DNA from: Amoebophrya sp. A120
Lineage: Eukaryota > Protista > Dinoflagellata
Assembly (NCBI GenBank): GCA_905178155.1
Contig: CAJINV010000004.1
Location: forward strand, 1-64,000
DNA length: 64,000 nucleotides
Direction of reading: 5' to 3'
Within the stretch, counting starts at the first letter, position 1, and every line of letters starts with the position of its first letter. Positions 1-64,000 of the stretch are shown piece after piece. The notes under the pieces were generated by a model. It was given only the letters and a program-made list of their open reading frames with translations. It did no database searches and was not told the DNA's origin. The translations under genes were made by a program, and so were the position numbers.

Positions 1-7
1 CGCGAAA

Positions 8-3000
8 GTGGCGTTGTTTTGGCTTCTGAATCCAACCGCACGGGAAGATCCAGAATGGAAAGCGAAGTTCACTCAAATGGGTAAGGAGCTGGCAGAAATG
101 GTGGATGACGACCAAGCCTTCGAAGATGAAGCCGAGATGGAAGGGAAAATTTCAGCGGTGCGAAAACTTGGCGCGCCGCAATGCGAAGACGCAGGGCTGC
201 AAACCGCGCTCCTGTGTGTGGACCCCGAAGGACCAGATGCACATGTCGCCACAAACGGCAGGGTCCGCAGCTTGTGTTGGGCAAACACCACCCACGCCTG
301 TGTGCGGGCGGCGAAGAACGAAAAGAAGCAAAAAACCAGTAGCAGTTCTAGCAGCGCCGGCGCCCAGAAGCCGAAGGAGGAGGAAAGCAAAATCAAGCCC
401 ACCTACGGCGGACGCGGCAGGGTGGACTGGGAAGAAATTTTCGATGAACCGACAGCGGTGATTCGCCCAAAGCGCCTCTACACCAAGCGCGACGTGCAGG
501 TCAAGTCGGGGCATGAGTACTTCAACTATGTGCTTGATGTGGAAGTCACGCAGGGCGGAAAAACAGAAAAGATCACGCGCTGGATCGGCCGGAATAAGTA
601 CAAGAAGCTCGACAAAAATCTATCCGACGAGCAGGCTACAAAAATGGCTTACGAGGAGGCGCTTGCGTTTTTGCGGAAAGCCGTTGGCTTGCGGTGGGCA
701 GAGGAGCAGAAGCAGCTCGAGCACGGATACCACGGGGACGTAAACCATAACTTCATTATCCTCGATCCGATTGCAAGCGAAACGAACAACCCGGTCCCGC
801 AATTCGCAAACGACTTCACCTGCCGCAATGTGATGTTCAAAGACCAAAACTACTGCGACAACTACCTGATTCTGCGCGAAACAGTCAACTGCACTTACGC
901 ACGCTGCAGGGGTCACGGCGACGTCGTGCTGCACAAGCCCTCAGAAAACGACGATTTTACGCCGCTGCACGATGTTGGCGTCCCTGTGGAAAGCGAGTTG
1001 AAGTGGACAACAGCAAATAAAGAGCTCCATGAAAAAGTTGCTCTTCCGCTCCTGCAGCGCTGGTTTGGTAAACAGGCCGCAGACGGCGATGACATTCCCT
1101 CCGGAGACTCCAAGCCCGACGGGGAGAAAGCCGTGCCGCCGCTGCCACAGGAAAATCTGATTCCGCGCGAGGAGGGAGTACAAGCCAGTCCCGCTGCTGT
1201 GCAACAGCAGGCTGCCGCAAACGAGCCTGCGCAGCCTAAGCCGCATGAAGAACCCGCTGCACCTGCGCCACAGGAAAAACGGCAACCCGACGCCGAGGCA
1301 CAGGTCGAGGACCTTGCGCAGGAAGAGCAGGCAGAAAGCGATACTCCGGCAGATAAAATTTACAAGTACAATTACCGCGGACACCGTGTCCCGGACGAGT
1401 TTGTTTTCAAAACAGCAACCGAGGGGCAGAAATATTCCGACCCGTTCCCACCGATGAAGACGAAAAACACCTTCTTTGTCGCAGGGATAAACGCCGGCTC
1501 GGATGACCTGCACTTTGGCGGCGCAGGCTTGAACAAACGCTTCCAGGAGGTCCTCGGAGATAAGAAAACCAGCACCCTCTGGGACGTCGCAGCGCAGAAA
1601 AAATTCCACATCGAGCTCGAGAAAAAGCTGCTCGCGCAACCAGGTGAAGTGTTCTCCTGCGACGACAAGGAATTCCTCGAAAAATTCAGCAAGCGGTTTG
1701 CGGTCGGGATTGCAACAGGAGGTAAATCGCGAACAGCAACAGTCTTCCTGTCTGCAGAAAAATCAGACCGGTTCCGCGTCATGGTCTACGCCGTTGGCCC
1801 ACGCGGAGAAATTTGCTCGAAAGAAAGCTTCTTGGCAGGAATACGGCTTACGACAAAGCATATTGTGAACGTGATCCACCACTATAACGACTACGCGCAG
1901 CGGAAGATCAAAACAGTACGGATGCCACTTTTGTCGGGCGGGCTCTACCGCAAACCGCGAACCAGCCCGGCGAAAATCGCAGATGCGATTCTGGAAACGT
2001 TCCTTGAAGAGTACAGCAAAATTGAAAAGAAAAACCGCTTCACCGTCGAGTTCGCCATCGCAGAAAATGCGTTCTCCGAGGCCTATCGTGAAAACAGGGA
2101 GATCATCGTCAGCAAGAACGCCAAGTCGGTGTGTTCTCTTGGCGCAGGCGCGGTCCGTGCGGCAAGCAAAAAGAAAAAGAAACCGCTGCTACCGGACTTT
2201 GGCCTCGACTTTGGCGATGAAATCGACCTCAGTCTCTTCCCCGTCGAAAGCAACCTGCAGCAGGACGAGGAAATAGAAGCGGGCGGCCATACGCTACAGG
2301 AATCACTTGAACCGCTCATCTACGAAGCGGTCGACACCGAGCAGGAAAGAATACTACGATCGCTGCCCGAGATGTTAAATGCTGGTCGGCTGTTCTCTGT
2401 GCCAGCTGCGCAGGGAAACGAGCCCACCGTCGTCGGGTACGTGCAAACGGGAATTTGCCTTGTGGTTAGCAAATCGCACACGAAAATCACCAGCATCTTC
2501 GGCCTCCCGCAAACCAACAGTGCCATCACAGTGCCGGCGCGTTTCGCGCACAAAGCAGTTCTGGTACTCGCCAAGGAGCTCGAGGATGGAGACCCAACAA
2601 ACGCATCCACGGCGCGAAACATCGAGGCGTCGTGCTTTCTAAACGGGCTTTTCCGCAACAGCGTCGTGCAGCACCAGAAAAACTGCAAGCAGTTCGGCTT
2701 TATGTGCCAGCATCTTTCGGGAAACGAAGAGGAGCTGACGGCGGCGCAGAAGCGACAAACGGCGGTCTTGAAGAACTTCACCATTTGTGCGGGTGTCATG
2801 CTGTACAAGGGAAAAATCTATATTCCGCGAGTAGAGCTCGAGATCGACAGTAAATTCTTCAACAACAAAACGCGTATGAGAATCTACGTCGTTGTGCGCG
2901 TCCACAGGAGGTGGGCGCTGCACAGTAAAATCAGAAGAACCAAGCAAATGGTAAAGGAGTACTTCAACTGGCCGGGGCTGCAGGAAACCGTCGAACTGGT

Positions 3001-4183
3001 AGTGAAAACCTGCGTGCAGTGCCGACTGAAACATGCCGCAGAAGAGCCCATCGCTGCGTACACGCCGAATCGCCAGCCAAAAAGGCTGTTCCAAAGCTTT
3101 GTCTTCGACCACATCACGGACTTACCAGAAAGCGAAGACGGGTACAAAAACATCCTCCGCGTCCGAGAAAAACTAGTCGACCTTGGCTGGCTGATACCAA
3201 CAAAAACGAGGGAGCCACAGGAAGCTTGGGATGAGATGTGGAAGTTCGTCTGGGCGCAAGTAGGCTGCCCGGACGACACGGCCGCGGACAACGCGTTCAA
3301 TTCACTTGTCGCGTCCTTTGCGGACATGGGCACACTGCACAACCACGGTAGAGCAAACGAGCCACGCGACCAGAACCAGGCGGAGCGACCGAATAAGGAG
3401 GAGAAAGACCGCCTGTTCAAAGTGTGCTCGCGCTTCCCCAAGACGTGGCCGAGAATTCTTCCTCTGCTGCAGCTGATCGACAGAAACGCGCCCCGACGCA
3501 AACTGAACGGGCGCTCCCCTGCAGAAGCCTCCTGCGGACAGAAACTCTGCCTTCCCAACGCGCAGATCTTCTCCGCCCTCCACCAAGGACGCGCGAACCG
3601 CGACGAAGTGATGGAGTCGCTGCGAGAATTCCGAGATGGGATTGTGGAAAATGCAGAGAAGCACAGCATTGACAGCGCGCTTTCAGCACTAAACCGCCGG
3701 GGCACGCTAGCGAAAACGGAGATCTGCGCGGGAGACTTGGTAATAAAAAGGAGTGACGCGACAAGCAAACCGACGCTGCAGTATGGCCCAGACCCCGAAA
3801 AGGCAAAGGTCTGGATCGTAGATGAAGTTGTCGGCGAAACAACACTCAAGCTAACGGCAGCGGCCTCAATCCCGGTAGTAATCGACGGCGAGGAAGTTGT
3901 GATCAACAGCAGCAGCGACAAGCTACCGGAGGAAGAGCGGCTGCAAACGGCAACAGGCTCGGCAAGGCAATTTATCAAGCTATGGCTGGACGAGTACATC
4001 AAAATTTTCAGCAATCCGAAAAAAGTCGGCAACCAAGAGGTCTTCGGCGTAAATGTATTGAACGGGAAATTTATCATTCGGGAGGAGACGGACATCGAGC
4101 AACTCGGTAAAACCAGGCACAAGATCGACAAGAAGTACACGTACCTCGAGAAATACTTGCCCCTGAAGGCGGACTTCATCTAA
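8..4183 (+). CDS. Macro-domain + Gypsy/Ginger-type DDE integrase fusion protein (probably 5'-truncated by the window)
   Basis: 1391-aa uninterrupted ORF. Macro motifs: VAGINAGSDDLHFGGAGL, VYAVGP, MPLLSGGLY. Integrase zinc finger: VH..ALH..YFNWPGL..CVQC. rve core: FQSFVFDHITDLP, GCPDDTAADNAF, QAERPNK. GPY/F-like module: GDLV..LQYGP. No RT YxDD or RNase H seen. Confidence 0.85.
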   Translation: MALFWLLNPTAREDPEWKAKFTQMGKELAEMVDDDQAFEDEAEMEGKISAVRKLGAPQCEDAGLQTALLCVDPEGPDAHVATNGRVRSLCWANTTHACVRAAKNEKKQKTSSSSSSAGAQKPKEEESKIKPTYGGRGRVDWEEIFDEPTAVIRPKRLYTKRDVQVKSGHEYFNYVLDVEVTQGGKTEKITRWIGRNKYKKLDKNLSDEQATKMAYEEALAFLRKAVGLRWAEEQKQLEHGYHGDVNHNFIILDPIASETNNPVPQFANDFTCRNVMFKDQNYCDNYLILRETVNCTYARCRGHGDVVLHKPSENDDFTPLHDVGVPVESELKWTTANKELHEKVALPLLQRWFGKQAADGDDIPSGDSKPDGEKAVPPLPQENLIPREEGVQASPAAVQQQAAANEPAQPKPHEEPAAPAPQEKRQPDAEAQVEDLAQEEQAESDTPADKIYKYNYRGHRVPDEFVFKTATEGQKYSDPFPPMKTKNTFFVAGINAGSDDLHFGGAGLNKRFQEVLGDKKTSTLWDVAAQKKFHIELEKKLLAQPGEVFSCDDKEFLEKFSKRFAVGIATGGKSRTATVFLSAEKSDRFRVMVYAVGPRGEICSKESFLAGIRLTTKHIVNVIHHYNDYAQRKIKTVRMPLLSGGLYRKPRTSPAKIADAILETFLEEYSKIEKKNRFTVEFAIAENAFSEAYRENREIIVSKNAKSVCSLGAGAVRAASKKKKKPLLPDFGLDFGDEIDLSLFPVESNLQQDEEIEAGGHTLQESLEPLIYEAVDTEQERILRSLPEMLNAGRLFSVPAAQGNEPTVVGYVQTGICLVVSKSHTKITSIFGLPQTNSAITVPARFAHKAVLVLAKELEDGDPTNASTARNIEASCFLNGLFRNSVVQHQKNCKQFGFMCQHLSGNEEELTAAQKRQTAVLKNFTICAGVMLYKGKIYIPRVELEIDSKFFNNKTRMRIYVVVRVHRRWALHSKIRRTKQMVKEYFNWPGLQETVELVVKTCVQCRLKHAAEEPIAAYTPNRQPKRLFQSFVFDHITDLPESEDGYKNILRVREKLVDLGWLIPTKTREPQEAWDEMWKFVWAQVGCPDDTAADNAFNSLVASFADMGTLHNHGRANEPRDQNQAERPNKEEKDRLFKVCSRFPKTWPRILPLLQLIDRNAPRRKLNGRSPAEASCGQKLCLPNAQIFSALHQGRANRDEVMESLREFRDGIVENAEKHSIDSALSALNRRGTLAKTEICAGDLVIKRSDATSKPTLQYGPDPEKAKVWIVDEVVGETTLKLTAAASIPVVIDGEEVVINSSSDKLPEEERLQTATGSARQFIKLWLDEYIKIFSNPKKVGNQEVFGVNVLNGKFIIREETDIEQLGKTRHKIDKKYTYLEKYLPLKADFI

Positions 4184-4583
4184 ACTAGCGCGGTCCTCTT
4201 CTTCTGGCAACTGCAAGACGAAAATTTTTTCCTTTTTCTTTTGTGTTTTGTATTTCGATAGTAAATTACGGGTACATAATACGATCCTGTACAGAAAATA
4301 CCGATATGAACGTAAATTTTTCGTTGTTCTCTCTACAAGAGCAAGGTTATGCCATGATCTCAGTGTATAAAAACCAACTTCTCTTCCGAAGCAAAAACTC
4401 CGCAAGCGAAGCGAGCTGCAATATCGTTTGTGTCAATGGAAAAAAAAAAAAATATTCTCGAATAGAAAGTGTGGCGCGAAAAGCCTTGTCCACCTGTGCG
4501 ATGTTGAACACAAAATCATAATCTGATCCAGTAGCACGCAAACTGCCTCTTTTCTTTCACACAAATAAAAGCAAATAAGAGAA

Positions 4584-4740
4584 AGATGCTACGCGTTCGT
4601 AAATTGCACACAAAATGTAGAGCTCTCCCGCAAATACGCGATTATCATAGATGCTACGCGTTCGTAAATTGCACCCAAAAAATGTAGAGCCCCGCAGCAA
4701 AAGCGAATAAATAGATGCTACGCGATCGTAAATTGTAAAT
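4584..4740. repeat. Three ~64-bp-period direct repeats (AGATGCTACGCG(T/A)TCGTAAATTG)
   Basis: Copies start at 4584, 4649 and 4713, just downstream of the integrase ORF. Confidence 0.85.
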
Positions 4741-5084
4741 TACACGTCGATCCCGCTGCGGCAAAAATGCCATGCAGCTGCAAGCACGATATAAATGGGG
4801 TCCTACCAAGCAATTTATGTAAAAAAATAAAATCAAACAAGTAGGTAGCTCTCAAACGAAGCTCTTCTTTCATGTACAAATAAATCTGGGTCCTTGCAAC
4901 AGAGCGCCGTCGCGACGCCGCCCAGGCCAAAAAATGCCTGCGGTGAACGCAACACAGCTTGCAAGAAAACTCCATGCAAACTGCCACTTATGCAAATTTT
5001 CCACACAGGGATTATAAAATTAACACTGCTAAAGTATATTAATAAATAAACCGTCCTTCACACCTCCACGTCCAAAGCCGCAAA

Positions 5085-5600
5085 ATGGGTGACTTGCAGC
5101 AGCAGCCGACCATCAAGGACAAGAACAAGGGGAAGAGCGGCTCCGCGGACCAGGACAAGTCCAAGAAGAAGACGAAAATGACCAAAGTCCAGGGTGCCGC
5201 GGCCTCGTCCAAGCACAACCCCAACGAGTCGGAGAAAGAGAAATCGTCGGACATGGACCTGGCGGGAGCTGCCCACGCGGGCACGGCCTTGTTGGCCAGC
5301 AAAAAGGACAAGGGCCTGATTGAAAAGGAGAAGGACAGGTTGATGGAGGAGCAGGAATCGTCCCAGGCGGAAGCGGACAACACCAATGGAGAATGGGATG
5401 AAAGCGAATGGCGCCTGCAATACGATCAGTGGAGATCAGACGGCCATGAGCAACGTGAATTCTACCATAAAACGTTATGGAGTAAGAGAATTTATTTTCT
5501 CAAAAAGTTCTATAGAACCGAAAAACAGTTGACTCAGGCCGAAGAAAACGAAACTTTAACGGGTCTCGAAAAAATTAAAAATCTGATCGGAACTCCATGA
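5085..5600 (+). CDS. Hypothetical Lys/Glu-rich protein (171 aa)
   Basis: ATG in AAAATG context, GC-rich codon-like 5' part, AT-rich flanks. No homology recognised. Confidence 0.5.
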   Translation: MGDLQQQPTIKDKNKGKSGSADQDKSKKKTKMTKVQGAAASSKHNPNESEKEKSSDMDLAGAAHAGTALLASKKDKGLIEKEKDRLMEEQESSQAEADNTNGEWDESEWRLQYDQWRSDGHEQREFYHKTLWSKRIYFLKKFYRTEKQLTQAEENETLTGLEKIKNLIGTP

Positions 5601-6612
5601 GGACAAATCTATTAATGAAAAATAAGGCTGTTTTTTTTTGTTTTGTAAATGTGAAAGTAAATGCTCAACCGCTCCTTCGGGAAGCACCTGGGCACGAAAT
5701 CGCACCTGTAGAAACTACATCTATTTGTCGAAGTCTATTGCGGAATTTCACCATTACAAAATAGGAGTAAGCAAACTGTTTGTCATGTTCCTCTGCCAGA
5801 ACATTAAATCGGCCACATAACTGCACAAGGCGATTAGATAATGAAAAAGTAAGGCTTTTGCAACTTCATACACTATACGCTCTCTGTGATATGTAAAAAG
5901 CAGAGCGTTAATGTAAAAATAAAAAATAAAACCATAAAAAAGTAAAAAACAGGTAAGAAAACCCATAAAAAAAAATACTGCTTCTACACAGGCACCCGCA
6001 GTGCAACTTTTACTTCTCGAATACGGAAGTCAGGTGTTACTACAAATCGGTTCGTGCTTGTGTTTCGTTTTTTACTGAAAACAATAGCAAATAGCAATAG
6101 TCACCCCTTCTTGTTGCCACGCGGTGCTTATGCATGAAACCATGCACCGCTTGTGGTTGTCATTGGGGCAGAAAAAGTGGAAGCGTAACTACTGAACCTC
6201 CCCACAGTAGTGCTACAGAGAAAAGTAAGTATCTTAGCGTCGCTGCGTCTTCCAACATAAGTGAAAACTACAAATTACCCCTGTATTTGAAAGCGGTGCT
6301 GTCGCAAAACCGCGTGCGCCGTGGAATCATACAGGCAGAAAAGCGCATAGCTGGCGTTCGGCGGCAGGCAAAGCACACCTGCAGCCAGCCTTCGGCAGTG
6401 CAATAGCCAAACCGAAGTACGAAGTTTGTCAGTAGAGAGAGAGAACACAAGCTAGAAGACAACAAAAATTAGCGGCAGAAACAAAACTTGTATCATTGCG
6501 TCTTTGTTGTGTTTCGTAAAATCCTCGTGCTCCACCAAATTTTTTTGAACAGCGACGACTCCGTGCACAAACATTTTTTGCTTTATCTGTTGTACAGTAG
6601 GCGAGTCACAAA

Positions 6613-7098
6613 ATGTCCGACACTATCACGAAATATGTGGATTTGTATAGCGACAAGTACGATAACAAAAATTTAGACTACTACCGTGAAAGCACTGCTC
6701 AAACTCTCTTACCTTACTCGCTAGAGGAGCGCGCAAGTTATCGTAAGCAAATAGTAGAACAGAGCGAGAAGATCTCCAAACTGCGCCTCGAAAAGGACTA
6801 TCTGAAAAAGCAGAACGGCGAGGTGTGCGCAGCGAACGAGGAACTCGGCAAGCTGCTCGACCCTCCTAGTTTTAGTTCTGGTATGCTACCGCCAACGGCG
6901 GTGATAGGTAACTTAGAACGCGAGCTGCACTATGCAAAACAGCTGCTCACAAAGTTAGGCCGCGCTCGCTACTTCAACGAGCACGAAGACCTTGTGTACA
7001 AGGTGGAGAAATTTGTAGACGAGAAATTCACGCACCGAAGCCACTTCGGCACGCCGCCCTTGCAAACCACTTTCAACACCTTCGGTGAACCCCACTAG
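6613..7098 (+). CDS. Hypothetical coiled-coil protein (161 aa)
   Basis: AAAATG start, protein-like composition, heptad-like segment QIVEQSEKISKLRLEKDYLKKQ. Confidence 0.5.
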   Translation: MSDTITKYVDLYSDKYDNKNLDYYRESTAQTLLPYSLEERASYRKQIVEQSEKISKLRLEKDYLKKQNGEVCAANEELGKLLDPPSFSSGMLPPTAVIGNLERELHYAKQLLTKLGRARYFNEHEDLVYKVEKFVDEKFTHRSHFGTPPLQTTFNTFGEPH

Positions 7099-7110
7099 GC
7101 TACAAGTGCG

Positions 7111-8208
7111 ATGCTAAGTTTCCTCTTAGAGAGACAAGTGACTTTGTTACAACAAGAAATATACAAAATACTAATACTACGTAATTTTCTTTTTCTTTTT
7201 CAAAACAACATTCCGGTCCCGCCGCAGCGAACCGCAACAGCGACGGGCCGACAAATGCGAACTTACACTCCCACAACTAAACCGCGACTCGCAGAGCAGA
7301 AGACTAGGAACCGCTGCAACCTCGCGAGCCGCAAAGTGCAGTACTCCGACACGTGCTGGGTGCTGGACAACCTGATCGAAAGCCCCGGCGTCGGAACCGA
7401 TTGGACTTCAAGTGACGAATTGTACTACGCGCTCGAGGAAATCGCGCTCCGCGAGAAACGGGGTGCATCAACGATTTTCCGAGCGACACGCAGGGGCCCG
7501 GACACGGAAATTTCAACGTCGCTTCGGCAATTTTCAAATCCGATCCGTGGTGCATGGCAAAAACCAAAAACTACCGAGTGGCAGTTGTTACAGTCAGCGA
7601 CGGATTTGAAAACTATCTTGAAATTTTCTCGTGAGCCGGTCCTACTGCAAATAGCACGTGCGGGACCAAGCCCAGCACCACTGAAGCAAGTCTACTTCGC
7701 ATTCGAAATCGAAACGATCACGACGAAAGCAGCCCTGCAAATAGTCGCAAGCCTATACGTGGCGGCACGCGCGGCCGAAGCGCAGGCGGTGAAAGAAGTC
7801 TTCTTCCTCCGCGAGGTCGAACAACAAGTAAGCGACGCGATCCTGCACCCAGAACACAAACAGCCTCCGCTCGAGACCTGGCTGCAGAAATACCCGATCT
7901 TCTTCCGCCACTACTGCAAACTCCCCCTCTTCTTCAACGCCGATGTCAAGCGACACCGAAATCTTCAAGATCGATCCGGAATTCGCGGGTCACGCGCAAA
8001 CCCCTGGCGCACAACAAACCGCACCAAGCCCCGGGCCGCATTCGACCATGCAGCGACGAATGCCGCAACCGCTGCTGCCAGCTGGGTCAGCAAGTCAGCA
8101 GGGACAACCCGGAGCGGTGCCTGTGCACCAAGGCGGAAAAATACCAGGAAATCCGGTCGACGTGGAGTACATGAAAATGTGGTATCCCGAAACGGCTGGC
8201 AAGATTGA
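7111..8208 (+). CDS. Hypothetical protein; 3' part overlaps 7943-8479 in another frame and may be spurious
   Basis: Long ORF. The central part looks protein-like, but the boundaries are uncertain. Confidence 0.3.
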   Translation: MLSFLLERQVTLLQQEIYKILILRNFLFLFQNNIPVPPQRTATATGRQMRTYTPTTKPRLAEQKTRNRCNLASRKVQYSDTCWVLDNLIESPGVGTDWTSSDELYYALEEIALREKRGASTIFRATRRGPDTEISTSLRQFSNPIRGAWQKPKTTEWQLLQSATDLKTILKFSREPVLLQIARAGPSPAPLKQVYFAFEIETITTKAALQIVASLYVAARAAEAQAVKEVFFLREVEQQVSDAILHPEHKQPPLETWLQKYPIFFRHYCKLPLFFNADVKRHRNLQDRSGIRGSRANPWRTTNRTKPRAAFDHAATNAATAAASWVSKSAGTTRSGACAPRRKNTRKSGRRGVHENVVSRNGWQD

Positions 8209-8479
8209 AAAAGAGTTGGACGACAAGCAGGAACAGATCGCGAAATTGCAAGAGCAGGTCGAGCTGCACAAGCAGACGTCGCAGAAATTGACCCAGGCGC
8301 TGCATTCGATGGCAAGCCAGCAAATTCGAATGCAAACGCACGGGAAGATGCTTCAGCAAGAAATGCTGCAACTGTTCTATGACGATAAGATTACTAAAGA
8401 TGACTGTAAAGCAAATCCCTTGCTCCTCGACTGCTTATACAGCCAAATCTGGTATGAGTACTTTGATTACAACATTTAG
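7943..8479 (+). CDS. Hypothetical Gln-rich coiled-coil protein (178 aa)
   Basis: ORF with coiled coil KIEKELDDKQEQIAKLQEQVELHKQ, followed by AT-rich DNA. Confidence 0.5.
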   Translation: MSSDTEIFKIDPEFAGHAQTPGAQQTAPSPGPHSTMQRRMPQPLLPAGSASQQGQPGAVPVHQGGKIPGNPVDVEYMKMWYPETAGKIEKELDDKQEQIAKLQEQVELHKQTSQKLTQALHSMASQQIRMQTHGKMLQQEMLQLFYDDKITKDDCKANPLLLDCLYSQIWYEYFDYNI

Positions 8480-9284
8480 TTTTAAAAAAATTTTTTTTCG
8501 TCTTTTCAAGTAGTAGAAAACTTTTTTCTTCAAACGGGGGGATGGATGTAGCGACGGGTGTCCATAGAAACCGTCTGTACACCATTCTCACCGTGTTCGA
8601 AGCGCAAAATAGCATTACAGATTTGCGAGGACAACATGAAAAGATCTTTTCTCCGCAACAACAAATTCCATTCAACAATAAAAATGAAGTAGATCACGAA
8701 AATCTTCTTGTGTACGAAAAAATGTAGCAACAATTTTCCAACACTAGAAATTGTAATCCGGACTTCATAGCACGCGAAATTGGCGAGGCAAAACAGTGAT
8801 GATGAATTTGTGCTGCTTCCAAAAACCATTTTGAACCCAAAAACAGTTAGGAAGTTTGAGACTACGACGTGCCGCAAACTGCATTGAGCACGCCTGTAAA
8901 TCTTGAAGTGCAACATCTGTGACAAAGCTTGAAAGTAAAACTACAATTGTGAATTCTTGTTCTCTGTGAAATCATCTTCGCGAGAAACTTGCATTCTGTG
9001 TTCCACTAAGCACTTTTGCTACAGCCAGTTGCGTGGTTTTATTCCCGCCGCGTGTATATTTCCCCGCCCGGGCAGCTCTTCGACTCCTGCGTAAGCGTAT
9101 TGAGTACGAAAAGCGATCAACCATGCGAAGAAGTTCCGCCCTTCAGACGTAGTTCTTCTGTTGCTGGAGCTGGGTGTCCTTCCGTCCCTGGAGGTGGTGC
9201 TGTTGTAACTCAAGAACTGGTGGCCCCGTAAGTCTACTATACTACTTGCGTTATTTCTACGCAGGTAAGCACTATCGTATCACT

Positions 9285-12200
9285 ATGTCGGTAAAAATCG
9301 TTGACGTAGACAAGACCGCCTTGGCGCTCACGCCAGAGTAACCAACTGCAATATAAAAATATGTCTGGGTGGTCTGGAAGATTCTTGCCAGATTTGTGAT
9401 ATTTGTCTGGCATGACTCTGAACTCTGAAATGCATAGCCACGAAGGACAAGGAATCGTCTTGCCTGGTGTCATGCAAAAGCGTAGTCTGTCATGCAGAAT
9501 ACGCAACACATATTAGATAGAAGCCTCCTGAAAACTTGTCATGCTTCGGCACGTACTGCAGTGTGCCTACCACTCCCAGACTTGCATTCCAACCTTCCAG
9601 ACCCAGACATATTTGCAATGCATACAGAGGGACGCATTTTCTTCAACCAGTTCCGCCCGGGCGAAAAATTGAAATTTGTCTCCTTCATCGGCGTATCCTG
9701 TGCAAAAGCAACATCGCACCCGTAGTAAGTAATCGCAGTCATGCGTTGCAAATTTATTTCTGAAGTTAAATCCACACTACAAATACAAATTTCATTTCAC
9801 ATGCTGAGGAAATTTGTCATGCGATTTATGCTAGTGCGCTCCTGCTTTTGCATTTCATACGGCGCGGGTCGTGTGGGGAAGAGTTGGCTCGCGTCAAGAT
9901 TTGCGGAACATGTGTGGTAAGTTCGCATGTCAGGATGAAGAAATAAAGAGAGACGCTTCCCCATAAAATTCCTTGCATTTGTCCGTTTTTTGAAGGGTTG
10001 TAATCGTTTTATTTACCAACGACAAATATATGCTGACGCCTAGGTGGTTGCTTCGCTCGATTTTGTTTTTTTTAATATGTGAAAGTGGTTCGGATGCCAA
10101 AAATAAGCCGTTTGATTCTTTCTTAACCCATTGGATGTTGGAAAAAGCAACAGACACCGGGCAACGCTGCGGCAAGAACTCTCTTTGATTCAGTACTGTA
10201 TTTTTCGTACTTGATTTACTAGGTACGATACGGTCCTTTCGGATCGCGAATATGGACCTGTCAGGATTGAAATCGTCAAAGTTGAAATGATTTGTGATGC
10301 ATAAAACGGATACCCGTTTGACCTATAGTTTGTAGTCGGTGCATGACAAATTTTCCCGGTTCTGGAAGCGAGTCTGTCATGCGGCTTAGGGCAAAAGAGC
10401 TGCCTTCTGTCATGCTAGTCAGGAGTCCAACTTTTGACCCTTGCCAGGACTATGCTCTGCCTCCCGTGCGTCCTCTGCAATAGAGTCAGTTTTTGTATCG
10501 CATTTCATGCATGACAAATCATTTCAACTTTGACGATTTCGATCCTGACACTCCCATAGCGAAGAGCGACGAGATATTCCCGTGCCATGGACGGGCGACA
10601 TTTTTTTCACGCGTGGAGAAGGTTATCCCGTGCAAAAGTATCGTACTCGTACTAATTGCAGTTATGCATTACAAATCTTTTTCTCAAGGCCAATCCGCAT
10701 TACAAATTTAATTTGTAATGCTGAGATAATTTGTATTGCAATTTATACTAGTACGATACTTTTGCAGTTCATAAAGGTGAAGCAGTTACCAAAGGTATCT
10801 GGGCGTTCGCGCTGAGACCAAATGACCAGGTAAGTTAGTACAAAAAAATTGAAAATTACCGTGACAAAATAGAATAAGAGTCTTTCCCTCTGTTCTTGCG
10901 CAATTTCTATTCATCATCATCGCTTTCGACTAGGTTTTGGGCCAGGAAGAGGGTTCTTTTGCTCTATCTGAGTGTCTTGAAATCACAATAAAATCTGCAG
11001 GACCCAGATAACGCCACTGATCATGAGAACGGCGGCGCGGAAGATCCTGGCGGCGCGCCGCCGGGTGGCTCCAGTAGAACGACGGACAACGACGACGACC
11101 AAGAAAGCGCAGACAGCAGCGAGACTCGGGGCGCCTCCGCTACCATCGTTATTCTGGATTGCGAAGGATCTGATAACCTGCTGGATTCGCAGCAGGAAAA
11201 CACCATCGCGAAGCAGATCCAGGCCATCTCTTTTTTTCTGGCGGGCCGCGGTTCCGTCGTGTTCGTGGAGACAGACCGCCTGCGGACCCTATCAAGTGTA
11301 AAAATGTCTGGGTCTGGAAGAATCCGAACTTGTGATGCTGCATTTGGATTCCAAAAAAATCTGTATTGCATGAGTACCAAAGGGAATGCAATTTTTGCTA
11401 CGCTGAGAAGGCATTTGTCATGCGGAATAGGCAGCGCGAGGTCCTCAAAAAATCTGTAATGCTAGGGCGTGCATCGCAGACATCATGGCCCAGGCAAAAC
11501 ATGCGTGACAAGTCTCAGAATCTTCCAGACCCAGACACTTTTACGTTTGATAGACCCAGAGCATCGACGATATCCTACGAAAAAAGTGTTGCAGTTACAC
11601 ATTTGTGCCCAAGTCAGCAACACGAAAATTCTCTGCGTCAGGAAGAAAATTTGCAATGCAGAGATCAAAAGGGAAAACGCGGATGAAACAAGAAGGTTCC
11701 TATGCATATCCAGCATGACATACCTTGTCTGTCTTGCTCGGCCTGCAGCACAATGTGTTGTAACTGTAGCACTTTTTTCTTGGCATAGACGACCTGGCCC
11801 GCATATTGGATGTCAAGCTCGAGGATGAAGATCTGTGTATGCAGTAAAAGATTATAATAATCGCACTAGGTGGTAGTTGTGTGAGGAATCAATTGCATTT
11901 ACAACCTTTGAGATGGGGTTTGTCATGCATCGCTGCAAGTAGGTTTAGTGCGATATTAATTCTTTTGCATTGCATACTGTATAGCCTGCAGCAACTTTTC
12001 GTCGTGGTAAACAAGGAAACCCTCGTATCAAGACTAAAAACGTCCCCACTGCCCCCGAGTTGTCATGTAATATGGCGTCCTTGTTAGCATTATTTGTGTT
12101 TCTGATGCGCACCAGCCTCATGAAAAGTATTTTGTATAGTGTTTTGGAATTTGTGATCCTCGAATCAGCATAAAATGTTACCATATTTGTGATGCCGCTG

Positions 12201-15200
12201 CGCAGTTCGCCAAACAGGATTACACTACGGCCTAAAACTTGTCATGCGTATACAACCAAAGCTGGTTGCTTTGCCTACGCCGCTTTAAGTATTGCCATCT
12301 TGACTCTGGGGAGGTGAGTACGTTTTTACAAATGATACCCCGGCAGCTCCTTTGGCTTGGAGCAGCTGCTCGAGAAACAAAAGCGGTATCCTGTGGAAAG
12401 ACGTACAACCCGTCCTCTCCAAAGTTGTCTTTGTCATGCAAATCTGCATACTCTTACTCACCTGCAGTGTCTCTCATCCTCAGCAGGAGCTCCATGGGAG
12501 ACGCTTTATAAGCGAAGTTTTGGCTTTTCGTTTTTGTCTCGCTAGAATCAGGATGCCGCGGGTGCGGCAGCCAAAGCTATTTGTCTTTGTGTAGGAGCAA
12601 ACTTCCCTTCGGGATTTTGGTTTTCAACATATCGACTTTGGGACGTGATGGACGTTTTGGCACAGGATGAGCGGCCCTCTTGCCTGAAGATCGGCCAGGA
12701 GTTCGCAAAGGAGCGAAGAAATTTATGGGATTCTCAAACGTTACACTGGCTCTGTTTGCAGTGACATGGTTCTCCATTTGAAGATTGCATAGGCAAGTAG
12801 ACTAGCAAACCCAAATAAAGCGAAAGGGGTGACAAAGAAGCTTGGTCGTCGTGCCATAGTGATTGCGCGGGACAAGAAGTCATGTAATTGTAAGTACAGC
12901 GACCAATATAAAAACGCTTGCGAATGCCATATTTTTTTTTCCGGATTCCCACATTCTTCGCACGCACTAGCTCCACAAGCACCACTGCGGTACAGGATTG
13001 CGTCACCTACTCGGACCTTACCCTAGAGGACGCGCTAGACCAGCTTTTCTGCTGCATACAAAGGATATCCTCCGCAAAAGCATCGCACTAGTACTAGTAG
13101 GGGCAGATCGCATGACAAGTTTCATACGCACCATAAGTAGAAACAAATGGAATTTGTGATGCGGAGTTAAGTATCTAAAATTAGTGCGATACTTTTGCAC
13201 TTGATAAAGGAAAACGCCGGTGAGCAACCTCGGTGGTATAAACTCGATAAGAGGACCGTACAAATTTTATACCTTAGGTAACAAGCGCTACGATTATAAA
13301 AAGGAACACCTCCGCTGCTCCAGCTTCTACAAATGCCATACACTACGCGTGACATAACGCACGGAGATAATGATGCTCGTAAGAACTACAGGCAAGATCA
13401 AGATGAGCAAAAATATTTCATGAAGTGATACGAATTCGACGCGCACGACGAGTTTGTGAAGATTAACAACGAGCAGGCTCATATCTTAGAAAAAAAAGAA
13501 CTGCTGCATAAAGAAGAAATAGGTGACTTGGGGTGAAAATTCGAATTCCTTATGTGAAGAAAGTAAAAATCGCCGCGGAACACCAGGTCCCGAGTGCGCG
13601 CGAGCCGTCACCGGATATCTTATCCCACGAAAAATAAAAAAGTGTCACAGTTACACATTTGTAGTCAATTCAGCAACACAAATTTCTCTGCATGAGAGAG
13701 AAAGCTTGTAATGCAGAAATCCTACGGGAAAACACCTATGAAACGAGGCTCCTATGCATATCCGGCATGACAGAGCTTTTCCGTCTTGCTTGGCCTGCAT
13801 AGACTATGTGTGTAATTGTAGCACTTTTTTCTTGCGATATATCTGAACATGGACGCACTGGAGGACACGCTCCAGGAACTTCTGGACCTCGTATGATTTG
13901 CGAAAGTATATAAGCGTACTAGTAGAAATTGAAATCGCATGAAAAGTCCCCTCAGCATAAGAAAGGGAATTTGTAATGCGGATTTAGCATGAGAAGGAGA
14001 TTTGTAATGCATGACCGGTAGACGAGGTCCCAGACCGAAGTGGTAGGCGCTTAGGGTGAACTATGTATGTAGCGCTTAGGGCCCTTCCGTACGGCCAATT
14101 TGTATGTCCCGCAACGGGGTTCGCCTAAATCGGTCACTTGTATGCAAGGCGTTGGGTTACCCGGTCGGCAGAGCCGATCCACAACGAACGAACGAACGAT
14201 GACTGCGATTATGATTAAAACGAGTGCGACGATGCTTTTGCAGTCAATACCTCGAACTGGCCGACTACTCCCGGGATTTGCTTTATGGCGTTCTCAAACG
14301 TTACACTCTCAATCGTTACATGAATTTCAATTTGTCATGCAGGACCACTACCACGCTTCTCACAATCAAGCTTCTTCGCATGACAAGTTCTCGACAAGCT
14401 AAATAGCATTGATTACAATCCGTGCCAAATCTGTAATGCAAGACGCGCAAGGTCCCCCCTTTCACTTTTGCTGTTCTCGCATCACAAACTCATGCAACAG
14501 CTGCGAACGCTGTAACGTTTGAGAACGCCATATGCTTCCGATGCTTCTTCGAACAGACGACCAGGAGGACTACGTGGATCATTCGCGGGTATTAAAAACT
14601 AATTACATGCTTATGCTGAAGCATTCTTCACTGATGAAAGTAATTCGTCTACTTCCGCATACTAGTTATAAACATGGAACCAGATCAGCCAGCACTTTTT
14701 TTTTCCCAAACTAGCCGCGAGGTCTACCTCTTTTGGTAGAAGTGCAAACCAGAGCATCTTAAAAATTTGGTAGAACAGAAACAGCAAGAAACAGCAGAGC
14801 AAGAGCTTGTCTTGGTGGAAGTGCAAGAAAAAAAGTGGTTGGACCAGCAGCAAGAGTTTCACAGATGTACAACTAGAGCCGTGTGCTGTTGTTCTGCCGG
14901 TAGTCGTTGAAAACTCGATTACTTACTTATGAAATGTGGAAGTGCTTGATCTTTGCGACTCATCCCACTTCCAGGCCCCGGCTAGTAGCATCGCCTCTAC
15001 TGTTGCCGCTGAGTCAGCTTCTACCTCCTCTACTTCCGCGGGTGAAGCGAGCAAAGCGAAAGCGGCTAGCAGCGGAACCATCGATCCGGTAACGAAGTCA
15101 GACTGGACATGCAAAGTTGACTATCGCAAGAAAAAGTGTTACAGTTGCACATTGTGTTGCAGGCCAAGCAAGACAGACAAGCTCTGTCATGCCGGATATG

Positions 15201-18200
15201 CATGAAGCCTCCTTTCATAGGTATTTTCCCGTAGGATTTCTGCACTTCAAGTTTTCTCTCTCATGCAGAGAAATTTGTGTTGCTGAATTGACAACAAATG
15301 TGTAACTGTAACACTTTTTTCGTTCGATATTGACGAGGAGTTAAGCCTGTCCTTCGACGACCTCTGTCGGTCGTCCGTGGCGGAGCTGACCCAGATCCTG
15401 TTGGACGCGCTTCAGCGGCGGCCGCTCGACCTGCCACATGATATTCTTTGCAAAAGTAGAAAAATCGACGTATTAGTACGTCTACGTGGTATTATTAAAA
15501 ACTATTGCAATTGTACACATTTGCTGCTCAGCATGTAGAAGTTGACAAATGGAACAATATTTCATGCTGATTTAGCTTGGGAGAAAGATGATTTGTCTTG
15601 TATGACTGCGATTCGACGTACGAGCACGAGTGGAAGAATACCTTTTGCATCGAGGATAACTGACCCGGCCCAGCAAGTCGCGTACCTGCAAGCTCAGCAG
15701 CAGAAAGAGCAAACTATGAGGAAACAAGCGCGGGGAGGCGCCGGGGCGTCTTCAAGTAGTAGCACAACATCACTCGGGTCCTCGGATCTGCACAAGTTCG
15801 ACGCTTCCATGCAGGTCTGTGTGACCAAGTTCCAGCGCAAACCCTACGTGCGGTACGCCAACGTCCGGGCGCCCCAGATATGGAAGTGTCAGAATCGAAA
15901 TTGACAAAATCGATGCACAAAATCGATGCCAGTTAGACCTACAGTTTTTTGTGGGCGCATGACAAATTCTCCCCGTCCTGGAAGCGAATCTGCCATGCGG
16001 TTTAGGGCAAAAGAGCTGCCTTCTGTCATGCTAATCAGCAGCCCAACACCGAACCCGTGCCAGGACTACAATCCGCCTTCCTTGCATCCTCTGCACGAGA
16101 GTCGCTTTTTGCGTAGGATTTTATGCATTACAGATCATTTCGATTTTGTTGATTTCGATCCTGACACATCCATACCAGATTGTGGACAATTATTCGAAAA
16201 AGCTGGAAGCCGAGCTGATAGGACAGTGCACAAGAACTCGAACTCCCCCTGCTCCCCCGCATTTTCCATGCAAAATGCAGAGTGGTCCACATCGTGGCTC
16301 GTGCCTTTAGACACTTTGCGCGTGAGTGCCGAATGAACAGGACTGCGCTTTTCCATTTCAGGATTTGTCATGCAAACGCTACATTTGTGGCATTGCTTCT
16401 GTTGCTGCTCATGCTATACAAATGAGGAAGAGGGGGAGTTGTGCACCCTCATAACTGACCGCAATGGTCCTGAAGCAGCGGCACTTCGCGAAGCTCGTAC
16501 TCGTCACGAAAAGGATCCTCGAGTGTCTCGTCGAAATGTTCGTGTTGCAGCTCGAGGCCGACAGTCTGGAGAAGCTGATGGCAGGAGCACCAGGAGGGTC
16601 TACGTCATCTGCGGCTTCGTCCATAGGCGACGAGCAACATGCGGGTCGCGCTAGTACTGCCGCGTCTAACTCGGAGAAAAACGGCAAATCTACGACCAGC
16701 GGAACGTCCACCACGGCGACAGGAACGCTATGAGAGTGCACAAGAACTCTCATCCCTCCCCCTCATTTGTATATGCAAAATCCGAAATCCTATCGTTGTG
16801 TTGTAGCTGTAGCACGGTTTATCGCATGACAAATCTCGGAAGGAGCCCAAAGAACGCTACTACGTTAGGCACATCAACTTGTCTTGCACAGGCTCCATGT
16901 GTTGTTGTTGAGCTGGTGTCTTTATTGCTGTCCATGCGAAACAATTACCAATGAGGGGGAGGGGGACGAGTTGTGCACTCTCATAAACGCCCGAGCTGGA
17001 ACAAGAAGAAAAGGCCGACGTCGCCACGTCGGGCCCTGTTGCAGCAGCAGGAGATCCTGCTGCTCTATCCAGCACTTCTGCTGCATCTACCATAAACAGG
17101 ACCGCTGAAGTAGACACAACATCACCAGCACCAACCGCGGAATTATCGAGCACAGTCAATCACGACCCAGCACCATCATCAATACTGGGGGACAGCGAGC
17201 CTGTGTCTTCGGAGACCACGACCAGCCGAGCAAAAGAAGTAAACCGACTCTCTATCAAAAGGGAAAATCTCCCCTGCCCATACTGCAAAAGTGTATTTGT
17301 GGAAATTTGTGATGCCGATTTGTGGTCACAAATCGCGTCTGTCTTGCAAGAGGGCAACTCCGCAGGCCCCGCGGCATTGTGCAGGTAGTTTCTCATGCTG
17401 TTGGTCCTACAGCGCGGATGTTTTTCATGCTAAGCGCCTAGGCCGCAACCTCTCTACTCGCGCGTAGTATGTGTATGGGCCTTCAGTGCTTTCCAGCAAG
17501 ACAGCTCGGATTTGTGTACACAGATCCAGCATCAGCGATTTCGTTTTGATATGGGGAGGGGGGTTCTTTCGTTTTGATACTCTCATCGGCACAAACAGTG
17601 GCATCGGGCGGCGGCAGCAGCTCCGCCACCGCTAGCAGCACAGGCGGTGGTCGAAAACTGAAGTCTATCAAATGTAAAAATGTCTGGGTCTGGAAGAATG
17701 CAAGTTGTCATGCTCAATCTGAAGCATGCAAAAATCTGTGTTGCATGATTACCAAAAGTCGTCCAGTTTTGGCCAAGTCGGGGGGGAGTTTCTCATGCAG
17801 GATAGGCATGAGAGAGATCGCACAGAATCTGTCATGCTAGGTCCTGCATTCCAGGCTTCATGGGTCATGGAAAAGCTGCATGACAAATCGCGCATTCTTC
17901 CAGACCCAGACACTTTTCCATTTGATAAAGTCGATTACGGGGGAGTCGGTCAAAGTGCGAAGTCTGCTCTCGTATGATAGCCAGATTCTGGACAAGCTGC
18001 TACAGCAGTGGGAACAAAATCCAGTAGTGCTGCAGATTGAAAACGAGGCTTCCACTCTGGAGATACAACAACTAGCGACGACGTTATCTTCTTCCAGCAA
18101 CGTCAAGGCTGTAAACAGAATGAATACTGCAGCGCAAAACAAATACATAAACTCGACGTCTTATCCTGTGCAAATAAAGTATCGCACTCGTAGTAATTGC

Positions 18201-19910
18201 AGTCATGCATTTACAAATCTCGTTCCCAAGGAAAATCAGCATGACAAATTGCATTTGTCATGCTGAGGAAATTTGTCATGCAATTTATACTAGGGCGATA
18301 TTTTTGCACAGCATACGTCTTCGGTCCTCTCGTTTCGCGAGGAGAGCCGGCAGCTGGCAGCGACATACCGCAACCAGTTAGAATCCAGACTCCAGCAGAT
18401 CTACGTGTCGGAAGTGAATCAGAACTTGGACAAACTCGTCACCTTATGCACTGCACCTCTGTGCCTGGGTCTGAAAATTTGTGTAGTTGCTGCGTTCGAC
18501 CTTCATTGCAGCAGGGTGGCCGTCGCTGTCCGCTAGTACGGCAGAAAAAATCGACTTAAATAATGTAATGTGCGGAGGCCTGCAGCTACTGACTTGTTGC
18601 TAAAAACACGCGTGACAGATAACTGCCATCCTGTTCATGCATCACCCGATGAAAGAGCTGCTGGCAAGAACGCACTCCTATTCATGGATCACAGATCTGG
18701 TTCTAGTCCTTCACATTTCGCAATCACAAATCCAGAATATCAGAGACAACACGTTTGCATTTGATACACCATCCTCCTTGAGCGGCTGCAGCTTCCGTCG
18801 GGCGTCTTCGGCTTCATGCACAACGCAAGCTACGACGACAGTAGTACGCAAGCCATCCTTCGCGATTTTGAGTACAACCACTCTGTGCAGAGCGTCAAGA
18901 TCGCGTCCCACAGCAGCATATCCATCAAAATTGCAAAACTATCGTACTCAGTACGTAATCGCTGCATAACAAATTTTTTGCTCAGCGCGACAATGAATTG
19001 GAATTTGTCAACATATGTAAATTATTAATTACCTAGTGGTCTTCACGCATGATTGCGCTTACAAATATGACTGCGATAGTACATTTGCACAGGATACAGC
19101 ATCAGCTCCGACTCGAATTCTCCCATGAAATTGCTCGCAAGCAACTACGGAGGAGGCCCCAACGCAAGAACAAACAATGGCGAACAGGGTGGATCGAACG
19201 AAATGAAGATGAATGCAACCCCGAAGACCACTTCATCCGCAACAAACATGGCGGCAGATGAAACTACAGAGAGCGGCGGTGCAGTCGTAGATCCCCAAGA
19301 CTTGCTCAGTGCGGGGGAACTGAAAAAGGCGAGTCTGTATCCCAAGGAAAACAAAAGTGTAGTTGCAGCTAAATGTATAGATAAAGATATAAACATTTTT
19401 TTTTTTTAATTTCGGCATACACAAACTTGATGCAGCTCTGCATGAAAGACAAAACGTGAATACTAAGTCACTTAGAACTCACAAGGGCGGAGGAAAAGGA
19501 AAACAAAGATGAACCTCGATGGGGGTTGCTGAGCAACTACATGTAAGGAAAGCCAGAACTTGTCTGTTTGCCTTGGTCTGCATGCAAATTAAGAGTCGTG
19601 TGTAGTTGCACACTAAACACTTTTTTCTCTCCATACTCTTTTAAAGGAGACAGTGGACCGGTACCGGCATAAGCTGCGGTACGCCGTCCAAGAAAGGATC
19701 CGGATGCACAACGAGAAAATTGTCACGCAACTCATCGTATGCACTGCAAAAGTATCGTACTCGTAGTAATCGCAGTCATGCATTACAAATCTAGTATATC
19801 AAGGTAAATCCGCATTACAAACTACGCTTGTAATGCTGAGCCAATTTGTAATGCAATTCATACTAGTACGATACCTTTGCAATGCATACATCGGGATGTT
19901 CCGGTGCTAA
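9285..19910 (+). CDS. Guanylate-binding protein/atlastin-family (GB1/RHD3-type) large GTPase, multi-exon; 3' extent less certain
   Basis: Removing introners and two GT-AG introns (9917-10222, 10830-11000) gives MSVKIVDV..FVSFIGAGRVGKSWLAS (GxxRxGKS), EAVTKGIWAF (G2) and IVILDCEG (G3). Spliced frame ends LIGMFRC-TAA at 19910. Some middle junctions (12.4-12.9 kb) were not resolved. Confidence 0.8.
9339..9624. mobile_element. Introner family A (TIR TATCAAATGYAAAARTGTCTGGGTCTGGAA), degenerate
   Basis: TA..TA ends, DR CAGAG; removal restores the GTPase frame. Confidence 0.8.
9694..9859. mobile_element. Introner family C (TIR TAT..TGCAAAAGYATCGYACT), splits the P-loop
   Basis: DR CGGCG; removal gives FIGAGRVGKS. 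Confidence 0.9.
10251..10558. mobile_element. Introner family D (TIR TATGGAAGYGTCAGGATYGAAATC)
   Basis: DR GCGAA, long TIR, frame restored. Confidence 0.9.
10624..10773. mobile_element. Introner family C
   Basis: DR AAGGT; removal gives GEGEAVTKGIW. Confidence 0.9.
11290..11552. mobile_element. Introner family A
   Basis: DR GACCC, ~30-bp TIR. Confidence 0.92.
11571..11787. mobile_element. Introner family B (TIR TATC..GAAAAAAGTGTTACAGTTACACA)
   Basis: DR GACGA; separated from the previous element by 18 nt. Confidence 0.9.
11838..11976. mobile_element. Introner family C, degenerate
   Basis: DR CTGTG/CTGTA; frame restored. Confidence 0.7.
12026..12337. mobile_element. Introner family E (TIR TATCCTRWGTAAAAACGTMCCCAC), degenerate
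   Basis: DR CCTCG/CCCCG. Confidence 0.75.
13066..13206. mobile_element. Introner family C
   Basis: DR AAGGA. Confidence 0.85.
13621..13839. mobile_element. Introner family B
   Basis: DR TATCT. Confidence 0.88.
13892..14249. mobile_element. Introner family C with nested insertion
   Basis: DR CCTCG; about twice the usual family-C length. Confidence 0.8.
14016..14198 (+). mobile_element. Nested SINE/non-LTR-like fragment
   Basis: Flanked by ATGAC duplication and ends in an (AACG)4 tail. Confidence 0.55.
14284..14532. mobile_element. Introner family F (TIR TATGGCGTTCTCAAACGTTACA)
   Basis: DR TGCTT, 22-bp perfect TIR. Confidence 0.92.
15122..15329. mobile_element. Introner family B
   Basis: DR TTGAC. 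Confidence 0.9.
15442..15658. mobile_element. Introner family C, degenerate
   Basis: DR CATGA/ACTGA. Confidence 0.6.
15879..16174. mobile_element. Introner family D
   Basis: DR CCAGA. Confidence 0.9.
16219..16453. mobile_element. Introner family G (TIR TA..GTGCACAACTCCCCCTCCCCCTCATTTGT)
   Basis: DR GCTGA/ACTGA. Confidence 0.8.
16729..16985. mobile_element. Introner family G
   Basis: DR AACGC; TIR TATGAGAGTGCACAA. Confidence 0.88.
17253..17579. mobile_element. Introner family H (TIR TATC..AGGAAAAATCCCCCCTCCCCATAT)
   Basis: DR CTCTC. Confidence 0.88.
17666..17927. mobile_element. Introner family A
   Basis: DR AAGTC. Confidence 0.92.
18162..18315. mobile_element. Introner family C
   Basis: DR CGTCT. 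Confidence 0.88.
18445..18766. mobile_element. Introner family A-like, highly degenerate
   Basis: DR CACCT/CACCA; TIR remnants. Confidence 0.6.
18919..19096. mobile_element. Introner family C
   Basis: DR CAGCA. Confidence 0.8.
19338..19635. mobile_element. Introner family B, degenerate
   Basis: TIR remnants; DR GTCTG/CTCTT; frame restored. Confidence 0.6.
19738..19888. mobile_element. Introner family C
   Basis: DR CATCG. Confidence 0.9.
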
Positions 19911-20429
19911 AAATCTCGAACAATTTGGTGAAGCCGCTCCACCCGAATAAAGACGTATGTGTTCGAAGTTCTTTCTGTCACCCAAGACGGACAGGCCACG
20001 AAAAAGAAAAACTCCGCCGAGATGAAGTAGATGCGCTGGGACGACGACGCGAAGCCGAAGTCGCTGCTCACTATCCGAAGATCCAGAGGGGAGGTTGCAG
20101 CATCCTTTATCGAGGCCGAAGACACAGTGACACGGAAAGTAAGAACGAAGGCGCTCGCTCGGGCTAGGGCAGCTTGGGACTTAAGTACAACAAAGATTGA
20201 AATTACAGCTACCTACGTAAAAACAAATAAAGAACGTTGCGAACAAGGCAAGCAAATTTTAATTTTCTTATACTTCAACTTCTTATTATTTCTCGAGACA
20301 GATCATGGAAACTACAAACTGCGACCCTACTCAACAATATTTTCAATAAGGGCACCAGCACAGTGATATGGCACGCGCGATGGTGATGTCACCGGCAGAT
20401 GAGCTTGAGCATAGAGACAAAGCATAGCA

Positions 20430-20658
20430 CGATTCGAAAACCGCTTCTTTCATAGAAAACTTTTTTGTAGGGCCAGCAAGAGGAGCCCAGTTTGTGCTCT
20501 GCGGAGAGGGCATTTCTCATGCGTAATAGGCATCAGTGAGCCCCCTAAATATCTGCAATGCTAGCTCATGCATTTGCATTACAGACATCATGGGTCATGC
20601 AAAAAGTGCATGACAAGCCTGGCAATCTTCCAGACCCAGACATATTTGCAGTTGATAT
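20430..20658. mobile_element. Family A remnant outside coding sequence (left TIR eroded)
   Basis: Right TIR CTTCCAGACCCAGACATATTTGCAGTTGATA is present; left boundary not found. Confidence 0.6.
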
Positions 20659-21009
20659 ACAAAGTTGGACCAGCACAATCTAGAAGTTCAGAGAGCTGCG
20701 ACGTCCACCTTCGAGAGCAGCAGGGACAGCGAGCAGAGAGATGACCAGATGACACTGAAAGTGAACAACAACAATCTATTTTCTCGCCGACGAACGAGAA
20801 ATATTGAATTTAAACAGCACGATCCGTCTACTACAAGGAAGTGAGCAACGCTAGACTTAAGGGCGGTGGTAGCTTGTAGTTGTAGTTTTGTCGACAAGAA
20901 TTAAGGGTTGTAGTTGACTGAGTTCGGTTTCCAAGAAACATATTCAAGAAATATTCTTCGACGTCGACCAAGTGCTGTGCACTACTACTAGTGCAAGTAA
21001 GTACTTATC

Positions 21010-24000
21010 ATGACCCCGTCTCTTGCAAAAGTGGTCCCGCTGGTGCAGCCAGCACCACCGCCACCCCCACCACCAACGCTGCTTCAAGTCCAACAGCAAT
21101 CACCCGGTGCTCCTGGGGCCGCGGGTATCAAAAGCAAATATGTCTGGGTCTGGAAGAGTGGAAGATCAAGATTTGTCATGCAGGTTTTCCATGACGACCC
21201 ATGAGGTCTGTAATGCATGGTCTAGCATTCAACGTTTGTAAGAATAACCCAACAAGGCAACGCTGGAGCTCCACCTTGCTCGCGGGCTTGGCTGGTAAAG
21301 CAGGTCAGCCACATCTAGCGCCCACTGGCCGTATGCACGCGTAAGAAATCGGAAACGGTTCGGCGGATGCGGTCGGGTGGTACCTGTAGGACGTGGAACG
21401 GGTGTCCACCTAGGGGTATTGGCAGAGGCTAAGCCTGTTCTAACGCCACGGTATTGGCAGAGGCTAAATCTGTTCTAACGCCGCCCTGACAGGAGTTAAA
21501 GGTCAAAGCGATACGATACGACGTGGCAAAAACTGGACTCCTCTTGTTAGTCATGCAATACAGATTTTTTTGGAATCCAAAGACAGCTTCACAAGTTACC
21601 ACCTTCAAGATGACCCAGACGCTTTTGCATTTGATAGCGGGAGGCGCAACACAACTGAATCGGTCCGGCTCGTCCCATATGCATTGCAAAAGCATCGTAC
21701 TAGTATAAATCGCATGACAAATTTCCTTAGCATGAGAAATGAGATTTGTAATGCGGATTTACCTTGAGGATGAGATTTGTAATGCATGAATGCGATTAGT
21801 ACGAGTACGATACTTTTGCACAGGATATCCCATCATGCGCTGGGCGGTTCTTCACATCAGCAGCCACCCGGCGCTCCAGCTATCGAGAGGAAAAATCCCG
21901 CCTCCCCATATTGACAAGGTACGTTTTCGAAAATTTGCGTTGCTGATTTGTGGCCACAGATCGTCTCGGTGTTGCATGAAGGCAAATCGTCCACAGGCTC
22001 CGCCGCATTCTACGGGCGGCTTGTCATGCTCATGCTCCTACAGCGTAGACGTCTGCCATGCTAAGCGAGCCAAGACCTGTCTTCTCAGGCTTGGCATGGG
22101 CCTGCGGTCCTTACCAGCAAGACAGATCTGATTTGTGTACGCACGCCCAGCGTCAGAAACTTCGTTTTGCTTATAAGGAGGGGGGATTTTTCATTCTGAT
22201 ACCAGCGCGGTCCTTCTCATCCGGGAGGAAGAAGCCGCAGCTCTATCCTGTGCAAAAGCATCGTATTCGTATAAATGCAAGTCTTGCATTACAAATCTTT
22301 CTTTTAAGGCAAATCAGCATTACAAATTTTATTTCTCATGCTGAGAAAATTTGTAATGCATTTATACGAGTGCGATACTTTTGCAGTTCATAAGCTCCGA
22401 AGGCAAGCAACGTATCCTGTGCAAAAGTATCGCGCTCGTATTGCAATCATGCATATACTAATCGTAATCTTTTTCTTAAGGTAAATCAACATGACAGATT
22501 TTCTTGTTTCTCATGCTGTCTGAGGAAATTTTTGTATAGTGCATTTATAATACTAATACCACGAGCGCGATACTTGTTTTGCAAGTCATACGACGAGCGC
22601 GAATTTGATTTTTGGCATCGGCTACAGCAAGACCGCCACGGAGCACATGGACAATATCAAAAGGAAAAATCCCCCCTCCCCATATCAAAACGAAGTTTCT
22701 GATGCAGGATTTGCGTACACAAATAAGATTTGTCTTGCTGAAGAGGAATGCAGCCCCATACTAAGCCTAAGAAGAGAGGTTCTGGCCTAGGCGTCTAGTA
22801 TGAGAAACGTCCGTGCTGTAGGCCCATCAGCATCACAAACCGTCTGCACAATGCTGCGGAGCTTGTGGAGTTGCCTTCTTGCAAGACAGACGTGATTTGA
22901 GGTCTCAAATCAGCAACACAAATTTCCGGAAACATACCTTTTCGGTATGGGGAGGGGGTATTTTTCCTCTTAATAGACAACGAAGCGTCTTCCTCATCTG
23001 CGTGGTCTACTATTCTGAGCAAAAACGGAGTACCCACACCAGAGTCAAGATGGGGGTGTCGAAACACAAACCAAAAGTTTTGGGTGTCGCGCATGACAAG
23101 CTCCTCTCTGTATTGTAATGCAGTTTAATAGCAAGTGCAGCAGTATCACAACGCTATCTACGTAATATCCTGTTTACAGCATTGCTGCAATGCTGTAGTC
23201 GTGTTTTGGAATCAATTTGCAATTTGCAAATTGATTCCAAAACACGACTGGAAATGCCTCATCTCATGGAGATGCGCATTGCAAATCTTCCGGTCATTGC
23301 GCATTTGCATGACAATTCAGGGGTGGGGACGTTTTTACACAGGATAGGGTCTTCATCTTCCTCATCCTCCTCCGAGCTGTCATGCTCATCCAGCATATTT
23401 TGTGCAAAAATATCGTACTCGTAGTATATTGCATTTATGCATTACAAATCGAAATCTCTTTCTCATGGCAAATCAGCATTACAAATTTAATTTGTGATGC
23501 TGGGCTAATTTGTAATGCAATTTATGCTAGTACGATGCTTTTGCATTGCATACAGCAGCGAGGAAACTGATGACGGCCGTTTTTCAGAGGGTCAGAGTTG
23601 TTCTCATGTTGGTGTTGAGTCACCACGACGACCTCGCGGTCCACAGAGTGGTCGAGGTGTTGATTGTGATTCAGTTTCAGGGAGTACTAGTCGTCGGGAG
23701 ATGATGAATATTTGTGGACCCAAGCGTGGTCAATACGCGGAGCAAGGGCCGCAAGACGGTGACGGCAGGGCCAAAATAATACCCGCAGAGCAGACCACCG
23801 ACAGGGGTGCTGACGCTGACGAGGCCTGTTTAATGACCAGTGGGCCGGTTTCGCGCAGCGGGGCACCACTTGGACAGAACAAACTACGCAATAAGGGAAA
23901 GAAAGGCACAAAGCCAGGTAGTACAACGGCGCTTTCCAAAAATCACGATGTTCTTGCTGCTCCGAGGGAGGAATCGTCGAGAGGTTTTTGGCAACATCTA

Positions 24001-27000
24001 TGTTCTTTCCCCACGACCAGCGGTGCGCCGGCTGCTGGTGCTTCATCTTCACCTGGAGGCGCAATTTCGTCAAGTTGCTGCACTACTTCTACAACTTTCG
24101 GAACGAAGATTCAGTCGGTTTTGCGCTGCGGGCGGACTCTGATGACGTCGTGCATGGTGGCGCTAGCAGCTCCTAATGGAGGAAGAAAGAATTCTTCAAA
24201 TAAAGCGGACTCATCATCCTGTTGTGGATGGTTTTCGTTTTCCGGCCAGTCCTGCTGTTTGGCCGCGCCACGACAACTCTTGCTATCGCAAGAAAAAAGC
24301 GTTACAGTTACACATTGTGTTGCAGGCCAAGCAAGACAGACAAGCTCTGTCTTGCCGGATATGCATAGGAGCCTCGTTTCATGGGTGTTTTCCCGTAGAA
24401 ATTCTGCATTACCTCTCATGCAGAGAAATTTGTGTTGCTGAATTCACGTACAAATGTGTAACTGTAACACTTTTTTCGTGGGATACTTGCTGTACCCATT
24501 TTATTATCTGTTCCGGGATGACCACCAGACGCAGAGGAAGAACGGCTATGGATTGCAAAAATGTCTGGGTCTGGAAGATTGCAACTTGCCATGCTAAATC
24601 CGAATCATGCAGAAATCTGTGTTGCATGAGTGGCAAAAACTGTCCACTTTCGACCAAGTTTGGAGAGAGTTTCTCATGCAGGATAGGCATGTCAGAGACC
24701 TCACAGACTCTGTCATGCTAGGTCCCGCATTCCAGACCTCATGGGTCATGGAAAACCTGCATGACAAGTTTACACTCTTCCAGACCCAGACATTTTTGCA
24801 TTTGATAACGGCAGTAGCAAGACTACAAAATCGCGCAAATCCTCGCGCTATCAAATGCAAAAGTGTCTGGGTCTGGAACAAGATTCCGAAATTTGTCATG
24901 CTAGTCTGGCATGACTCTGAACTCTGTATTGCATGGGCGCGAAGAGCTCCTTCTCCCTGTCATGCAAAGATGCAGTTTCTCATGCAGAATACGAAACTCA
25001 GAACCATGAAAAAAACTTGTTATTCCTGGCAGCGCACTACAGTGAGCTCACTATTGCCTTCCTTGCATCACAAGTTTCCAGACCCAGACACTTTTACATT
25101 TGATACGCGCCCGAAATGGATGGACAGCATCGTGCTGAAGTACTGTCCCTACTGGCTATCCAGGACAAAACACCCATCCCCATCCATTTTTTGCATGACA
25201 AGCACGGGACTTTATGCATGCTTTGCATGACAAATTGGATGGGGAGGGGTGTTTTTTTCTGGATGCTGGCGTATGGTTCTCTACCCCTGCTTGCTGTTCC
25301 ACCAACTGTGCCGAAAAAACACGAAGCTCACCTATCAAATGCAAATATGTCTGGGTCCTCTGGGAGATTGCAAGATTTAATGTCGTGCTAGTCTGGCATG
25401 ACTCTGAGCTCTGTATTGCGTGTCCGCGAGGAGGTCCTCTTGGCTGTCATGCAAATAAAGCGCAGTTTTAGTTTGTCATGCGGAGTACGCAACTCAGAGC
25501 CCCCGCGGAAAAACTTGTCATGCTTGGCAGCGCATTGCAGTGTGCTCACAACTGTTCCCTGCCTTGCATCACAAGTTTCCAGACCCAGACATACTGATTT
25601 GCAGTTGATATCACCGGCTGGCGAGTGATTTACCTGCTCGACTTTCTCGCGATCTGGGTTACGCTCACGATTCAGCAGCCCCGGCTGTTTGATTTGATGC
25701 ACGAATTTTACTTTCACTCGCCGGAGTGCAGGAGCCAAGGTGGGGTAGGAGTGGAGGACGAGGAGGTCGACAACATCAGCACTACAACTGGACGTCGAAG
25801 CACCTCCACCACGACAACTGCTGCCTCAACATCCTCTTCTTCCAACGCAATGGCAAGCGCAAGCATGAGAGATTCGTCGACGACCGCCCAGAGCTATCCA
25901 GGAAAAAACACCTTCCATTTTTTGCATGACAAGCACTGCAGTTTATGCATGTTTTGCATGACAAAGACAAATTGGATGGGGCTGGGTTTTTTTTCCTGGA
26001 TAAGAGCAGTTCCACTTCCTGTTCCGGTTTCGATTTGTTTCTCCACGTGCTGGTGCTGCAGTTCTTCAGCCACATGAGCTTCCGCAAGGGGCTACAAATG
26101 TTCACCTACCTGAGCCTGATCTGTGCTTTCATCCGCGCCATTCACATGTGCGTCCGCCTGTCCATGTTTGTCGTGGAGGCCTGCGACGAATACTTTCAAG
26201 ACTTCACGATGAACGACGACGAGGATGAGGAAGAAGTAGACCTTATCAAAACGAAAAATCTTCCCTTCACCCCATATCAAAACAAAATTTCTAATGCTGG
26301 ATCTGCATTTGGATACACAAATCATAATCAAAATTGTGATGCAGTAGAGGACTGCACACAGAACAGATACAGATCCTCAGCCTAGGTAGGGGCCTCTTGT
26401 TGTAGGCGCCTAGCATGGTAGACGGCTACCCTGTAGACCTTACAGCATTACAAATCGCCTGCGTATTAACGTGGCGGACAGCTGCCTGAGTGTGCCGCCT
26501 TGCAACACTCACCCGATTTGTGGCCACAAATCTGCATCACAAATTTTCAGCAGGAGGATGCGGCTTCAATATGGGGCGGGGGGACTTTTCCTAATGATAG
26601 CCCTCCACCACGGGGCAACATCTTCTATTGATCTTCATCATGGTGAAACTGGAATTCTGGATGGGGATCATGAGACAACATTTGCTGAGGAACATGGACA
26701 AAATGGACAATATCGAGATGAAGTAGGCGGTATTTTTGCGCAGGAGCAAGCTACGCACCCTGGTCCTGGTGTTGATATCTTTGCGGCCAACTACACAGAC
26801 GACCACCAGGACGAACGCGGGGAGGGGCACCACATTGTCCCGCAGGGACTGCTGGTCCGCTCTGCTTCTGCCGTTTCGAGAACAAGAACAGGAGAGCAGT
26901 ATGAGGAGCCGACTCTAGGACGTCGTCGAGAAGGTCAGGCTACATCAAGAACAACAGCCGTTGACCCTACATACAGGAGCAGGGAAGAACTTGCCCCTGC

Positions 27001-30000
27001 GCAGCTGCAGGAGCAAAGTGTAGTGGACTTGCTTTATAAAGGTTGCGGAGAGCAGAGAGCAGACACATCAACGAGGACGGTAAAGGCGACGGATGAAGTT
27101 GAAGCTACCATAGACCACAAGTCAGCATCTGTTTCCACAAGCGCGGCGCATGGTCGACCTGCAAGCGGATACGACGGCCCAGCTGGGACAAGCTGCGAAG
27201 ATGTTGGAGGAGCATCGACCTCTTTGAGCCGCCCCGTGTCGGGCGAATTCTACTTTCCCGGTGGTCGGGCCCCTGTGGAACAAGTTCCTTCTGGTACAGC
27301 ATTTGTTTCTGGTGGTTTTGACAACACAAAAACAGCTCCTGTAGACGTCGAGCCACACCTGATAATACGAAGGGCCAACTCGGCCTACTCTTACTCGTCC
27401 AGCACCTCCACGGCGCGCCCCGGAGCAGGTGCCCCTCCTCCACGTGCAGGAGGTGGGCATCAAATGATGGCGGTAGGAGCTCCATCAATGATGTCTAGCA
27501 CGACCGGGACTTCGAACAAAGGCTTTCGCAAGTCGAAAAGCACTACCACGCCTGGAGGTGGTCCGTTCGCAGGAGGTGCAGCTGCACCAGTCGCGACTAC
27601 TTTTTGCACCAGCTACAAACATATGCATTGCAAAAGTATCGCACTGGCACGTACGTAATAATTGCAGAATACAAATTCGCATTCGCCTAGCATGACAAAT
27701 GGAATTTGACATCGGGATTTAAGTACCTTGGGAGCGAGATAATTTGTATATGCTTGATTGCAATTACAAGTGCGGTACTCGTTTTGCAGTGGATAAAGCA
27801 GATGCGCAAGCAGGCGATCGAGTCCAAGATCTTGAAGCGTGAAGGTGGTGCTGGTGGGACGACAAGCGCGGGCGCGAGTGGCGGTGCCCTTCTTGGAATA
27901 AGCAGCTCATCTTCCGGTGGCCCGACTTCGAACGGCATGACGAGTCAGGCACTTGTTCTAGCGAGCTCCGCATCCGGGCGGGTATCAAATGTAAAAATGT
28001 CTGGGTCTGGAAGAATGCAACTTGTCATGCTAAGTCTGAAGCATGCACAAATCTGTCTTGCATGATTACCAAAAGTCTTCCAGTTTTGACCAAGTCGGGA
28101 GGGAGTTTCTCATGCAGGATAGGCATGAGAGAGATCGCACAGAATCTCTCATGCTAGGTCCTGCATTCCAGACCTCATGGGTCATGGAAAAGCTGCATGA
28201 CAAATCGCGCATTCTTCCAGACCCAGACACTTTTGCATTTGATAGCGGGGTCGTAGTGGCAATAAAGCGAAAAAGAAAAAGAAGGAAAAGAAAGAGAGAA
28301 ACCGCAAGTCCGCTCGTCGAGAACAAATGTTGGCGGCCCCCGCGAAGATGACTGACAGGAATTATTACTACAGGGCTGAAAATCTGGATATGGCGTTCTC
28401 AAACGTTACATTCTCAACTGTTACATGGATTTGTCATGCAAAAGCACCTTAGGGCGGCAGATGATCTAGCTGCTTCGCATGACAAATTTCGGGAGGGCTA
28501 GACAGCATCTAAATCTGCGCCAAACTTGTAATGCAAGAGGCGCAATCTTCCTCCTTTCAATTTTGCCAGTCTTGCATTACAAATCCATGTTGTAACAGTT
28601 GAGAATGTAACATTTGAGAACTCCATACTGGACCCGTCGAGGACTTCCTCTGTCGGAGCGGCAGGCAGTCCGCCTCGTCTCGGTGGCGGCGCGGCAGGAA
28701 ATCATTATCCAAGAAAAAAACGTTGTTAGTGTAAATTTATGATGCGCAACATGCAAAGTGATTGCGTCTGTCATGCTTGGCAAGCATCGTAGGGTCCATT
28801 ACAGGGCGTTTTCACGTACTAGCTGCGCATGACAGGTTTCTGCTGTCATGCCAGACAAATTTGTAATGCTGTTCCTCCAAAAAAGTTACACCTACAATGT
28901 TTTTTTCTTGGATAATCATGCCACGAGGAATACTGCTAGTGCGGCCGCTGCAAAAGCTGATGTTGAGCCCCCTCCGCCCGCAGCGGGGGGTGGAAGAACA
29001 GCGACTACGTCCTCGAACAAGAGAAAATCCAGTACGAATCAAAGGAAGACCGACCACGTGAGCAACAAGCAGCAAGTAGCACTTGGGCTCGACAACTCCG
29101 ACAACTACACAGATGAGCCCGAAGAACTGCGTCTGTCTAGCCAAGGAGCGCTGTCAGCGTCAAGCGGCGTGGCCACAGATGACTCCGAGTCCGAAGCAGA
29201 TGATGAAGATGTCGACTATAGTTCATCTTCTCCTTCCTCCAGTATCCGGCGCATCAAAAGTTAAAGTACCGTACTAGTTGTAGAAATCGCATTGTTCTTC
29301 GCATGAAAAATTTCCGCAGCATGAGAATTGTATATGCGGACTTACTTACATGCCTGACTGCAAGTAGTTCGAGAGCGATACTTTTGCAAGGCATATCTGC
29401 GAAGACGGACGAAACCGATGACCTGGCCGCGGCGATTTTGTTCTCGGGCACGGAAACCAGGAGACGCATGCAAGAAAATGAAGAAAAGAAGAAACTGAGT
29501 ACTAGAGAGGCTCAAGAACAGGAGCACCAGGGCGGTTTTGGGATGTTGAAAGTGGTTTGTTCATCTGCTCGTGCTGCGCAAGAAGCGGACAGTAGATGCA
29601 GTGCTCCGACGGAGCGTGGACGAAGTCGAACTTGTACCGCCCAGCCTGCTCCTGAGGTTCTTGTACAGGAACAAAATGTAAATGGTTCGAGTTGTCGTCC
29701 TGCTGGCCGCGCCGCTCAAGAACATCTCTACGAGAACGAGCCCTCCGCCGTCCTCCGCGCCGCCCAGTCCACTCAAGATCCGAGTTCTTGTCCTCAGACG
29801 AACGACACGAGCAACGTGCTGAAAATGAAGAACGAGGACCCCGAGCAGGAGGAAGATACTGGTGTTTTTCTAATGGTAAATGCGGATGTGGAGCTCGATC
29901 ACAACACGACCGCGACTACGATTGTCCGGACGGTGACGCCCCCCGCCTCGTCCTCGCCCCACATGGCCTACTGCCCTTCGTCGTCCTCTGCAAGGGCTGG

Positions 30001-33000
30001 TGCTGCTGCTGTAAGCGCAGCGGTTCCCCTCCTGGTTGGCACCGTGCCGCCTCCCACGGGAAATGCGGTGCCGCGCAGCTCGTCGAGCAGAGCTACTGTG
30101 GAGATGCACAGTGTGGAAGACCACCCGGTGTGGCGGGGGGGTGGTGCCACTACTTCTGCGGGAGCCGCCAGTGGCACTGTGGTGCGATCCTCGCAGCACC
30201 TGTACCGAGGTGTCGAGAAGCAAATGGAGGAAGTGATGAAATTGAAATCGCAAGCAGAAAAGGAGAAGCGCCGGCGAAGTGGAAAGACCAAGAACGAAAA
30301 ACCGAAAGACAGCACCGCGGCCGCACGGCAGGAGGACGTCGCGCGCGACCAACTTCAACTTCATCCGTCCAAAGACATCACGACACCTCCCCCGGGGACC
30401 GACGGCGCAACTGGAGGAACTGCCGTAGTGACGAAGATGAATAGCGGCACTGTAGTCTCGTCCCCAGTTAGAAGTTCTTTGTCCTCTTCGCCAGCAGATA
30501 ACGACCATAACACGAGCCTGGCGACCGAGAGAACCGCGACTACTACATTCGCCACGGTAGTACCACCTTTTGGGGGAGCAGCAGCAGGAGCAGCTGCACC
30601 TGCTAGTACTACTGCTACCAACACAAAAACGCCCTCGAAGAAGATGCTGCTGCACCCCATCGCGCAGAAGCTACTCAGCAACCTGTACAGGGACGTGGTC
30701 AGCCGGAGCGGCTCTCTGATTCTGACGAATCACGACGACGGAGGTGGTGGTTCCTCAGGAAGTAGTACTCCGAGAAGCAGTACTTCCACCACGTCGCCGT
30801 CGGTGAAGAGTGGTAGAGAACTACAGGGAGTTCTTGTGGGTCCTCGTCCTTGTCGACCTGATGTTCATCTTCCGGAGGCAACCGCAGAAGTGGTCATGGT
30901 TGTGCAGCATCAAACCAGAGAGGACGAGGACGACGATGTGGTCTTCTCTGATGAAGCTAGTAGAAGAACTTCTTCTTGTTCTAGGAATCAGAACAAGAAT
31001 AAAACTGAGCCTTTTAGTTTTATTCCACCAGGCAACGGAGACGTAGTGCCTGCTGAAGGAGGTAAAGCTTGTTCTTCGCCTTCCGAAGATACGACAAATA
31101 AGACCACCACGGAGACGAGGTTCTTGTACGACAAAATGAGAGCACCGCCACCGAGAAGCGGCTCTTCCTTGGTGTCCGCGGGATCTTTCCTGACGATGAA
31201 GAAGCGCTCGAGTAGAAACAGCCTCTCGTCTATGAGATGAGTCAACAACTCCCCCTCTCCCTCATTTGTCATGCAAAATACCCAATCCACCCGTCCCGTT
31301 GCGTCTGGGCCTGGGGACTGTTTGCATGACAAGTTCTGGTAGCCCAAATAGCATATTAGCCCAGTGCAAATTTTTTGTCATGCACAACCGGCGCTCTTGC
31401 TGATGCTTGTAGTGCCGTTCATGCTATACAAATGAGGGGGAGGGGGAGTTGTTCACTGTTATATCGTCCGAAAATTTCAACAAGCTGACCGGGTCCCGAA
31501 TCTCCCGGGCGTCGTCGCGGGGCAGTAGAAAGCTGAGCGTCAGCCTTATGGAAGCGTCAGGATCGAAATCAACAAAATCGAGAAGATAATTTGTGATGCA
31601 TAAAATCGATACCTCCAGTTGGAGCCTCAGTTTCCAACGGGCGCATGACAAATTTCGGGAGCACCTAAATCCGGCGCGTCGCGCTGTTTGGGAAAAGAAG
31701 ACTGCTCCTGTCATGCTACTCTGACCACAGCGCATCGCCTGCTTTCCCTGAACAGGCTTGCCATCGGTCTCATTTGCCTGCTCCCCAACACAGGCCGTAC
31801 GTGCCCTACATTTTATGCATAATTGCAAACTTTCAGTAAATTGGATTTTGTCGATTTGGATCCTGACACTCCCATATGCCTCACCGCCCAGGACATGCTC
31901 AGCGAGTCGCGAAAATCCTCAGGAATTTTTTCGGACATGTTCCCGTCGGGGGTGGACGAGGAAAATGGAAATCCAAATGCGGATGAGATGGAGGACCGAC
32001 AGCACTCCGAATCATGCGTCGACCGAGCGGAACAACTGCTGCAGGCCGAAGTAGAGGCGCAGGCGCACGCGGCCAGGCTCGCCGAAGAGATTGCGAGATC
32101 GCAGGAGCGCCGGAAGAAGAAGGAACGGAAAGAACGGAAGCGGAAGAGTTCTTGCAGGAATAAATCTTCTCTGTCTACTTCCGACAGAGCAGAAAGCAAT
32201 CGCCACTGCACGGACCGCTCCAAGATGAACATGGGGGGTGCGCAGACGCCACGGTTCGGCACCAGTGGGTTTTGGCAGAGCCTGCAGGCCGGCAAGCGTT
32301 CCCTGTCTAGTGGAACAAAAAAGCTGTGGATGAAGACTTCGCGCAGTATTTCCTCTCTCACGGGAGCTGGCCTCGGAGGCGGCAGTGGTGCAAATGCCAC
32401 CGCGGCATCGGCAAGAAGTAGAGGTACTACAAAAAATAAAAGCGATAGAGCGAGCCAGACGCTGAAATCGAAAGGAAGCAGCAGCGATGGAAAAAAGAAC
32501 AAAAAGAAAGTACAGCACGGGTCGGCAGATGCGGGGGAGCTGACGGCGGTAGTGGTCGTGCAACCAGATAAGCACGAAGATAGCAGTCGTGCAAATAGCA
32601 GGACCATGAAGATGCGCGTTCTTGATGAGAAGAGAGCGGGTCATCTTCCTGCAGCGACGTCGGACCACCTGTCTAATTCTAGTACTGCACGCACCAGTTC
32701 TTGCAAGAAGTGTTGTACAACTTCTCAACAGCTGGTCGCTGCACTCGCTCGTTTATGCTGCACAGCTTGGCTCTTGTTTTCTCGGCTCTTGACCTCCAGA
32801 AACAAAGATTGTGGACGGAGCAAAAATTGTGCTGCTCGTGCTGTCGAATGTAAAAAAACGAAAAAGCGTGCTGAACGTAGCACAAGTTGTGGCAGAAGTA
32901 GAGCTACACATGATCCTCAAAAAATCGACGGCAAAAACGATCTCCAAGGCTCTGACGACGAAGCCTCCGCAGCACAACTGTTGAACTCCAGCAACACGAA

Positions 33001-36000
33001 GCCGAGCTTTCTGATGCTTTTTCAGAAAATGAAGTACGTTAGGGCGGCGCAACATCAAACGTCTAATACCACGGAGAACATGTTTCATCGCAAGGGCCTC
33101 TCGGCGAACGACCGGCGCCAAAATGTTCTCATATCATGAGAAAAAAGTGTTACAGTTACACATTTGTTGGAGTTTCTGCATCACTGTGGCAGAGAAAACC
33201 TGTAATGCGAAGATCATAAGGGCAAACAGGAAGGAAATGAGGCTCCCAAGCGTTTCCTGCATGAGAAAGGTTGTCTGTGTTGCCGTTGTTGCAACGCAAT
33301 GTGTAACTGTAACACTTTTTTCTTCCCATATCTCACGAAAATTCGCCAGTACGTGAGCGATAAGAACCGGCAGGTCGTCGATTTCTTCCGATCAAAAAAC
33401 ACGGAGAGCCAGGTATCGTATTTCAAAACGTCCCCACCCCAGAGTTGTAATGCAAATCTGCATGTTCAGAATGAATGTTTCTCATGCGGAGCCCCATGAG
33501 AAGCATTTTCTAGTCGTGTTTTGCAATTTCTTGTCATGCTCCAATCTGCATGATATACTAGATCTGTGATGCTGCTGAGCTAGCTCAAACAGCACTACGC
33601 TACGAGTCCAAATTTGTCATGCAAAACAGCCAAAGCTTGTGGATTTGTCTAGCCGATTCGCCATCTTGACTATGGGGCGGGGACGTTTTTACATAGGATA
33701 CCAGGAGGTGGAGGACGGGACTTCCTACTCGTTCAAGATCCTCATCATCAAGCCGATCAACCACACGGCCATGGTTTTCCTGTTGTGGCAGGCCCTGATG
33801 ATCGCCGGTTACGGTTCCGGAGCCGCCCTCTGGGTGTTCGACCGAGCGGACTGTAGTCGTGGCCGGCTGGATGAGGCGGGGGTGGAACAACCAAGTGGTA
33901 CAAGTGGAGCTACCACTTCCACCGAGGAACAGCACCCGGAATACGAGGTGCCGCTCTGGTTCGGTGTGCTGTACAGCGTGTTTGTGATTCTGCCGGTGTC
34001 TACCAAATACAAATATCAATATGTCTGGGTCTGGAGGAGTGCAAGACTTGTTCCTATGGGCGACGTTTTGCATGATCCATAATTATGTCAGCGATGTATG
34101 CCTTAGCATCGCAGATTTTTAGAGGGCTGCTTGGAGTCTATATTCCGCATCGATGAGAATAAACTCCCCCTCCGCGTAGCACAAACAAACTGGCCTCTTC
34201 TCGTGATGCTGGCCATGCAACACAAATTCTTTTGGATTCCGAAGGCAGCATCGCAAGTTGCAACCATGTTCCAGACCCAGACATACTTGCAATGCATAGT
34301 TTCGCTCTACGTCAGTCTCGTGGTCAACGCTGTGTTCCTCGCTCTGATCTTCAGCTGGCTGCTCAGGGAGCGGATTATCACCTGAAAATCAAAATTAATC
34401 TCCATTGTTCCTATCTTCCAAAAATTTATCACACAATACATGGAGTAGGGCTTTTGTCATGCAAAAAAAAGTAGATGGGGTTGGGGACGACGATGGTCGG
34501 TTTTCAGGGAATGCGGATCTTTGAGCAGTTGGGGCAGCTCCGACTGCTGGGACAGATAGTGGGCAGCACAGATTTCGGGCGTGTTTCCTCGTCTTTCGGA
34601 ACTTCTTGTTCTTCCGTATCAAATGTAAAAATGTCTGGGTCTGGAAGAATCCGAACTTGTGATGCTGCATTTGGATAGTAAAAAAATCTGTATTGCATGA
34701 CCAGCAAAGGGAATGCATTTTTGGCTACGCGGAGAGGGCATTTGTCATGCGGAATAGGTATCACGAAGCCCTCAAGAAGTCTGTGATGCTAGGGCATGCA
34801 TCACAGACATCATGGCCCATGCAAAACGTGCATGACAAGTTTCAGAATCTTCCATACCCAGACATTTTTGCATTTGATATTCCGGGGTTGGGAACATCAA
34901 CATGGCGATACAGCAACCGAGCACAGCGAGGCCGCCCGCCCTCGTTCCACAACATCCAGGCTGTTCTTCAACGGATTTTATCCTATGTAAAAACGTCCCC
35001 ACCCCATGCCCACATAGATTATGCTTCTCTTCTCGTCGTAGTTCGTTCTCCCCTCTTTTTCATCTGAAAATTTGAAGTTTCTCTGTGCTTTAATTTGGTC
35101 TTTCCAGTACATAAACACCCCATGCCCACAGTCAACATGGGGAATCGGCTAGACAAATCCACAAGGTTTGGCTCTTTCGCATGACAAAATTGGAATCGTA
35201 GTGTAGTACTGTTTTAGGTAGTTCAGCAGCATCACGCATCCAGATACCATGCTGATTGGAGCATGACAAATTTCAAAACGTGAATAGAAAATGCTTCTCA
35301 TGGGGCTCCGCATGAGAAACATTCTCAGCATGCAGATTTGCATATGCAACTATGAGGTGGGGATGTTTTTAAATGCGATAGATTTCGGGCGTGTTTCCTC
35401 GTCTTTCGGAACTACTTGTTCTTCCGTATCAAATGTAAAAATGTCTGGGTCTGGAAGAATCCGAACTTGTGATGCTGCATTTGGATAGTAAAAAAATCTG
35501 TATTGCATGACCAGCAAAGGGAATGCATTTTTGGCTACGCGGAGAGGGCATTTGTCATGCGGAATAGGTATCGCGAAGCCCTCAAGAAGTCTGTGATGCT
35601 AGGGCATGCATCACAGACATCATGGCCCATGCAAAACGTGCATGACAAGTTTCAGAATCTTCCATACCCAGACATTTTTGCATTTGATATTCCGGGGTTG
35701 GGAACATCAACATGGCGATACAGCAGCCGATCACAGCGAGGCCGCCCGCCCTCGTTCCACAACATCCAGGCTGTTCTTCGACTCCTAGGGACTGTTCTTC
35801 TCCGTGGGAAGTTTGTGTGCCGTTGCAGACTTTCCCTTTACAGAGTTATGAGCCCAAAACATAAGTAGAACTAGAAGTAGCGCCGTCATACATAAGTAGA
35901 GTAGCATCAGTAGGCTAGAACTATGAAGGGCACTCGCAACCAAGGCGACGAAGCAGTAACAGTCACAGCCAGTAGTAGGCTGACAGGCAAGCAGCAACAG

Positions 36001-39000
36001 GAAAGCGGGCGACGTAGGCAGCCCGAAGCGAGAAGAATAGCGAGCGGTCGGAACGGCTAGGAAACGAAGGAAGAGCTGCTGCGATCGTTCGCACAGCTAG
36101 GCAAGCAGCAGGCCCAGTAGAGTATGAATGATTTGGATTTTGAAACTAGAACTAGCAGGAAGAACCTACCCAACACCGGTAGCAAGATGCAAAGCACTCG
36201 AACCCGTAGACCTGCGCATCTGGAATCCTTAGGGGAATCAGATCGCGACCTGGCTACTTCAGTGCAAAGCTTTAGCGCTTCAGCATCTACAGAGCAAGAA
36301 AAGCACTCACCTGACAAACTTCGAAGATTCCAGCCTTTTCATTCGATCGCAAGATCGGGCAATAACAAAAGGGACAGGTGGAGGATTTGAATTTGTTCGA
36401 GTTGCTAACGACCCAGGCGCGACCTGCGGCAAGGAAGGAAGCTAGTCGGCCAGACAGCACAGCACAGAGGACCACTAGGGTCGTGGATTCGTTCCACCAG
36501 CGCGATAGAGAACTTCGACACCAGGCACAGGGCAAAAATCGCACCCGTGCACAGATTCGAATACGTGGCAGAACAGAGGACGGGCCCACGAGCCGTCGGC
36601 GCCAGCTTGCGAGCGGTCGGCATGTCGCCACAGGAACGGACAGGCTACGAGCCGTCGGCGCCAGCCTGCGGGCGGTCGACAAGTCAACACAGAGAGGAAG
36701 AGGCTACCTTCGAGGTTTGGCCAGGCTGCTCAAAGGCCCGAGCATGCCACACAGCACACAGATAGATAGATACGAGGTCGAAGGATGTAAGACGTCCCAG
36801 GACGGTGCGTGGACGCATTCAAATAGAAAAAGCGCAGCTGTGACCGACTTAGCAAGTTGCTCTATGAATGGTTTTCGATGCCTCGAATTCCGCAAGAAGA
36901 TCCCGCCCGAGCGCGTGGCCAGATCTGTTGCTTCGTGCACTGACAAGATTCCTGCTTTGGCAGCGAATTCATTTTGACGATTTAGGTTCTGACTCGATTC
37001 CCAATCGCGTCCCCATTCCAAAAAGTATATCTGTTTTGAAAAAGAAAAACCCACTAGGCACAGACACAGGAAACTCAGTCACCGTTTCAGGGGGTGAAGT
37101 GCAGACCAAACCTGCAGTAGGTGAAACGGCGCCAGAGTTTCGGCGTCCGGAACGGGTAGAACCCAAAGCCCCACGAGAAAAGCAAGAACAGGCGGCCAGT
37201 AGCGGCTGCAGAGGATTCCCCGACCGGGGGGAGAAGAAAGACGACGATGAAGAAAGACGGATGTTTGTAGATTTAGTTGTAGAGACGAGAACGCACTATG
37301 GCTACGCAGCAAGACAGATTTACAGTTTTGAAACTTTGGACTTTGGAGTGAGGGGGTGTATGACGGATAAGTTTGTAATGCACCCACAGCCTCACAGAGT
37401 ACAAACTTGATCCACTCCAATAGTCCAAAGATCTAGATAGCCTAAGGACATGAAGACAGATAGAGATCCTTAGTGTTGTAGTACCATGAAGACAGTCCAC
37501 AGGGCTAGGAAGACACTGAGCCAACATGATGAACACATATACACCCAGGGCCCTTGAGCTAGGACAGACTTACAGCATAGCAGTACTAGACTTAGTCATG
37601 GCACTGTAGATGTGCATAGTTGTTCTACCATCGTAGTGTAGTTTGTATTGCGTACTCCGTGGGAAGTTTGTGTGCCGTTGCAGACTTTCCCTTTACACAG
37701 CGAGGCCGCCCGCCCTCGTTCCACAACATCCAGGCTGTTCTTCGACTCCTACTGGTGTTGTCGCAAAGAACCACCATCCGATCTCGTCCACGCCACTAGC
37801 TTACAATTCTTTTCCTCCAGGAACCGGCGCAACGTCTTGTGCCGCCGAAACGGCGCAGCTGGTCGCGCAACACGTCGAGTACCGCCCCCCGTCTAGCAGT
37901 AGTACAACAAGCATGATGGCAGCGACCCCTCCATTTTTACCGGCTGTCCCAGCGGCGGCCTGCTCTTCATTGCTCGCCCCACCGAGACCGCGCAGGCAAA
38001 GCATTATGGAGAAGGTCGGGGGGGGCCATCAAGTTTATTCGCAAAGTAATCTTCCCGTGCAAGTGCAACAGCATCAGTTACCGGGGTATCCAATTATAAC
38101 GTCCACTGGAAACTTCGTAGCCACTTCTTGTTCCTCGCGGCCAACCAGTCAACGGTCTATCTTGCAACGTAGCCAACTTTCCAGTCACAGCAACCTGGAG
38201 GCGGTCCTCGAGGGTGGAGCAGATGATCCTTTTGCGGCTCCGAGAATAGATTCTGCTGCATCTTCTGTTCCCATTAATATTTCTGCGGAAAATAAAACGA
38301 GTGTCGGCCTAGTACATGAAGACCGACCAAGCTCCACGGTGACCAACGCGGCGGCTGGTGCAACCACTCGCCAGAGTGCTGTTCATATTAAACCTCCAGC
38401 TGTTTCAACACAGCTCCGCGGGACGACAACGACCTCCTCGACTGCATCTACAACTCTTGCTGGAGGATCAACACAGCATGAAATCAATAGGGACGCCGAG
38501 ACGTCCCGCAGCGAGGCCCTGCAACAGCGCACCCTGTTGCTCCTGCAGCGCCGGCAGAGCAGCATGGGCATGCAGATCCTGCAGAACGCCTCCTCCAATC
38601 AAGGTGCTGCATCAGCTGCGGCCAGTAATCTCGCGCCATCAGGCTCAGGCGTGATCAACCACGTAGCAGGCCAGACTGCCCCGAAGATGAACAACACGCT
38701 ATTCCATCAGCGGCGGGCGAGCACGGCAGCTGCACTCGTTGTCCCGAGAGCCGCGATCTTAAACGCTGCGAACGCCGGCTGTATGGGCACGACACCAAAC
38801 GTTAATCGTCGCGCGAGTTCCACTGGGCTAATACAACAACACATGATCATGGCACCTAGTACAACAACTTCTCGCGGAGCACCAGGCGCCCCCACCAGCA
38901 TAGTTAAACCAGTACTATCCCAATCACGACCAGATGTTGTGGGTGAAGGGGCGATTCTTTTTCAAGGCCGACGTGCCAGCAGTACTTCTGGGTACATCTT

Positions 39001-42000
39001 CAGCGGTGGTCGACGTCCTGCAGCCGGGCCAGGTTGTTCTGGTGCGACTTCAAGTTCTTGCGGCGAGGCCCGCGAGGAACTACGTGATGTTGATAACAAG
39101 AACTACGCTCTTGCCCCAAAAAGCGGCACAACAATCGCCGCCGAAGATGAAGATGAAGACAAAATGACATCACGCAGCAAAAATCATGTTAGCGAGCGAG
39201 GACGGAAACCTACCTCGACATTAGTTTCGAGTCAGCGGCATTCTCTAGCCGCGACCGGCAGGAGCTCCTGTCGGGGCACGAGCAGGCGAGGCTCCCTTAC
39301 GCCGGTGATTGTAAACGGCGACGCAAGTAGTTCTTGTAATTCCCCCGTGCTCGTCGGGGGGACGGGCACGGCAGCAGGCGGTCCGGTTTTATTAACGGAA
39401 GCTGCTGCACTTGAGCAAGAAGATGCTCCAAAGCTGTATGATAATTACCCCGCTCATGTTATCCTGAGTAAAAACGTACCCACACCAGAGTCAAAATGAG
39501 GATTTTGCAACACAAACCTAGGAGTTTTAGGAGTCACGCATGACAGGTTGCGCTATGCAGTGTAGTGCAGGTTAGCAAGTGCAGCCGCGTCACAGATTCA
39601 TCTGCTCATCCTGTGTACAGCATCACAAATGTCAAAACACGACTGGAAATGCCTCTCATGCAGATGCGCATTACAAATGTTCCTGTCATTGCAAATCTGC
39701 ATGACAACTCTGGTGTGGGTACGTTTTTACTTAGGATACATGTTGATACTCACGCGTCTGCAACAGCGTCGCCGGTGGGTTTGCACCCGGAGCTGCTTGC
39801 GCAGATGCAAAATCAGCCGAAGTATCAAATGTAAAACAAAGTGTCTGGGTCTGGAAGAGCGCACGTTTGTCATGCTTGTCTGGCATGACTCTGAAATCTG
39901 TCATGCACGTTAAGTACCCAAGAGCGCTATTTTTCTGTCATGCAGAAACGCAGTTTGTCGTGCAGAATAGGCAACACCTAGAAGCTCAGAAACCTGTCAT
40001 GCTGAGCCAGCACTTGTGGCCTCCTCATGATACGCCACCCAGCATCACAAGTTTCCAGAGCCAGACACTTTTACACTTTATACGAAGGACCGGGTGTCGA
40101 AACTCTCGGAACTGGTGGGAGCTGCGGCCGCAAAAAACTCGGCCGTCAAGGACCCGAGGACCAGCACGAAGGAAGGAGGTACAACTGTGCGGCGTGCTGT
40201 CGAGGAGGAGGACCTGACGAGTCGCGGCGACGAGACTGGCAATGACACCACGTCGGACGAAGAGCTCCTGCATCATGGGTGTGAAGCAGTGGTGGAGCAG
40301 GAACAAATGGTGGCGCAGGTGGGCGGGAGAAATTATCAAAGCCAAATAATTGATCTGGACCAGAAAATGAAGAGTTATGGAAAGAACCAATCGGAGCTGC
40401 TCTCCTGCGAAGTTGTAGACAATGCACTGCAGCAGCAGCGGCAGGAGCAGTCACGGTTGCAACTAGAAGTAGAGCAGCACAATTTTCATCGCGTTGATCG
40501 GTCACATCAAGAATTTGATTTCTCGTCGCAAAACGAATTTGACGTGGTGGAAAGCGCGGCCCTCGAGGGGGCAGATGACAACTCATATGCATTGCAGGAG
40601 CATCTTCGTACTTACCGATAAAGATAATTTCCCGAGAAACTACAGTAAATTTGAATTTACGGTCTCGTATTTTTAAGATTTAAAAGAAAGCTTGTAGTGC
40701 TGGCGGAGCTAAAACAGACTGAAAAAAGTAAAGGAGATTCTTGCAATCGGTACGAGTGCGATGCTTGTTTTGAAGATGACACCCGAACGGAGGAGGCAAT
40801 AGCGGTGACGTATGAGGTATATGTGGAAATCCAGGAAAAAATCATCTTGGTGGTGTCCAAATTTCGCACGTTCGAAACCGATTACAACATCTTCCAGTGT
40901 GGACTGATGACCTTCGTGGTTGGGTTTCTGGTCAACTTCGTTTTTTTCGAGATGAGCATCTTATTCTACACAAAAATACAACTACTACACCCATTCATTA
41001 CAATAGTACGAGGGAAAAAATGAAATTTACTGTGTTGCGGGTAGTTCTTTATGGTGTCGTAAGTTTTCGCAGCTCAGCATTGCAAACATTTTCGGCACCC
41101 GCACCTCTCTATACTGTAATCTCTCTGGAACGCATTATAAGCTGTGCATGTCCTCTGGTGGAAGATGAAACTGAAGGAAAATTTGCCCTGCTCTTCTCGT
41201 GGTCTTTCATCTTGCATTTTTACAAGGTTATAATTTCCAGTAGGGCCAATTAATTTAGCAAGATAATTTTCTCTCTGCTATGGCTATGGGCGTAGTTGTA
41301 GTTCTTCTCTGTGGGATACATGTTGGGTCCAGCAGAGGACGAGGACGCGGAGGGTAGTCGTGACAGCGCTGCGTGTGAGCAGGTTGTGCCGTTGTACGGG
41401 ATTCTATCCATCGCAAAAGTACGATAATCGCAGTAGTACAACGTAGCAATTTTTACGCAGCATTTTTATAGAACATCAAACCAGAAGTGCAAGAACAATA
41501 AATTCTTTTGATTGCAGAAGGAAAAGTGCGATAGTACTTTTGCTGCATCGGGGATAAATTCTTTTGCTGTTCAACTTGGTCCTGTTTCTCGACATTTTGT
41601 GGCTGAAGGAGATGGCCGGCATCTACTATCACAGGGAAAAGTGTTAACGTCGACGGAATTTGTGCTGCAGAAATGCATCACAAAAGGTGCCCAGATTTGT
41701 CATGCTTGGCATGGGTATTAGGCAAAAATTGTGATGCGTATCTGCATTCGGTGAAAACGTTAACACTTTTTTGTTTGATATCTACGAGTCGTTTCTCATA
41801 GAGCGGGTGCAGACCACCTGCCTGGACTCCATTGCCATATGGAAGCGTCAGGATTGAAATCGTCACAGTTGAAATAATTTCTCATGCATGGACTGCAAGA
41901 CATGAAGCGCCTCTCTTGCAGGGATGGCAAGTGAGGCAGATTGTGAGCCTATTTAGGTTTTGGAATAGAGCTGCTAAAAGAGCATGACAAAAGCAGCCTT

Positions 42001-42341
42001 CTGTGCCAAGACAGCATGACAAATTGGATTCCGCTGCTCCGAAAATTTGTCATGCGCCGCTTGGAAATTGGGCTTCCAACTGGTATCCATTTTATGCATG
42101 ACAAATCATTTCAACTTTGTCGATTTCAAACCTGACGCTTCCATATGCCAAGCTGTCCGTGTACCTGTTCAACGACGCGCAGGCCCTGAACCTGAACCTC
42201 GCGACCCAGCAGCACTCGATGTGCATCCGGCTTTTTGGGCAGCCGATCACCTACGCACTGCTGTGGAAGGCGGTGTCCCTGGTGGTGCTCAACCTGATGA
42301 TGACCCTCATGGTGCCGCTGCTGCTCAGCAACAGGTCGTAG
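21010..42341 (+). CDS. Large multi-pass membrane protein with long low-complexity loops; C-terminus resembles 7TM ion channel (gustatory-receptor-like/DUF3537) proteins
   Basis: Frame stays open across the checked introner junctions from MTPSLAKVV. Hydrophobic segments lie near 25.6, 26.1, 33.8, 34.0-34.4, 40.9, 41.2 and 42.2 kb. Last exon reads LSVYL..CIRLFGQPITYALLWKAVSLVVLNL. Family assignment is inferred and the single-gene model is not fully verified. Confidence 0.55.
21126..21636. mobile_element. Introner family A with an internal foreign segment
   Basis: DR GCGGG; 511 bp versus ~262 bp typical. Confidence 0.85.
21678..21827. mobile_element. Introner family C
   Basis: DR TCCCA. Confidence 0.9.
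21881..22201. mobile_element. Introner family H
   Basis: DR CCAGC. Confidence 0.9.
22244..22392. mobile_element. Introner family C
   Basis: DR AGCTC. Confidence 0.9.
22413..22590. mobile_element. Introner family C
   Basis: DR CAACG/CGACG. Confidence 0.82.
22655..22975. mobile_element. Introner family H (opposite orientation to 21881)
   Basis: DR GACAA. Confidence 0.9.
23008..23346. mobile_element. Introner family E
   Basis: DR TGGTC/GGGTC. Confidence 0.78.
23396..23552. mobile_element. Introner family C
   Basis: DR CAGCA. Confidence 0.88.
24284..24485. mobile_element. Introner family B
   Basis: DR CTTGC. Confidence 0.9.
24547..24807. mobile_element. Introner family A
   Basis: DR ACGGC. 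Confidence 0.9.
24849..25105. mobile_element. Introner family A (second internal subtype)
   Basis: DR CGCGC. Confidence 0.9.
25157..25265. mobile_element. Introner family I (short, TIR TATCCAGGAMAAAACACCC); right end TG
   Basis: DR CTGGC. Confidence 0.85.
25333..25610. mobile_element. Introner family A
   Basis: DR TCACC. Confidence 0.88.
25895..26002. mobile_element. Introner family I
   Basis: DR AGAGC. Confidence 0.88.
26244..26599. mobile_element. Introner family H
   Basis: DR GACCT/GCCCT. Confidence 0.8.
27622..27795. mobile_element. Introner family C
   Basis: DR AAACA/AAGCA. Confidence 0.8.
27983..28244. mobile_element. Introner family A
   Basis: DR GCGGG; highly similar to 17666-17927. 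Confidence 0.92.
28389..28627. mobile_element. Introner family F
   Basis: DR CTGGA. Confidence 0.92.
28706..28914. mobile_element. Introner family B-like
   Basis: DR ATCAT; TIR TATCCAAGAAAAAAAC. Confidence 0.85.
31231..31463. mobile_element. Introner family G
   Basis: DR TCGTC. Confidence 0.88.
31547..31876. mobile_element. Introner family D
   Basis: DR AGCCT/TGCCT. Confidence 0.85.
33132..33330. mobile_element. Introner family B
   Basis: DR TCTCA. Confidence 0.9.
33414..33700. mobile_element. Introner family E
   Basis: DR CCAGG. Confidence 0.88.
34001..34298. mobile_element. Introner family A
   Basis: DR GTGTC/GTTTC. Confidence 0.8.
34617..34879. mobile_element. Introner family A
   Basis: DR TTCCG. 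Confidence 0.92.
34979..35380. mobile_element. Introner family E (with internal AT-rich insert)
   Basis: DR GATTT; lies at the duplication junction. Confidence 0.85.
35427..35689. mobile_element. Introner family A (duplicate of 34617)
   Basis: DR TTCCG. Confidence 0.92.
35788..37695. mobile_element. 1.9-kb insertion with 43-bp near-terminal direct repeats and a 56-bp flanking host duplication
   Basis: 35800-35842 = 37655-37697; 35732-35787 = 37696-37751. Confidence 0.7.
39460..39738. mobile_element. Introner family E
   Basis: DR CATGT, ~32-bp TIR. Confidence 0.92.
39823..40082. mobile_element. Introner family A
   Basis: DR CGAAG. Confidence 0.88.
41405..41555. mobile_element. Introner family C, degenerate
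   Basis: DR GATTC/AATTC. Confidence 0.65.
41627..41780. mobile_element. Introner family B-like (short)
   Basis: DR TCTAC. Confidence 0.82.
41838..42145. mobile_element. Introner family D
   Basis: DR TGCCA. Confidence 0.92.
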
Positions 42342-43477
42342 CAGGGACTACAACTTCTCAACAGGCATACTGAATGATCTTCATTGTTTTTACATCGCAC
42401 TTCTGGAAATCATAATCAATCTAGTATTTCTATTTCATTTTCTATCTAGATACTTTTATCTATTGTGCATAGTGACTGATGGCGTGCACCTTTTATCTTG
42501 CTTTGAGTTTGCACCAACATCGTGGTCCTCCGTTTTGGTTGATCATCGGCATAGGAAGCAAATTGCTTTGCGTACGAAAAAAGCTTCCTAGAAGTGAGTA
42601 GTTGTCTATGATTGAACAAGCGAAAGTGAAATGCAAGCGTACGGATTGTGATTGTCCTCTACCGCTACGTTTTTTTTTCTTAAAAATAAAATGCAACTCT
42701 GGTGTTACTAGTTTTTCAAGGATAATGGTATTCTCCTATTCGTACTACCATTCCAGGTACGAATGTAGCACGTCGCTCTCCCCGCGTTGATATCAGTCTC
42801 GAAGCAACTTCTTTTTAGGTCATGATTACGACTAGAAATAAATAAAAAACCGGTCATGATGAAAATGTCACCATTTTTGAAGGCGATGCTAAAAACCATA
42901 TTTCCAATTTCTCCGGTTGCAAGCTGCGTACCGAGTTTATTTTTGTCTTACTTATTGCCTGCAGAAATAGAAACTTCATCATCCGTCATCATGAAATTGG
43001 AGCTCCGCCATAGCATAGTTTCTTCCCGTGCATCTTCCGTAAAATGTCAGTGCAAAGAAGGAGAAAAGATTATACGTACTCTCTGTTTTTATCATGATCC
43101 GGGCGGAAAGGCAGTTTGCTCCGTTGTGCAGCAGTGAATTTAAGAAGATGGAGTCGCCTGAAGCTACATTTCCATTTACATAGTTCATCTGTAAATAACA
43201 CATAATACGATGGGTATGATGTGCTACGTATTTTACTAAAACTAGCAAAGAAACTCTTTCAAAGAGACAGTCATATCACATATTCGAAAAGGTAAAGCGA
43301 GGCAAATATCATACCAAGCAATTGTTGAACAAACAACTTGTTGATAAGGCGGTGTGAATCACCCATGATCATGAAATAGAATGAACATGGCCTGTCGACG
43401 TTTCTGGAATTTCAGTTCACATCAATTCTGAAAAAATGATGGATCAGAATTACTATCTATTATATTCATGCGAAAAA

Positions 43478-44000
43478 AGAGGTCTACAGAGGGTCGAAGG
43501 GAGGTGGCCGAGAGGTCAAAAGGAGGGCAACAGAGGTCAAAAAGAGGTCGACAGAGGTGGAGAGGTGGCGCGGGAGGTCGTTCGGGAGGGTGGCCGAGAG
43601 GTGGCGCGGGTATAGCCAGCCGAACCGTTCACCCTAAAGCCGCGCCTATGGGGCCCGGAGGTGGCCGAGAGGGTCCCGAGAGGGTAGGCGAGAGGGGGAC
43701 AGAGGTGCCGAGAGGTTGCGCGAATAAGGGCGAACCTCTCGCGCACCCTCCTGGCCACCTCTCGGCCACCTCTGTAGACCTCTACTGGCGAGTATAGCTG
43801 GACTATTAGCAGCACCTCTCGGGAGAGGTGAAAAAGAGGGTCTGCGAGAGGGTCAAAAAAACCCGAATCCCTCCGGCACGCGGCCGATTTTGTTTGGGCC
43901 TTTTCATCGCGCAGGCCCACACCCTTTCGCGCTACCCTCTCGCGCTACCCTCTCGCGCCACCCTCTCGCGCGACCCTCTCGCGCGACCCTCTCGCGCCAA
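43478..44000. repeat. GAGAGG/CCTCTC-rich fold-back repeat region
   Basis: AGAGGTCTACAGAGG (43478) is inverted at 43769-43783; ACCCTCTCGCGC-type tandem units at 43921-43998. Confidence 0.75.
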
Positions 44001-45007
44001 CGATTTCCGCCGGGAAGCAAATAGGGCGGGGGCGTGTGGGTGATCAAAAAAGGGCAGCGCGGCCCCCGTATTGCTTCCTTCGGCGCCTATAAATGTCGAG
44101 TCAGCTTCTCTTCGCCCCCAAGCTTCGCTGCAGCTGCTCTCTGCGCATAGCGCCTGCAGGCGTGGGAAGCGCGCAGGAGGCCCTGCGGGTTGACATGGCG
44201 AAAACCGGGCCAGTAGCCCCCTCGGTCTGTTGCGCTGTGCCCAAAGCTCCGGCGCTGCGGTCCAGCCCGCGCATTGTCCTGCCCCGCCACAACAGCCTTG
44301 CGCTCCGGCGTTAGCCGGAGCATGGCTGGTCCATGTTCATGTAAAAAAATCAATCGCGGCTGTTCTAACTACTACCTCAAGATCTTCACAGTTGTGCATT
44401 CCAGCAGTAGAGATCCACATATTTTTCATTCCCGCGCCGCAGTGAAAAGAAAAGACAGTGACAGTAAAGATGAAAAAATAAAAGCAAAATCTCTCATGCA
44501 AAAGAGGACCCTGATTCAAGAACATCTATATTATGGGCCGACGTTAAGGCCACAGTGAACAAGATCTGACATATTTATGAACCTCACGCTCTGCTCGTGC
44601 TCGTACGACGACTGATGCACTACAAGAAGTTCCATGTTGATGCATTGAGTACCCGAGACATTGAGTTGTCGCATACCTCCGAAAATTAATAATATTAATT
44701 TCCTGAATTCGAATTATTATATTTTTTTGCAGCCACGCCACTTCTTCCGCTGCGTCGCAAAGGCAAACTACTCCTATTCAGCAAATAAGAAGATTACAGG
44801 GACGAAAAAGAACAGGAGTAGGTCGTGCTGGGGCGATCTAAGACTTAGAGACGAACTGACTACAACAAAAATCATCACTGTTTTTGCACAGTTTCCAGGA
44901 ACAAGATTTGTACTAGACTACTAGACAGCACGTTATCAACATCGCTTTAGAATATTTACAGACTACAGCACGACAGAGAACTAGAAGACGACGAAAAAAC
45001 ACGGAAG

Positions 45008-47036
45008 ATGTTGCGTTCACTCCTCTCCTCGTGTAGTGTTTTTCTCTGGTCACACCCGGGGCACCAATCCGTCCTCGCCAGCGTGTCGCCCCGCCTTCGC
45101 CGCGGCTTGAGCCGCGAAGTCGGGAGAGAACGGAGTCGGAGTCCTGCCGACGTCCTCGAGACCTCCCGCACTTCTTCCTCGACTGCTGACGCTGCTGGGT
45201 CCGCCGGTCCCGCGCTCGTCATTTGGACCATCGGAGGCGCTGCGTTCGGGGACCGGATTCCCTATGCACACTGGAAAGACAGGACTGTTGCGGACCTCAT
45301 CAACAAAGTAGAAAGGGGAGAGTGGGAGCCTTCCTCTGGTGCGGCTTACCAGCAGGACGAGTTTTTTGGTAGCAGTTTTGGAAGCAGTAGGACGCAGCTC
45401 GTCACGGCTGGTTTGCCCGCGGTGCAACTTGATGCCGGCACCAACGGCCAGCAGAAATTGGCAGACCAACTGCGCGCGCATCTAATGCCAGCACCGCTCG
45501 TTTCCGTTTATTCGTCTCCTACTTCAACTTCGCCTGCGGCCCAACAAGACACCAGGGACATACACCTGACGCTTATCACTGCGACTCGGCAGAAGCCGTA
45601 TTTTGCCATGCTTCTCAGAAAAGCCTTCAGCATCGCCGAGGAGGTGCAGATGCAGCCGAATCGGCAGTCGCTTATTGACACGCTGGAGACTGATATGAAA
45701 GGGCATATGATGAACTTTTGGCGCCCGCCACACGTAGAAGAACTGCAAGGAGGTCGAGGCCAACAAGTGCCCGACGAGAAGAGGGCGCCCAGTGTGAAGG
45801 AGCAATTCTTGGCCTTCATCACGAGCGTCACAGGCGGATCGAGGTCGCCCGAATTGACCGCCTTCCTTGACCGGCATGGAAACGAACTCGCGTGGCTTCT
45901 GGCTCAGATGGACACAGCGCTGCGGACGATGCGTATGCCGGCACGGCCTGGCGATGTCCTAGTGGAAGATGAGTATGCTTTCAAGAGGAGTATGGCTCAA
46001 GCGAGCGTAATGACCCCGGTGAGCCTCGCCCCTTTAGGAACATACGAAGTCGGTCAAAAGTAGAACAAAAGCAATGACGTCGTCCCCCTCACTGACAGCG
46101 CCGCCGCAGCACGGGCCAACGCATAGCCCCGACGTGGAGTTAGATAGAAGGCTCCGGATAGAGTAGTAAATAGAAAGCAACAGTAAGACTAGCGGCTGGA
46201 GACACAAGCTCGGTGATACGCGAGGCGTGCCCGCCAACTCCGGACCCGCAGGGATACGCCCCTCCCCGCGGGATATCGTGGAAAAGAGGCATAGATCCCA
46301 AACAGCAGACTAGCCGCGGTGTGCCATGAGGGCCGGCGCGGATGGGGACCGGAAGGGGGGAGTCGTGCACCAGGCACCGAAAAGGCATGCTTGCCCGCCG
46401 CAACAGGAGTCGGCATGATGTCATGCGTGAGCGGAGGCGCCAACTGCGCTAGGCAGTGGAAGGGCGGATAGATACAAATACTCACTTAGATTGCACAGGT
46501 AGAACTTTGAAAAAGAGACTTCTCAGGCTTGAGAAATTGCATAGTGCATTGATCCCCTCCGATGGCCACGGCCTGGCGATGTCCTAGTGGAAGATGAGTA
46601 TGCTTTCAAGAGGAGTATGGAAGACGCGCGCCTGACGTATGCGTATCGCGACAAACGTCCTTGTCGGCCTGGTGCTCGTCATCTTCAATATGTATCCTTG
46701 TACCACACCACAATGTTGGATGGTGAACCAATCAGAATCTGGATCCACCTGGTTCGGAAAGGAGCCTCCGAAGCTGTACAGGTAGACGCCGAGACCGAGG
46801 ACAGCCTACCGGTAGCTGTACCGGAGAGTATTGCCGCAATTCAGCCTGGTACCGGAGCGCATCTCTTTACTCAGCTTTTCGAATCGGAGGTGAATTTGGG
46901 CGAAGATGCTCTAGGAGTGCCACTGATTATGAGGATTGTCGGCCAAATCCACGGCGCAACTTTCGCAAATCTCCCTTCTCTGAGCTTCGCTATTGATTTT
47001 TTCACCCGTCCACCTCCTGCTCCGAGGGCGGAATGA
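45008..47036 (+). CDS. Hypothetical protein split by a 571-bp insertion with a 54-bp flanking duplication (possible pseudogene)
   Basis: ORFs 45008-46063 and 46587-47036 share EDEYAFKRSM and join in frame when the insert and one repeat copy are removed. Confidence 0.6.
45996..46566. mobile_element. 571-bp insertion flanked by a 54-bp exact duplication
   Basis: 45942-45995 = 46567-46620. Confidence 0.75.
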
Positions 47037-48534
47037 GGAGCAAGAGTTCCTCGGCCCTCGCTGGAGTCTATCCAGCTTGACATAGGGAAATCGAGCCGAG
47101 GATGCAGATAATTAGCCGACGAGTAAGGGATGAGTAAACCCCTTAAAAAAGGCTCTTTTACAGAGCGAGTCCCCGACGGACAAGCGGTTACTCTGTTGCG
47201 AAGGATTCGAAAGCGACTCACAGATAGAGACAAGTACTCAAGAGAACCATGAGCCATGCGGTGTGAATCGCCCATGAAATGAAATGCACATAAATTTTGT
47301 CGACGTTTTATATCAAATCTAAAAAATGTATGATGATCAGAGGAACAGTATTAATCCGAAAAAAAAAACGCAATATTAATAAAGTACTTGAACTCAGAAA
47401 ACTACTAGAAGGCACTAGGTAGCACGTCGTGTATGATTTAACTCGAACCGCATATCGGGGGGATAAGCTAGAAGCAAGCGCTCTACTTCACGCAAGCACT
47501 TTATGTTTATTTCTTATCGAAATATACAGTTGTGACCTACTCAAACCTCAATTCTGATTTTACTATAAATATACGGCGACGGACTGGAGTATGGAAGCAT
47601 GGTACCAAGGGCGACTATGGTTCTCTGAAGACGGTGGCTTCAGTATGTACAGAAGAAGTCCAATGATGAAAGGAACTGAGCTCGGTTATTTGTATTTCGA
47701 AAATTTTGCTCCACTACGACTACTATTGAAAATCGTTTACACAAAGTTTGTGTTACAAACCACTATCAGAATAATATTGTACTGATGTAGTCGTGCAAAA
47801 TTTGAAATATTAGATCGTGCTGGAGATAGTGGCGCAAAGCGAGATGCTTTTGTTTTGGGATTACTTCCTATGGGAAAAGACATGATAAAGAAATCAACTT
47901 GCGGCACTTTGTTGCAGTAAGGCGCTCAACGCATACAGATTTTGCGCGTTTTGGATTTGTAGTAATGCAACAGGACCCATGATCTTGTAGCATCGATGTG
48001 GTAAGACCTTGCGCTTACAGATACTTTTCACGGTAAGCAAGAAGAGTATAATTTTGTTATATTTTTCGACCCGTAAGTTTACTTACTAAGTAAACAGCTC
48101 TCGAAAGTATAATTGCAAGAATCTGGACCAAAAATCGCACGGCAAACTGGAAACTGTTAGACAGATTTGAAGAAGAAGGAAAAAACGTGATTTGGAAAAA
48201 GACGAAGATAGCCGGACTCTTCGTGATCGTGTTCTGTTCGAAGACTCTTGCACGGGCGCCAACTTTCGTAGTGGTGAGCGAGTCAAAGACTAGGAAAATA
48301 AGAACCCTCAAGCAAGTATAGCACGACCAGCACCAGCAGGCTCAGAGAATCGGCATCAAGTCAGCATCAGTGCTGTCTAAGTAAAAATCTTCCAGATTTC
48401 AATCACGCAACCTTTGGCGGGAGAAGTACAGAGTCCCTCGGAGTCCTGCATCCTCATGATGCAGTGAAAAGGAACAAGCAGCGAAAAACGTAGAGATTGT
48501 TGTTTGTGAGGGTGGCGATAAAGTAGCTGCTGGA

Positions 48535-51500
48535 ACTGTTATGTCGATCACCTCGATGATCCATTTCTTTCCCAGTGTCTTTCTACGGAGATCTCGTTCT
48601 TTTTTGGCGCACAACCTGGGAGCCGCCTTATGGATCTGTGCAGTTGCGCCACAATTTCCCGGCAGCCTCGTCCTTTTGGATTCTTGACTTTTGTTTGTCC
48701 TGCAGATTTCTTGTGAACTGCACGACAAAAAAAGGGTGCGAACCGGACAAAGGAGCAAAAGCGTGCGGAAAGTTGCTGCCCCTGTTCCAAAGATGCCACT
48801 GGAGTCTCGAGGCCCGAGAGGTGCCCTCTGGAGCAAGGGCAGCTGCTTTCCATGCGCTTTCCGGTGTATTTTTTGTCGTTCTTGGCTTCGATTCAGCGCA
48901 ATAGTCACGCACTTCGCCTGCACTGCCAACATCCGGCTCAGACATGTTCGTATTGCGAAATCGGGCGAAAACTTGCCCAAAGATCGCATCTCCGCAAGCG
49001 TCCGGGGACTGGCCTGAGTCCCTGGCCGAAATGGTGCCACATTTATGACACTTTGTCCGATGCTATGCTGTTCAAAAATTGCTCTAGGTTTGCGAAAATC
49101 ACAGCGCATCCACCAAGCGGTCACATTTTGGTGACCTCTTTATGAGGCTAACCACGGCGGCACGCTTTCAATTTTCCGGTCTAGCTTTGCGAAAATCATG
49201 GGTCGGGGAGGGGGGTGCCGAAAATGGAACAAAGCGAAGCCATTTCGTGCTCAAAACGGGTGGCCCCTTTATGAGCCTAATCAGCACGGCACGGAGCCAC
49301 TTTTCCGGTCTAGCTTTGCAAGAAAAGGACAAAGATCGCGACAGCAGGCGCTATGTCATCTCCAAAGGGATGTTTGGAACCATTCAAACTAATGGGATTA
49401 GCTAGATCGCAGCTGGGTGGTTGCCTTGCAGGTGGCAAGACAATTATCCAGCTATGAGGTAGCCAGTTTGTATCAGCTTACGGGGGGAATCAGCATTGAA
49501 AACGAAACGCGTTTCCACGATCTAAAAAATTTTTTTTGGAATTCGCTGAATTAGACATCTGAGCCTGTTATAACTGTTATGTCGATCACCTCGATGATCC
49601 ATCTTTTTCCCAGTGTCTTTGTACGAAGATCTCGCTTTTTTTTTTTTTGCAGGTGACAAGTGAAATGCCCAGTTTCAGTTTCAGATGCGCTTTCCGCTCG
49701 TGTTTCGCGGGGGTTACGCCGTGTACAGCAGGTCGACACTGCCAGGAAAATCGATGTGCGCGCCGCATTGGTCCATACAAATTAAAACCCTAAACCCTTC
49801 GGAAACATAAATCCGCATGCATACAGGGGGGTCACCCCTGAACCCTTTTTCGAACTCGGACCGGACACACGCATGGAAAATCCCCACGATAACGTCTATA
49901 GCCGTAAGCCGCGGCGGACGTTGCTATGCTGTGGGACGAATAGCAAGGGGGTTTGATATGGGTCGAGACTAAGCGCGATGTGCAGTGGAGTTGTGTCCGG
50001 GGTGTAGGTTCACTATCTATTCTAGCTCTTCCGTAGCCGTATCTTAGGCGCCCGCCAGGCCGTGGATGCAGATCGCCGCTGCGGAACGAACTGGCCAAGG
50101 GAGATACGGCCTGCCGGCGCAGCTTGGGCGGGACAGGGACGGGGGAAAGCGTTGGCGGGCGCAACAAGACACGGAGGTAGTTCTGAGATTGCGGAAGCAA
50201 GCTGTGGGCAGCAGTTGGCTCCAAGGCGTGAACAGAAAAAACAGAAACATGATGGCGATGATGATGATGATGATGATGATGATGCAAAGGAATGATGGAA
50301 AGGAAAAGAGTCGTCGTGTAATCCCTGCGTGCTCGAAACCCCAAGCGCCTGGCAAGCAAAAGAGTGTCAGTTGTTGTGTCGTTTTCCCCGTATTGCCGCC
50401 CTCTTCTCGTCTTTCGCGTCTCTGTGTTGTTCTCTTCTCGTGTGTCTCGTGTTTTGGTTAGCGCTAGCGCCGCTTCGGTTGTCTTCGCCCCTAAGGCTAC
50501 CAGCTCTGCTCCCACCCGCAACTGGTTTTCGGTGTGACCTGACCCCGACGAAACAAGGCTCCGTTGCGGGGTAATCGGATTGTAGGATGCCCAAAATGAG
50601 CCGGGGCCCTATCTTTGACACTGTCGAGCGGTGCACATCATAGCACGACCTCCCTATTGTCTGTACTGCCCGGCTCGGTTGTTCCTGTCTTAGGTCTGCT
50701 CGGGGACGCTTGGGCCTCTAATACCCCAGTCCGAGACTTGCAAGGTCCCAAAAACCTGGGCTGAAGTCTGCCAAGTGGGCAAGGATGAAAGCCCCCGCTT
50801 GGAGCCTCTTGCGATTCACTTCACTTCGCTTCACTTCACACACTGTTATGTCGATCACCTCGATGATCCATTTCTTTTCCAGTGTCTTTCTACGAAGATC
50901 TCGTTCTTTATGGCGATGCTAAGTACGGAAAAGTCAAAAATGTCCAAAAATTTCAGGGGTCGCGCATGTCGCCCCTCCCGTTTGACGGGAATTGCCGGCG
51001 CCCCACCTCATGCATGAGCAAAATAGCCGAAAGGCCCCGCTTTGAGGCAGTGAGAAAGGCAGACCGGCTTGAGTAGCAGCTGCTGGTGACCACATGGCTT
51101 CCGGTCCGCTCTGTCGCTTCGTCCGACGAGTGTGGCGCGCAGAGATTGGTCGGAGCGCTGTGCCGGCCGCGGCTAGCACAAGAAGGCGCATTGAAATCGG
51201 GTTAGCTAACTTCGAGCCCTGCGGCCGCCATCCCGTTGCCCCACACGCCGAGAACACTCGCCGCCCCTCTGAGGTTAAGGAAAAGGCAAAAAAACAGGGG
51301 CGCGGTGCGCTCTGGAGAGGGTTTGCCTGCGATGAGGTAAATGCCTTCGCAGTATTGCGTTGGCAAATGCAAAGCACACGCACGGCGCGGGACAGGGCGA
51401 AAAAAACACGCTCCGCCCGTTCGCAAACGATGCCGCGGCCTCTTCCGTGAGGTCCTCTAGAGGCTTGCCCTCCCCGTCTTTCATAGACCCCCACTGTGGG

Positions 51501-51956
51501 CTCCGGTTCCCGACATCCTGGCAAGCCCCACGTCGAACGCACTCGCCTGTTGCTCATTTCAGAAAATAAAAGTCCGGATCCACCCCCGGACAAAAAAGAA
51601 GCAAACGGCCCTTCGGCTACCCCTAAAAGGGCTTTTTTGGGTACCCCTAAAGAAGCTTTGCGCGCTATGTAGATGCAGCTGGTTTCGGGGTGGTGTGCCT
51701 GAGCACAGAAGCACGGCGCCTGGCCCGTATGCAGAGGGGACTCGCCACACTGCGTCAATGTGACTCCCCCGGGGGGGTCTTGCGAGTTCGACAGCCAGCG
51801 CCCCCCGCGGGGACGAAGGGTCGGCACACTGGCCAGCGTCCTTCCCATCATACGGTGTCCATTTTTCCTTTGGCACTGCATCGGCGCAAATATGTCGATC
51901 ACCTCGATGATCCATCTTTTTCCCAGTGTCTTTCTACGAAGATCTCGTTCTTTTTG
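48535..51956. repeat. Array of four ~65-bp direct repeats with three unique ~1-kb spacers
   Basis: TATGTCGATCACCTCGATGATCCAT..CCAGTGTCTTT..AGATCTCG at 48540, 49578, 50847 and 51891. Confidence 0.92.
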
Positions 51957-52827
51957 CGATGAAGATGAAGAAACCTGCTGATCATGAGCGTAGATTAGAT
52001 ATCACGTCTATATGTCGAGTGTTTTTTTCTGATGATAAACAAAGTCGCCTATATTACACAAAAAAACCGGTGGATCCTCAACATGGAATATGTTCTGCTC
52101 GTTCGCGAATTATGTGTTTCAAGTTCTTTCTTTCGCGAATGTGTTTCAAGTTCTTCCGTGGATAGATCTGTCTATAAATGTGTTTAAAAAAGTTCCGCAC
52201 CTCCTGCAGGGAATGGGAAGCTGCAAAGCTGGCTTCTTATAACTTGCTGCCGTCCACGCGGCCGCGGCCATTCATGCCTCCTTTTCTTGCCGGTATTAAT
52301 TCATCAGCATTTTAAGAATGAAGAGTTTTTAAGATTTTTGCGGCAGTAGAAGTGTACTCAGAATCATTTCAAATCATTTCAAACAGGAACCGCCTATTAT
52401 TTTCTGGTCCTCGTAGTGCTTGGCGAGAAAAAAAACTAGAACTCTATGAAGTTTTTTCGACACCGTGGCCGTCCTCGTGATTTCGCTGCAGCTCCAGCTC
52501 GTGTACCTGTCTACAAAAGTTGTTTTTTTGCAAGACAAAGAACTTTTTTTCCCACGGCCGTCGTGAGCATCTATTCGCTCTTCCTCTGCGTCACCGAGTT
52601 CGTTTCCGAGATACATTCTGGCGCGTTATGCATTGCATACATTCTGACCGCGTCTGGAAGTAGACCAAGAAAAGTGCAGATGTCTACTCGTCCTATCCAG
52701 CTCTTTGTGGACGATCTGCAATATTATTCTGTGTCGTGTCTGCAATGTAGGTACCGCATGGCATGATAAGTTTTGCTCGGGAGGTTAAGTACTTGTTCTC
52801 CTTCTTCATGCCTAACCTGCACGAGGA

Positions 52828-55800
52828 ATGATCGTGCCCTCTTTGATGGGACGAGAGAAGCACTGCGCCTCTGCTCTTGCTGACTATGCAAAAAATCACT
52901 TTTTTGTCATGTTGTACTGCAGAATCAGAATCACAACAAGTTTCCATCCTCCCACATCACTGCTCTACCGAGTTGTCATGTTTGCAATGCATGCGCGTCA
53001 CCGCAGCGCAAATCTTCGACGACGAACACAATTGGGAAGGTCTCAGGCATGTTCCGGGAACGTTCCGAAATGAGTCCCGGGGCAAGTTTCCGAGCAATGA
53101 GCCTCCGGGGGAGGTAGGTTGGTCCGGAACAAGGCCCGGGGCAGGCTCCTGCGCAGGCGTCCCGCGAGCAAGGTGCTCCTCGGGGGATATTTGCGGAAAT
53201 AGCTAGCCCCGCCGAGGGGGCCACGAGGGTGGTCCGGGCCCTGTCTTTGTCGGCGAGAGTGCTTCGCATCGTCGAACCGAAGTGCCGACCTTCGGCACCG
53301 CCAGCCGCCGACGTGCTCTTTGATGGGAGCGTCGCTGTGGTTTGATCCGGTTCGGGGGCCTCGCAACCCTAAAACGGCCAGAGGGCCACCCCGGGGGTTT
53401 TTGGGTTTCTGAAGGAGGGCAGGCTGCGAGGTGTCACGGCATCGGAGGTCGTCTGGGTGTTGGCTCGGCGCAGCCTGCCAGGCCTGCCCCCCTCTCGGCG
53501 CCCGGCGTGGATGGGCCGGCCCCCGTCGTCGGGCGGGCCCGCCGAGGATTATCTTGTTGTCATCGCGCGCGCCCCCGAAACGCTTTGTTTTATCGCATTC
53601 CAGCAAACGAAGCCGCATGCCATCGTGTAACGCGCGTTACACGATGGCGCTCTCCCTTCATCCTGTCTCCTGCTGCGCTGGTGTGGCATGCTCCCGGCCG
53701 TAGACGCGCTGTCTCGCCACAGGGCGACACTCGCTCTCGCGCCCCCCCTCCGGTGCAACACCTCAAAGAAAGGCCTCCCTTCTTGTCGTGCCCACAGCCG
53801 CGAGCACGGACGGGGGCTCGGCTGTGGGGGAAGTATGCTGCATCGTGCTCATCTTCGGTTGATGTGCAAGCGTGTTGCCGTAGCGTTTGGCCGTCGTTTA
53901 GGTGGTTCATCTTGGTGGGCTGCTGTCTCGCACCAACGTGCAGCCGGCATCCACTTGAGCAGTATAGACCGGCGGAAGGTTGGGCCCTCGTTGCCTGGAA
54001 CCCCGGTGCCCTCTTGTATTGCCCCAACCGGAAACCGGCCCGACAAGTTCTGCGCAAGTTCTGGGCAAGTTCGGCACCCCATACATCTAGACCCATGCTT
54101 TCGGAGTAACACATCACTGTTCTACTGATGCATGTTTGCAATGCATGCGCGTCACCGCAGCGCAAATCTTCGACGACGAACACAATTGGGAAGAACCAGC
54201 ACCCACCGTCCAGAAAGCAGCACGACAGGGAGGCAAGAAATTATGGTCAGAGCAGCGCAGGAGATCATGCACCTCCAGCAGCCGAATCTGAAGGAACAAC
54301 GCTGTCAGGAAGATCCTCCTCCTCGGCCTCAAAAACTACAGGGGCGCTACAAGACCGGGACAAATCAAATTCAGACTCCCCACGAAGAAGTAGAAATGCT
54401 GACTCGGCTTCCGCCACAGCACACGTTGTATCTCCGACCGAACATCAAGATCAAGAAGCGGAAGATGCGACGCGGGTGCAGCTTGAAACTCAAGAACAAG
54501 AGCGCGATGTTGATCAAGCGTATCCTGCTGATGTGCAAAAGTTGTATCGTTCATCTTTACTCGGTCTGTCCACTGCGATCTTGCATAACGCACGTGAATT
54601 TGATTTTACCTCAAACCGCACGAGGAAGTTCATTTGGCCTTTACAGAAATAAAACTGTCGTGGCTGATACTAGTCCCAGTAGTCGTGCTTCACATAATTA
54701 CCCATATTTTTCGTTGTTTTGGTTTTCGTTTTCCTTTTGCAATGCATAAAGCGACGTCTTCATCTTCTGTACCAATTGGAGTTGAATCTGCTCCAAGTAT
54801 CTCAGCAGCAGCAAGCGGTGCGACGCGGTTGCAGGCGGACCGCAAGAAGGACGTCCAGAGACGAGGAACATCAAGATCACACCCTGCTAGTACTTCTTCA
54901 TCAACATCGAGGGCCGCCAATCAACGGCAGGAGCCACCGCGTAGAAAGCCGCGCGAAGTTGTATTGAAGAACGCCGATCCTCCTGATGGCAGTGGCACCA
55001 CCAGGACCTCCAGGAGAATTAGAAACGACGGCCGTCATCAACAGCAGAATCAGCATGAACAAGATGCTCCTGCTCCCGCACGAGGACCTCCACCGCCACC
55101 AGACAACATTGTCCATCTCACAGAAGGACGAGAACAGAAGAAAGAACCTCCAGTCGACACCGTCGACGTCTTATCAAATGCAAAAATGTCTGGGTCTGGA
55201 AACTTGTGATGCTGCGTGGCGTAATATCATGAGGGGATCACAAGTGCTGGCTCAGCATGACAAGTTTCTGAGCTTCTAGGTGTTGCCTATTCTGCGTGAC
55301 AAACTGCGCTTCTGCATGACAGAAAAGTGGCGCGCTTGGGTAACGTGCATGACAGATTTGGGAGTCATGCCAGACAAGCATGACAAACATGCACTCTTCC
55401 AGACCCAGACATTTTTACATTTGATACGTCTTTTCCGATGGTGAAGAAATGGTTCTCACGACAGGAGACAACGCGGAGCTCCTTGCCCAAGCTGGAGATC
55501 ATGCGCTCTCGTCAAGCGGAGGTCCTCCCGCAGGTAGTGGCGCGACGGCGCGTCTGCAAGAGGATATTAGAAATATTGACAGGCCGAGCAGGACGGGTGG
55601 CGGAACAGGAAAAATAAATGCACTTCCCACCCGAAAGCATGGCTACCAGGAGCAACATGGTAGTACTTCGGGTGGGAACAAAAGAACGAAACAGTCAACA
55701 TCTCCTGGGTGGTCGTCCCCAGAGGCAGAAGAAGATGTTGTACCAAAAAGACACTATCTGAGTCCACCTCGAGAGGATCATGTTGACAGTGATGCCGCGG

Positions 55801-58800
55801 GGAGGGCCTCTCCGGATGAAAAACATCAACAACGAGGAGCAAACGAGGAAATTATGGACGACCCCTTGTCATCTTCTTTCGTCGAACTGCAGAAACAAAG
55901 GACGGCTGGTTATCAAACGGAGCTCCAAAAAGCACAAGCCCGCGAAGCAGCCTGGCAGGCGCAACTCGCTGCTGCTCACGGCATGACTACCTGTAAGCAT
56001 TTCACGTGTTACGGCACGGGCCAGCCGCAGCATACAACAACCGCGATAAAGTCCCGCTTTTACTCCAGCGTTGTGGCCTCCGGCACGCCCGCACAGGCGG
56101 GGTCCGCAGCGCAGCAGGTGCTGAAACCGGCCGCCAGCTATTTACAGTAAATTTCCTGTACACGACGTACAAATGCGGTCTCTGCATGGCAAATCTAGGC
56201 TTCGATCCTAGTTTAGCATGACAAGTTTCACAGTCCAAATCGGGGAAATTTGTGATGCATCTTGTACATGTACGGGAAATTTGTATTGCATACCAGCCGG
56301 GAGCAATACGCCTGGCGGTTGGACACGGAGGACGAATGCAACGGCAGCGAGACCTATGACCCTGCACAACTCCCCCTCCCCCTCATTTGTCATGCAAAAT
56401 GCCCGTATTTACTCTTTGCCTCTTGGCACTGTTTGCAGGACAAGTTTTGGTAGCCCAAATAGCACGACTATAATCCAGCGCAAATTTCCGATGCAAAACC
56501 AGCATTCTTGCTGATGCTTGTATTGCCGGTCAACATGCTATACAAATGAGGGGGAGGGGGAGTTGTGCGCTGTTATAAGTCCGGACAGTACTTCAAAAAA
56601 ATCGGGTGCCAGGACGTGTGTTGCAACATGGTCTACTGCATTGCGGACGACGAATGGAAGGTGTGGCCGTTTCAGAAATTTCCAAACCTCCGCACCGCCC
56701 AGGCCGCAGTGGTGCAGGAAAAGGGTAAGGCCACGTATTTCCAATCCCCCAATGCGCTGAAGCACCACGTCGTGCGGGCGCCCAATTGCGTTGGCCCCGC
56801 GGACCACGTGGGCCGGAAGGTGTACGCGCGGGTCTCCGAGTGCCACCGGTACGTGGGCTTCTTTCACCGCGACTACCGGCACAAAAAGAAGCCCGAAGCG
56901 CGGACCTACCGCTTCTTTCCCTACCTGGCGCACCTGAAGCAGTCCACGCCAGTGGTCTGGAATGCGATTGACCCCGCGAATCTGGTGGCGGGGACCGCGG
57001 AGCAGGGCTCCTTCTTCCGGCTGGTCACTTCGGAGACCGAAGACGGTCCGGCCATCGTGCAGTGGGCGAGCGAGCACCAGGAGCAGCTGCTGGCCGCGCA
57101 GCGGTACATGGAGGGCCAGATGAAAAAAGCCGCGGACGTCGGTAGCAATATTACGTACACCAAGCAAGACACGTCGATGGAAAGCCTGATCCGCGCCCGG
57201 AAGCCTTTCTTCCAGGCGCGCGAGTACCTGCAGGTCCCGGTGGGCGGGAACCCCTTTGTGCCCATCGGCTACTGCTGTCAACACGTGGTATCAGCCTGGA
57301 CAAGTCCCCGTCCCCGTCTTCCCTCCTCTTCTTGACGACATAAACGCCAGGAGCCGCGGAGGTGCTGGCAGTATTAATATTTGGGGCTCGCGCCGCCGTG
57401 TTGGCACAACGGCGCGGGGATCTGCGCATAACAATAGAAAAGCAGTACTGCTACTGCAGCAACTAGAAACAGTTCGAAGAGGCTTGGCCGAAGAGCTGGA
57501 GCGTGCTTTCTTTGGGGCTGACTGTTCCCGGAAGGGCAGCCGACGCACTAACGCCGCGCGATGATGGCAAACAGCTTGATGGCAACAAAGTACAAAAACA
57601 AAAAGGAAGAGCACGCGTAGCCAGGAACATAAAATGAATAAGAAAAGGCGGCCAGCAGAGCGACCGGCCCACCAACTGCAGCCCAACGCCTAGCGCGCCA
57701 GATCCGTCCGGCCTCTGTAGTGCCAAAAGCCGGGTCAGGTAGAGGTCGATAAGGGCACGCGCTTCCGCTTGGTGCGCCTCACCGTAGTTGTGCCGTCTGC
57801 CTTCTAGGAAATGGAAAGCAGACCCGCGCCGGGCGGCCTCCCCTCCTTCTACTTCAGCTACCCAGCAAGCGCAGGCAGCTAGGGCGAGAACGCCAGCGAG
57901 CCTTTGCGGCCCGCAAGTGCGTTTTTGTTTTTAGGTGCGGCTCCTGGCCGTCGCGTTGGTACTCGTCGTAGCAGGTGGCCGCCCGGCGTGGAAAGAAAAC
58001 GCTACAACCTGCCGAAGGCACCTGCGCCGCTGCACGGACGTAACCTCTGCGGCGGCTCACATCTGTTGCCTTCGCATCAGCCTGCCGCTGTGCGCCGAAA
58101 GTTTCTCTTGCGTATGGTCTTGGGCTTGTTGTGTGCATGCTTTTCCATCCGGGCTGCCCTTCGGCGAGGCTACTTGGCCCGATACCCTGTAGCAAGCAGC
58201 AGGACCACGCAGCTGCTGGCGGTTGCCTCCCAACAAATCTAAGTAAGAGGCACGCCTGCCAGTGCTGTTTATGTTTTTGAGTTTTACTCTCGGCACCGGC
58301 GGCCACGCCTCACAGCATGGAGGCAACAGCCATGCGGCTGGTTGTTTCTGATGAATTAGCCCCAGCCCCACCGCGTTTGGTTCGTTGCTTCTGTGCTCCC
58401 GGTGTTGGGCTTCCTAGGCAAGCACCAGGGGCAACAGGAACAGACCGGCCGGGTAGCTGCAGCTGATTAGTGTGAGAAACGATAAAAAAGCCTTTTGGCT
58501 GTCGAGCTGTAGGTGCTCGCTATAGGCGGAAGCTGTAGAGCTTAGGCTCTAGAACATCACCAAACAGCTGTAGAGATTCAGCTCTAGCGATTGAGCTCTA
58601 CAGGTTTTTGAGCTCTAGAGGCGTTCGCCCTAATCGTTATCAATCTTTTTTCGCAGGAGCGTGGTGATTCACCAAGGAAAATTAGGAAAAAAAAGGACAT
58701 CTCTAGAGATTTGATCCTTCTTGGCCCAGGTTTGAGCCTAGTCTGCACCACAGTAGCATGCAGATTTCAGAAATAAAGCAAGTAGCCTTCTTTGAGCCTT

Positions 58801-61800
58801 GTTCGGTTCCAGGTTTGGCTCTAGTTGCTGCAAGTACTATAGTTCTCTTGGCTACTTCTAAATTGTTTATAAGGAGGAGGTGCATCATGAAGTGTTGCTG
58901 TTTTTATTCAATACTGCTTTCTGGGTACTACTACTAGCAGCTTTCGCAGTTATCTGTTTCTGCATGACAGTGACACTGACAGCCACAACTGGTACTGGTA
59001 CTGGAGTTCTTGCTGTTTTGCATGAGAAATGAGAACATCAACATGATGGAAGTAGTAGATTTCTGCAGGCTGATACGTGGCGCAGTGGATGTACGATTGG
59101 AACTTCAAGTTTCACGACCCCGCGGCCAGACAGCACGAGCAGCATCCGGTGCAGTATGGCGTTCTCGAGCGTTACATTCTCAACTGTTACATGAATCAGT
59201 CATGCAAAAGTGCCTTCATCCGGCAGATGATCGAGCGGCTTCGCATGACAAATTTCGGAAGGGCCAAACAGTACCTAAATTTGCGCCAAACTTGTAATGC
59301 AAGAGGCGCAATCTTCCTCCTGTCACTTTTGCCAGTCTTGCATTGCAAATTCATGTAACACCAGTTGAGAATGAATGTAACGCTTGAGCACTCCATATGC
59401 AGAGCTGCGTGGTGTTCTCGGAAGCCATGGACCGCGGCGGAAAGGACCGCGTCAAGCGCCGGGGCCCCGACCCCCATGACGACTGGGAAAAGCGGGTGGG
59501 GAGCATCGACGACCCGCCCAACATGGTACCGCCGATCTACACGACCGCAGAGCCCTTACCGCCGATGCCGACCACGGCCCATCCGACCACCCGGGAGCCG
59601 CCAGCCACAACGTCAACGAAATTCCCCCCGCCAACAACGGGGGCCCCGCCCGGCCCAATAACACCGCCCGGCCCCGGTACATCAACAACCACGATCGTGG
59701 TACCGCCCGAGCCCTTACCTCCAGGGTAAGGCCTTCTCAAGCGTTACATTCTCTTCAACTGTTACATCAGCTTGCAATGCAAGCATAGCAATAAAACTGA
59801 AAGGAGGAGGATTGATGCGCCTTTTGCATATACAAATTCCGCCCAGATTTAGGTGCTGTCTAGCCCTTCGCAGATTTGTCATGCGAAGCAGCTTGACCAT
59901 CTGGCGGCTCAAGGTGTTTTTGCATGACAAACCATGTAGCAGTTTGTTGAGGATGTAACGTTTGAGAACCCCATACCCGGCCACCGGTTCCGACCACTCC
60001 CACCCCCACGACCACCTCTCCCGGCACCGACCTCACGCCCGACGCGATTCACATCCTTGCCAGCAGCGAAGATAAGTTGGAAGGTCCGGATGCGGATGTC
60101 GTGGTCAAAGACGACCTGCCCGACGTGGATGAGGCGGCCACGGAGCACGAGTGGTTGTTTCGGACCTTCGAGGAGAAGTGTCCCTGGCTGCAGATCGATC
60201 TCGGGCAGACCCGGCGCGTCCAGAGTGTGCGGCTGCTGGTCTCCTCGAGCCGGGCCCACATGCGGCGGCTTTTTTTCGTGACGACGGTGGCCTCCAGCGA
60301 GCCGTATGGGGCGGCGAACACCCCCGAGATGACCTCAAACGCGGACGACGAACTCCGGGGCACGCGGACGTGGGACACCACGGATTTGCTGGATTTCGGG
60401 GTGCAGGTGCTGGTCACCAAGAACAGCAGGCACCACCACGCGCGGTGCGACGCGACCGGCGGCATATGAACTGCAAAAGTATCGTACTAGTATAAATCGC
60501 ATGACAAATTTCCCCAGCATGAGTGATAAAATTTGTAATGCGGATTTAACTTGACAAAGAAATTTGTAATGCGTGACTGCCATTACCACGAGTACGATAC
60601 TTTTGCACTGGATACGGCAGCCCCCAACCCAACTCCGGCGGGCGGCCGTGCGTGTTCCCGGGCCAGACCTGCCCCCCGGTGCGGCCCGGCGAGGTGTGCG
60701 AGACGGTCCTGTTCGCCGACCAGTGGGACAAAGATGCGAACAAGAGGCTGATCTTTCGCCCCGGACAGGAGATCCCGACGACGTTTTGGATTGACTGCAA
60801 AAACACGGTCCCCGGGCGGTACGTCGTCGTGCAGCTCCCGGGCGTGCGCAGCGTGGCGTCCGAAACGCGGCGGGTGCTGTTCCTGGCGCGCGTTCGGATT
60901 TTCGGCCGGCACCTGGAGGACGGGGAGTATTGAGAGGAAAAATCCCCCCTCCCCATATTGAAAAGGTTATGTCTCCGTCGAAAATTTGTGTTGCTAGTTT
61001 GAGGCCACGAATCACATTTTTCTTGCAAGACGACGACAAGGGCGGAAGCTTCCGTCCCATTATGATAAAGCGACTTGTCATGCTGTTGGGCTTAAACAAG
61101 GTCAGCCGTTGCCGTTTGCAATGCTCAACAACTAGACCCATACGCCCCTACCTAGCCTGGGGATCTGGCCGCAGTTGTGCCTTCCTGCAATACAAAGCTG
61201 ATTTGTCAGCGTCAGAATGATATGGGGAGGGGGGATAATTTTTCCTTTCGATAGGGAGGACGCGGACTTCACGTCGATGACCACGACCCAGTTGGAAATG
61301 TCACCGGATGGCTCCGTGCGGAACGGCGAGCAAAACTTTTTGAAGGACGGGCGGCCGCTGGACACGCTGTTCCGCACGGACTACCTGCAGTGCCCCACAC
61401 TGACGTTTCAGTTCGCGCAGGAAGTGCAGGTGAGCAGCGTGTATCTCTCCGCCGAGAAGGACCATGCGCACCTCCGGAACCTGTTTCTCCCGAACCCGCA
61501 GCGGGGTTTTCTGGATGCCAACGGGAACGTATCAAAGTGCACAACTCCCCCTCGTCCCCCTCATTTGTCATGCAAAATGCCTAATTTACGCCTTGGCTCT
61601 TGGCAATGATGTTTGCATGGCAAGTTCTAGCGCCCCAAATAGCACTACAATCCTGCCCAAATTTGTCATGCAAAACCGGCAAAAATCTTGCTGACGCTTG
61701 TATTGCTGTTCATGCAATACAAATGAGGGGGCGGCGGGGGAGTTGTGCACTTTCCTAGAACGAGGCTGCGGAAATCAAGGACCGGTTGCTGGAGCAGTGG

Positions 61801-64000
61801 GCGCACGCTCCCTACGGGGCGCAAGTGAGCCCGGAGAAAAGGCTATCCTGAGTAAAAACGTACCCACACCAGAGTTGTAATGCAGATTTGCAAAGACAGG
61901 AAGACTTGTAATGCGCATCCCCATGAGAGCCATTTCCAATCGTGTTTTGGAATTTGTGATGCTGTGAACAGGATGAGCAGACGAATCTGTGACGCGGCTG
62001 CACTTGCTAACCTGCACTACACTGCAGAGTGCAACCTGTCATGCGTGACTCACAAAACTCGTAGCTTTGTGTTGCAAAATCCCCAGCCTGGCTCTGGTGT
62101 GGGTACGTTTTTACTCAGGATAAAGGCTGGGCGTTGCCGGCAACGCGAACCAGGACCGCGGCGTCCGCGTGTTGGTGTCCCGCGAGGCGCCCACTCCGGC
62201 TAGCACCTGCAAGCAGGACGACCCCGACCTGGACAGCGGCACCGTTGAGGTGTGCGAAAACCTCAGGTACGGCCTCCAGGGAGAGGGCCCCTACCGATTT
62301 GCGAAACTAGCCGAGGTGCCGGTCGCGCAGACCTTGCCGCCGGGGTTTGCCGACGGGGGCGCGGCGGGCGCGGTAGATACCACCGGGCACTACCAAAAGT
62401 ACGAGGTGGTGGGAACCGGGTGGTGCAGCTGCGGAGGCGACCCGTGCGAGGATACCTATGAAACGAGTGCACTACGACTCCCGCTCCCCCTCAATTGTAT
62501 GCCACAAACAGCAACACAAGCGTCGGCACGAGTTCCGGTTTTGCGCGACAAGTTCACCCACATTTGTAGTTTTGTTTTTTATTGAGCTGCCGGAACTTGC
62601 CCTGCAATTGCAAAAAGTGTCAAGGAAGAGGCAAGCGTCAAGTCGGAGGTCGAGTTGTGCACTCTTATAATGCCCCGGCGTCCCCGACAAACGGCGACTA
62701 CATCGCGGGCAACGCGGATCGCGCGCAAGACTACTGCCAAAGATTCTGCGACGAGGACCGGGGATGTCAGGCCTACATGCAACAGCGTGACATGCAACAG
62801 CGTGACATGCTTCCAGGAAACTGCCGCTTGTTCGGGTACGAGGACTACGAGGTAGACGGCGTCTATCCAGGAAAAAGCACCCATCCCCATCCAATTTGTC
62901 ACGCAAAACATGCATAAGGTCGACTGTTTGTCATGCAAAAAATGGATGGGGATCATGGGTGTTTTTCCCTGGATAGCGTCGTCAGCATCATCACGCGGGG
63001 AGGCCTTGGCTACGGGGTCGGAAAAATTCCTGCCGGGTGGCGGTCCGGGGTCCCGTGCATGAAAAAGACGGGACACGCAGCGACCTCGGGGAAGCCGATC
63101 TACACAAATCAGGGCGACGCCTGGTGCAAGTGCAACTTGAAAAACCACAACCTGAACAAGAACGGGGCCGCAGGAGGCGTCCGCGTCAGTGCGACAAACC
63201 TCCCCTGCCCGGTACAAGGGTCCGAGGAGCAGTATGCATTGCAAATATAGTATCGCTCTCGTATAAATGCGAGTGCAGCTGCATCATGAGCATTACAGAT
63301 CTGCTCTCTTACCTATACCTGTGAATCTACATGACAACTTCCATCTTTCTTAAAGGAAAGATTTGTCATGCAATTCATTCCACTGCGATATCATATATTT
63401 GCAATTCATAAGCAAGACGGGAAATTGATTTTCTCCAGCTATGACAAAGGTCCCGACTGGTGCAAGACCCTGTGTGACAAGGACAAGGACTGTCGTGCCT
63501 ACCAGCAGTCTATGGTGAACGCCGAAACGGCCGCTAACTGCAGGCTCTTCAACGCAGACGATGTCGATGGCGGCATCAACGCTGCCGACGATCTATCAAA
63601 TGTAAAAATGTCTGGGTCTGGAAGATTCTGACACTTGTCATGCACCTTCTGCATGAGCCGTGATGTCTGTGATGCATGCCCTAGCATCACAGATTTTTTG
63701 AGAGCTTCTTGATGCCTATTCCGCATGACAAATGCCCTTTCCGCGTAGCAAAAATTGCATTCTCTTTGGTACTCATGCAATACAGATTTGTTTGGAATCC
63801 AAATGCAGCATCACAAATTGCATTCTTCCAGACCCAGACATTTTTACATTTGATACGATCCGGAGTTGTACAACGATCTGAGCGAGGTGCAGAAGATATC
63901 GAAGGGAAAAATCCCCCCTCCCCATATCAAAACGAAATTTCTGATGCTGGATCTGTGTGCACAAATCAGCTTTGTATTGCAGGAGGGCACTGCGGCCAGA
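52828..64000 (+). CDS. Large Cys-rich adhesin-like protein: Pro/Thr linker, F5/8-type (discoidin/galactose-binding-like) and PAN/apple-like modules; runs off the window; start uncertain
   Basis: In-frame joins checked at 54521, 55172, 56139, 56355, 57289 and 59155. Motifs: PWLQIDLGQTRRVQSVRL, GRYVVVQL, CQRFCDEDRGCQAY..CRL, CKTLCDKDKDCRAY..CRL. Confidence 0.65.
53040..54109. mobile_element. ~1.07-kb GC-rich insertion flanked by an ~85-bp duplication
   Basis: 52953-53039 matches 54110-54193; the last 63 bp are exact. Confidence 0.75.
54521..54748. mobile_element. Introner family C, degenerate
   Basis: DR AAGCG; frame restored. Confidence 0.75.
55172..55426. mobile_element. Introner family A
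   Basis: DR CGTCT. Confidence 0.92.
56139..56292. mobile_element. Introner family J (TIR TA..AAATTTCCYGTACA)
   Basis: DR CCAGC; frame restored. Confidence 0.82.
56355..56577. mobile_element. Introner family G
   Basis: DR AGACC/AGTCC. Confidence 0.85.
57289..59075. mobile_element. Large (1787 bp) TA..TA non-canonical intron, type K
   Basis: TIR TATCAGCCTG..CAGGCTGATA, DR CGTGG; removal gives in-frame YCCQHV-AQWMYDW. Confidence 0.8.
59155..59397. mobile_element. Introner family F
   Basis: DR TGCAG. Confidence 0.9.
59727..59975. mobile_element. Introner family F (reverse orientation)
   Basis: TIRs clear; DR degenerate (CAGGG/CCCGG). Confidence 0.78.
60465..60614. mobile_element. Introner family C
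   Basis: DR CGGCA. Confidence 0.9.
60928..61253. mobile_element. Introner family H
   Basis: DR GGGAG. Confidence 0.9.
61530..61757. mobile_element. Introner family G
   Basis: DR GAACG. Confidence 0.9.
61844..62122. mobile_element. Introner family E (reverse of 39460)
   Basis: DR AAGGC. Confidence 0.92.
62457..62669. mobile_element. Introner family G, degenerate
   Basis: DR ATACC/ATGCC. Confidence 0.75.
62864..62975. mobile_element. Introner family I
   Basis: DR GCGTC. Confidence 0.9.
63233..63410. mobile_element. Introner family C
   Basis: DR AGCAG/AGCAA. Confidence 0.78.
63594..63855. mobile_element. Introner family A (reverse of 11290)
   Basis: DR CGATC. Confidence 0.92.
63897..64000. 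mobile_element. Introner family H, truncated by the window end
   Basis: Left TIR TATCGAAGGGAAAAATCCCCCCTCCCCATAT. Confidence 0.8.

What the first reader, a model, noticed from the sequence alone, without database searches (positions are those of the whole stretch)
9339..64000. One excision grammar (5-bp DR | TA..TIR..TIR..TA | 5-bp DR) shared by at least 10 unrelated intron families
Seen: about 75 elements of 108-1787 bp. Almost all begin TA(T), end (A)TA and carry a 5-bp DR, with no GT-AG at the element ends. Removing the element plus one DR rebuilds conserved motifs that the elements split or flank (GAGRVGKS, TKGIW). Ordinary GT-AG introns coexist in the same gene (9917-10222, 10830-11000). 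Known: Amoebophrya genomes were reported to have IR/DR-bearing non-canonical introners whose splicing mechanism is unresolved. Inference: a single structure-guided removal system serves all the families.
Basis: partly seen in the sequence, partly recalled or inferred. Interest (0 to 1): 0.85.

Follow-up and report, generated by a model that had tools for sequence, protein, structure and literature searches.

The report
Transposon introns cut by a ruler
Seventy-six small hairpin-ended inserts interrupt the genes here and, where RNA could be checked, drop out with exactly five extra bases, a known oddity likely of the plankton parasite Amoebophrya; inserts with damaged flanks show that the cut falls inside the flanking repeat, likely measured from the hairpin ends.

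Summary
Observation confirmed. The window holds 76 elements (108-1787 bp). All start TA, 71 end TA and 56 have a perfect 5-bp repeat. RNA-like contigs from one sample skip element+5 at 12 of 12 elements in one stretch, on the same contigs as two GT-AG introns; DNA contigs keep them. The class is published: Amoebophrya A120-type introner elements (Farhat 2021: TAT-N7-AAA ends, 3-5-nt repeats; Gozashti 2025 supplement: 5-bp TSD, TA/TA termini). The scan also noted similar introns on other genomes. Two corrections. The families are probably related: they share the end consensus and an internal TTGT[ACG]ATGC motif, so the shared ends most simply reflect one transposase. The repeat is a target-site duplication, not a splice signal. 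Not found in print: eight elements whose two repeat copies differ place the RNA cut inside the repeat, after base 3 or 4, not at the TA ends. The +5 register holds with up to 3 of 5 mismatches. GT-AG is at chance level (14 of 379 sense, 13 antisense) and both orientations are removed. This suggests a ruler-type cut, as in Euglena nonconventional introns. The enzyme is unknown.

The parts
9339..19888 (+). 26 elements in gene 1 (P-loop GTPase-like by recalled motifs; not confirmed by Pfam on one exon): 9339-9624, 9694-9859, 10251-10558, 10624-10773, 11290-11552, 11571-11787, 11838-11976, 12026-12337, 12387-12669, 12724-12931, 13066-13206, 13621-13839, 13892-14249, 14284-14532, 15122-15329, 15442-15658, 15879-16174, 16219-16453, 16729-16985, 17253-17579, 17666-17927, 18162-18315, 18445-18766, 18919-19096, 19338-19635, 19738-19888
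   Evidence: RNA joints for 12 and 1; the others by contig-length arithmetic, piece ends or loose ends; Pfam
11833..11981 (+). Element 11838-11976, repeat CTGTG/CTGTA: RNA keeps base 5 of the right copy (cut after base 4 or earlier)
   Evidence: joint 11832->11977 in 4 of 4 runs
12021..12342 (+). Element 12026-12337, repeat CCTCG/CCCCG: RNA keeps base 3 of the left copy (cut after base 3 or later)
   Evidence: joint 12023->12341 in 3 of 4 runs
12719..12936 (+). Element 12724-12931, repeat AAATT/TTTTT (3 mismatches): RNA keeps bases 1-3 of the left copy; still removed as +5
   Evidence: joint 12721->12935 in 4 of 4 runs
15437..15663 (+). Element 15442-15658, repeat CATGA/ACTGA: RNA keeps bases 1-2 of the left copy
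   Evidence: joint 15438->15661
16214..16458 (+). Element 16219-16453, repeat GCTGA/ACTGA: RNA keeps base 1 of the left copy
   Evidence: joint 16214->16455
18440..18771 (+). Element 18445-18766, repeat CACCT/CACCA: weakest end pairing of the 76; a retained form is present in two RNA-like runs; the spliced form is inferred to keep base 5 of the right copy
   Evidence: contig 18414-18796 at depth 7.5 and 5.6, spliced contig ending at 18443 by arithmetic; duplex energy; indirect
19333..19640 (+). Element 19338-19635, repeat GTCTG/CTCTT: RNA keeps base 1 left and base 5 right
   Evidence: piece end 19333 and a 96-nt gap in X2 record 10; indirect
27617..27800 (+). Element 27622-27795, repeat AAACA/AAGCA: RNA keeps base 3 of the left copy
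   Evidence: piece end 27619 in one X1 contig of depth 3.7; indirect
9917..10222 (+). GT-AG intron
   Evidence: 257-nt arithmetic
10830..11000 (+). GT-AG intron
13236..13586 (+). GT-AG intron on the same RNA contigs as the elements
14589..14974 (+). GT-AG intron on the same RNA contigs as the elements
21126..35689 (+). 29 elements in gene 2: 21126-21636, 21678-21827, 21881-22201, 22244-22392, 22413-22590, 22655-22975, 23011-23346 (repeat unclear), 23396-23552, 24284-24485, 24547-24807, 24849-25105, 25157-25265, 25333-25610, 25895-26002, 26244-26599, 27622-27795, 27983-28244, 28389-28627, 28706-28914, 29243-29395 (TCCAG/TCTGC, would separate base 3 from base 4), 31231-31463, 31547-31876, 33132-33330, 33414-33700, 34001-34298, 34376-34513, 34617-34879, 34979-35380, 35427-35689
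   Evidence: frame restoration; RNA evidence only for 27622
39460..42145 (+). 6 elements: 39460-39738, 39823-40082, 40586-40778, 41405-41556, 41627-41780, 41838-42145
   Evidence: no RNA laid
52627..63855 (+). 15 elements: 52627-52993, 55172-55426, 56139-56292, 56355-56577, 57289-59075 (1787 bp, no Pfam hit in the two ORFs tried), 59155-59397, 59727-59975, 60465-60614, 60928-61253, 61530-61757, 61844-62122, 62457-62669, 62864-62975, 63233-63410, 63594-63855; a further element starts at 63897 and runs off the window
   Evidence: no RNA laid

Best explanation
The elements are short hairpin-ended inserts, likely non-autonomous DNA transposons moved by one transposase with a 5-base staggered cut, that are removed from the RNA together with exactly five flanking bases, with the cut inside the duplicated target after base 3 or 4, likely set by distance from the paired TAT/ATA ends rather than by sequence. 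Shown: constant 5-bp duplication, shared ends, removal of element+5 in RNA-like contigs, the position of the cut in eight damaged repeats (five by direct joints, three indirectly), no GT/AG signal. Inferred: one transposase; a ruler that cuts 2 nt before and 3 nt after the stem (or 1 and 4); because 2+3 equals the 5-bp duplication, a new insertion in any exon and either orientation would leave the mRNA unchanged. Best guess for the catalyst (about 45%): an endonuclease-ligase type system separate from the GT-AG spliceosome, as proposed for Euglena; next (about 35%) a U1-less, relaxed spliceosome.
For: RNA: 14 joints in 11770-16520, 12 elements each skipping length+5 and 2 GT-AG introns, on the same contigs; depth 0 in all four runs in bins wholly inside elements 12724, 14284 and 16219. 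DNA-type run X5 keeps 11524-13665 unbroken. Cut position: base 5 from the right copy in 11838, 19338, 18445; base 3 from the left copy in 12026, 12724, 27622; bases 1-2 from the left in 15442, 16219. A random cut per element would agree on one register with probability 0.045. In 7 of these 8 a longer repeat existed at another nearby position, yet the skip was +5. Second assembly, 665 kb, scan blind to the repeat: 316 of 423 exact 5-bp repeats against 3, 0, 1, 2 for 4, 6, 7, 8 bp; end consensus TAT-S-NNN-TG-N-AAAA. 379 sense-oriented perfect repeats have background composition; GT-AG in any register 14 sense, 13 antisense; GN-AG 37 and 31. Families lie in both orientations; 13621 and 15122 are opposite-orientation copies and both are removed. 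In RNA polymerase II Rpb1 of the second assembly, +5 scored best of 13 lengths at 6 of 6 alignable elements, of 9 tried. Internal motif: 125 hits in 19.7 kb of elements, 2 in 44.3 kb outside; present in all 12 families.
Against: All RNA evidence is assembled contigs of one sample, labelled 'RNA?', without strand or raw reads. Six of the eight damaged-repeat outcomes are also what a crossover in the longest intact block of the repeat would give; only the two single base-3 cases and the register test separate the models. No base-4 case was covered, so 3 versus 4 is open. Structure dependence is mixed: the weakest-paired element (18445) shows a retained form, but the second weakest (15442) does not, and 19338 is removed without a predicted end stem. 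End positions 4-7 pair in only 45-73% of 488 elements. No transposase with these ends was found. 49 of 76 elements have no RNA evidence here.
Confidence: 0.75

Rival explanations
1. The cut is made by the ordinary U2/U5/U6 spliceosome, relaxed after loss of U1; the hairpin only brings the ends together and U5-exon contacts set the register.
For: Farhat 2021 reports nearly all spliceosomal proteins and U2, U4, U5, U6 in A120, with U1 undetected (passages). GT-AG introns are spliced on the same transcripts. A fixed register is compatible with it.
Against: No base preference at either intron end in any register, and removal in both orientations, while the same cell keeps strict GT-AG at other introns (4 of 4 here). 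Other dinoflagellate introners recruit G(T/C/A) and AG from the duplication (passages); these do not.
Confidence: 0.35
2. Homology-guided removal: the machinery crosses over within whatever block of the repeat is still identical, so the cut has no fixed position.
For: Six of eight damaged-repeat junctions fall in the longest intact block at the +5 register.
Against: +5 is kept with only 2-3 matching bases (12026, 27622, 12724, 15442, 19338), although longer repeats lie at the stem base in other registers for 11838 (+3), 12026 (+6), 12724 (+2), 15442 (-2). Both single base-3 cases resolve the same way.
Confidence: 0.15
3. Reverse-transcriptase template switching across hairpins flanked by short repeats produces false introns; the elements stay in the mRNA.
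For: A hairpin with short repeats at its base is the known substrate of this artefact (PMC2923612 passages); all data here are probably cDNA-derived.
Against: Element+5 lengths fall evenly in the three frames (179/146/164) and 61 of 76 window elements have stops in all three sense frames, so retention would destroy genes such as Rpb1. Twelve successive elements are skipped on single contigs, with zero depth inside several. The longest repeat is not the one used.
Confidence: 0.04
4. The elements are cut out of DNA in the transcribed nuclei, like TA-bounded ciliate IES.
For: TA at both ends; precise removal.
Against: DNA-type contigs keep elements and GT-AG introns together (11524-13665). The joined form keeps five target bases and no TA. 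Joined forms occur on contigs that also lack GT-AG introns. Caveat: 3569 lower-ranked joints were not shown.
Confidence: 0.02

Closest known systems
Introner elements among the non-canonical introns of Amoebophrya A120 (Farhat et al. 2021, PMC7789003; sections 11-12, passages and supplement legends read)
   Same: Inverted repeats that start TAT, then seven variable bases, then at least three A; direct repeats at the borders (5 bp in the legend of Fig. S19); repeated families; coexistence with GT-AG introns; typical length near 240 nt.
   Different: The paper gives 3-5-nt repeats, calls the splice position variable or unknown, and doubts a general transposase origin. Here the repeat is almost always 5 bp when measured from TAT/ATA, the cut maps inside it, and the families share an internal motif.
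A120 introner families of Gozashti et al. 2025 (PMC12130899; passages and 41 of 58 A120 rows of supplementary file 8)
   Same: Mostly classed as TIR DNA elements of 105-320 bp; family 38 is annotated '5-bp TSD, TA/TA Termini'.
   Different: Their automated calls give TSDs of 2-6 bp and 'co-opt' or 'carry' splice sites; here GT/AG is at chance level in every register.
Euglena nonconventional introns (PMC12501133, passages; PMC11282704, passages)
   Same: Paired ends, no GT-AG, direct repeats that blur the borders, cut set by spacer length from a paired motif with the longer spacer on the 3' side, proposed MITE origin, coexistence with spliceosomal introns.
   Different: Motif CDG/CH'G with spacers 3 and 5-6 and a purine starting the next exon; here TAT/ATA with spacers 2+3 or 1+4 and no purine bias (0.58 or 0.53 against 0.55). 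Distant lineage.
Spliceosomal introners of Polarella, Symbiodinium, Micromonas, Aureococcus (bioRxiv 2020.10.14.339549, PMC9860276; passages)
   Same: TIR and TSD, seamless removal, many families.
   Different: They carry or recruit G(T/C/A) and AG; these elements do neither.
hAT5 and Ginger-like DNA transposons
   Same: hAT5 makes 5-bp TSDs (PMC12730594 passage). YA..TR ends and repeated subterminal binding motifs are hAT traits (recalled). Gozashti labels A120 family 38 as Ginger.
   Different: No transposase linked to these ends was found, so the superfamily is undetermined.

Membership tests
Amoebophrya A120-type introner elements | Non-canonical intron supported by RNA junctions | tested here: met
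   12 of 12 elements skipped; one more direct joint
Amoebophrya A120-type introner elements | Terminal inverted repeat starting TAT + 7 variable + at least 3 A | tested here: met
   consensus (TAT was required by that scan; A at positions 11-13 is 85-94%); TA found without being asked for
Amoebophrya A120-type introner elements | 3-5-nt direct repeat at the borders | tested here: met
   5 bp in 316 of 423 and 56 of 76 in the window
Amoebophrya A120-type introner elements | Repeated families | tested here: met
   12 families of 4-220 members among 565 elements
Amoebophrya A120-type introner elements | Host is Amoebophrya | tested here: inconclusive
   No window protein gave a named relative. 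Rpb1 from the second assembly with the same families has dinoflagellates and apicomplexans as nearest named hits. The genus is inferred from the match to the published motif.
Non-autonomous TIR DNA transposon (MITE-like) | TIRs, constant-length TSD of free sequence, many copies, both orientations, no coding capacity | tested here: met
Non-autonomous TIR DNA transposon (MITE-like) | Autonomous partner with the same ends | tested here: inconclusive
   none in the window or in 71 long ORFs of the loci; whole genome not held
Non-autonomous TIR DNA transposon (MITE-like) | Empty allele with a single target copy in another strain | not testable with these tools
   no locus overlapped the window's genes
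hAT5 | 5-bp TSD | tested here: met
   definition from PMC12730594
hAT5 | hAT transposase | tested here: inconclusive
   no transposase found
U2-type spliceosomal introners | G(T/C/A) donor and AG acceptor carried or recruited from the TSD | tested here: not met
   GT-AG 14 of 379 sense against 13 antisense; GN-AG 37 against 31
Euglenid nonconventional introns | Base-paired ends with fixed, unequal spacers | tested here: met
   25 of 27 fold end to end; register from 8 damaged repeats
Euglenid nonconventional introns | CDG/CH'G motif, spacers 3 and 5-6, purine at exon start | tested here: not met
Euglenid nonconventional introns | Excised as circles, not lariats | not testable with these tools
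   contigs only
Ciliate-type IES | Excised from DNA, leaving one TA | tested here: not met
   DNA-type contigs retain the elements; the joined form keeps five target bases

The most novel reading that the evidence does not exclude
An alveolate has a second, non-spliceosomal RNA excision machine that ignores junction sequence and cuts at a fixed distance from a TAT/ATA-closed stem (2 nt upstream and 3 nt downstream, or 1 and 4). The sum equals the 5-bp stagger of one transposase, so every insertion of that clan, in either orientation and at any exonic site, is scarless at once. It would be a second, independent origin of the Euglena-type splicing code.
Probability: 0.4. Interest if true: 0.8.

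Novelty: already known. Interest (0 to 1): 0.5.

Why it matters
The elements are known, but the paper that described them left the splice position unknown because the direct repeat hides it. Elements with a mutated repeat remove that ambiguity, and about a fifth of elements have one (98 of 489 in the second assembly), so existing RNA-seq can map the cut genome-wide. A fixed, sequence-blind register limits which enzyme can be responsible. It explains why one transposon clan could fill exons without needing GT or AG at the target. It gives gene finders a simple rule (remove element+5) for a genome in which over 60% of introns are non-canonical, and it links this system to the Euglena code.

Tried and rejected
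Whole-genome scan: no genome held; replaced by 142 loci of a second public assembly found with one family's end pattern, so that sample is enriched for that family (220 of 565). No RNA holder is on record as RNA; the one raw-read RNA run laid (X8) gave 32 partial element matches and no junction. A G at repeat base 4 looked enriched in the window but is 0.34 among 379, within the 0.27-0.39 range of flanking positions: dropped. Telling the exonic copy of damaged repeats by codon likelihood had no power even at positions known from RNA. Substitution direction was noise. Flanking exons of 57 amino-acid-changing cases were listed and 71 of the 99 exon references were scanned; only one base-4 case touched a Pfam domain and it did not decide. 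Covariation between the two ends (z 4-7 in four families, none in five) is confounded by subfamilies and by selecting for complementarity: not used. The integrase ORF at 2-4183 as autonomous partner: no matching end nearby, no relative in the loci, only a pol-type homolog: not supported. The frame control cannot separate +2, +5 and +8. Roy et al. 2023 (Curr Biol) is not held; its preprint was read in passages instead.


Full report
Observation. A scan for any 5-bp direct repeat around complementary ends, with no TA requirement, gave 55 hits in the window, 42 TA..TA and 3 TA..TG; three shuffles gave 1, 0 and 1. Relaxed scans and inspection (four ends corrected) gave 76 elements of 108-1787 bp covering 19.7 kb. 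All begin TA, 71 end TA and 5 end TG. The repeat is perfect in 56, has one mismatch in 13 and more in 7. They sit in plus-strand reading frames. None was found in 1-9300 or 42400-52600 or inside the four GT-AG introns. Removing element+5 opens a frame of 2524 codons against at most 689 for out-of-frame lengths.

A larger sample. No genome is held. One family's end pattern found 146 stretches (142 loci), all from one public assembly (JACKZZ01), 665 kb after merging. None overlaps the window's genes, and I could not tell whether it is the same strain. A scan that ignored the repeat found 423 TAT..ATA elements: 316 have an exact 5-bp repeat, 376 at most one mismatch, and exact repeats of 4, 6, 7 and 8 bp number 3, 0, 1 and 2. 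A repeat-aware scan gave 489 elements, 0 in two shuffles of the window; element+5 lengths fall 179/146/164 in the three frames. Rpb1 from these loci has dinoflagellates and apicomplexans as nearest named relatives, and removal of element+5 scored best of 13 lengths at 6 of 6 alignable elements, of 9 tried.

RNA. The run search listed four contig sets guessed to be RNA (one sample), three of unknown kind, and three raw RNA runs with the same species label. On 11770-16520 the four RNA-like runs gave 14 joints: 12 elements, each skipping its length plus 5, and two GT-AG introns, on the same contigs; 13 joints in 4 of 4 runs, one in 3 of 4. On 9001-29000 one more joint is direct (16723 to 16986), and contig arithmetic fits removal of further elements, for example 257 expected and 257 observed bases between 9333 and 10998. 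Run X5 keeps 11524-13665 unbroken, GT-AG intron included, so it is DNA and the DNA holds the elements. Raw-read run X8 gave nothing usable.

Where the cut lies. With a perfect repeat the junction can slide over six positions. With a damaged repeat the RNA shows which copy each base came from. Five direct joints: 11838 keeps base 5 of the right copy; 12026 base 3 of the left; 12724 bases 1-3 of the left; 15442 bases 1-2 of the left; 16219 base 1 of the left. Three indirect cases: 19338 keeps base 1 left and base 5 right; 27622 base 3 left (one contig, depth 3.7); 18445 base 5 right, from where the spliced and retained contigs branch. All eight fit a cut after base 3 or 4; neither TA end fits. 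A random cut per element would agree on one register in 4.5% of trials, so the evidence is real but modest. Against my reading: six of the eight outcomes are also expected if the crossover simply falls in the longest intact block. For it: in 7 of 8 a longer repeat lay at another nearby position, four of them at the stem base, and the skip was still +5. No base-4 mismatch was covered.

No splice-site sequence. Of 565 elements, 488 could be oriented by a codon model (67 of 69 window calls on the plus strand). The 379 perfect repeats among them match coding background at all five positions. GT-AG in any register occurs 14 times on the sense strand and 13 on the antisense; GN-AG 37 and 31. Mismatches are spread evenly over the five positions (22/16/17/14/16). 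Families lie in both orientations, and an opposite-orientation pair (13621, 15122) is removed in both cases.

Related, not unrelated. Clustering gives 12 families of four or more members, 10 multi-member families with window members, and 19 window singletons. All share the end consensus TAT-S-NNN-TG-N-AAAA and an internal motif TTGT[ACG]ATGC, with 125 hits in 19.7 kb of window elements and 2 in 44.3 kb outside, present in 75-100% of members of every family. Constant duplication length, shared ends and a repeated internal motif in both orientations point to one transposase (inference). No such enzyme was found. hAT5 (5-bp TSD) and a Ginger-like integrase (label) are leads only. Copies are at most 97.7% identical in the loci, so the sample shows no very recent jump.

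Structure. 25 of 27 RNA-supported elements are predicted to pair their terminal 30-mers by 16-29 bp; 18445 and 19338 are not. 18445 has the weakest end duplex of the 76 and is the only element whose full retained form was among the listed pieces (depth 7.5 and 5.6 against 15-37 for the gene's spliced contigs, tables truncated). But 15442, the second weakest, shows no retention, and 19338 is removed. Insertions inside the stem 10-20 nt from the end (9339, 13621, 18919) and variant ends (TAA, TAG, ATG) do not shift the register.

Mechanism. Shown: insertion with a 5-bp duplication; removal at RNA level of element+5; cut inside the duplication. Inferred: a ruler working from the paired TAT/ATA ends, offsets 2+3 or 1+4, whose sum equals the duplication, so that any insertion is seamless. 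The catalyst is untested. Sequence-blind ends in both orientations, beside strict GT-AG introns in the same transcript, favour a separate endonuclease-ligase type system (about 45%) over a relaxed U1-less spliceosome (about 35%). A reverse-transcriptase artefact and DNA excision are unlikely for the reasons given under rivals.

What is known. Farhat 2021 (PMC7789003; abstract, passages, sections 11-12, supplement legends; figures not seen) describes A120 inverted repeats as TAT, seven variable bases and at least three A, with 3-5-nt direct repeats and a 5-bp example, and says the border position is variable or unknown. Gozashti 2025 (PMC12130899; passages, 41 of 58 A120 rows of file 8) lists most families as TIR DNA elements and family 38 as '5-bp TSD, TA/TA Termini'. 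Two reviews and a later genome paper add no mechanism (passages). The Euglena code is N3-CDG..CH'G-N5-6 then a purine, with spacer length tested by knock-in (PMC12501133 passages). Other dinoflagellate and algal introners recruit G(T/C/A) and AG (passages). Four full-text searches returned no paper that places the Amoebophrya cut, uses damaged repeats, or reports the shared internal motif; subscription papers are not covered, and Roy 2023 was seen only as preprint passages. The scan's own notes list similar introns on three other windows (unchecked).

Verdict. The feature is real and belongs to a published class, so novelty is 'already known'. The fixed cut inside the duplication, the dispensability of a matching repeat and the common descent of the families are additions that make the open splicing question testable with existing data. 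Interest 0.5.

Noticed in passing
window 2-4183 (+): Intronless ORF of more than 1393 aa with an integrase H2C2 domain and a faint Macro domain (E 0.047); the only homolog is a reverse transcriptase-RNase H-integrase protein. Followed by four intronless ORFs up to 8479. Likely a retroelement; free of the TAT..ATA elements.
   Followed up: partly
window 34570-35787: Tandem duplication of about 400 nt (99% identical) that copies element 34617-34879 as 35427-35689, with element 34979-35380 at the seam; the frame stays open. Could be a transposition by-product or an assembly effect.
   Followed up: partly
window 35800-37751: A 1.85-kb insert between two 46-nt repeats, followed by a third copy of a 56-nt exon piece; it interrupts what may be one gene continuing to 42340.
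   Followed up: no
window 52627-54193: 367-bp element followed by a 63-nt duplication of its right end and the next exon around a 1.1-kb insert that begins AG|GT and ends AG; either one long removal or element plus GT-AG intron would give the same exon.
   Followed up: partly
window 20448-20657: Element with an intact right end and a decayed left end, downstream of the stop codon of gene 1; an RNA-like contig runs into it unspliced. Suggests that ends are maintained only inside coding sequence.
   Followed up: partly
window 43445-44330 and 48527-51956: Other repeats: an 886-bp stretch 81% identical to L063 with a 13-bp tandem array, and four copies of a 79-nt unit at 1.0-1.3-kb spacing.
   Followed up: no
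L054 10792-11763: 972-bp element with the ends of the commonest 262-bp family inside Rpb1; a longer member, with no second pair of ends found inside.
   Followed up: partly
window 54750-64000 (+): Host gene of more than 1500 codons with weak F5/8-type and PAN domain hits, possibly a surface or adhesion protein.
   Followed up: no
run X8 on window 17666, 24557, 27983: A newer RNA run with the same species label holds unspliced copies of the commonest family at 90-95% identity with foreign flanks, so another isolate carries a diverged version.
   Followed up: no

What the first reader, a model, noticed from the sequence alone, without database searches (positions are those of the whole stretch)
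9339..63855. A shared internal motif TTGT(C/A/G)ATGC / GCAT(G/T/C)ACAA is repeated inside otherwise unrelated introner families
Seen: families A-J have different TIRs and bodies, yet typical copies carry several instances of this 9-mer in both orientations (e.g. 9536, 9825, 10282, 11383, 12239, 14332, 21175, 31266, 56217, 61075, 62895). By eye it is rare in exons and in 1-9 kb. Inference: it is a binding site for one trans-acting protein (transposase or excision/splicing factor), or a pairing module that folds the RNA into a long hairpin. That would be a common cis code across families.
Basis: partly seen in the sequence, partly recalled or inferred. Interest (0 to 1): 0.8.

Follow-up and report, generated by a model that had tools for sequence, protein, structure and literature searches.

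The report
Helix-phased box shared across introner families
Eleven families of small transposons that act as introns, in what is likely the marine parasite Amoebophrya, carry the same 9-base DNA box, spaced from their ends and from each other mostly in whole turns of the double helix, which likely marks where a still unidentified protein grips them when they jump rather than when they are spliced out of the RNA.

Summary
The motif is real: 127 exact copies, 124 inside repeats (about 8/kb versus 0.06/kb outside). The hosts match the published Amoebophrya A120-type introners: TAT...ATA ends, 5-bp duplication, removed from RNA-type contigs. Among 458 elements (window plus 519 kb of other loci) every one with a recognisable duplication has a strong site. 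Sites lie about 32, 41 or 53 nt from the end, recur 31-33 nt apart in 10 of 11 families, and shift half a turn when flipped. They are conserved threefold over spacers, most on propagated lineages. Four of 17 spliced elements have no strong site, and family E boxes cannot pair with each other, so a splicing or hairpin code is unlikely. The families are not wholly unrelated: shared tips, some shared spacers. Best reading: subterminal transposase-binding sites, as in Hermes (0.5), or a host DNA-bending factor (0.22). No transposase was found. The introners are known; I found the box in no paper, but this scan noted the box and its spacing before, on other pieces of this genome. Added here: the transposition-versus-splicing tests and the partial kinship.

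The parts
9339..9624 (.). Family A element, TSD CAGAG; exact box at 9536
   Evidence: absent from RNA-type contigs (piece boundaries)
9694..9859 (.). Family B element, TSD CGGCG; box at 9814
   Evidence: absent from RNA-type contigs
10251..10558 (.). Family C element; boxes F10292 (41 nt from the left end), R10341, R10509 (41 nt from the right end)
10624..10773 (.). Family B element; boxes R10666, R10697 (31 apart), F10713 (16 further)
11290..11552 (.). Family A element, TSD GACCC; boxes F11330, F11415
   Evidence: skipped in X4-X6
11571..11787 (.). Family D element, TSD GACGA; no exact box, 2 strong profile sites
   Evidence: skipped; X1 reads through
11838..11976 (.). Old B-like element; one box F11920
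12026..12337 (.). Family E element; all sites in one direction (exact F12187, F12239)
12387..12669 (.). Old E-like element, TSD AGCGG; one box at 12431
12724..12931 (.). Old F-like element with no detectable box, still removed from RNA
13066..13206 (.). B-like element; boxes R13110, F13154
13235..13585 (+). Canonical GT-AG intron, no box (control; fixes the gene on +)
13621..13839 (.). Family D element, TSD TATCT, opposite in orientation to 15122-15329; box 13706
13892..14249 (.). B element with an internal insertion, TSD CCTCG; boxes 13971, 14002 (31 apart)
14284..14532 (.). Family F element; boxes F14332, R14378, R14479
15122..15329 (.). Family D element; no exact box, 2 strong profile sites
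15442..15659 (.). Old element, no strong box, removed from RNA
15879..16174 (.). Family C element; box R15957
16218..16453 (.). Family G element; box F16365
16729..16985 (.). Family G element; box R16824
17253..17579 (.). Family H element; box F17307 (54 nt from the end)
17666..17927 (.). Family A element, TSD AAGTC; boxes F17705, R17878
18162..18315 (.). Family B element; R18239-F18255-F18273 (16/18 module)
18445..18766 (.). Old A-like element, no strong box, removed from RNA
18919..19096 (.). Old B element, no exact box, one strong profile site, removed from RNA
19338..19635 (.). Old element, no strong box, removed from RNA
19738..19888 (.). Family B element; R19780, R19812, F19828, F19846
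20456..20657 (.). Right part of an A element; box R20608
21126..21636 (.). A element with an internal insertion, TSD GCGGG; box F21173
21678..23552 (.). Cluster: B 21678-21827, H 21881-22201, B 22244-22392, B 22413-22590, H 22655-22975, E 23011-23346, B about 23395-23552; boxes 21712, 21746, 21777, 22021, 22286, 22317, 22351, 22830, 23091, 23113, 23307, 23439, 23476, 23492, 23510
24284..26600 (.). Cluster: D 24284-24485, A 24547-24807, A 24849-25105, I 25157-25264, A 25333-25610, I 25895-26002, H 26244-26600; I pairs 25193/25225 and 25924/25956 are 32 apart
27622..28914 (.). Cluster: B 27622-27795, A 27983-28244, F 28389-28627 (F28431, R28477, F28526, R28574), D 28706-28914
31231..31876 (.). 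G 31231-31463 (F31266, R31324, F31375) and C 31547-31876 (F31591, R31643)
33132..35689 (.). Cluster: D 33132-33330, E 33414-33700 (F33445, F33531, F33614), old A about 34006-34326, A 34617-34879, E about 35110-35380, A 35427-35689
39460..40082 (.). E 39460-39738 (R39620, R39668, R39699) and A 39823-40082
41627..42145 (.). Element 41627-41780 (R41675, F41697, F41729) and C 41838-42145 (R41982, R42014, F42047, R42096)
55172..56577 (.). A 55172-55426 (F55204, R55255, R55378) and G 56355-56577; further boxes at 56216 and 56250
59155..63855 (.). Cluster: F 59155-59397, F about 59727-59975, B 60465-60614, H 60928-61253, G about 61530-61757, E 61844-62122 (F61875, F61906, F61954), I 62864-62975, element 63233-63410, A 63594-63855

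Best explanation
The box TTGT(C/A/G)ATGC sits several times inside nearly every copy of these TAT...ATA, 5-bp-duplication introners, at helically phased positions, and is likely the subterminal binding site of a DNA-binding domain shared by the transposase or transposases that move them. Shown: each end has three tiers, a common tip (TAT, seven loose bases, an A-run), a family-specific core at about 15-30 nt (often a 6-bp doublet), and the common box starting about 32, 41 or 53 nt in and usually repeated 31-33 nt further. Inferred: several copies of the protein would bind the boxes on one face of double-stranded DNA and hold or bend the 110-330-bp element so that the two tips meet for cut-and-paste; copies that lose boxes would stop multiplying but are still removed from RNA, a step likely guided by the paired terminal repeats. 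The protein was not identified.
For: All but 4 of 458 TAT...ATA candidates have a strong profile site (background 0.35/kb); the 4 without are singletons that also lack the 5-bp duplication. Inward sites within 75 nt of an end cluster at 31-33, 39-43, 51-54 and 61-64, with near-empty gaps between. Direct pairs at 31-33 in 10 of 11 families; weight 14.0 against a best null 3-base window of 7.9 in 2000 randomisations. After merging equal gaps across families into 21 classes, a 10.5-bp period with a half-turn shift for flipped sites gives R 0.53, orientation-blind only 0.22; with the shift left free p 0.002 (periods 10-11) or 0.015 (any period 6-20). Divergence within 21 subfamilies: box 5.6%, spacer 16.9%, TIR 11-30 about 5.6%. 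On trees of 15 subfamilies the box/spacer rate ratio is 0.24 on internal and 0.45 on terminal branches, lower inside in 13 of 15. Precedent: Hermes BED domains bind short subterminal repeats in both orientations whose exact phasing matters (PMC10368747, passages); Lemi1 proteins bind subterminal repeats of the Emigrant MITE (PMC1636448, abstract).
Against: No autonomous element or transposase in the window or loci: 9 long TSD-flanked candidates and 34 of the ORFs scanned with Pfam gave none (only 34 ORFs were scanned, against 241 of 200 aa or more). Farhat et al. report no transposase in A120. Family-specific TIR cores are as conserved as the box, which suggests several transposases, not one. 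Some gaps are off phase: direct 18, 39 and 48-49, divergent 33-34; in B the end-proximal sites point outward. Terminal branches still show constraint (0.45), and the TSD-age test of neutral decay was inconclusive. Sites were defined on the consensus, which favours low internal change. The half-turn shift was chosen.
Confidence: 0.5

Rival explanations
1. The box is bound by a host DNA-bending or chromatin protein that every family has to recruit to transpose (a role like IHF/HU or HMGB, recalled), while each family's own transposase reads its TIR core.
For: Same phasing and lineage-level constraint as the best reading. It explains one box across families whose cores differ. The box resembles the Sox-Oct composite element with its HMG half-site (recalled; the strings occur in Sox2 papers, search listing only).
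Against: No excess of the box outside elements: 3 in 47,955 nt of the window, near the Markov expectation, and 32 of the 62 outside hits have a second site within 250 nt, as undetected old elements would. The partial kinship of the families makes a conserved transposase domain sufficient. No candidate host protein was sought, as no genome is held.
Confidence: 0.22
2. The box is an RNA-level signal: a splicing or excision-factor site, or a pairing module that builds the long hairpin.
For: 129 of 298 site-by-strand cases pair with another site at probability above 0.5 in folds of 28 consensuses; the two same-direction I sites pair at about 0.6. The elements are removed without GT-AG. Terminal-branch constraint is not zero. 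Contigs show presence, not efficiency, of splicing.
Against: Of 17 RNA-skipped TIR elements, 7 have no exact box, 4 no strong profile site and 1 none at all. In both E consensuses no site pairs with another above 0.41 (24 cases), likewise A subfamily 6, while the TIR arms pair at 0.8-1.0 in all 28. Same-subfamily neighbours are in the same orientation 54 times and opposite 49 times; D copies of opposite orientation lie within one spliced contig. A 10.5-bp orientation-aware period is a property of double-stranded DNA.
Confidence: 0.1
3. All families descend from one ancestor and the box and its spacing are inherited leftovers without present function.
For: Shared tips and 5-bp TSD; 7 of 144 inter-family consensus pairs align at z above 4 with boxes and TIRs masked (D-L 6.4, E-L 5.2, E-G 4.8 and 4.6, D-H 4.3, H-C 4.1, G-K 4.1); 6-bp doublet in 6 of 14 TIR cores against 1.5% by chance.
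Against: The box is three times more conserved than the spacers next to it, while its free fifth base varies like spacer (18%). Spacers have mostly diverged beyond alignment while boxes persist, and offset changes come in steps of about one turn (A 32 vs 39-41, H 43 vs 54). Common ancestry is likely true but does not explain the constraint.
Confidence: 0.08
4. The box is kept for another DNA-level benefit to the element, such as escaping silencing or placing chromatin proteins, rather than for building the transposition complex.
For: It would also give phasing and lineage-level constraint; dinoflagellate chromatin is unusual (PMC11453091, passages).
Against: Positions are fixed relative to the cleavage ends, which points to the end-joining geometry. 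Not tested otherwise.
Confidence: 0.1

Closest known systems
Introner elements of Amoebophrya sp. A120 (Farhat et al. 2021, PMC7789003, passages and supplement search; Gozashti et al. 2025, PMC12130899, passages and supplement rows)
   Same: IR starting TAT, seven loose bases, an A-run; 3-5-nt direct repeats; non-GT-AG removal; many families; about 240 nt
   Different: The passages and supplement text I saw describe only the ends; no internal shared box, phasing or level-of-selection test. Figures were not visible.
Hermes (hAT) subterminal repeats bound by BED domains (PMC10368747, passages)
   Same: Short repeats inside the TIR in both orientations, asymmetric between the ends, position relative to the tip matters
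   Different: Hermes STR is 4 bp, TSD 8 bp, one transposon; here a 9-bp box, 5-bp TSD, shared by 11 families with different TIR cores, with a regular 10.5-bp register; binding not shown
Emigrant MITE and Lemi1 (PMC1636448, abstract)
   Same: A MITE with subterminal repeated motifs that a related transposase binds cooperatively
   Different: pogo-like, one family, not an intron; there subterminal motifs are argued to restrict cross-mobilisation, here they are common to divergent families
A120 family 38, labelled 'Ginger; 5-bp TSD, TA/TA Termini' in Gozashti et al. supplement file 8
   Same: 5-bp TSD and TA ends, TIR introner in the same organism
   Different: About 810 bp with integrase-like homology; the paper's text says it lacks Ginger termini and TSDs; I could not see its sequence, so whether it carries the box is untested

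Membership tests
Amoebophrya A120-type introner elements | Inverted repeats starting TAT + 7 nt + A-run | tested here: met
   Family-weighted logo: A at positions 12-15 in 0.68-0.88; TAT itself was the search seed; C, F, G, K have shorter A-runs
Amoebophrya A120-type introner elements | Short direct repeats at the borders | tested here: met
   356 of 458 have an exact 5-bp duplication; 3 longer, 11 shorter, 88 no exact repeat
Amoebophrya A120-type introner elements | Removed from RNA without GT-AG | tested here: met
   Joints in X4-X6 (RNA by guess of the tool); skip = element + 5 in 11 of 13, off by 1 in 2 with uncertain ends; X1 reads through 11524-13665; joined exons are stop-free on + in two runs and across three joints of a third
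Amoebophrya A120-type introner elements | Repeated, in many families | tested here: met
   16 multi-copy clusters and 24 singletons among 458
hAT superfamily (Hermes type) | 8-bp TSD | tested here: not met
   5 bp. A 5-bp hAT5 subgroup is recalled from memory; searches gave no usable paper
hAT superfamily (Hermes type) | Subterminal repeats in both orientations | tested here: met
hAT superfamily (Hermes type) | Cognate BED/DDE transposase | tested here: inconclusive
   None in 583 kb, 34 ORFs scanned; no genome held
Ginger / integrase-type DNA transposons | TGT termini (recalled) | tested here: not met
   Ends are TAT
Ginger / integrase-type DNA transposons | Integrase-like transposase between these ends | tested here: inconclusive
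   An Integrase_H2C2 ORF lies at window 2-4180 but in a region with no exact box; no link shown
MITE with transposase-bound subterminal repeats | Short, non-coding, TIR + TSD, multi-copy | tested here: met
MITE with transposase-bound subterminal repeats | Repeats bound by the transposase | not testable with these tools
   needs binding assays
Cis splicing signal | Fixed strand in the transcript | tested here: not met
   22 forward and 13 reverse exact sites in 9,101-20,500; orientation 54 same, 49 opposite
Cis splicing signal | Present in every removed intron | tested here: not met
   4 of 17 removed elements lack a strong site; efficiency not measurable from contigs

The most novel reading that the evidence does not exclude
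Tens of thousands of introners in this genome run on a two-key system: a family-specific TIR core plus one universal, helically phased box read by a single protein, possibly a host DNA-bending factor or a domesticated transposase, that folds any short DNA carrying the code into a transposition-ready loop. That would explain how so many families spread where no transposase was reported, and one pull-down with a 9-bp oligo would find the machine.
Probability: 0.2. Interest if true: 0.8.

Novelty: new variant of a known kind. Interest (0 to 1): 0.52.

Why it matters
How the Amoebophrya introners move is an open question: Farhat et al. found no transposase in A120 and most families are classed 'unknown' in Gozashti et al. 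A box common to the families, with fixed geometry and constraint on multiplying lineages, ties them into one radiation and gives a bait for pull-downs, a signature for finding the autonomous partner, and a marker that separates mobile from dead copies. It also separates two jobs: internal boxes for mobility, paired ends for removal from RNA.

Tried and rejected
No whole genome is held and the loci are not searchable as genomes, so no genome-wide transposase hunt. Long TSD-flanked candidates: L048 is a host gene with several elements between chance-matching duplications, L067 an A element with an insertion; the other 7 were not read in detail. Pfam on 34 ORFs: no transposase. Raw RNA runs X9 and X10 laid only 32 and 10 reads, mostly on repeats: uninformative. 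Viral contigs: the paired-box pattern gave 3 stretches (2 the same sequence, 1 a short tandem duplication) and the A-family TIR none; treated as chance. TSD decay as an age clock: box +0.012 (-0.001 to 0.026), spacer -0.003 (-0.027 to 0.017), inconclusive. A 16-bp lattice fitted the family-weighted data but failed on the merged gaps (R 0.25). TA-type (Tc1/mariner) duplication rejected: the duplication is 5 bp outside TAT and has no base preference. Masked-alignment test has low power: two A subfamilies score z 0.2 against each other, so B, F and I having no partner at z 3 or more does not show independence. Arm covariation: 41 same-variant copies against 21 expected at TIR 11-30, not corrected for kinship, left open. 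Literature: searches and the supplement search found no description of the box; Roy et al. 2023 was not seen, figures are not held, and in PMC12130899 files 13-14 were not searched, 41 of 58 A120 rows of file 8 were seen, and the box strings were not searched in its supplements.

Full report
Observation. The 9-mer TTGT[ACG]ATGC occurs 70 times forward and 57 times reversed in the window, never in 1-9 kb or 43-55 kb, against 2-10 expected from Markov models of order 1-4. 124 of 127 fall in repeats found by self-BLAST and inverted-repeat scans. There the box runs at about 8/kb in elements and 0.15/kb outside.

What the hosts are. Of 591 TAT...ATA candidates, 458 non-overlapping ones were kept; 356 have an exact 5-bp flanking duplication without base preference. 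They fall into 16 multi-copy clusters; 365 copies form 28 subfamilies in 11 families, 93 were left out of the consensus work. Contigs of runs X4-X6 (RNA by the tool's guess, one sample) skip the elements plus five bases; run X1 reads straight through 11524-13665. The joined exons are open on +, and one skipped stretch is a GT-AG intron on +. This matches the published A120 introners of Amoebophrya: IR beginning TAT, seven loose bases, an A-run, short direct repeats, non-canonical removal (PMC7789003, passages). The organism is inferred from this match.

The box belongs to the class. 421 of 458 elements have an exact copy (44 of 50 in the window) and 454 a strong profile site; the four without are singletons that also lack the duplication. 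The wider profile is roughly A(T/C)(T/C)TGTNATGC, with T2, T7, G8, C9 least variable and the fifth base free.

Geometry. Inward-pointing sites near the ends cluster at 31-33, 39-43, 51-54 and 61-64 nt. Ten of 11 families have a same-direction pair 31-33 apart (F does not); convergent pairs cluster at 16 and 45-50; B, D and L share a 16/18 module. With each family weighted once, direct and convergent distances are periodic at 10.25-10.5 (R 0.52 and 0.70, 0 of 2000 randomisations), the convergent ones half a turn out. Because families may share history I merged equal gaps across families into 21 classes: each class type alone is then marginal (p about 0.04, 0.04, 0.2), but pooled with a half-turn shift R is 0.53 against 0.22 orientation-blind, and p is 0.002 with the shift free, 0.015 allowing any period from 6 to 20. 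Exceptions are real: direct 18, 39 and 48-49, divergent 33-34, outward-facing first sites in B. An orientation-aware 10.5-bp register is what a protein bound to one face of double-stranded DNA would impose (inference).

Are the families unrelated? Not fully. They share tip and duplication; 6 of 14 representative TIR cores hold a perfect 5-mer repeat at lag 6 (chance 1.5%); with boxes and TIRs masked, 7 of 144 inter-family pairs still align at z above 4, linking D-L-E-G-K and D-H-C, while B, F and I have no partner at z 3 (150 shuffles a pair, low power). A mosaic radiation from common stock is the likely history. The TIR cores at 15-30 differ between families yet are conserved within them.

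Level of selection. In 21 subfamilies the box diverges 5.6%, spacers 16.9%, the free base 18.4%; shared variants are 3.5% against 13.5%, singletons 2.1% against 3.4%. On trees of the 15 largest subfamilies the box/spacer ratio is 0.24 on internal and 0.45 on terminal branches, lower inside in 13 of 15; the TIR core behaves the same way. That is the pattern expected if mutants fail to multiply. Terminal branches include unsampled transposition, so weak selection after insertion is not excluded, and the TSD-age test was inconclusive. In the six most decayed spliced copies, box positions mismatch the nearest consensus at 81 of 234, spacers 204 of 500, TIR 11-20 at 23 of 113 (my sums; poor alignments).

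Splicing and pairing. Of 17 removed TIR elements, 7 lack an exact box, 4 a strong site, and 12724-12931 any site (three of the 17 are read from piece boundaries, not listed joints). Folding 28 consensuses on both strands, 129 of 298 sites pair with another site, but none of 24 in family E, while TIR arms pair at 0.8-1.0 throughout; in family I two same-direction sites do pair partly. Orientation within loci is random, 54 against 49. The box can lengthen a hairpin in some families but is not needed for one.

Mechanism. Most likely the box is a subterminal binding site used in transposition (0.72 for the two DNA-level readings together): read by a domain common to the transposases of this radiation (0.5) or by a host bending factor (0.22). 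Shown: distribution, phasing, constraint, dispensability for removal as far as contigs tell. Inferred: binding, bending, the link to cut-and-paste. No transposase was found in 583 kb.

Comparison. It works like the subterminal repeats of Hermes, whose phasing relative to the TIR matters (PMC10368747, passages), and of Emigrant (PMC1636448, abstract). It is not filed as hAT: the TSD is 5, not 8 bp, and no transposase is in hand. Gozashti et al. class most of the A120 rows I saw as TIR DNA of unknown superfamily and note '5-bp TSD, TA/TA Termini' for family 38 (PMC12130899, passages and 41 of 58 supplement rows). Two reviews mention only the ends (PMC11282704 and PMC11453091, passages). Searches found no description of the box; Roy et al. 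2023, figures and two supplement files were not seen and could hold one.

Earlier scan notes. My phasing lead and its first test preceded the look-ups. Notes e1-10626161, e1-10628542 and e1-10628275 report the same box, the first also the 32/42/53 spacing, on other pieces of this genome; they are repeats, not independent support.

Verdict. Real, strong and apparently unpublished internal code in a known class of elements; a new variant of a known design. Interest 0.52.

Noticed in passing
window 11833-19888, 12 RNA joints: All 12 joints are compatible with one cut geometry: the intron starts 1-2 nt upstream of the first T of the TIR and ends 3-4 nt past the last A, splitting the 5-bp duplication 2+3 or 1+4.
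   Followed up: partly
window 11561-11787: The D element does not fit that geometry: the RNA contigs read one base differently next to the duplication, as if cut 6 or more nt upstream and inside the right TIR; a strain difference is equally possible.
   Followed up: partly
TIR positions 15-31 of families A, B, D, G, I, L: The family-specific core is often a 6-bp tandem doublet of different letters in each family (6 of 14 left arms perfect, chance 1.5%), like a two-finger specificity site.
   Followed up: partly
window 2-8500: Box-free multi-ORF region; the 1393-aa ORF at 2-4180 has an Integrase_H2C2 domain (E 7e-9), likely a retroelement; tandem repeat at 4584-4735.
   Followed up: partly
window 34570-34972 and 35380-35782: 403-bp segmental duplication, 98.8% identical, carrying an A element with its duplication: two copies from one insertion.
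   Followed up: no
L067 476-2934: A-family element interrupted in its TIR core by about 2.2 kb with a 415-aa ORF on the minus strand and no Pfam hit; fits earlier notes of retroelements that target introners.
   Followed up: partly
window 21126-21636 and 13892-14249: An A and a B element enlarged by unrelated internal insertions, duplications intact.
   Followed up: no
window 48534-48605, 49572-49643, 50842-50918, 51891-51961: Four copies of a 70-bp repeat, 91-97% alike, in the box-free region; further two-copy repeats at 45942/46567 and 52953/54110.
   Followed up: no
box with flanks: With its flanking A's the box resembles the animal Sox-Oct composite element (recalled; strings occur in Sox2 papers, listing only). 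Probably coincidence, but it suggests an HMG-type bending protein as a candidate.
   Followed up: no
families E and G/F consensuses: Upstream of a homologous spacer the box points one way in E and the other way in G and F at nearly the same distance (48-49 nt): a site flipped in place, and the main exception to the phase rule.
   Followed up: partly

What the first reader, a model, noticed from the sequence alone, without database searches (positions are those of the whole stretch)
48535..51956. Repeat-spacer array: four ~65-bp repeats separated by three unrelated ~1-kb spacers
Seen: repeats at 48540, 49578, 50847 and 51891 (periods 1038, 1269, 1044 bp), with a few differences between copies. 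The spacers look unrelated to each other, lack introners and have no convincing ORF. Collapsing to one repeat joins the flanks into a short continuous frame (EKEQAAKNVEIV..VMSITSMIH..SRSFCDEDEETC*). Inference: repeated capture of ~1-kb DNA at one site, each event duplicating the target. The logic resembles CRISPR adaptation or site-specific retroposition, but no cas or integrase gene is adjacent.
Basis: partly seen in the sequence, partly recalled or inferred. Interest (0 to 1): 0.8.

Follow-up and report, generated by a model that had tools for sequence, protein, structure and literature searches.

The report
Mobile DNA stacked at one site
In an intron-riddled marine protist genome (likely the parasite Amoebophrya), three unrelated pieces of the genome's own repeated DNA sit one behind the other between four copies of a 65-72-base sequence, likely because mobile elements landed again and again at the same spot and duplicated an unusually long landing site each time; it looks like a CRISPR array but shows none of its hallmarks.

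Summary
The four repeats are real (65-72 bp; periods 1038, 1269, 1044), and short-read contigs from other samples, one a wild seawater metagenome, carry three repeat-spacer junctions letter for letter. The spacers are not foreign captures: each belongs to a repeat family of the same genome. Other copies of spacer 1 end at its right edge with different flanks and no repeat, so the 65-72-mer is a locus-specific target duplication. Spacer 2 opens with T13; in a wild relative its family is a poly(A)-tailed insert with an 11-bp duplication, the signature of LINE-driven retroposition. At least three more inserts with 46-87-bp duplications lie in this window; the scan noted that class before in this genome (e1-10627074), but no three-deep stack turned up in my look-ups. 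Best reading: three insertions, likely target-primed, at one re-usable intergenic break. Open: successive events versus one looping event, and what fixes the ~70-bp stagger. No cas gene, viral match, Rfam match or coding constraint. New variant of known double-insertion tandems; interest 0.4.

The parts
48534..48605 (+). Repeat copy 1 (target copy, continuous with the single-copy left flank; ends in T6)
   Evidence: copy1/spacer1 junction in X9 contig 48555-48777 with 0 differences
48604..49572 (.). Spacer 1: member of a dispersed family, paralogues about 90-94% alike; right end is a true family end, left end is cut short; last 8 bases repeat 7 bases of the target's left edge
   Evidence: loose ends behind 49572 (3 contigs, agreement 0.56) and before 48604 (2 contigs, agreement 1); junction view
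49572..49648 (+). Repeat copy 2, running into T13 (49636-49648) = poly(A) tail of the minus-strand insert
   Evidence: left-flank contig stops at 48563, as expected from the 31-nt stretch shared by copies 1 and 2
49649..49985 (-). Spacer 2a: tail-proximal ~340-bp piece of a high-copy poly(A)-tailed family
   Evidence: 95% identical over 324 nt to the T15-headed 2.25-kb insert of L001/L002 with 11-bp duplication; highest depth
49981..50841 (.). Spacer 2b: low-copy repeat joined to 2a at a 5-base overlap; (GAT)n tract; (TTCAC)n right end; the part best covered by RNA-type contigs
   Evidence: (X4 loose end before 49981; X4 contigs 50168-50758, 0 differences; X2 paralogue contig with 6 differences)
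50842..50918 (+). Repeat copy 3 (68 bp, or to 50918 if the GCGATG shared with the right flank is counted)
   Evidence: X3 contig 50742-50959 bridges it with 0 differences
50910..51890 (.). Spacer 3: member of a dispersed family; 318-codon minus-strand open frame without constraint; family ends not seen
51891..51955 (+). Repeat copy 4 (65 bp, continuous with the single-copy right flank)
   Evidence: X8 contig 51857-51983, 0 differences
47400..48533 (.). Left flank: single-copy, AT-rich, no coding signal
   Evidence: (X1 contig 46979-48563, depth 46, 0 differences)
51956..52952 (.). Right flank: single-copy, AT-rich, no coding signal
   Evidence: (X1 contig 51924-53006, depth 42.9)
45942..46620 (.). 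Sister site A: 571-bp multi-copy insert between exact 54-bp duplications, inside a reading frame
52953..54193 (.). Sister site D: 1070-bp multi-copy insert between 87-bp duplications (63 bp exact)

Best explanation
The array is three unrelated pieces of the genome's own repeated DNA lying between four copies of a single-copy 65-72-bp sequence, and it likely arose by three successive, target-primed retro-insertions at one staggered break, each of which would duplicate the target and leave it usable again. Shown: the anatomy, the multi-copy nature of the spacers, the locus-specific repeat, the poly(T) head of spacer 2 and its poly(A)-tailed relative, short overlaps at the junctions. Inferred: nicks at the T-run (top strand) and about 65-72 bp to its left (bottom strand) leave long 3' overhangs; a LINE reverse transcriptase acting in trans primes on the T-run, copies a non-autonomous RNA (switching template once in spacer 2), and joins the far overhang through a few matching bases; gap filling duplicates the target. 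The stack survives because the site is intergenic; no function is needed.
For: Repeat only here: 4 matches in the window, depth over copy 4 close to what four copies give (rough), paralogues of spacer 1 stop at 49572 with different flanks. Spacers multi-copy: X1 flanks 42-46 against 126-603 over spacers 1, 2a, 3; X2 flanks 26-27 against 53-447, with separate contigs over the same coordinates differing at 18 and 19 places. TPRT hallmarks: T13 directly after copy 2; the same family in L001 has T15 plus an 11-bp duplication ending TTT|GC; the array's right edge is also TTT|GC. Spacer 2 is a two-part chimera joined at 5 shared bases, as in LINE template-switch chimeras (PMC13174262, passages). 7-base match between the end of spacer 1 and the target's left edge (chance about 3e-4, post hoc). 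Coincidence of three random long-duplication events is unlikely (about 0.003 expected per genome, rough). Precedent for re-use of a regenerated target: PMC5932611 (passages). Non-LTR elements exist in this lineage (PMC7789003, PMC12130899, passages).
Against: Only spacer 2 has a poly(A)-type tail; spacer 1 is cut short at the end that should prime, and the family ends of spacer 3 were not seen. The one relative of spacer 2a that I could read has an ordinary 11-bp duplication, not 70. Sister sites A, D and 35.7-37.7 kb have long duplications without a T-run, which points to a host process rather than one enzyme. The variants do not follow a simple sequential history: copies 1+3 share one variant and copies 2+4 the other, and the most alike pair (1 and 3, 2 differences) is not adjacent. 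No empty or intermediate allele was seen, no contig spans the array, no long reads were served. No RT or endonuclease gene near the array.
Confidence: 0.5

Rival explanations
1. One looping event: a polymerase (LINE RT or repair polymerase) primed at the end of a 70-nt overhang, copied a repeat, jumped back to the left edge of the overhang, recopied the target, and did so three times before the break closed.
For: Needs no re-cutting of a non-conserved site; same right edge, slightly different left edges; apart from one T-run variant the copies differ by private changes only; spacer 2 already shows template switching.
Against: The variant shared by copies 1+3 versus 2+4 needs recurrence or conversion here too; three different templates in one event is demanding; double insertion is the documented route to such tandems.
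Confidence: 0.22
2. Host repair, not retroposition: half-finished transposon insertions or DNA-templated patches at a fragile site are resolved with long duplications, whatever the element's class (the reading of earlier finding e1-10627074).
For: At least 3 further sites in 64 kb with 46-87-bp duplications around unrelated inserts, without T-runs; an introner sits at the junction of a 403-bp duplication; inserts are cut short at one end; precedent in bacteria (PMC2853133, passages).
Against: T13 at exactly the target's T-run and a poly(A)-tailed relative fit RNA priming for spacer 2; it does not explain why both edges recur three times.
Confidence: 0.16
3. A self-renewing trap: the site collects pieces of active mobile families and is transcribed to silence them (piRNA-cluster or CRISPR-like memory).
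For: All spacers come from multi-copy families; RNA-type contigs cover spacer 2b, copy 3 and copy 4; the copy1/spacer1 junction is shared with a wild sample.
Against: Same footprint at ordinary sites, one in a reading frame; no machinery nearby; RNA cover is thin (depth 2.5-6) and two of the three runs are only guessed to be RNA; repeats decay by private changes.
Confidence: 0.05
4. The repeat is a tandemly duplicated small RNA gene or micro-exon whose spacers were later filled by repeats.
For: Ends in a T-run like a Pol III terminator; U1 is undetected in this lineage (PMC7789003 section 10); all three periods are multiples of three; an AG|GT proto-splice site lies on the minus strand.
Against: No Rfam match at E<=10 or at gathering score; folding no better than shuffles, z -0.83 to +0.37 in 8 of 8 folds; spacer 1 fills the whole gap to the base; no exact match in the metagenome collection that does hold a relative of this organism; RNA-type contigs read through copies 3 and 4 unspliced.
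Confidence: 0.05
5. Assembly artefact (gap filling with overlapping contig ends).
For: No contig or long read spans the whole array; X1 and X2 may be the source of the assembly.
Against: Copies carry distinct variants; three junction sets are found unchanged in other samples: copy1/spacer1 (X9), spacer2/copy3/spacer3 (X3), spacer3/copy4/flank (X8); contig ends at 48563 and 51924 fall exactly where the shared 31-mers predict.
Confidence: 0.02

Closest known systems
Tandems of transposable elements made by double insertion at a regenerated target (McGurk & Barbash 2018, PMC5932611, passages seen; Drosophila R1 tandems separated by 33-nt rDNA duplications, jockey dimers with distinct 5' truncations)
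   Same: Elements head to tail, each pair separated by a copy of the target; the target survives each insertion.
   Different: Here three (or four) different families share one site, the duplication is 65-72 bp, and the target is single-copy intergenic DNA rather than rDNA or a short motif.
LINE-driven retroposition in trans and template-switch chimeras (PMC13174262, passages)
   Same: Poly(A) tail at a T-rich nick, truncated far end, two-part insert, target duplication.
   Different: Shown for spacer 2 only; duplication several times longer than the 11 bp made by the same family at L001.
Site-specific non-LTR elements with long duplications: rotifer R9, CRE, R4, R8 (R9 paper not held; title and one passage seen in PMC3636483; the 126-bp length is recalled)
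   Same: Long duplication, repeated use of one target.
   Different: Their targets are conserved multicopy RNA genes and the insert is one autonomous family; neither holds here.
Insertion with long target duplication of bacterial restriction-modification genes (PMC2853133, passages)
   Same: Long, variable duplications of a unique target, no dedicated integrase nearby.
   Different: Prokaryotic, single inserts of genes; here non-coding repeats, stacked.
Amoebophrya A120 introner elements (PMC7789003 sections 10, 11)
   Same: Same genome type; mobile inserts bounded by direct repeats.
   Different: Introners have 8-20-nt inverted ends, 3-5-nt direct repeats, about 240 nt mean length and are spliced; these inserts are ~1 kb, lack such ends, and no splicing was seen.
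CRISPR arrays (defining features from my own knowledge)
   Same: Repeat-spacer-repeat geometry from iterated target duplication.
   Different: No cas genes, spacers 20-30 times longer and uneven, spacers are self repeats, eukaryotic host.

Membership tests
CRISPR array | cas1/cas2 or other cas genes nearby | tested here: not met
   Pfam on 76 frames of 44.9-56.1 kb and 75 of 115 long frames of the rest of the window: no cas family; the rest of the genome was not available
CRISPR array | short, uniform spacers (about 25-70 bp) and 23-55-bp repeats | tested here: not met
   spacers 966, 1198, 981 bp; repeat 65-72 bp; size ranges recalled
CRISPR array | spacers from foreign elements | tested here: not met
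   spacers are multi-copy in the organism's own DNA runs; no blastn match in 50,697 phage records; only the repeat, not the spacers, was sought in viral contigs (0 matches); algal host and giant viruses not tested
CRISPR array | processing into guide RNAs | not testable with these tools
   no small-RNA data; raw-read runs X10, X11 gave 0 reads on the region
TPRT (LINE-driven) insertion | poly(A) tail abutting a T-rich nick | tested here: met
   spacer 2 only: T13 at 49636-49648; not seen for spacers 1 and 3
TPRT (LINE-driven) insertion | family members elsewhere with tail and target duplication | tested here: met
   spacer 2a family at L001/L002 (one locus, two alleles): T15 and 11-bp duplication; other families could not be fetched
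TPRT (LINE-driven) insertion | truncation at the end far from the tail | tested here: met
   spacer 2a stops at 49985 while L001 goes on for about 1.9 kb; spacer 1 is cut at its left end instead
TPRT (LINE-driven) insertion | an autonomous LINE with a matching 3' end | not testable with these tools
Double-insertion TE tandem | target duplication in each tandem junction | tested here: met
Double-insertion TE tandem | independent events (intermediate or empty alleles) | tested here: inconclusive
   no joint removing spacer plus one repeat in 6 of 6 runs with any cover; contigs drop rare forms and cover was thin in four of them
Site-specific non-LTR element (R1/R2/R9/CRE type) | target in a conserved multicopy RNA gene | tested here: not met
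   single-copy flanks; no Rfam match; no tRNA
Amoebophrya introner | terminal inverted repeats with 3-5-bp direct repeat | tested here: not met
   no terminal inverted repeat of 14 nt or more bounding a spacer; no match to the window's introner families
Amoebophrya introner | removed from mRNA | tested here: inconclusive
   X3 and X8 contigs read through copies 3 and 4 unspliced; cover too thin to exclude
Tandem small-RNA gene | known family or conserved stable fold | tested here: not met

The most novel reading that the evidence does not exclude
A eukaryotic self-renewing capture site: one 70-bp intergenic target is re-cut and regenerated, files kilobase samples of the genome's active mobile families in series, and is transcribed as a silencing memory, a convergent CRISPR-like or piRNA-cluster-like array built by borrowed LINE machinery.
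Probability: 0.05. Interest if true: 0.85.

Novelty: new variant of a known kind. Interest (0 to 1): 0.4.

Why it matters
Long (45-90 bp) target duplications are rare in eukaryotes and usually tied to one site-specific element; here they are common (4 sites in 64 kb) and one site was used three times by unrelated families with nearly the same two edges. That gives a natural test of what sets duplication length and site re-use (element enzyme, chromatin or host repair), and of how repeat-spacer geometry can arise without Cas1. In this intron-gaining lineage such duplications can also create splice-ready introns: at sister site D the insert begins GT and the duplication ends AG. As biology it is most likely inert debris, hence a moderate score.

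Tried and rejected
No whole genome is held, so genome-wide counts and family consensus ends could not be made; the records behind L001/L002 cannot be searched further. Raw-read RNA runs X10 and X11 laid 0 reads on 44.9-54.8 kb: no test. Repeat pattern: 0 matches in metagenome contigs and viral contigs. Whole array against phages: no match. Rfam: 7 chance-level matches at E<=10 in 44-58 kb, none on a repeat except a Termite-leu match at E 7.1 touching the end of copy 3 and an sR14 match at E 3.8 starting at the last base of copy 4; 0 at gathering score. Pfam: only 5 sub-threshold matches (E 0.011-0.07) among 76 frames. Ideas dropped: repeat as divergent U1 or spliced-leader RNA (no model match, no fold); spacer 2a as a TA-flanked MITE (L001 shows the family running on for kilobases); spacer 3 frame as a gene; integron attC-like sites (consensus boxes, recalled, do not fit by eye). 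The X1 joint 45941>46567 that skips sister insert A is not taken as an empty allele: 54 letters fit both sides, more than the 31-letter words of the contigs, so it may be a graph artefact. The protein atlas gave no answer for the right-flank frame. Literature: no paper on long duplications in Amoebophrya or dinoflagellates in searches (1 unrelated listing, not read; 0); PMC12005148 passages held nothing relevant; PMC12203849 gave only the R9 title. Supplements of PMC7789003 and PMC12130899 were not read and may classify these repeat families.

Full report
Observation. The repeat finder returns one family of four copies with start-to-start spacing 1038, 1269 and 1044; a 25-nt core matches exactly four times in the window and never in 100 shuffles. 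The shared stretch is 65-72 bp; its left edge lies at 48534, 48535 or 48540 in copy-1 register and its right edge at a T-run. Over a 62-nt core the six pairs differ at 6, 2, 3, 6, 3 and 3 places. The spacers do not match each other or the window's introner families.

Setting. The window is filled with short inverted-repeat elements whose ends begin TAT (seen in the related loci), as described for Amoebrophrya-type introners of strain A120 (PMC7789003 section 11); earlier unchecked notes on this genome give the same name. I infer the organism and did not test it with a marker gene. The array lies in about 5.9 kb between a frame ending at 47036 and one near 54110; the flanks are AT-rich, score as non-coding under a model trained on the window's long frames, have no long frame beyond shuffles and no Pfam match. 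No tRNA and no Rfam family lies there. The only mobility domain found is an integrase zinc finger in the frame at 2-4180, 44 kb away (75 of 115 long frames scanned).

Is it real? Short-read contigs support each part. X3 (another sample and study than X1) bridges copy 3 with about 100 and 50 bases on its sides and 0 differences. X9, a marine metagenome, holds 48555-48777 with 0 differences, that is copy 1 with its private variant running into spacer 1. X8, a seawater RNA library, holds the end of spacer 3, copy 4 and 28 bases of the right flank unchanged (28 is under the tool's 31-base rule for bridging). In X1 and X2 (one sample, perhaps the source of the assembly) the flank contigs stop at 48563 and start at 51924, exactly where the 31-nt stretches shared by copies 1/2 and 3/4 would split a 31-mer graph (the graph reasoning is mine). 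With these junctions only one linear order is possible. The copy2/spacer2 junction itself was not among the pieces shown.

What the spacers are. In X1 the flanks lie at depth 42-46 and the bins over spacer 1 at 181-232, over the left third of spacer 2 at 297-603, over its right part at 50-65, over spacer 3 at 126-190; X2 gives the same pattern (26-27 against 98-178, 279-447, 26-46, 53-108). The tool warns that summed depth is no copy number, but separate contigs at single-copy depth cover the same coordinates with 10-19 differences in about 200 bases, so these are paralogues. Three contigs follow spacer 1 up to 49572 and then go their own ways (agreement 0.56): that is the family's end, and no repeat follows it elsewhere. 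Two contigs reach 48604 from a shared upstream sequence, so this copy is cut short on the left. The 65-72-mer is therefore a duplication of this locus, not a terminus of the elements.

Spacer 2 tells most. It opens with T13 fused to the T-run of copy 2. A scan of metagenome contigs with a 24-nt motif found two loci, two alleles of one site in a close relative (99% alike). There the family (95% identical over 324 nt) heads a 2.25-kb insert inside an introner, begins with T15 and is flanked by an 11-bp duplication that ends TTT before GC: a poly(A)-tailed retroposed insert on the opposite strand. In the array this piece stops at 49985 and passes through five shared bases into a second, low-copy repeat, like LINE template-switch chimeras (PMC13174262, passages); a nested later insertion would fit too. 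The right flank of the array also reads TTT then GC. Spacer 1 ends in eight bases of which seven repeat the left edge of the target (chance about 3e-4, post hoc); copy 3 shares six further bases with the right flank. Spacer 3 has a long open frame that shows no constraint (3 of 18 listed changes synonymous; these are the best-supported rows, 106-138 more were not shown) and no relatives.

The class. A systematic look finds further long duplications around unrelated inserts in the window: 54 bp around 571 bp inside a reading frame (45942/46567), 87 bp around 1070 bp (52953/54110), 46 and 56 bp around 1.8-1.9 kb (35732-37751), and 85 bp around 139 bp in L001. Inserts A and D are multi-copy too. 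The scan noted this class earlier 38 kb beyond the window (e1-10627074, unchecked). What is special here is the three-fold re-use with both edges nearly fixed; at four such sites per 64 kb, chance would give about 0.003 such stacks in a 115-Mb genome (rough; genome size from PMC7789003).

Mechanism. I commit to successive target-primed insertions at a staggered break with about 70-nt 3' overhangs (0.5). Shown: anatomy, paralogy, tail and relative of spacer 2, junction overlaps. Inferred: the nicks, the enzyme, the order of events. Against it: only one spacer has a tail; the family's other readable insertion has a normal 11-bp duplication; sister sites lack T-runs; and the copies alternate at one variant (1+3 against 2+4), so that the most alike pair is not adjacent. 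That variant is a shift of one C within a T-run, of the same kind as a private change in copy 2, so recurrence or conversion is plausible but unproven. A single looping template-switch event (0.22) and class-blind host repair (0.16) remain open and are not exclusive of an RT role.

Function. RNA-type contigs are sparse (24 in X3 over 9.9 kb, 5 in X4, 1 in X8) and cluster on spacer 2b, copy 3 and copy 4 at depth 2.5-6; X3 and X4 are only guessed to be RNA. None removes a spacer with one repeat. One X8 contig joins 50456 to 51857 (1400 skipped, GT..GT, two letters fit both sides): a non-canonical intron, a deletion in a wild genotype or an RT jump; one contig at depth 2.5 cannot decide.

Comparison and verdict. 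It works like the double-insertion tandems of Drosophila elements, where each insertion regenerates its target (PMC5932611, passages), and differs in duplication length, mixed families and single-copy target. It fails the CRISPR tests that could be run and is not an introner. Four literature searches found no description of long duplications in this lineage; subscription papers and supplements were not covered. New variant of a known kind; interest 0.4; the memory-array reading is not excluded but unlikely (0.05).

Noticed in passing
window 52953-54193: Sister insert D begins GT right after the first duplication and the second duplication ends AG, so insert plus one copy could leave as a canonical intron; it also holds a perfect 30-bp palindrome at 53619-53648.
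   Followed up: partly
window 45942-46620: 571-bp multi-copy insert with exact 54-bp duplication splits an orphan reading frame (44951-45995 joined to 46567-47036); X1 shows the joined form, which may be a graph artefact.
   Followed up: partly
window 34570-37751: A second stacked site: a 403-bp near-exact duplication with an introner at its junction, then a 50-56-bp segment present three times and a 46-bp duplication around a 1.8-kb insert.
   Followed up: partly
window 50456/51857: One seawater RNA contig skips 1400 bases with GT..GT ends and removes copy 3; splicing, deletion or RT jump undecided.
   Followed up: partly
window 48540-51956: All three periods (1038, 1269, 1044) are multiples of three (chance 1 in 27), and variants alternate between copies 1+3 and 2+4; unexplained.
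   Followed up: partly
L001 464-2747: 2.25-kb composite poly(A)-tailed insert inside an introner with an 11-bp duplication; allele L002 carries two extra 168-bp units near the tail. Fits notes on introner-targeting LINEs.
   Followed up: partly
L001 4508-4816: 85-bp duplication (92% alike) around a 139-bp insert in a wild relative: the long-duplication class is not confined to this assembly.
   Followed up: no
window 2-4180: 1393-codon open frame with an integrase H2C2 zinc finger (Pfam PF17921, E 7e-9), likely the pol of an LTR retroelement.
   Followed up: no
window 43370-44350: GC-rich ~1-kb element made of internally inverted GAGAGG/CCTCTC micro-repeats, without a long duplication.
   Followed up: no
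window 48758-48860: A 100-bp imperfect palindrome inside spacer 1.
   Followed up: no
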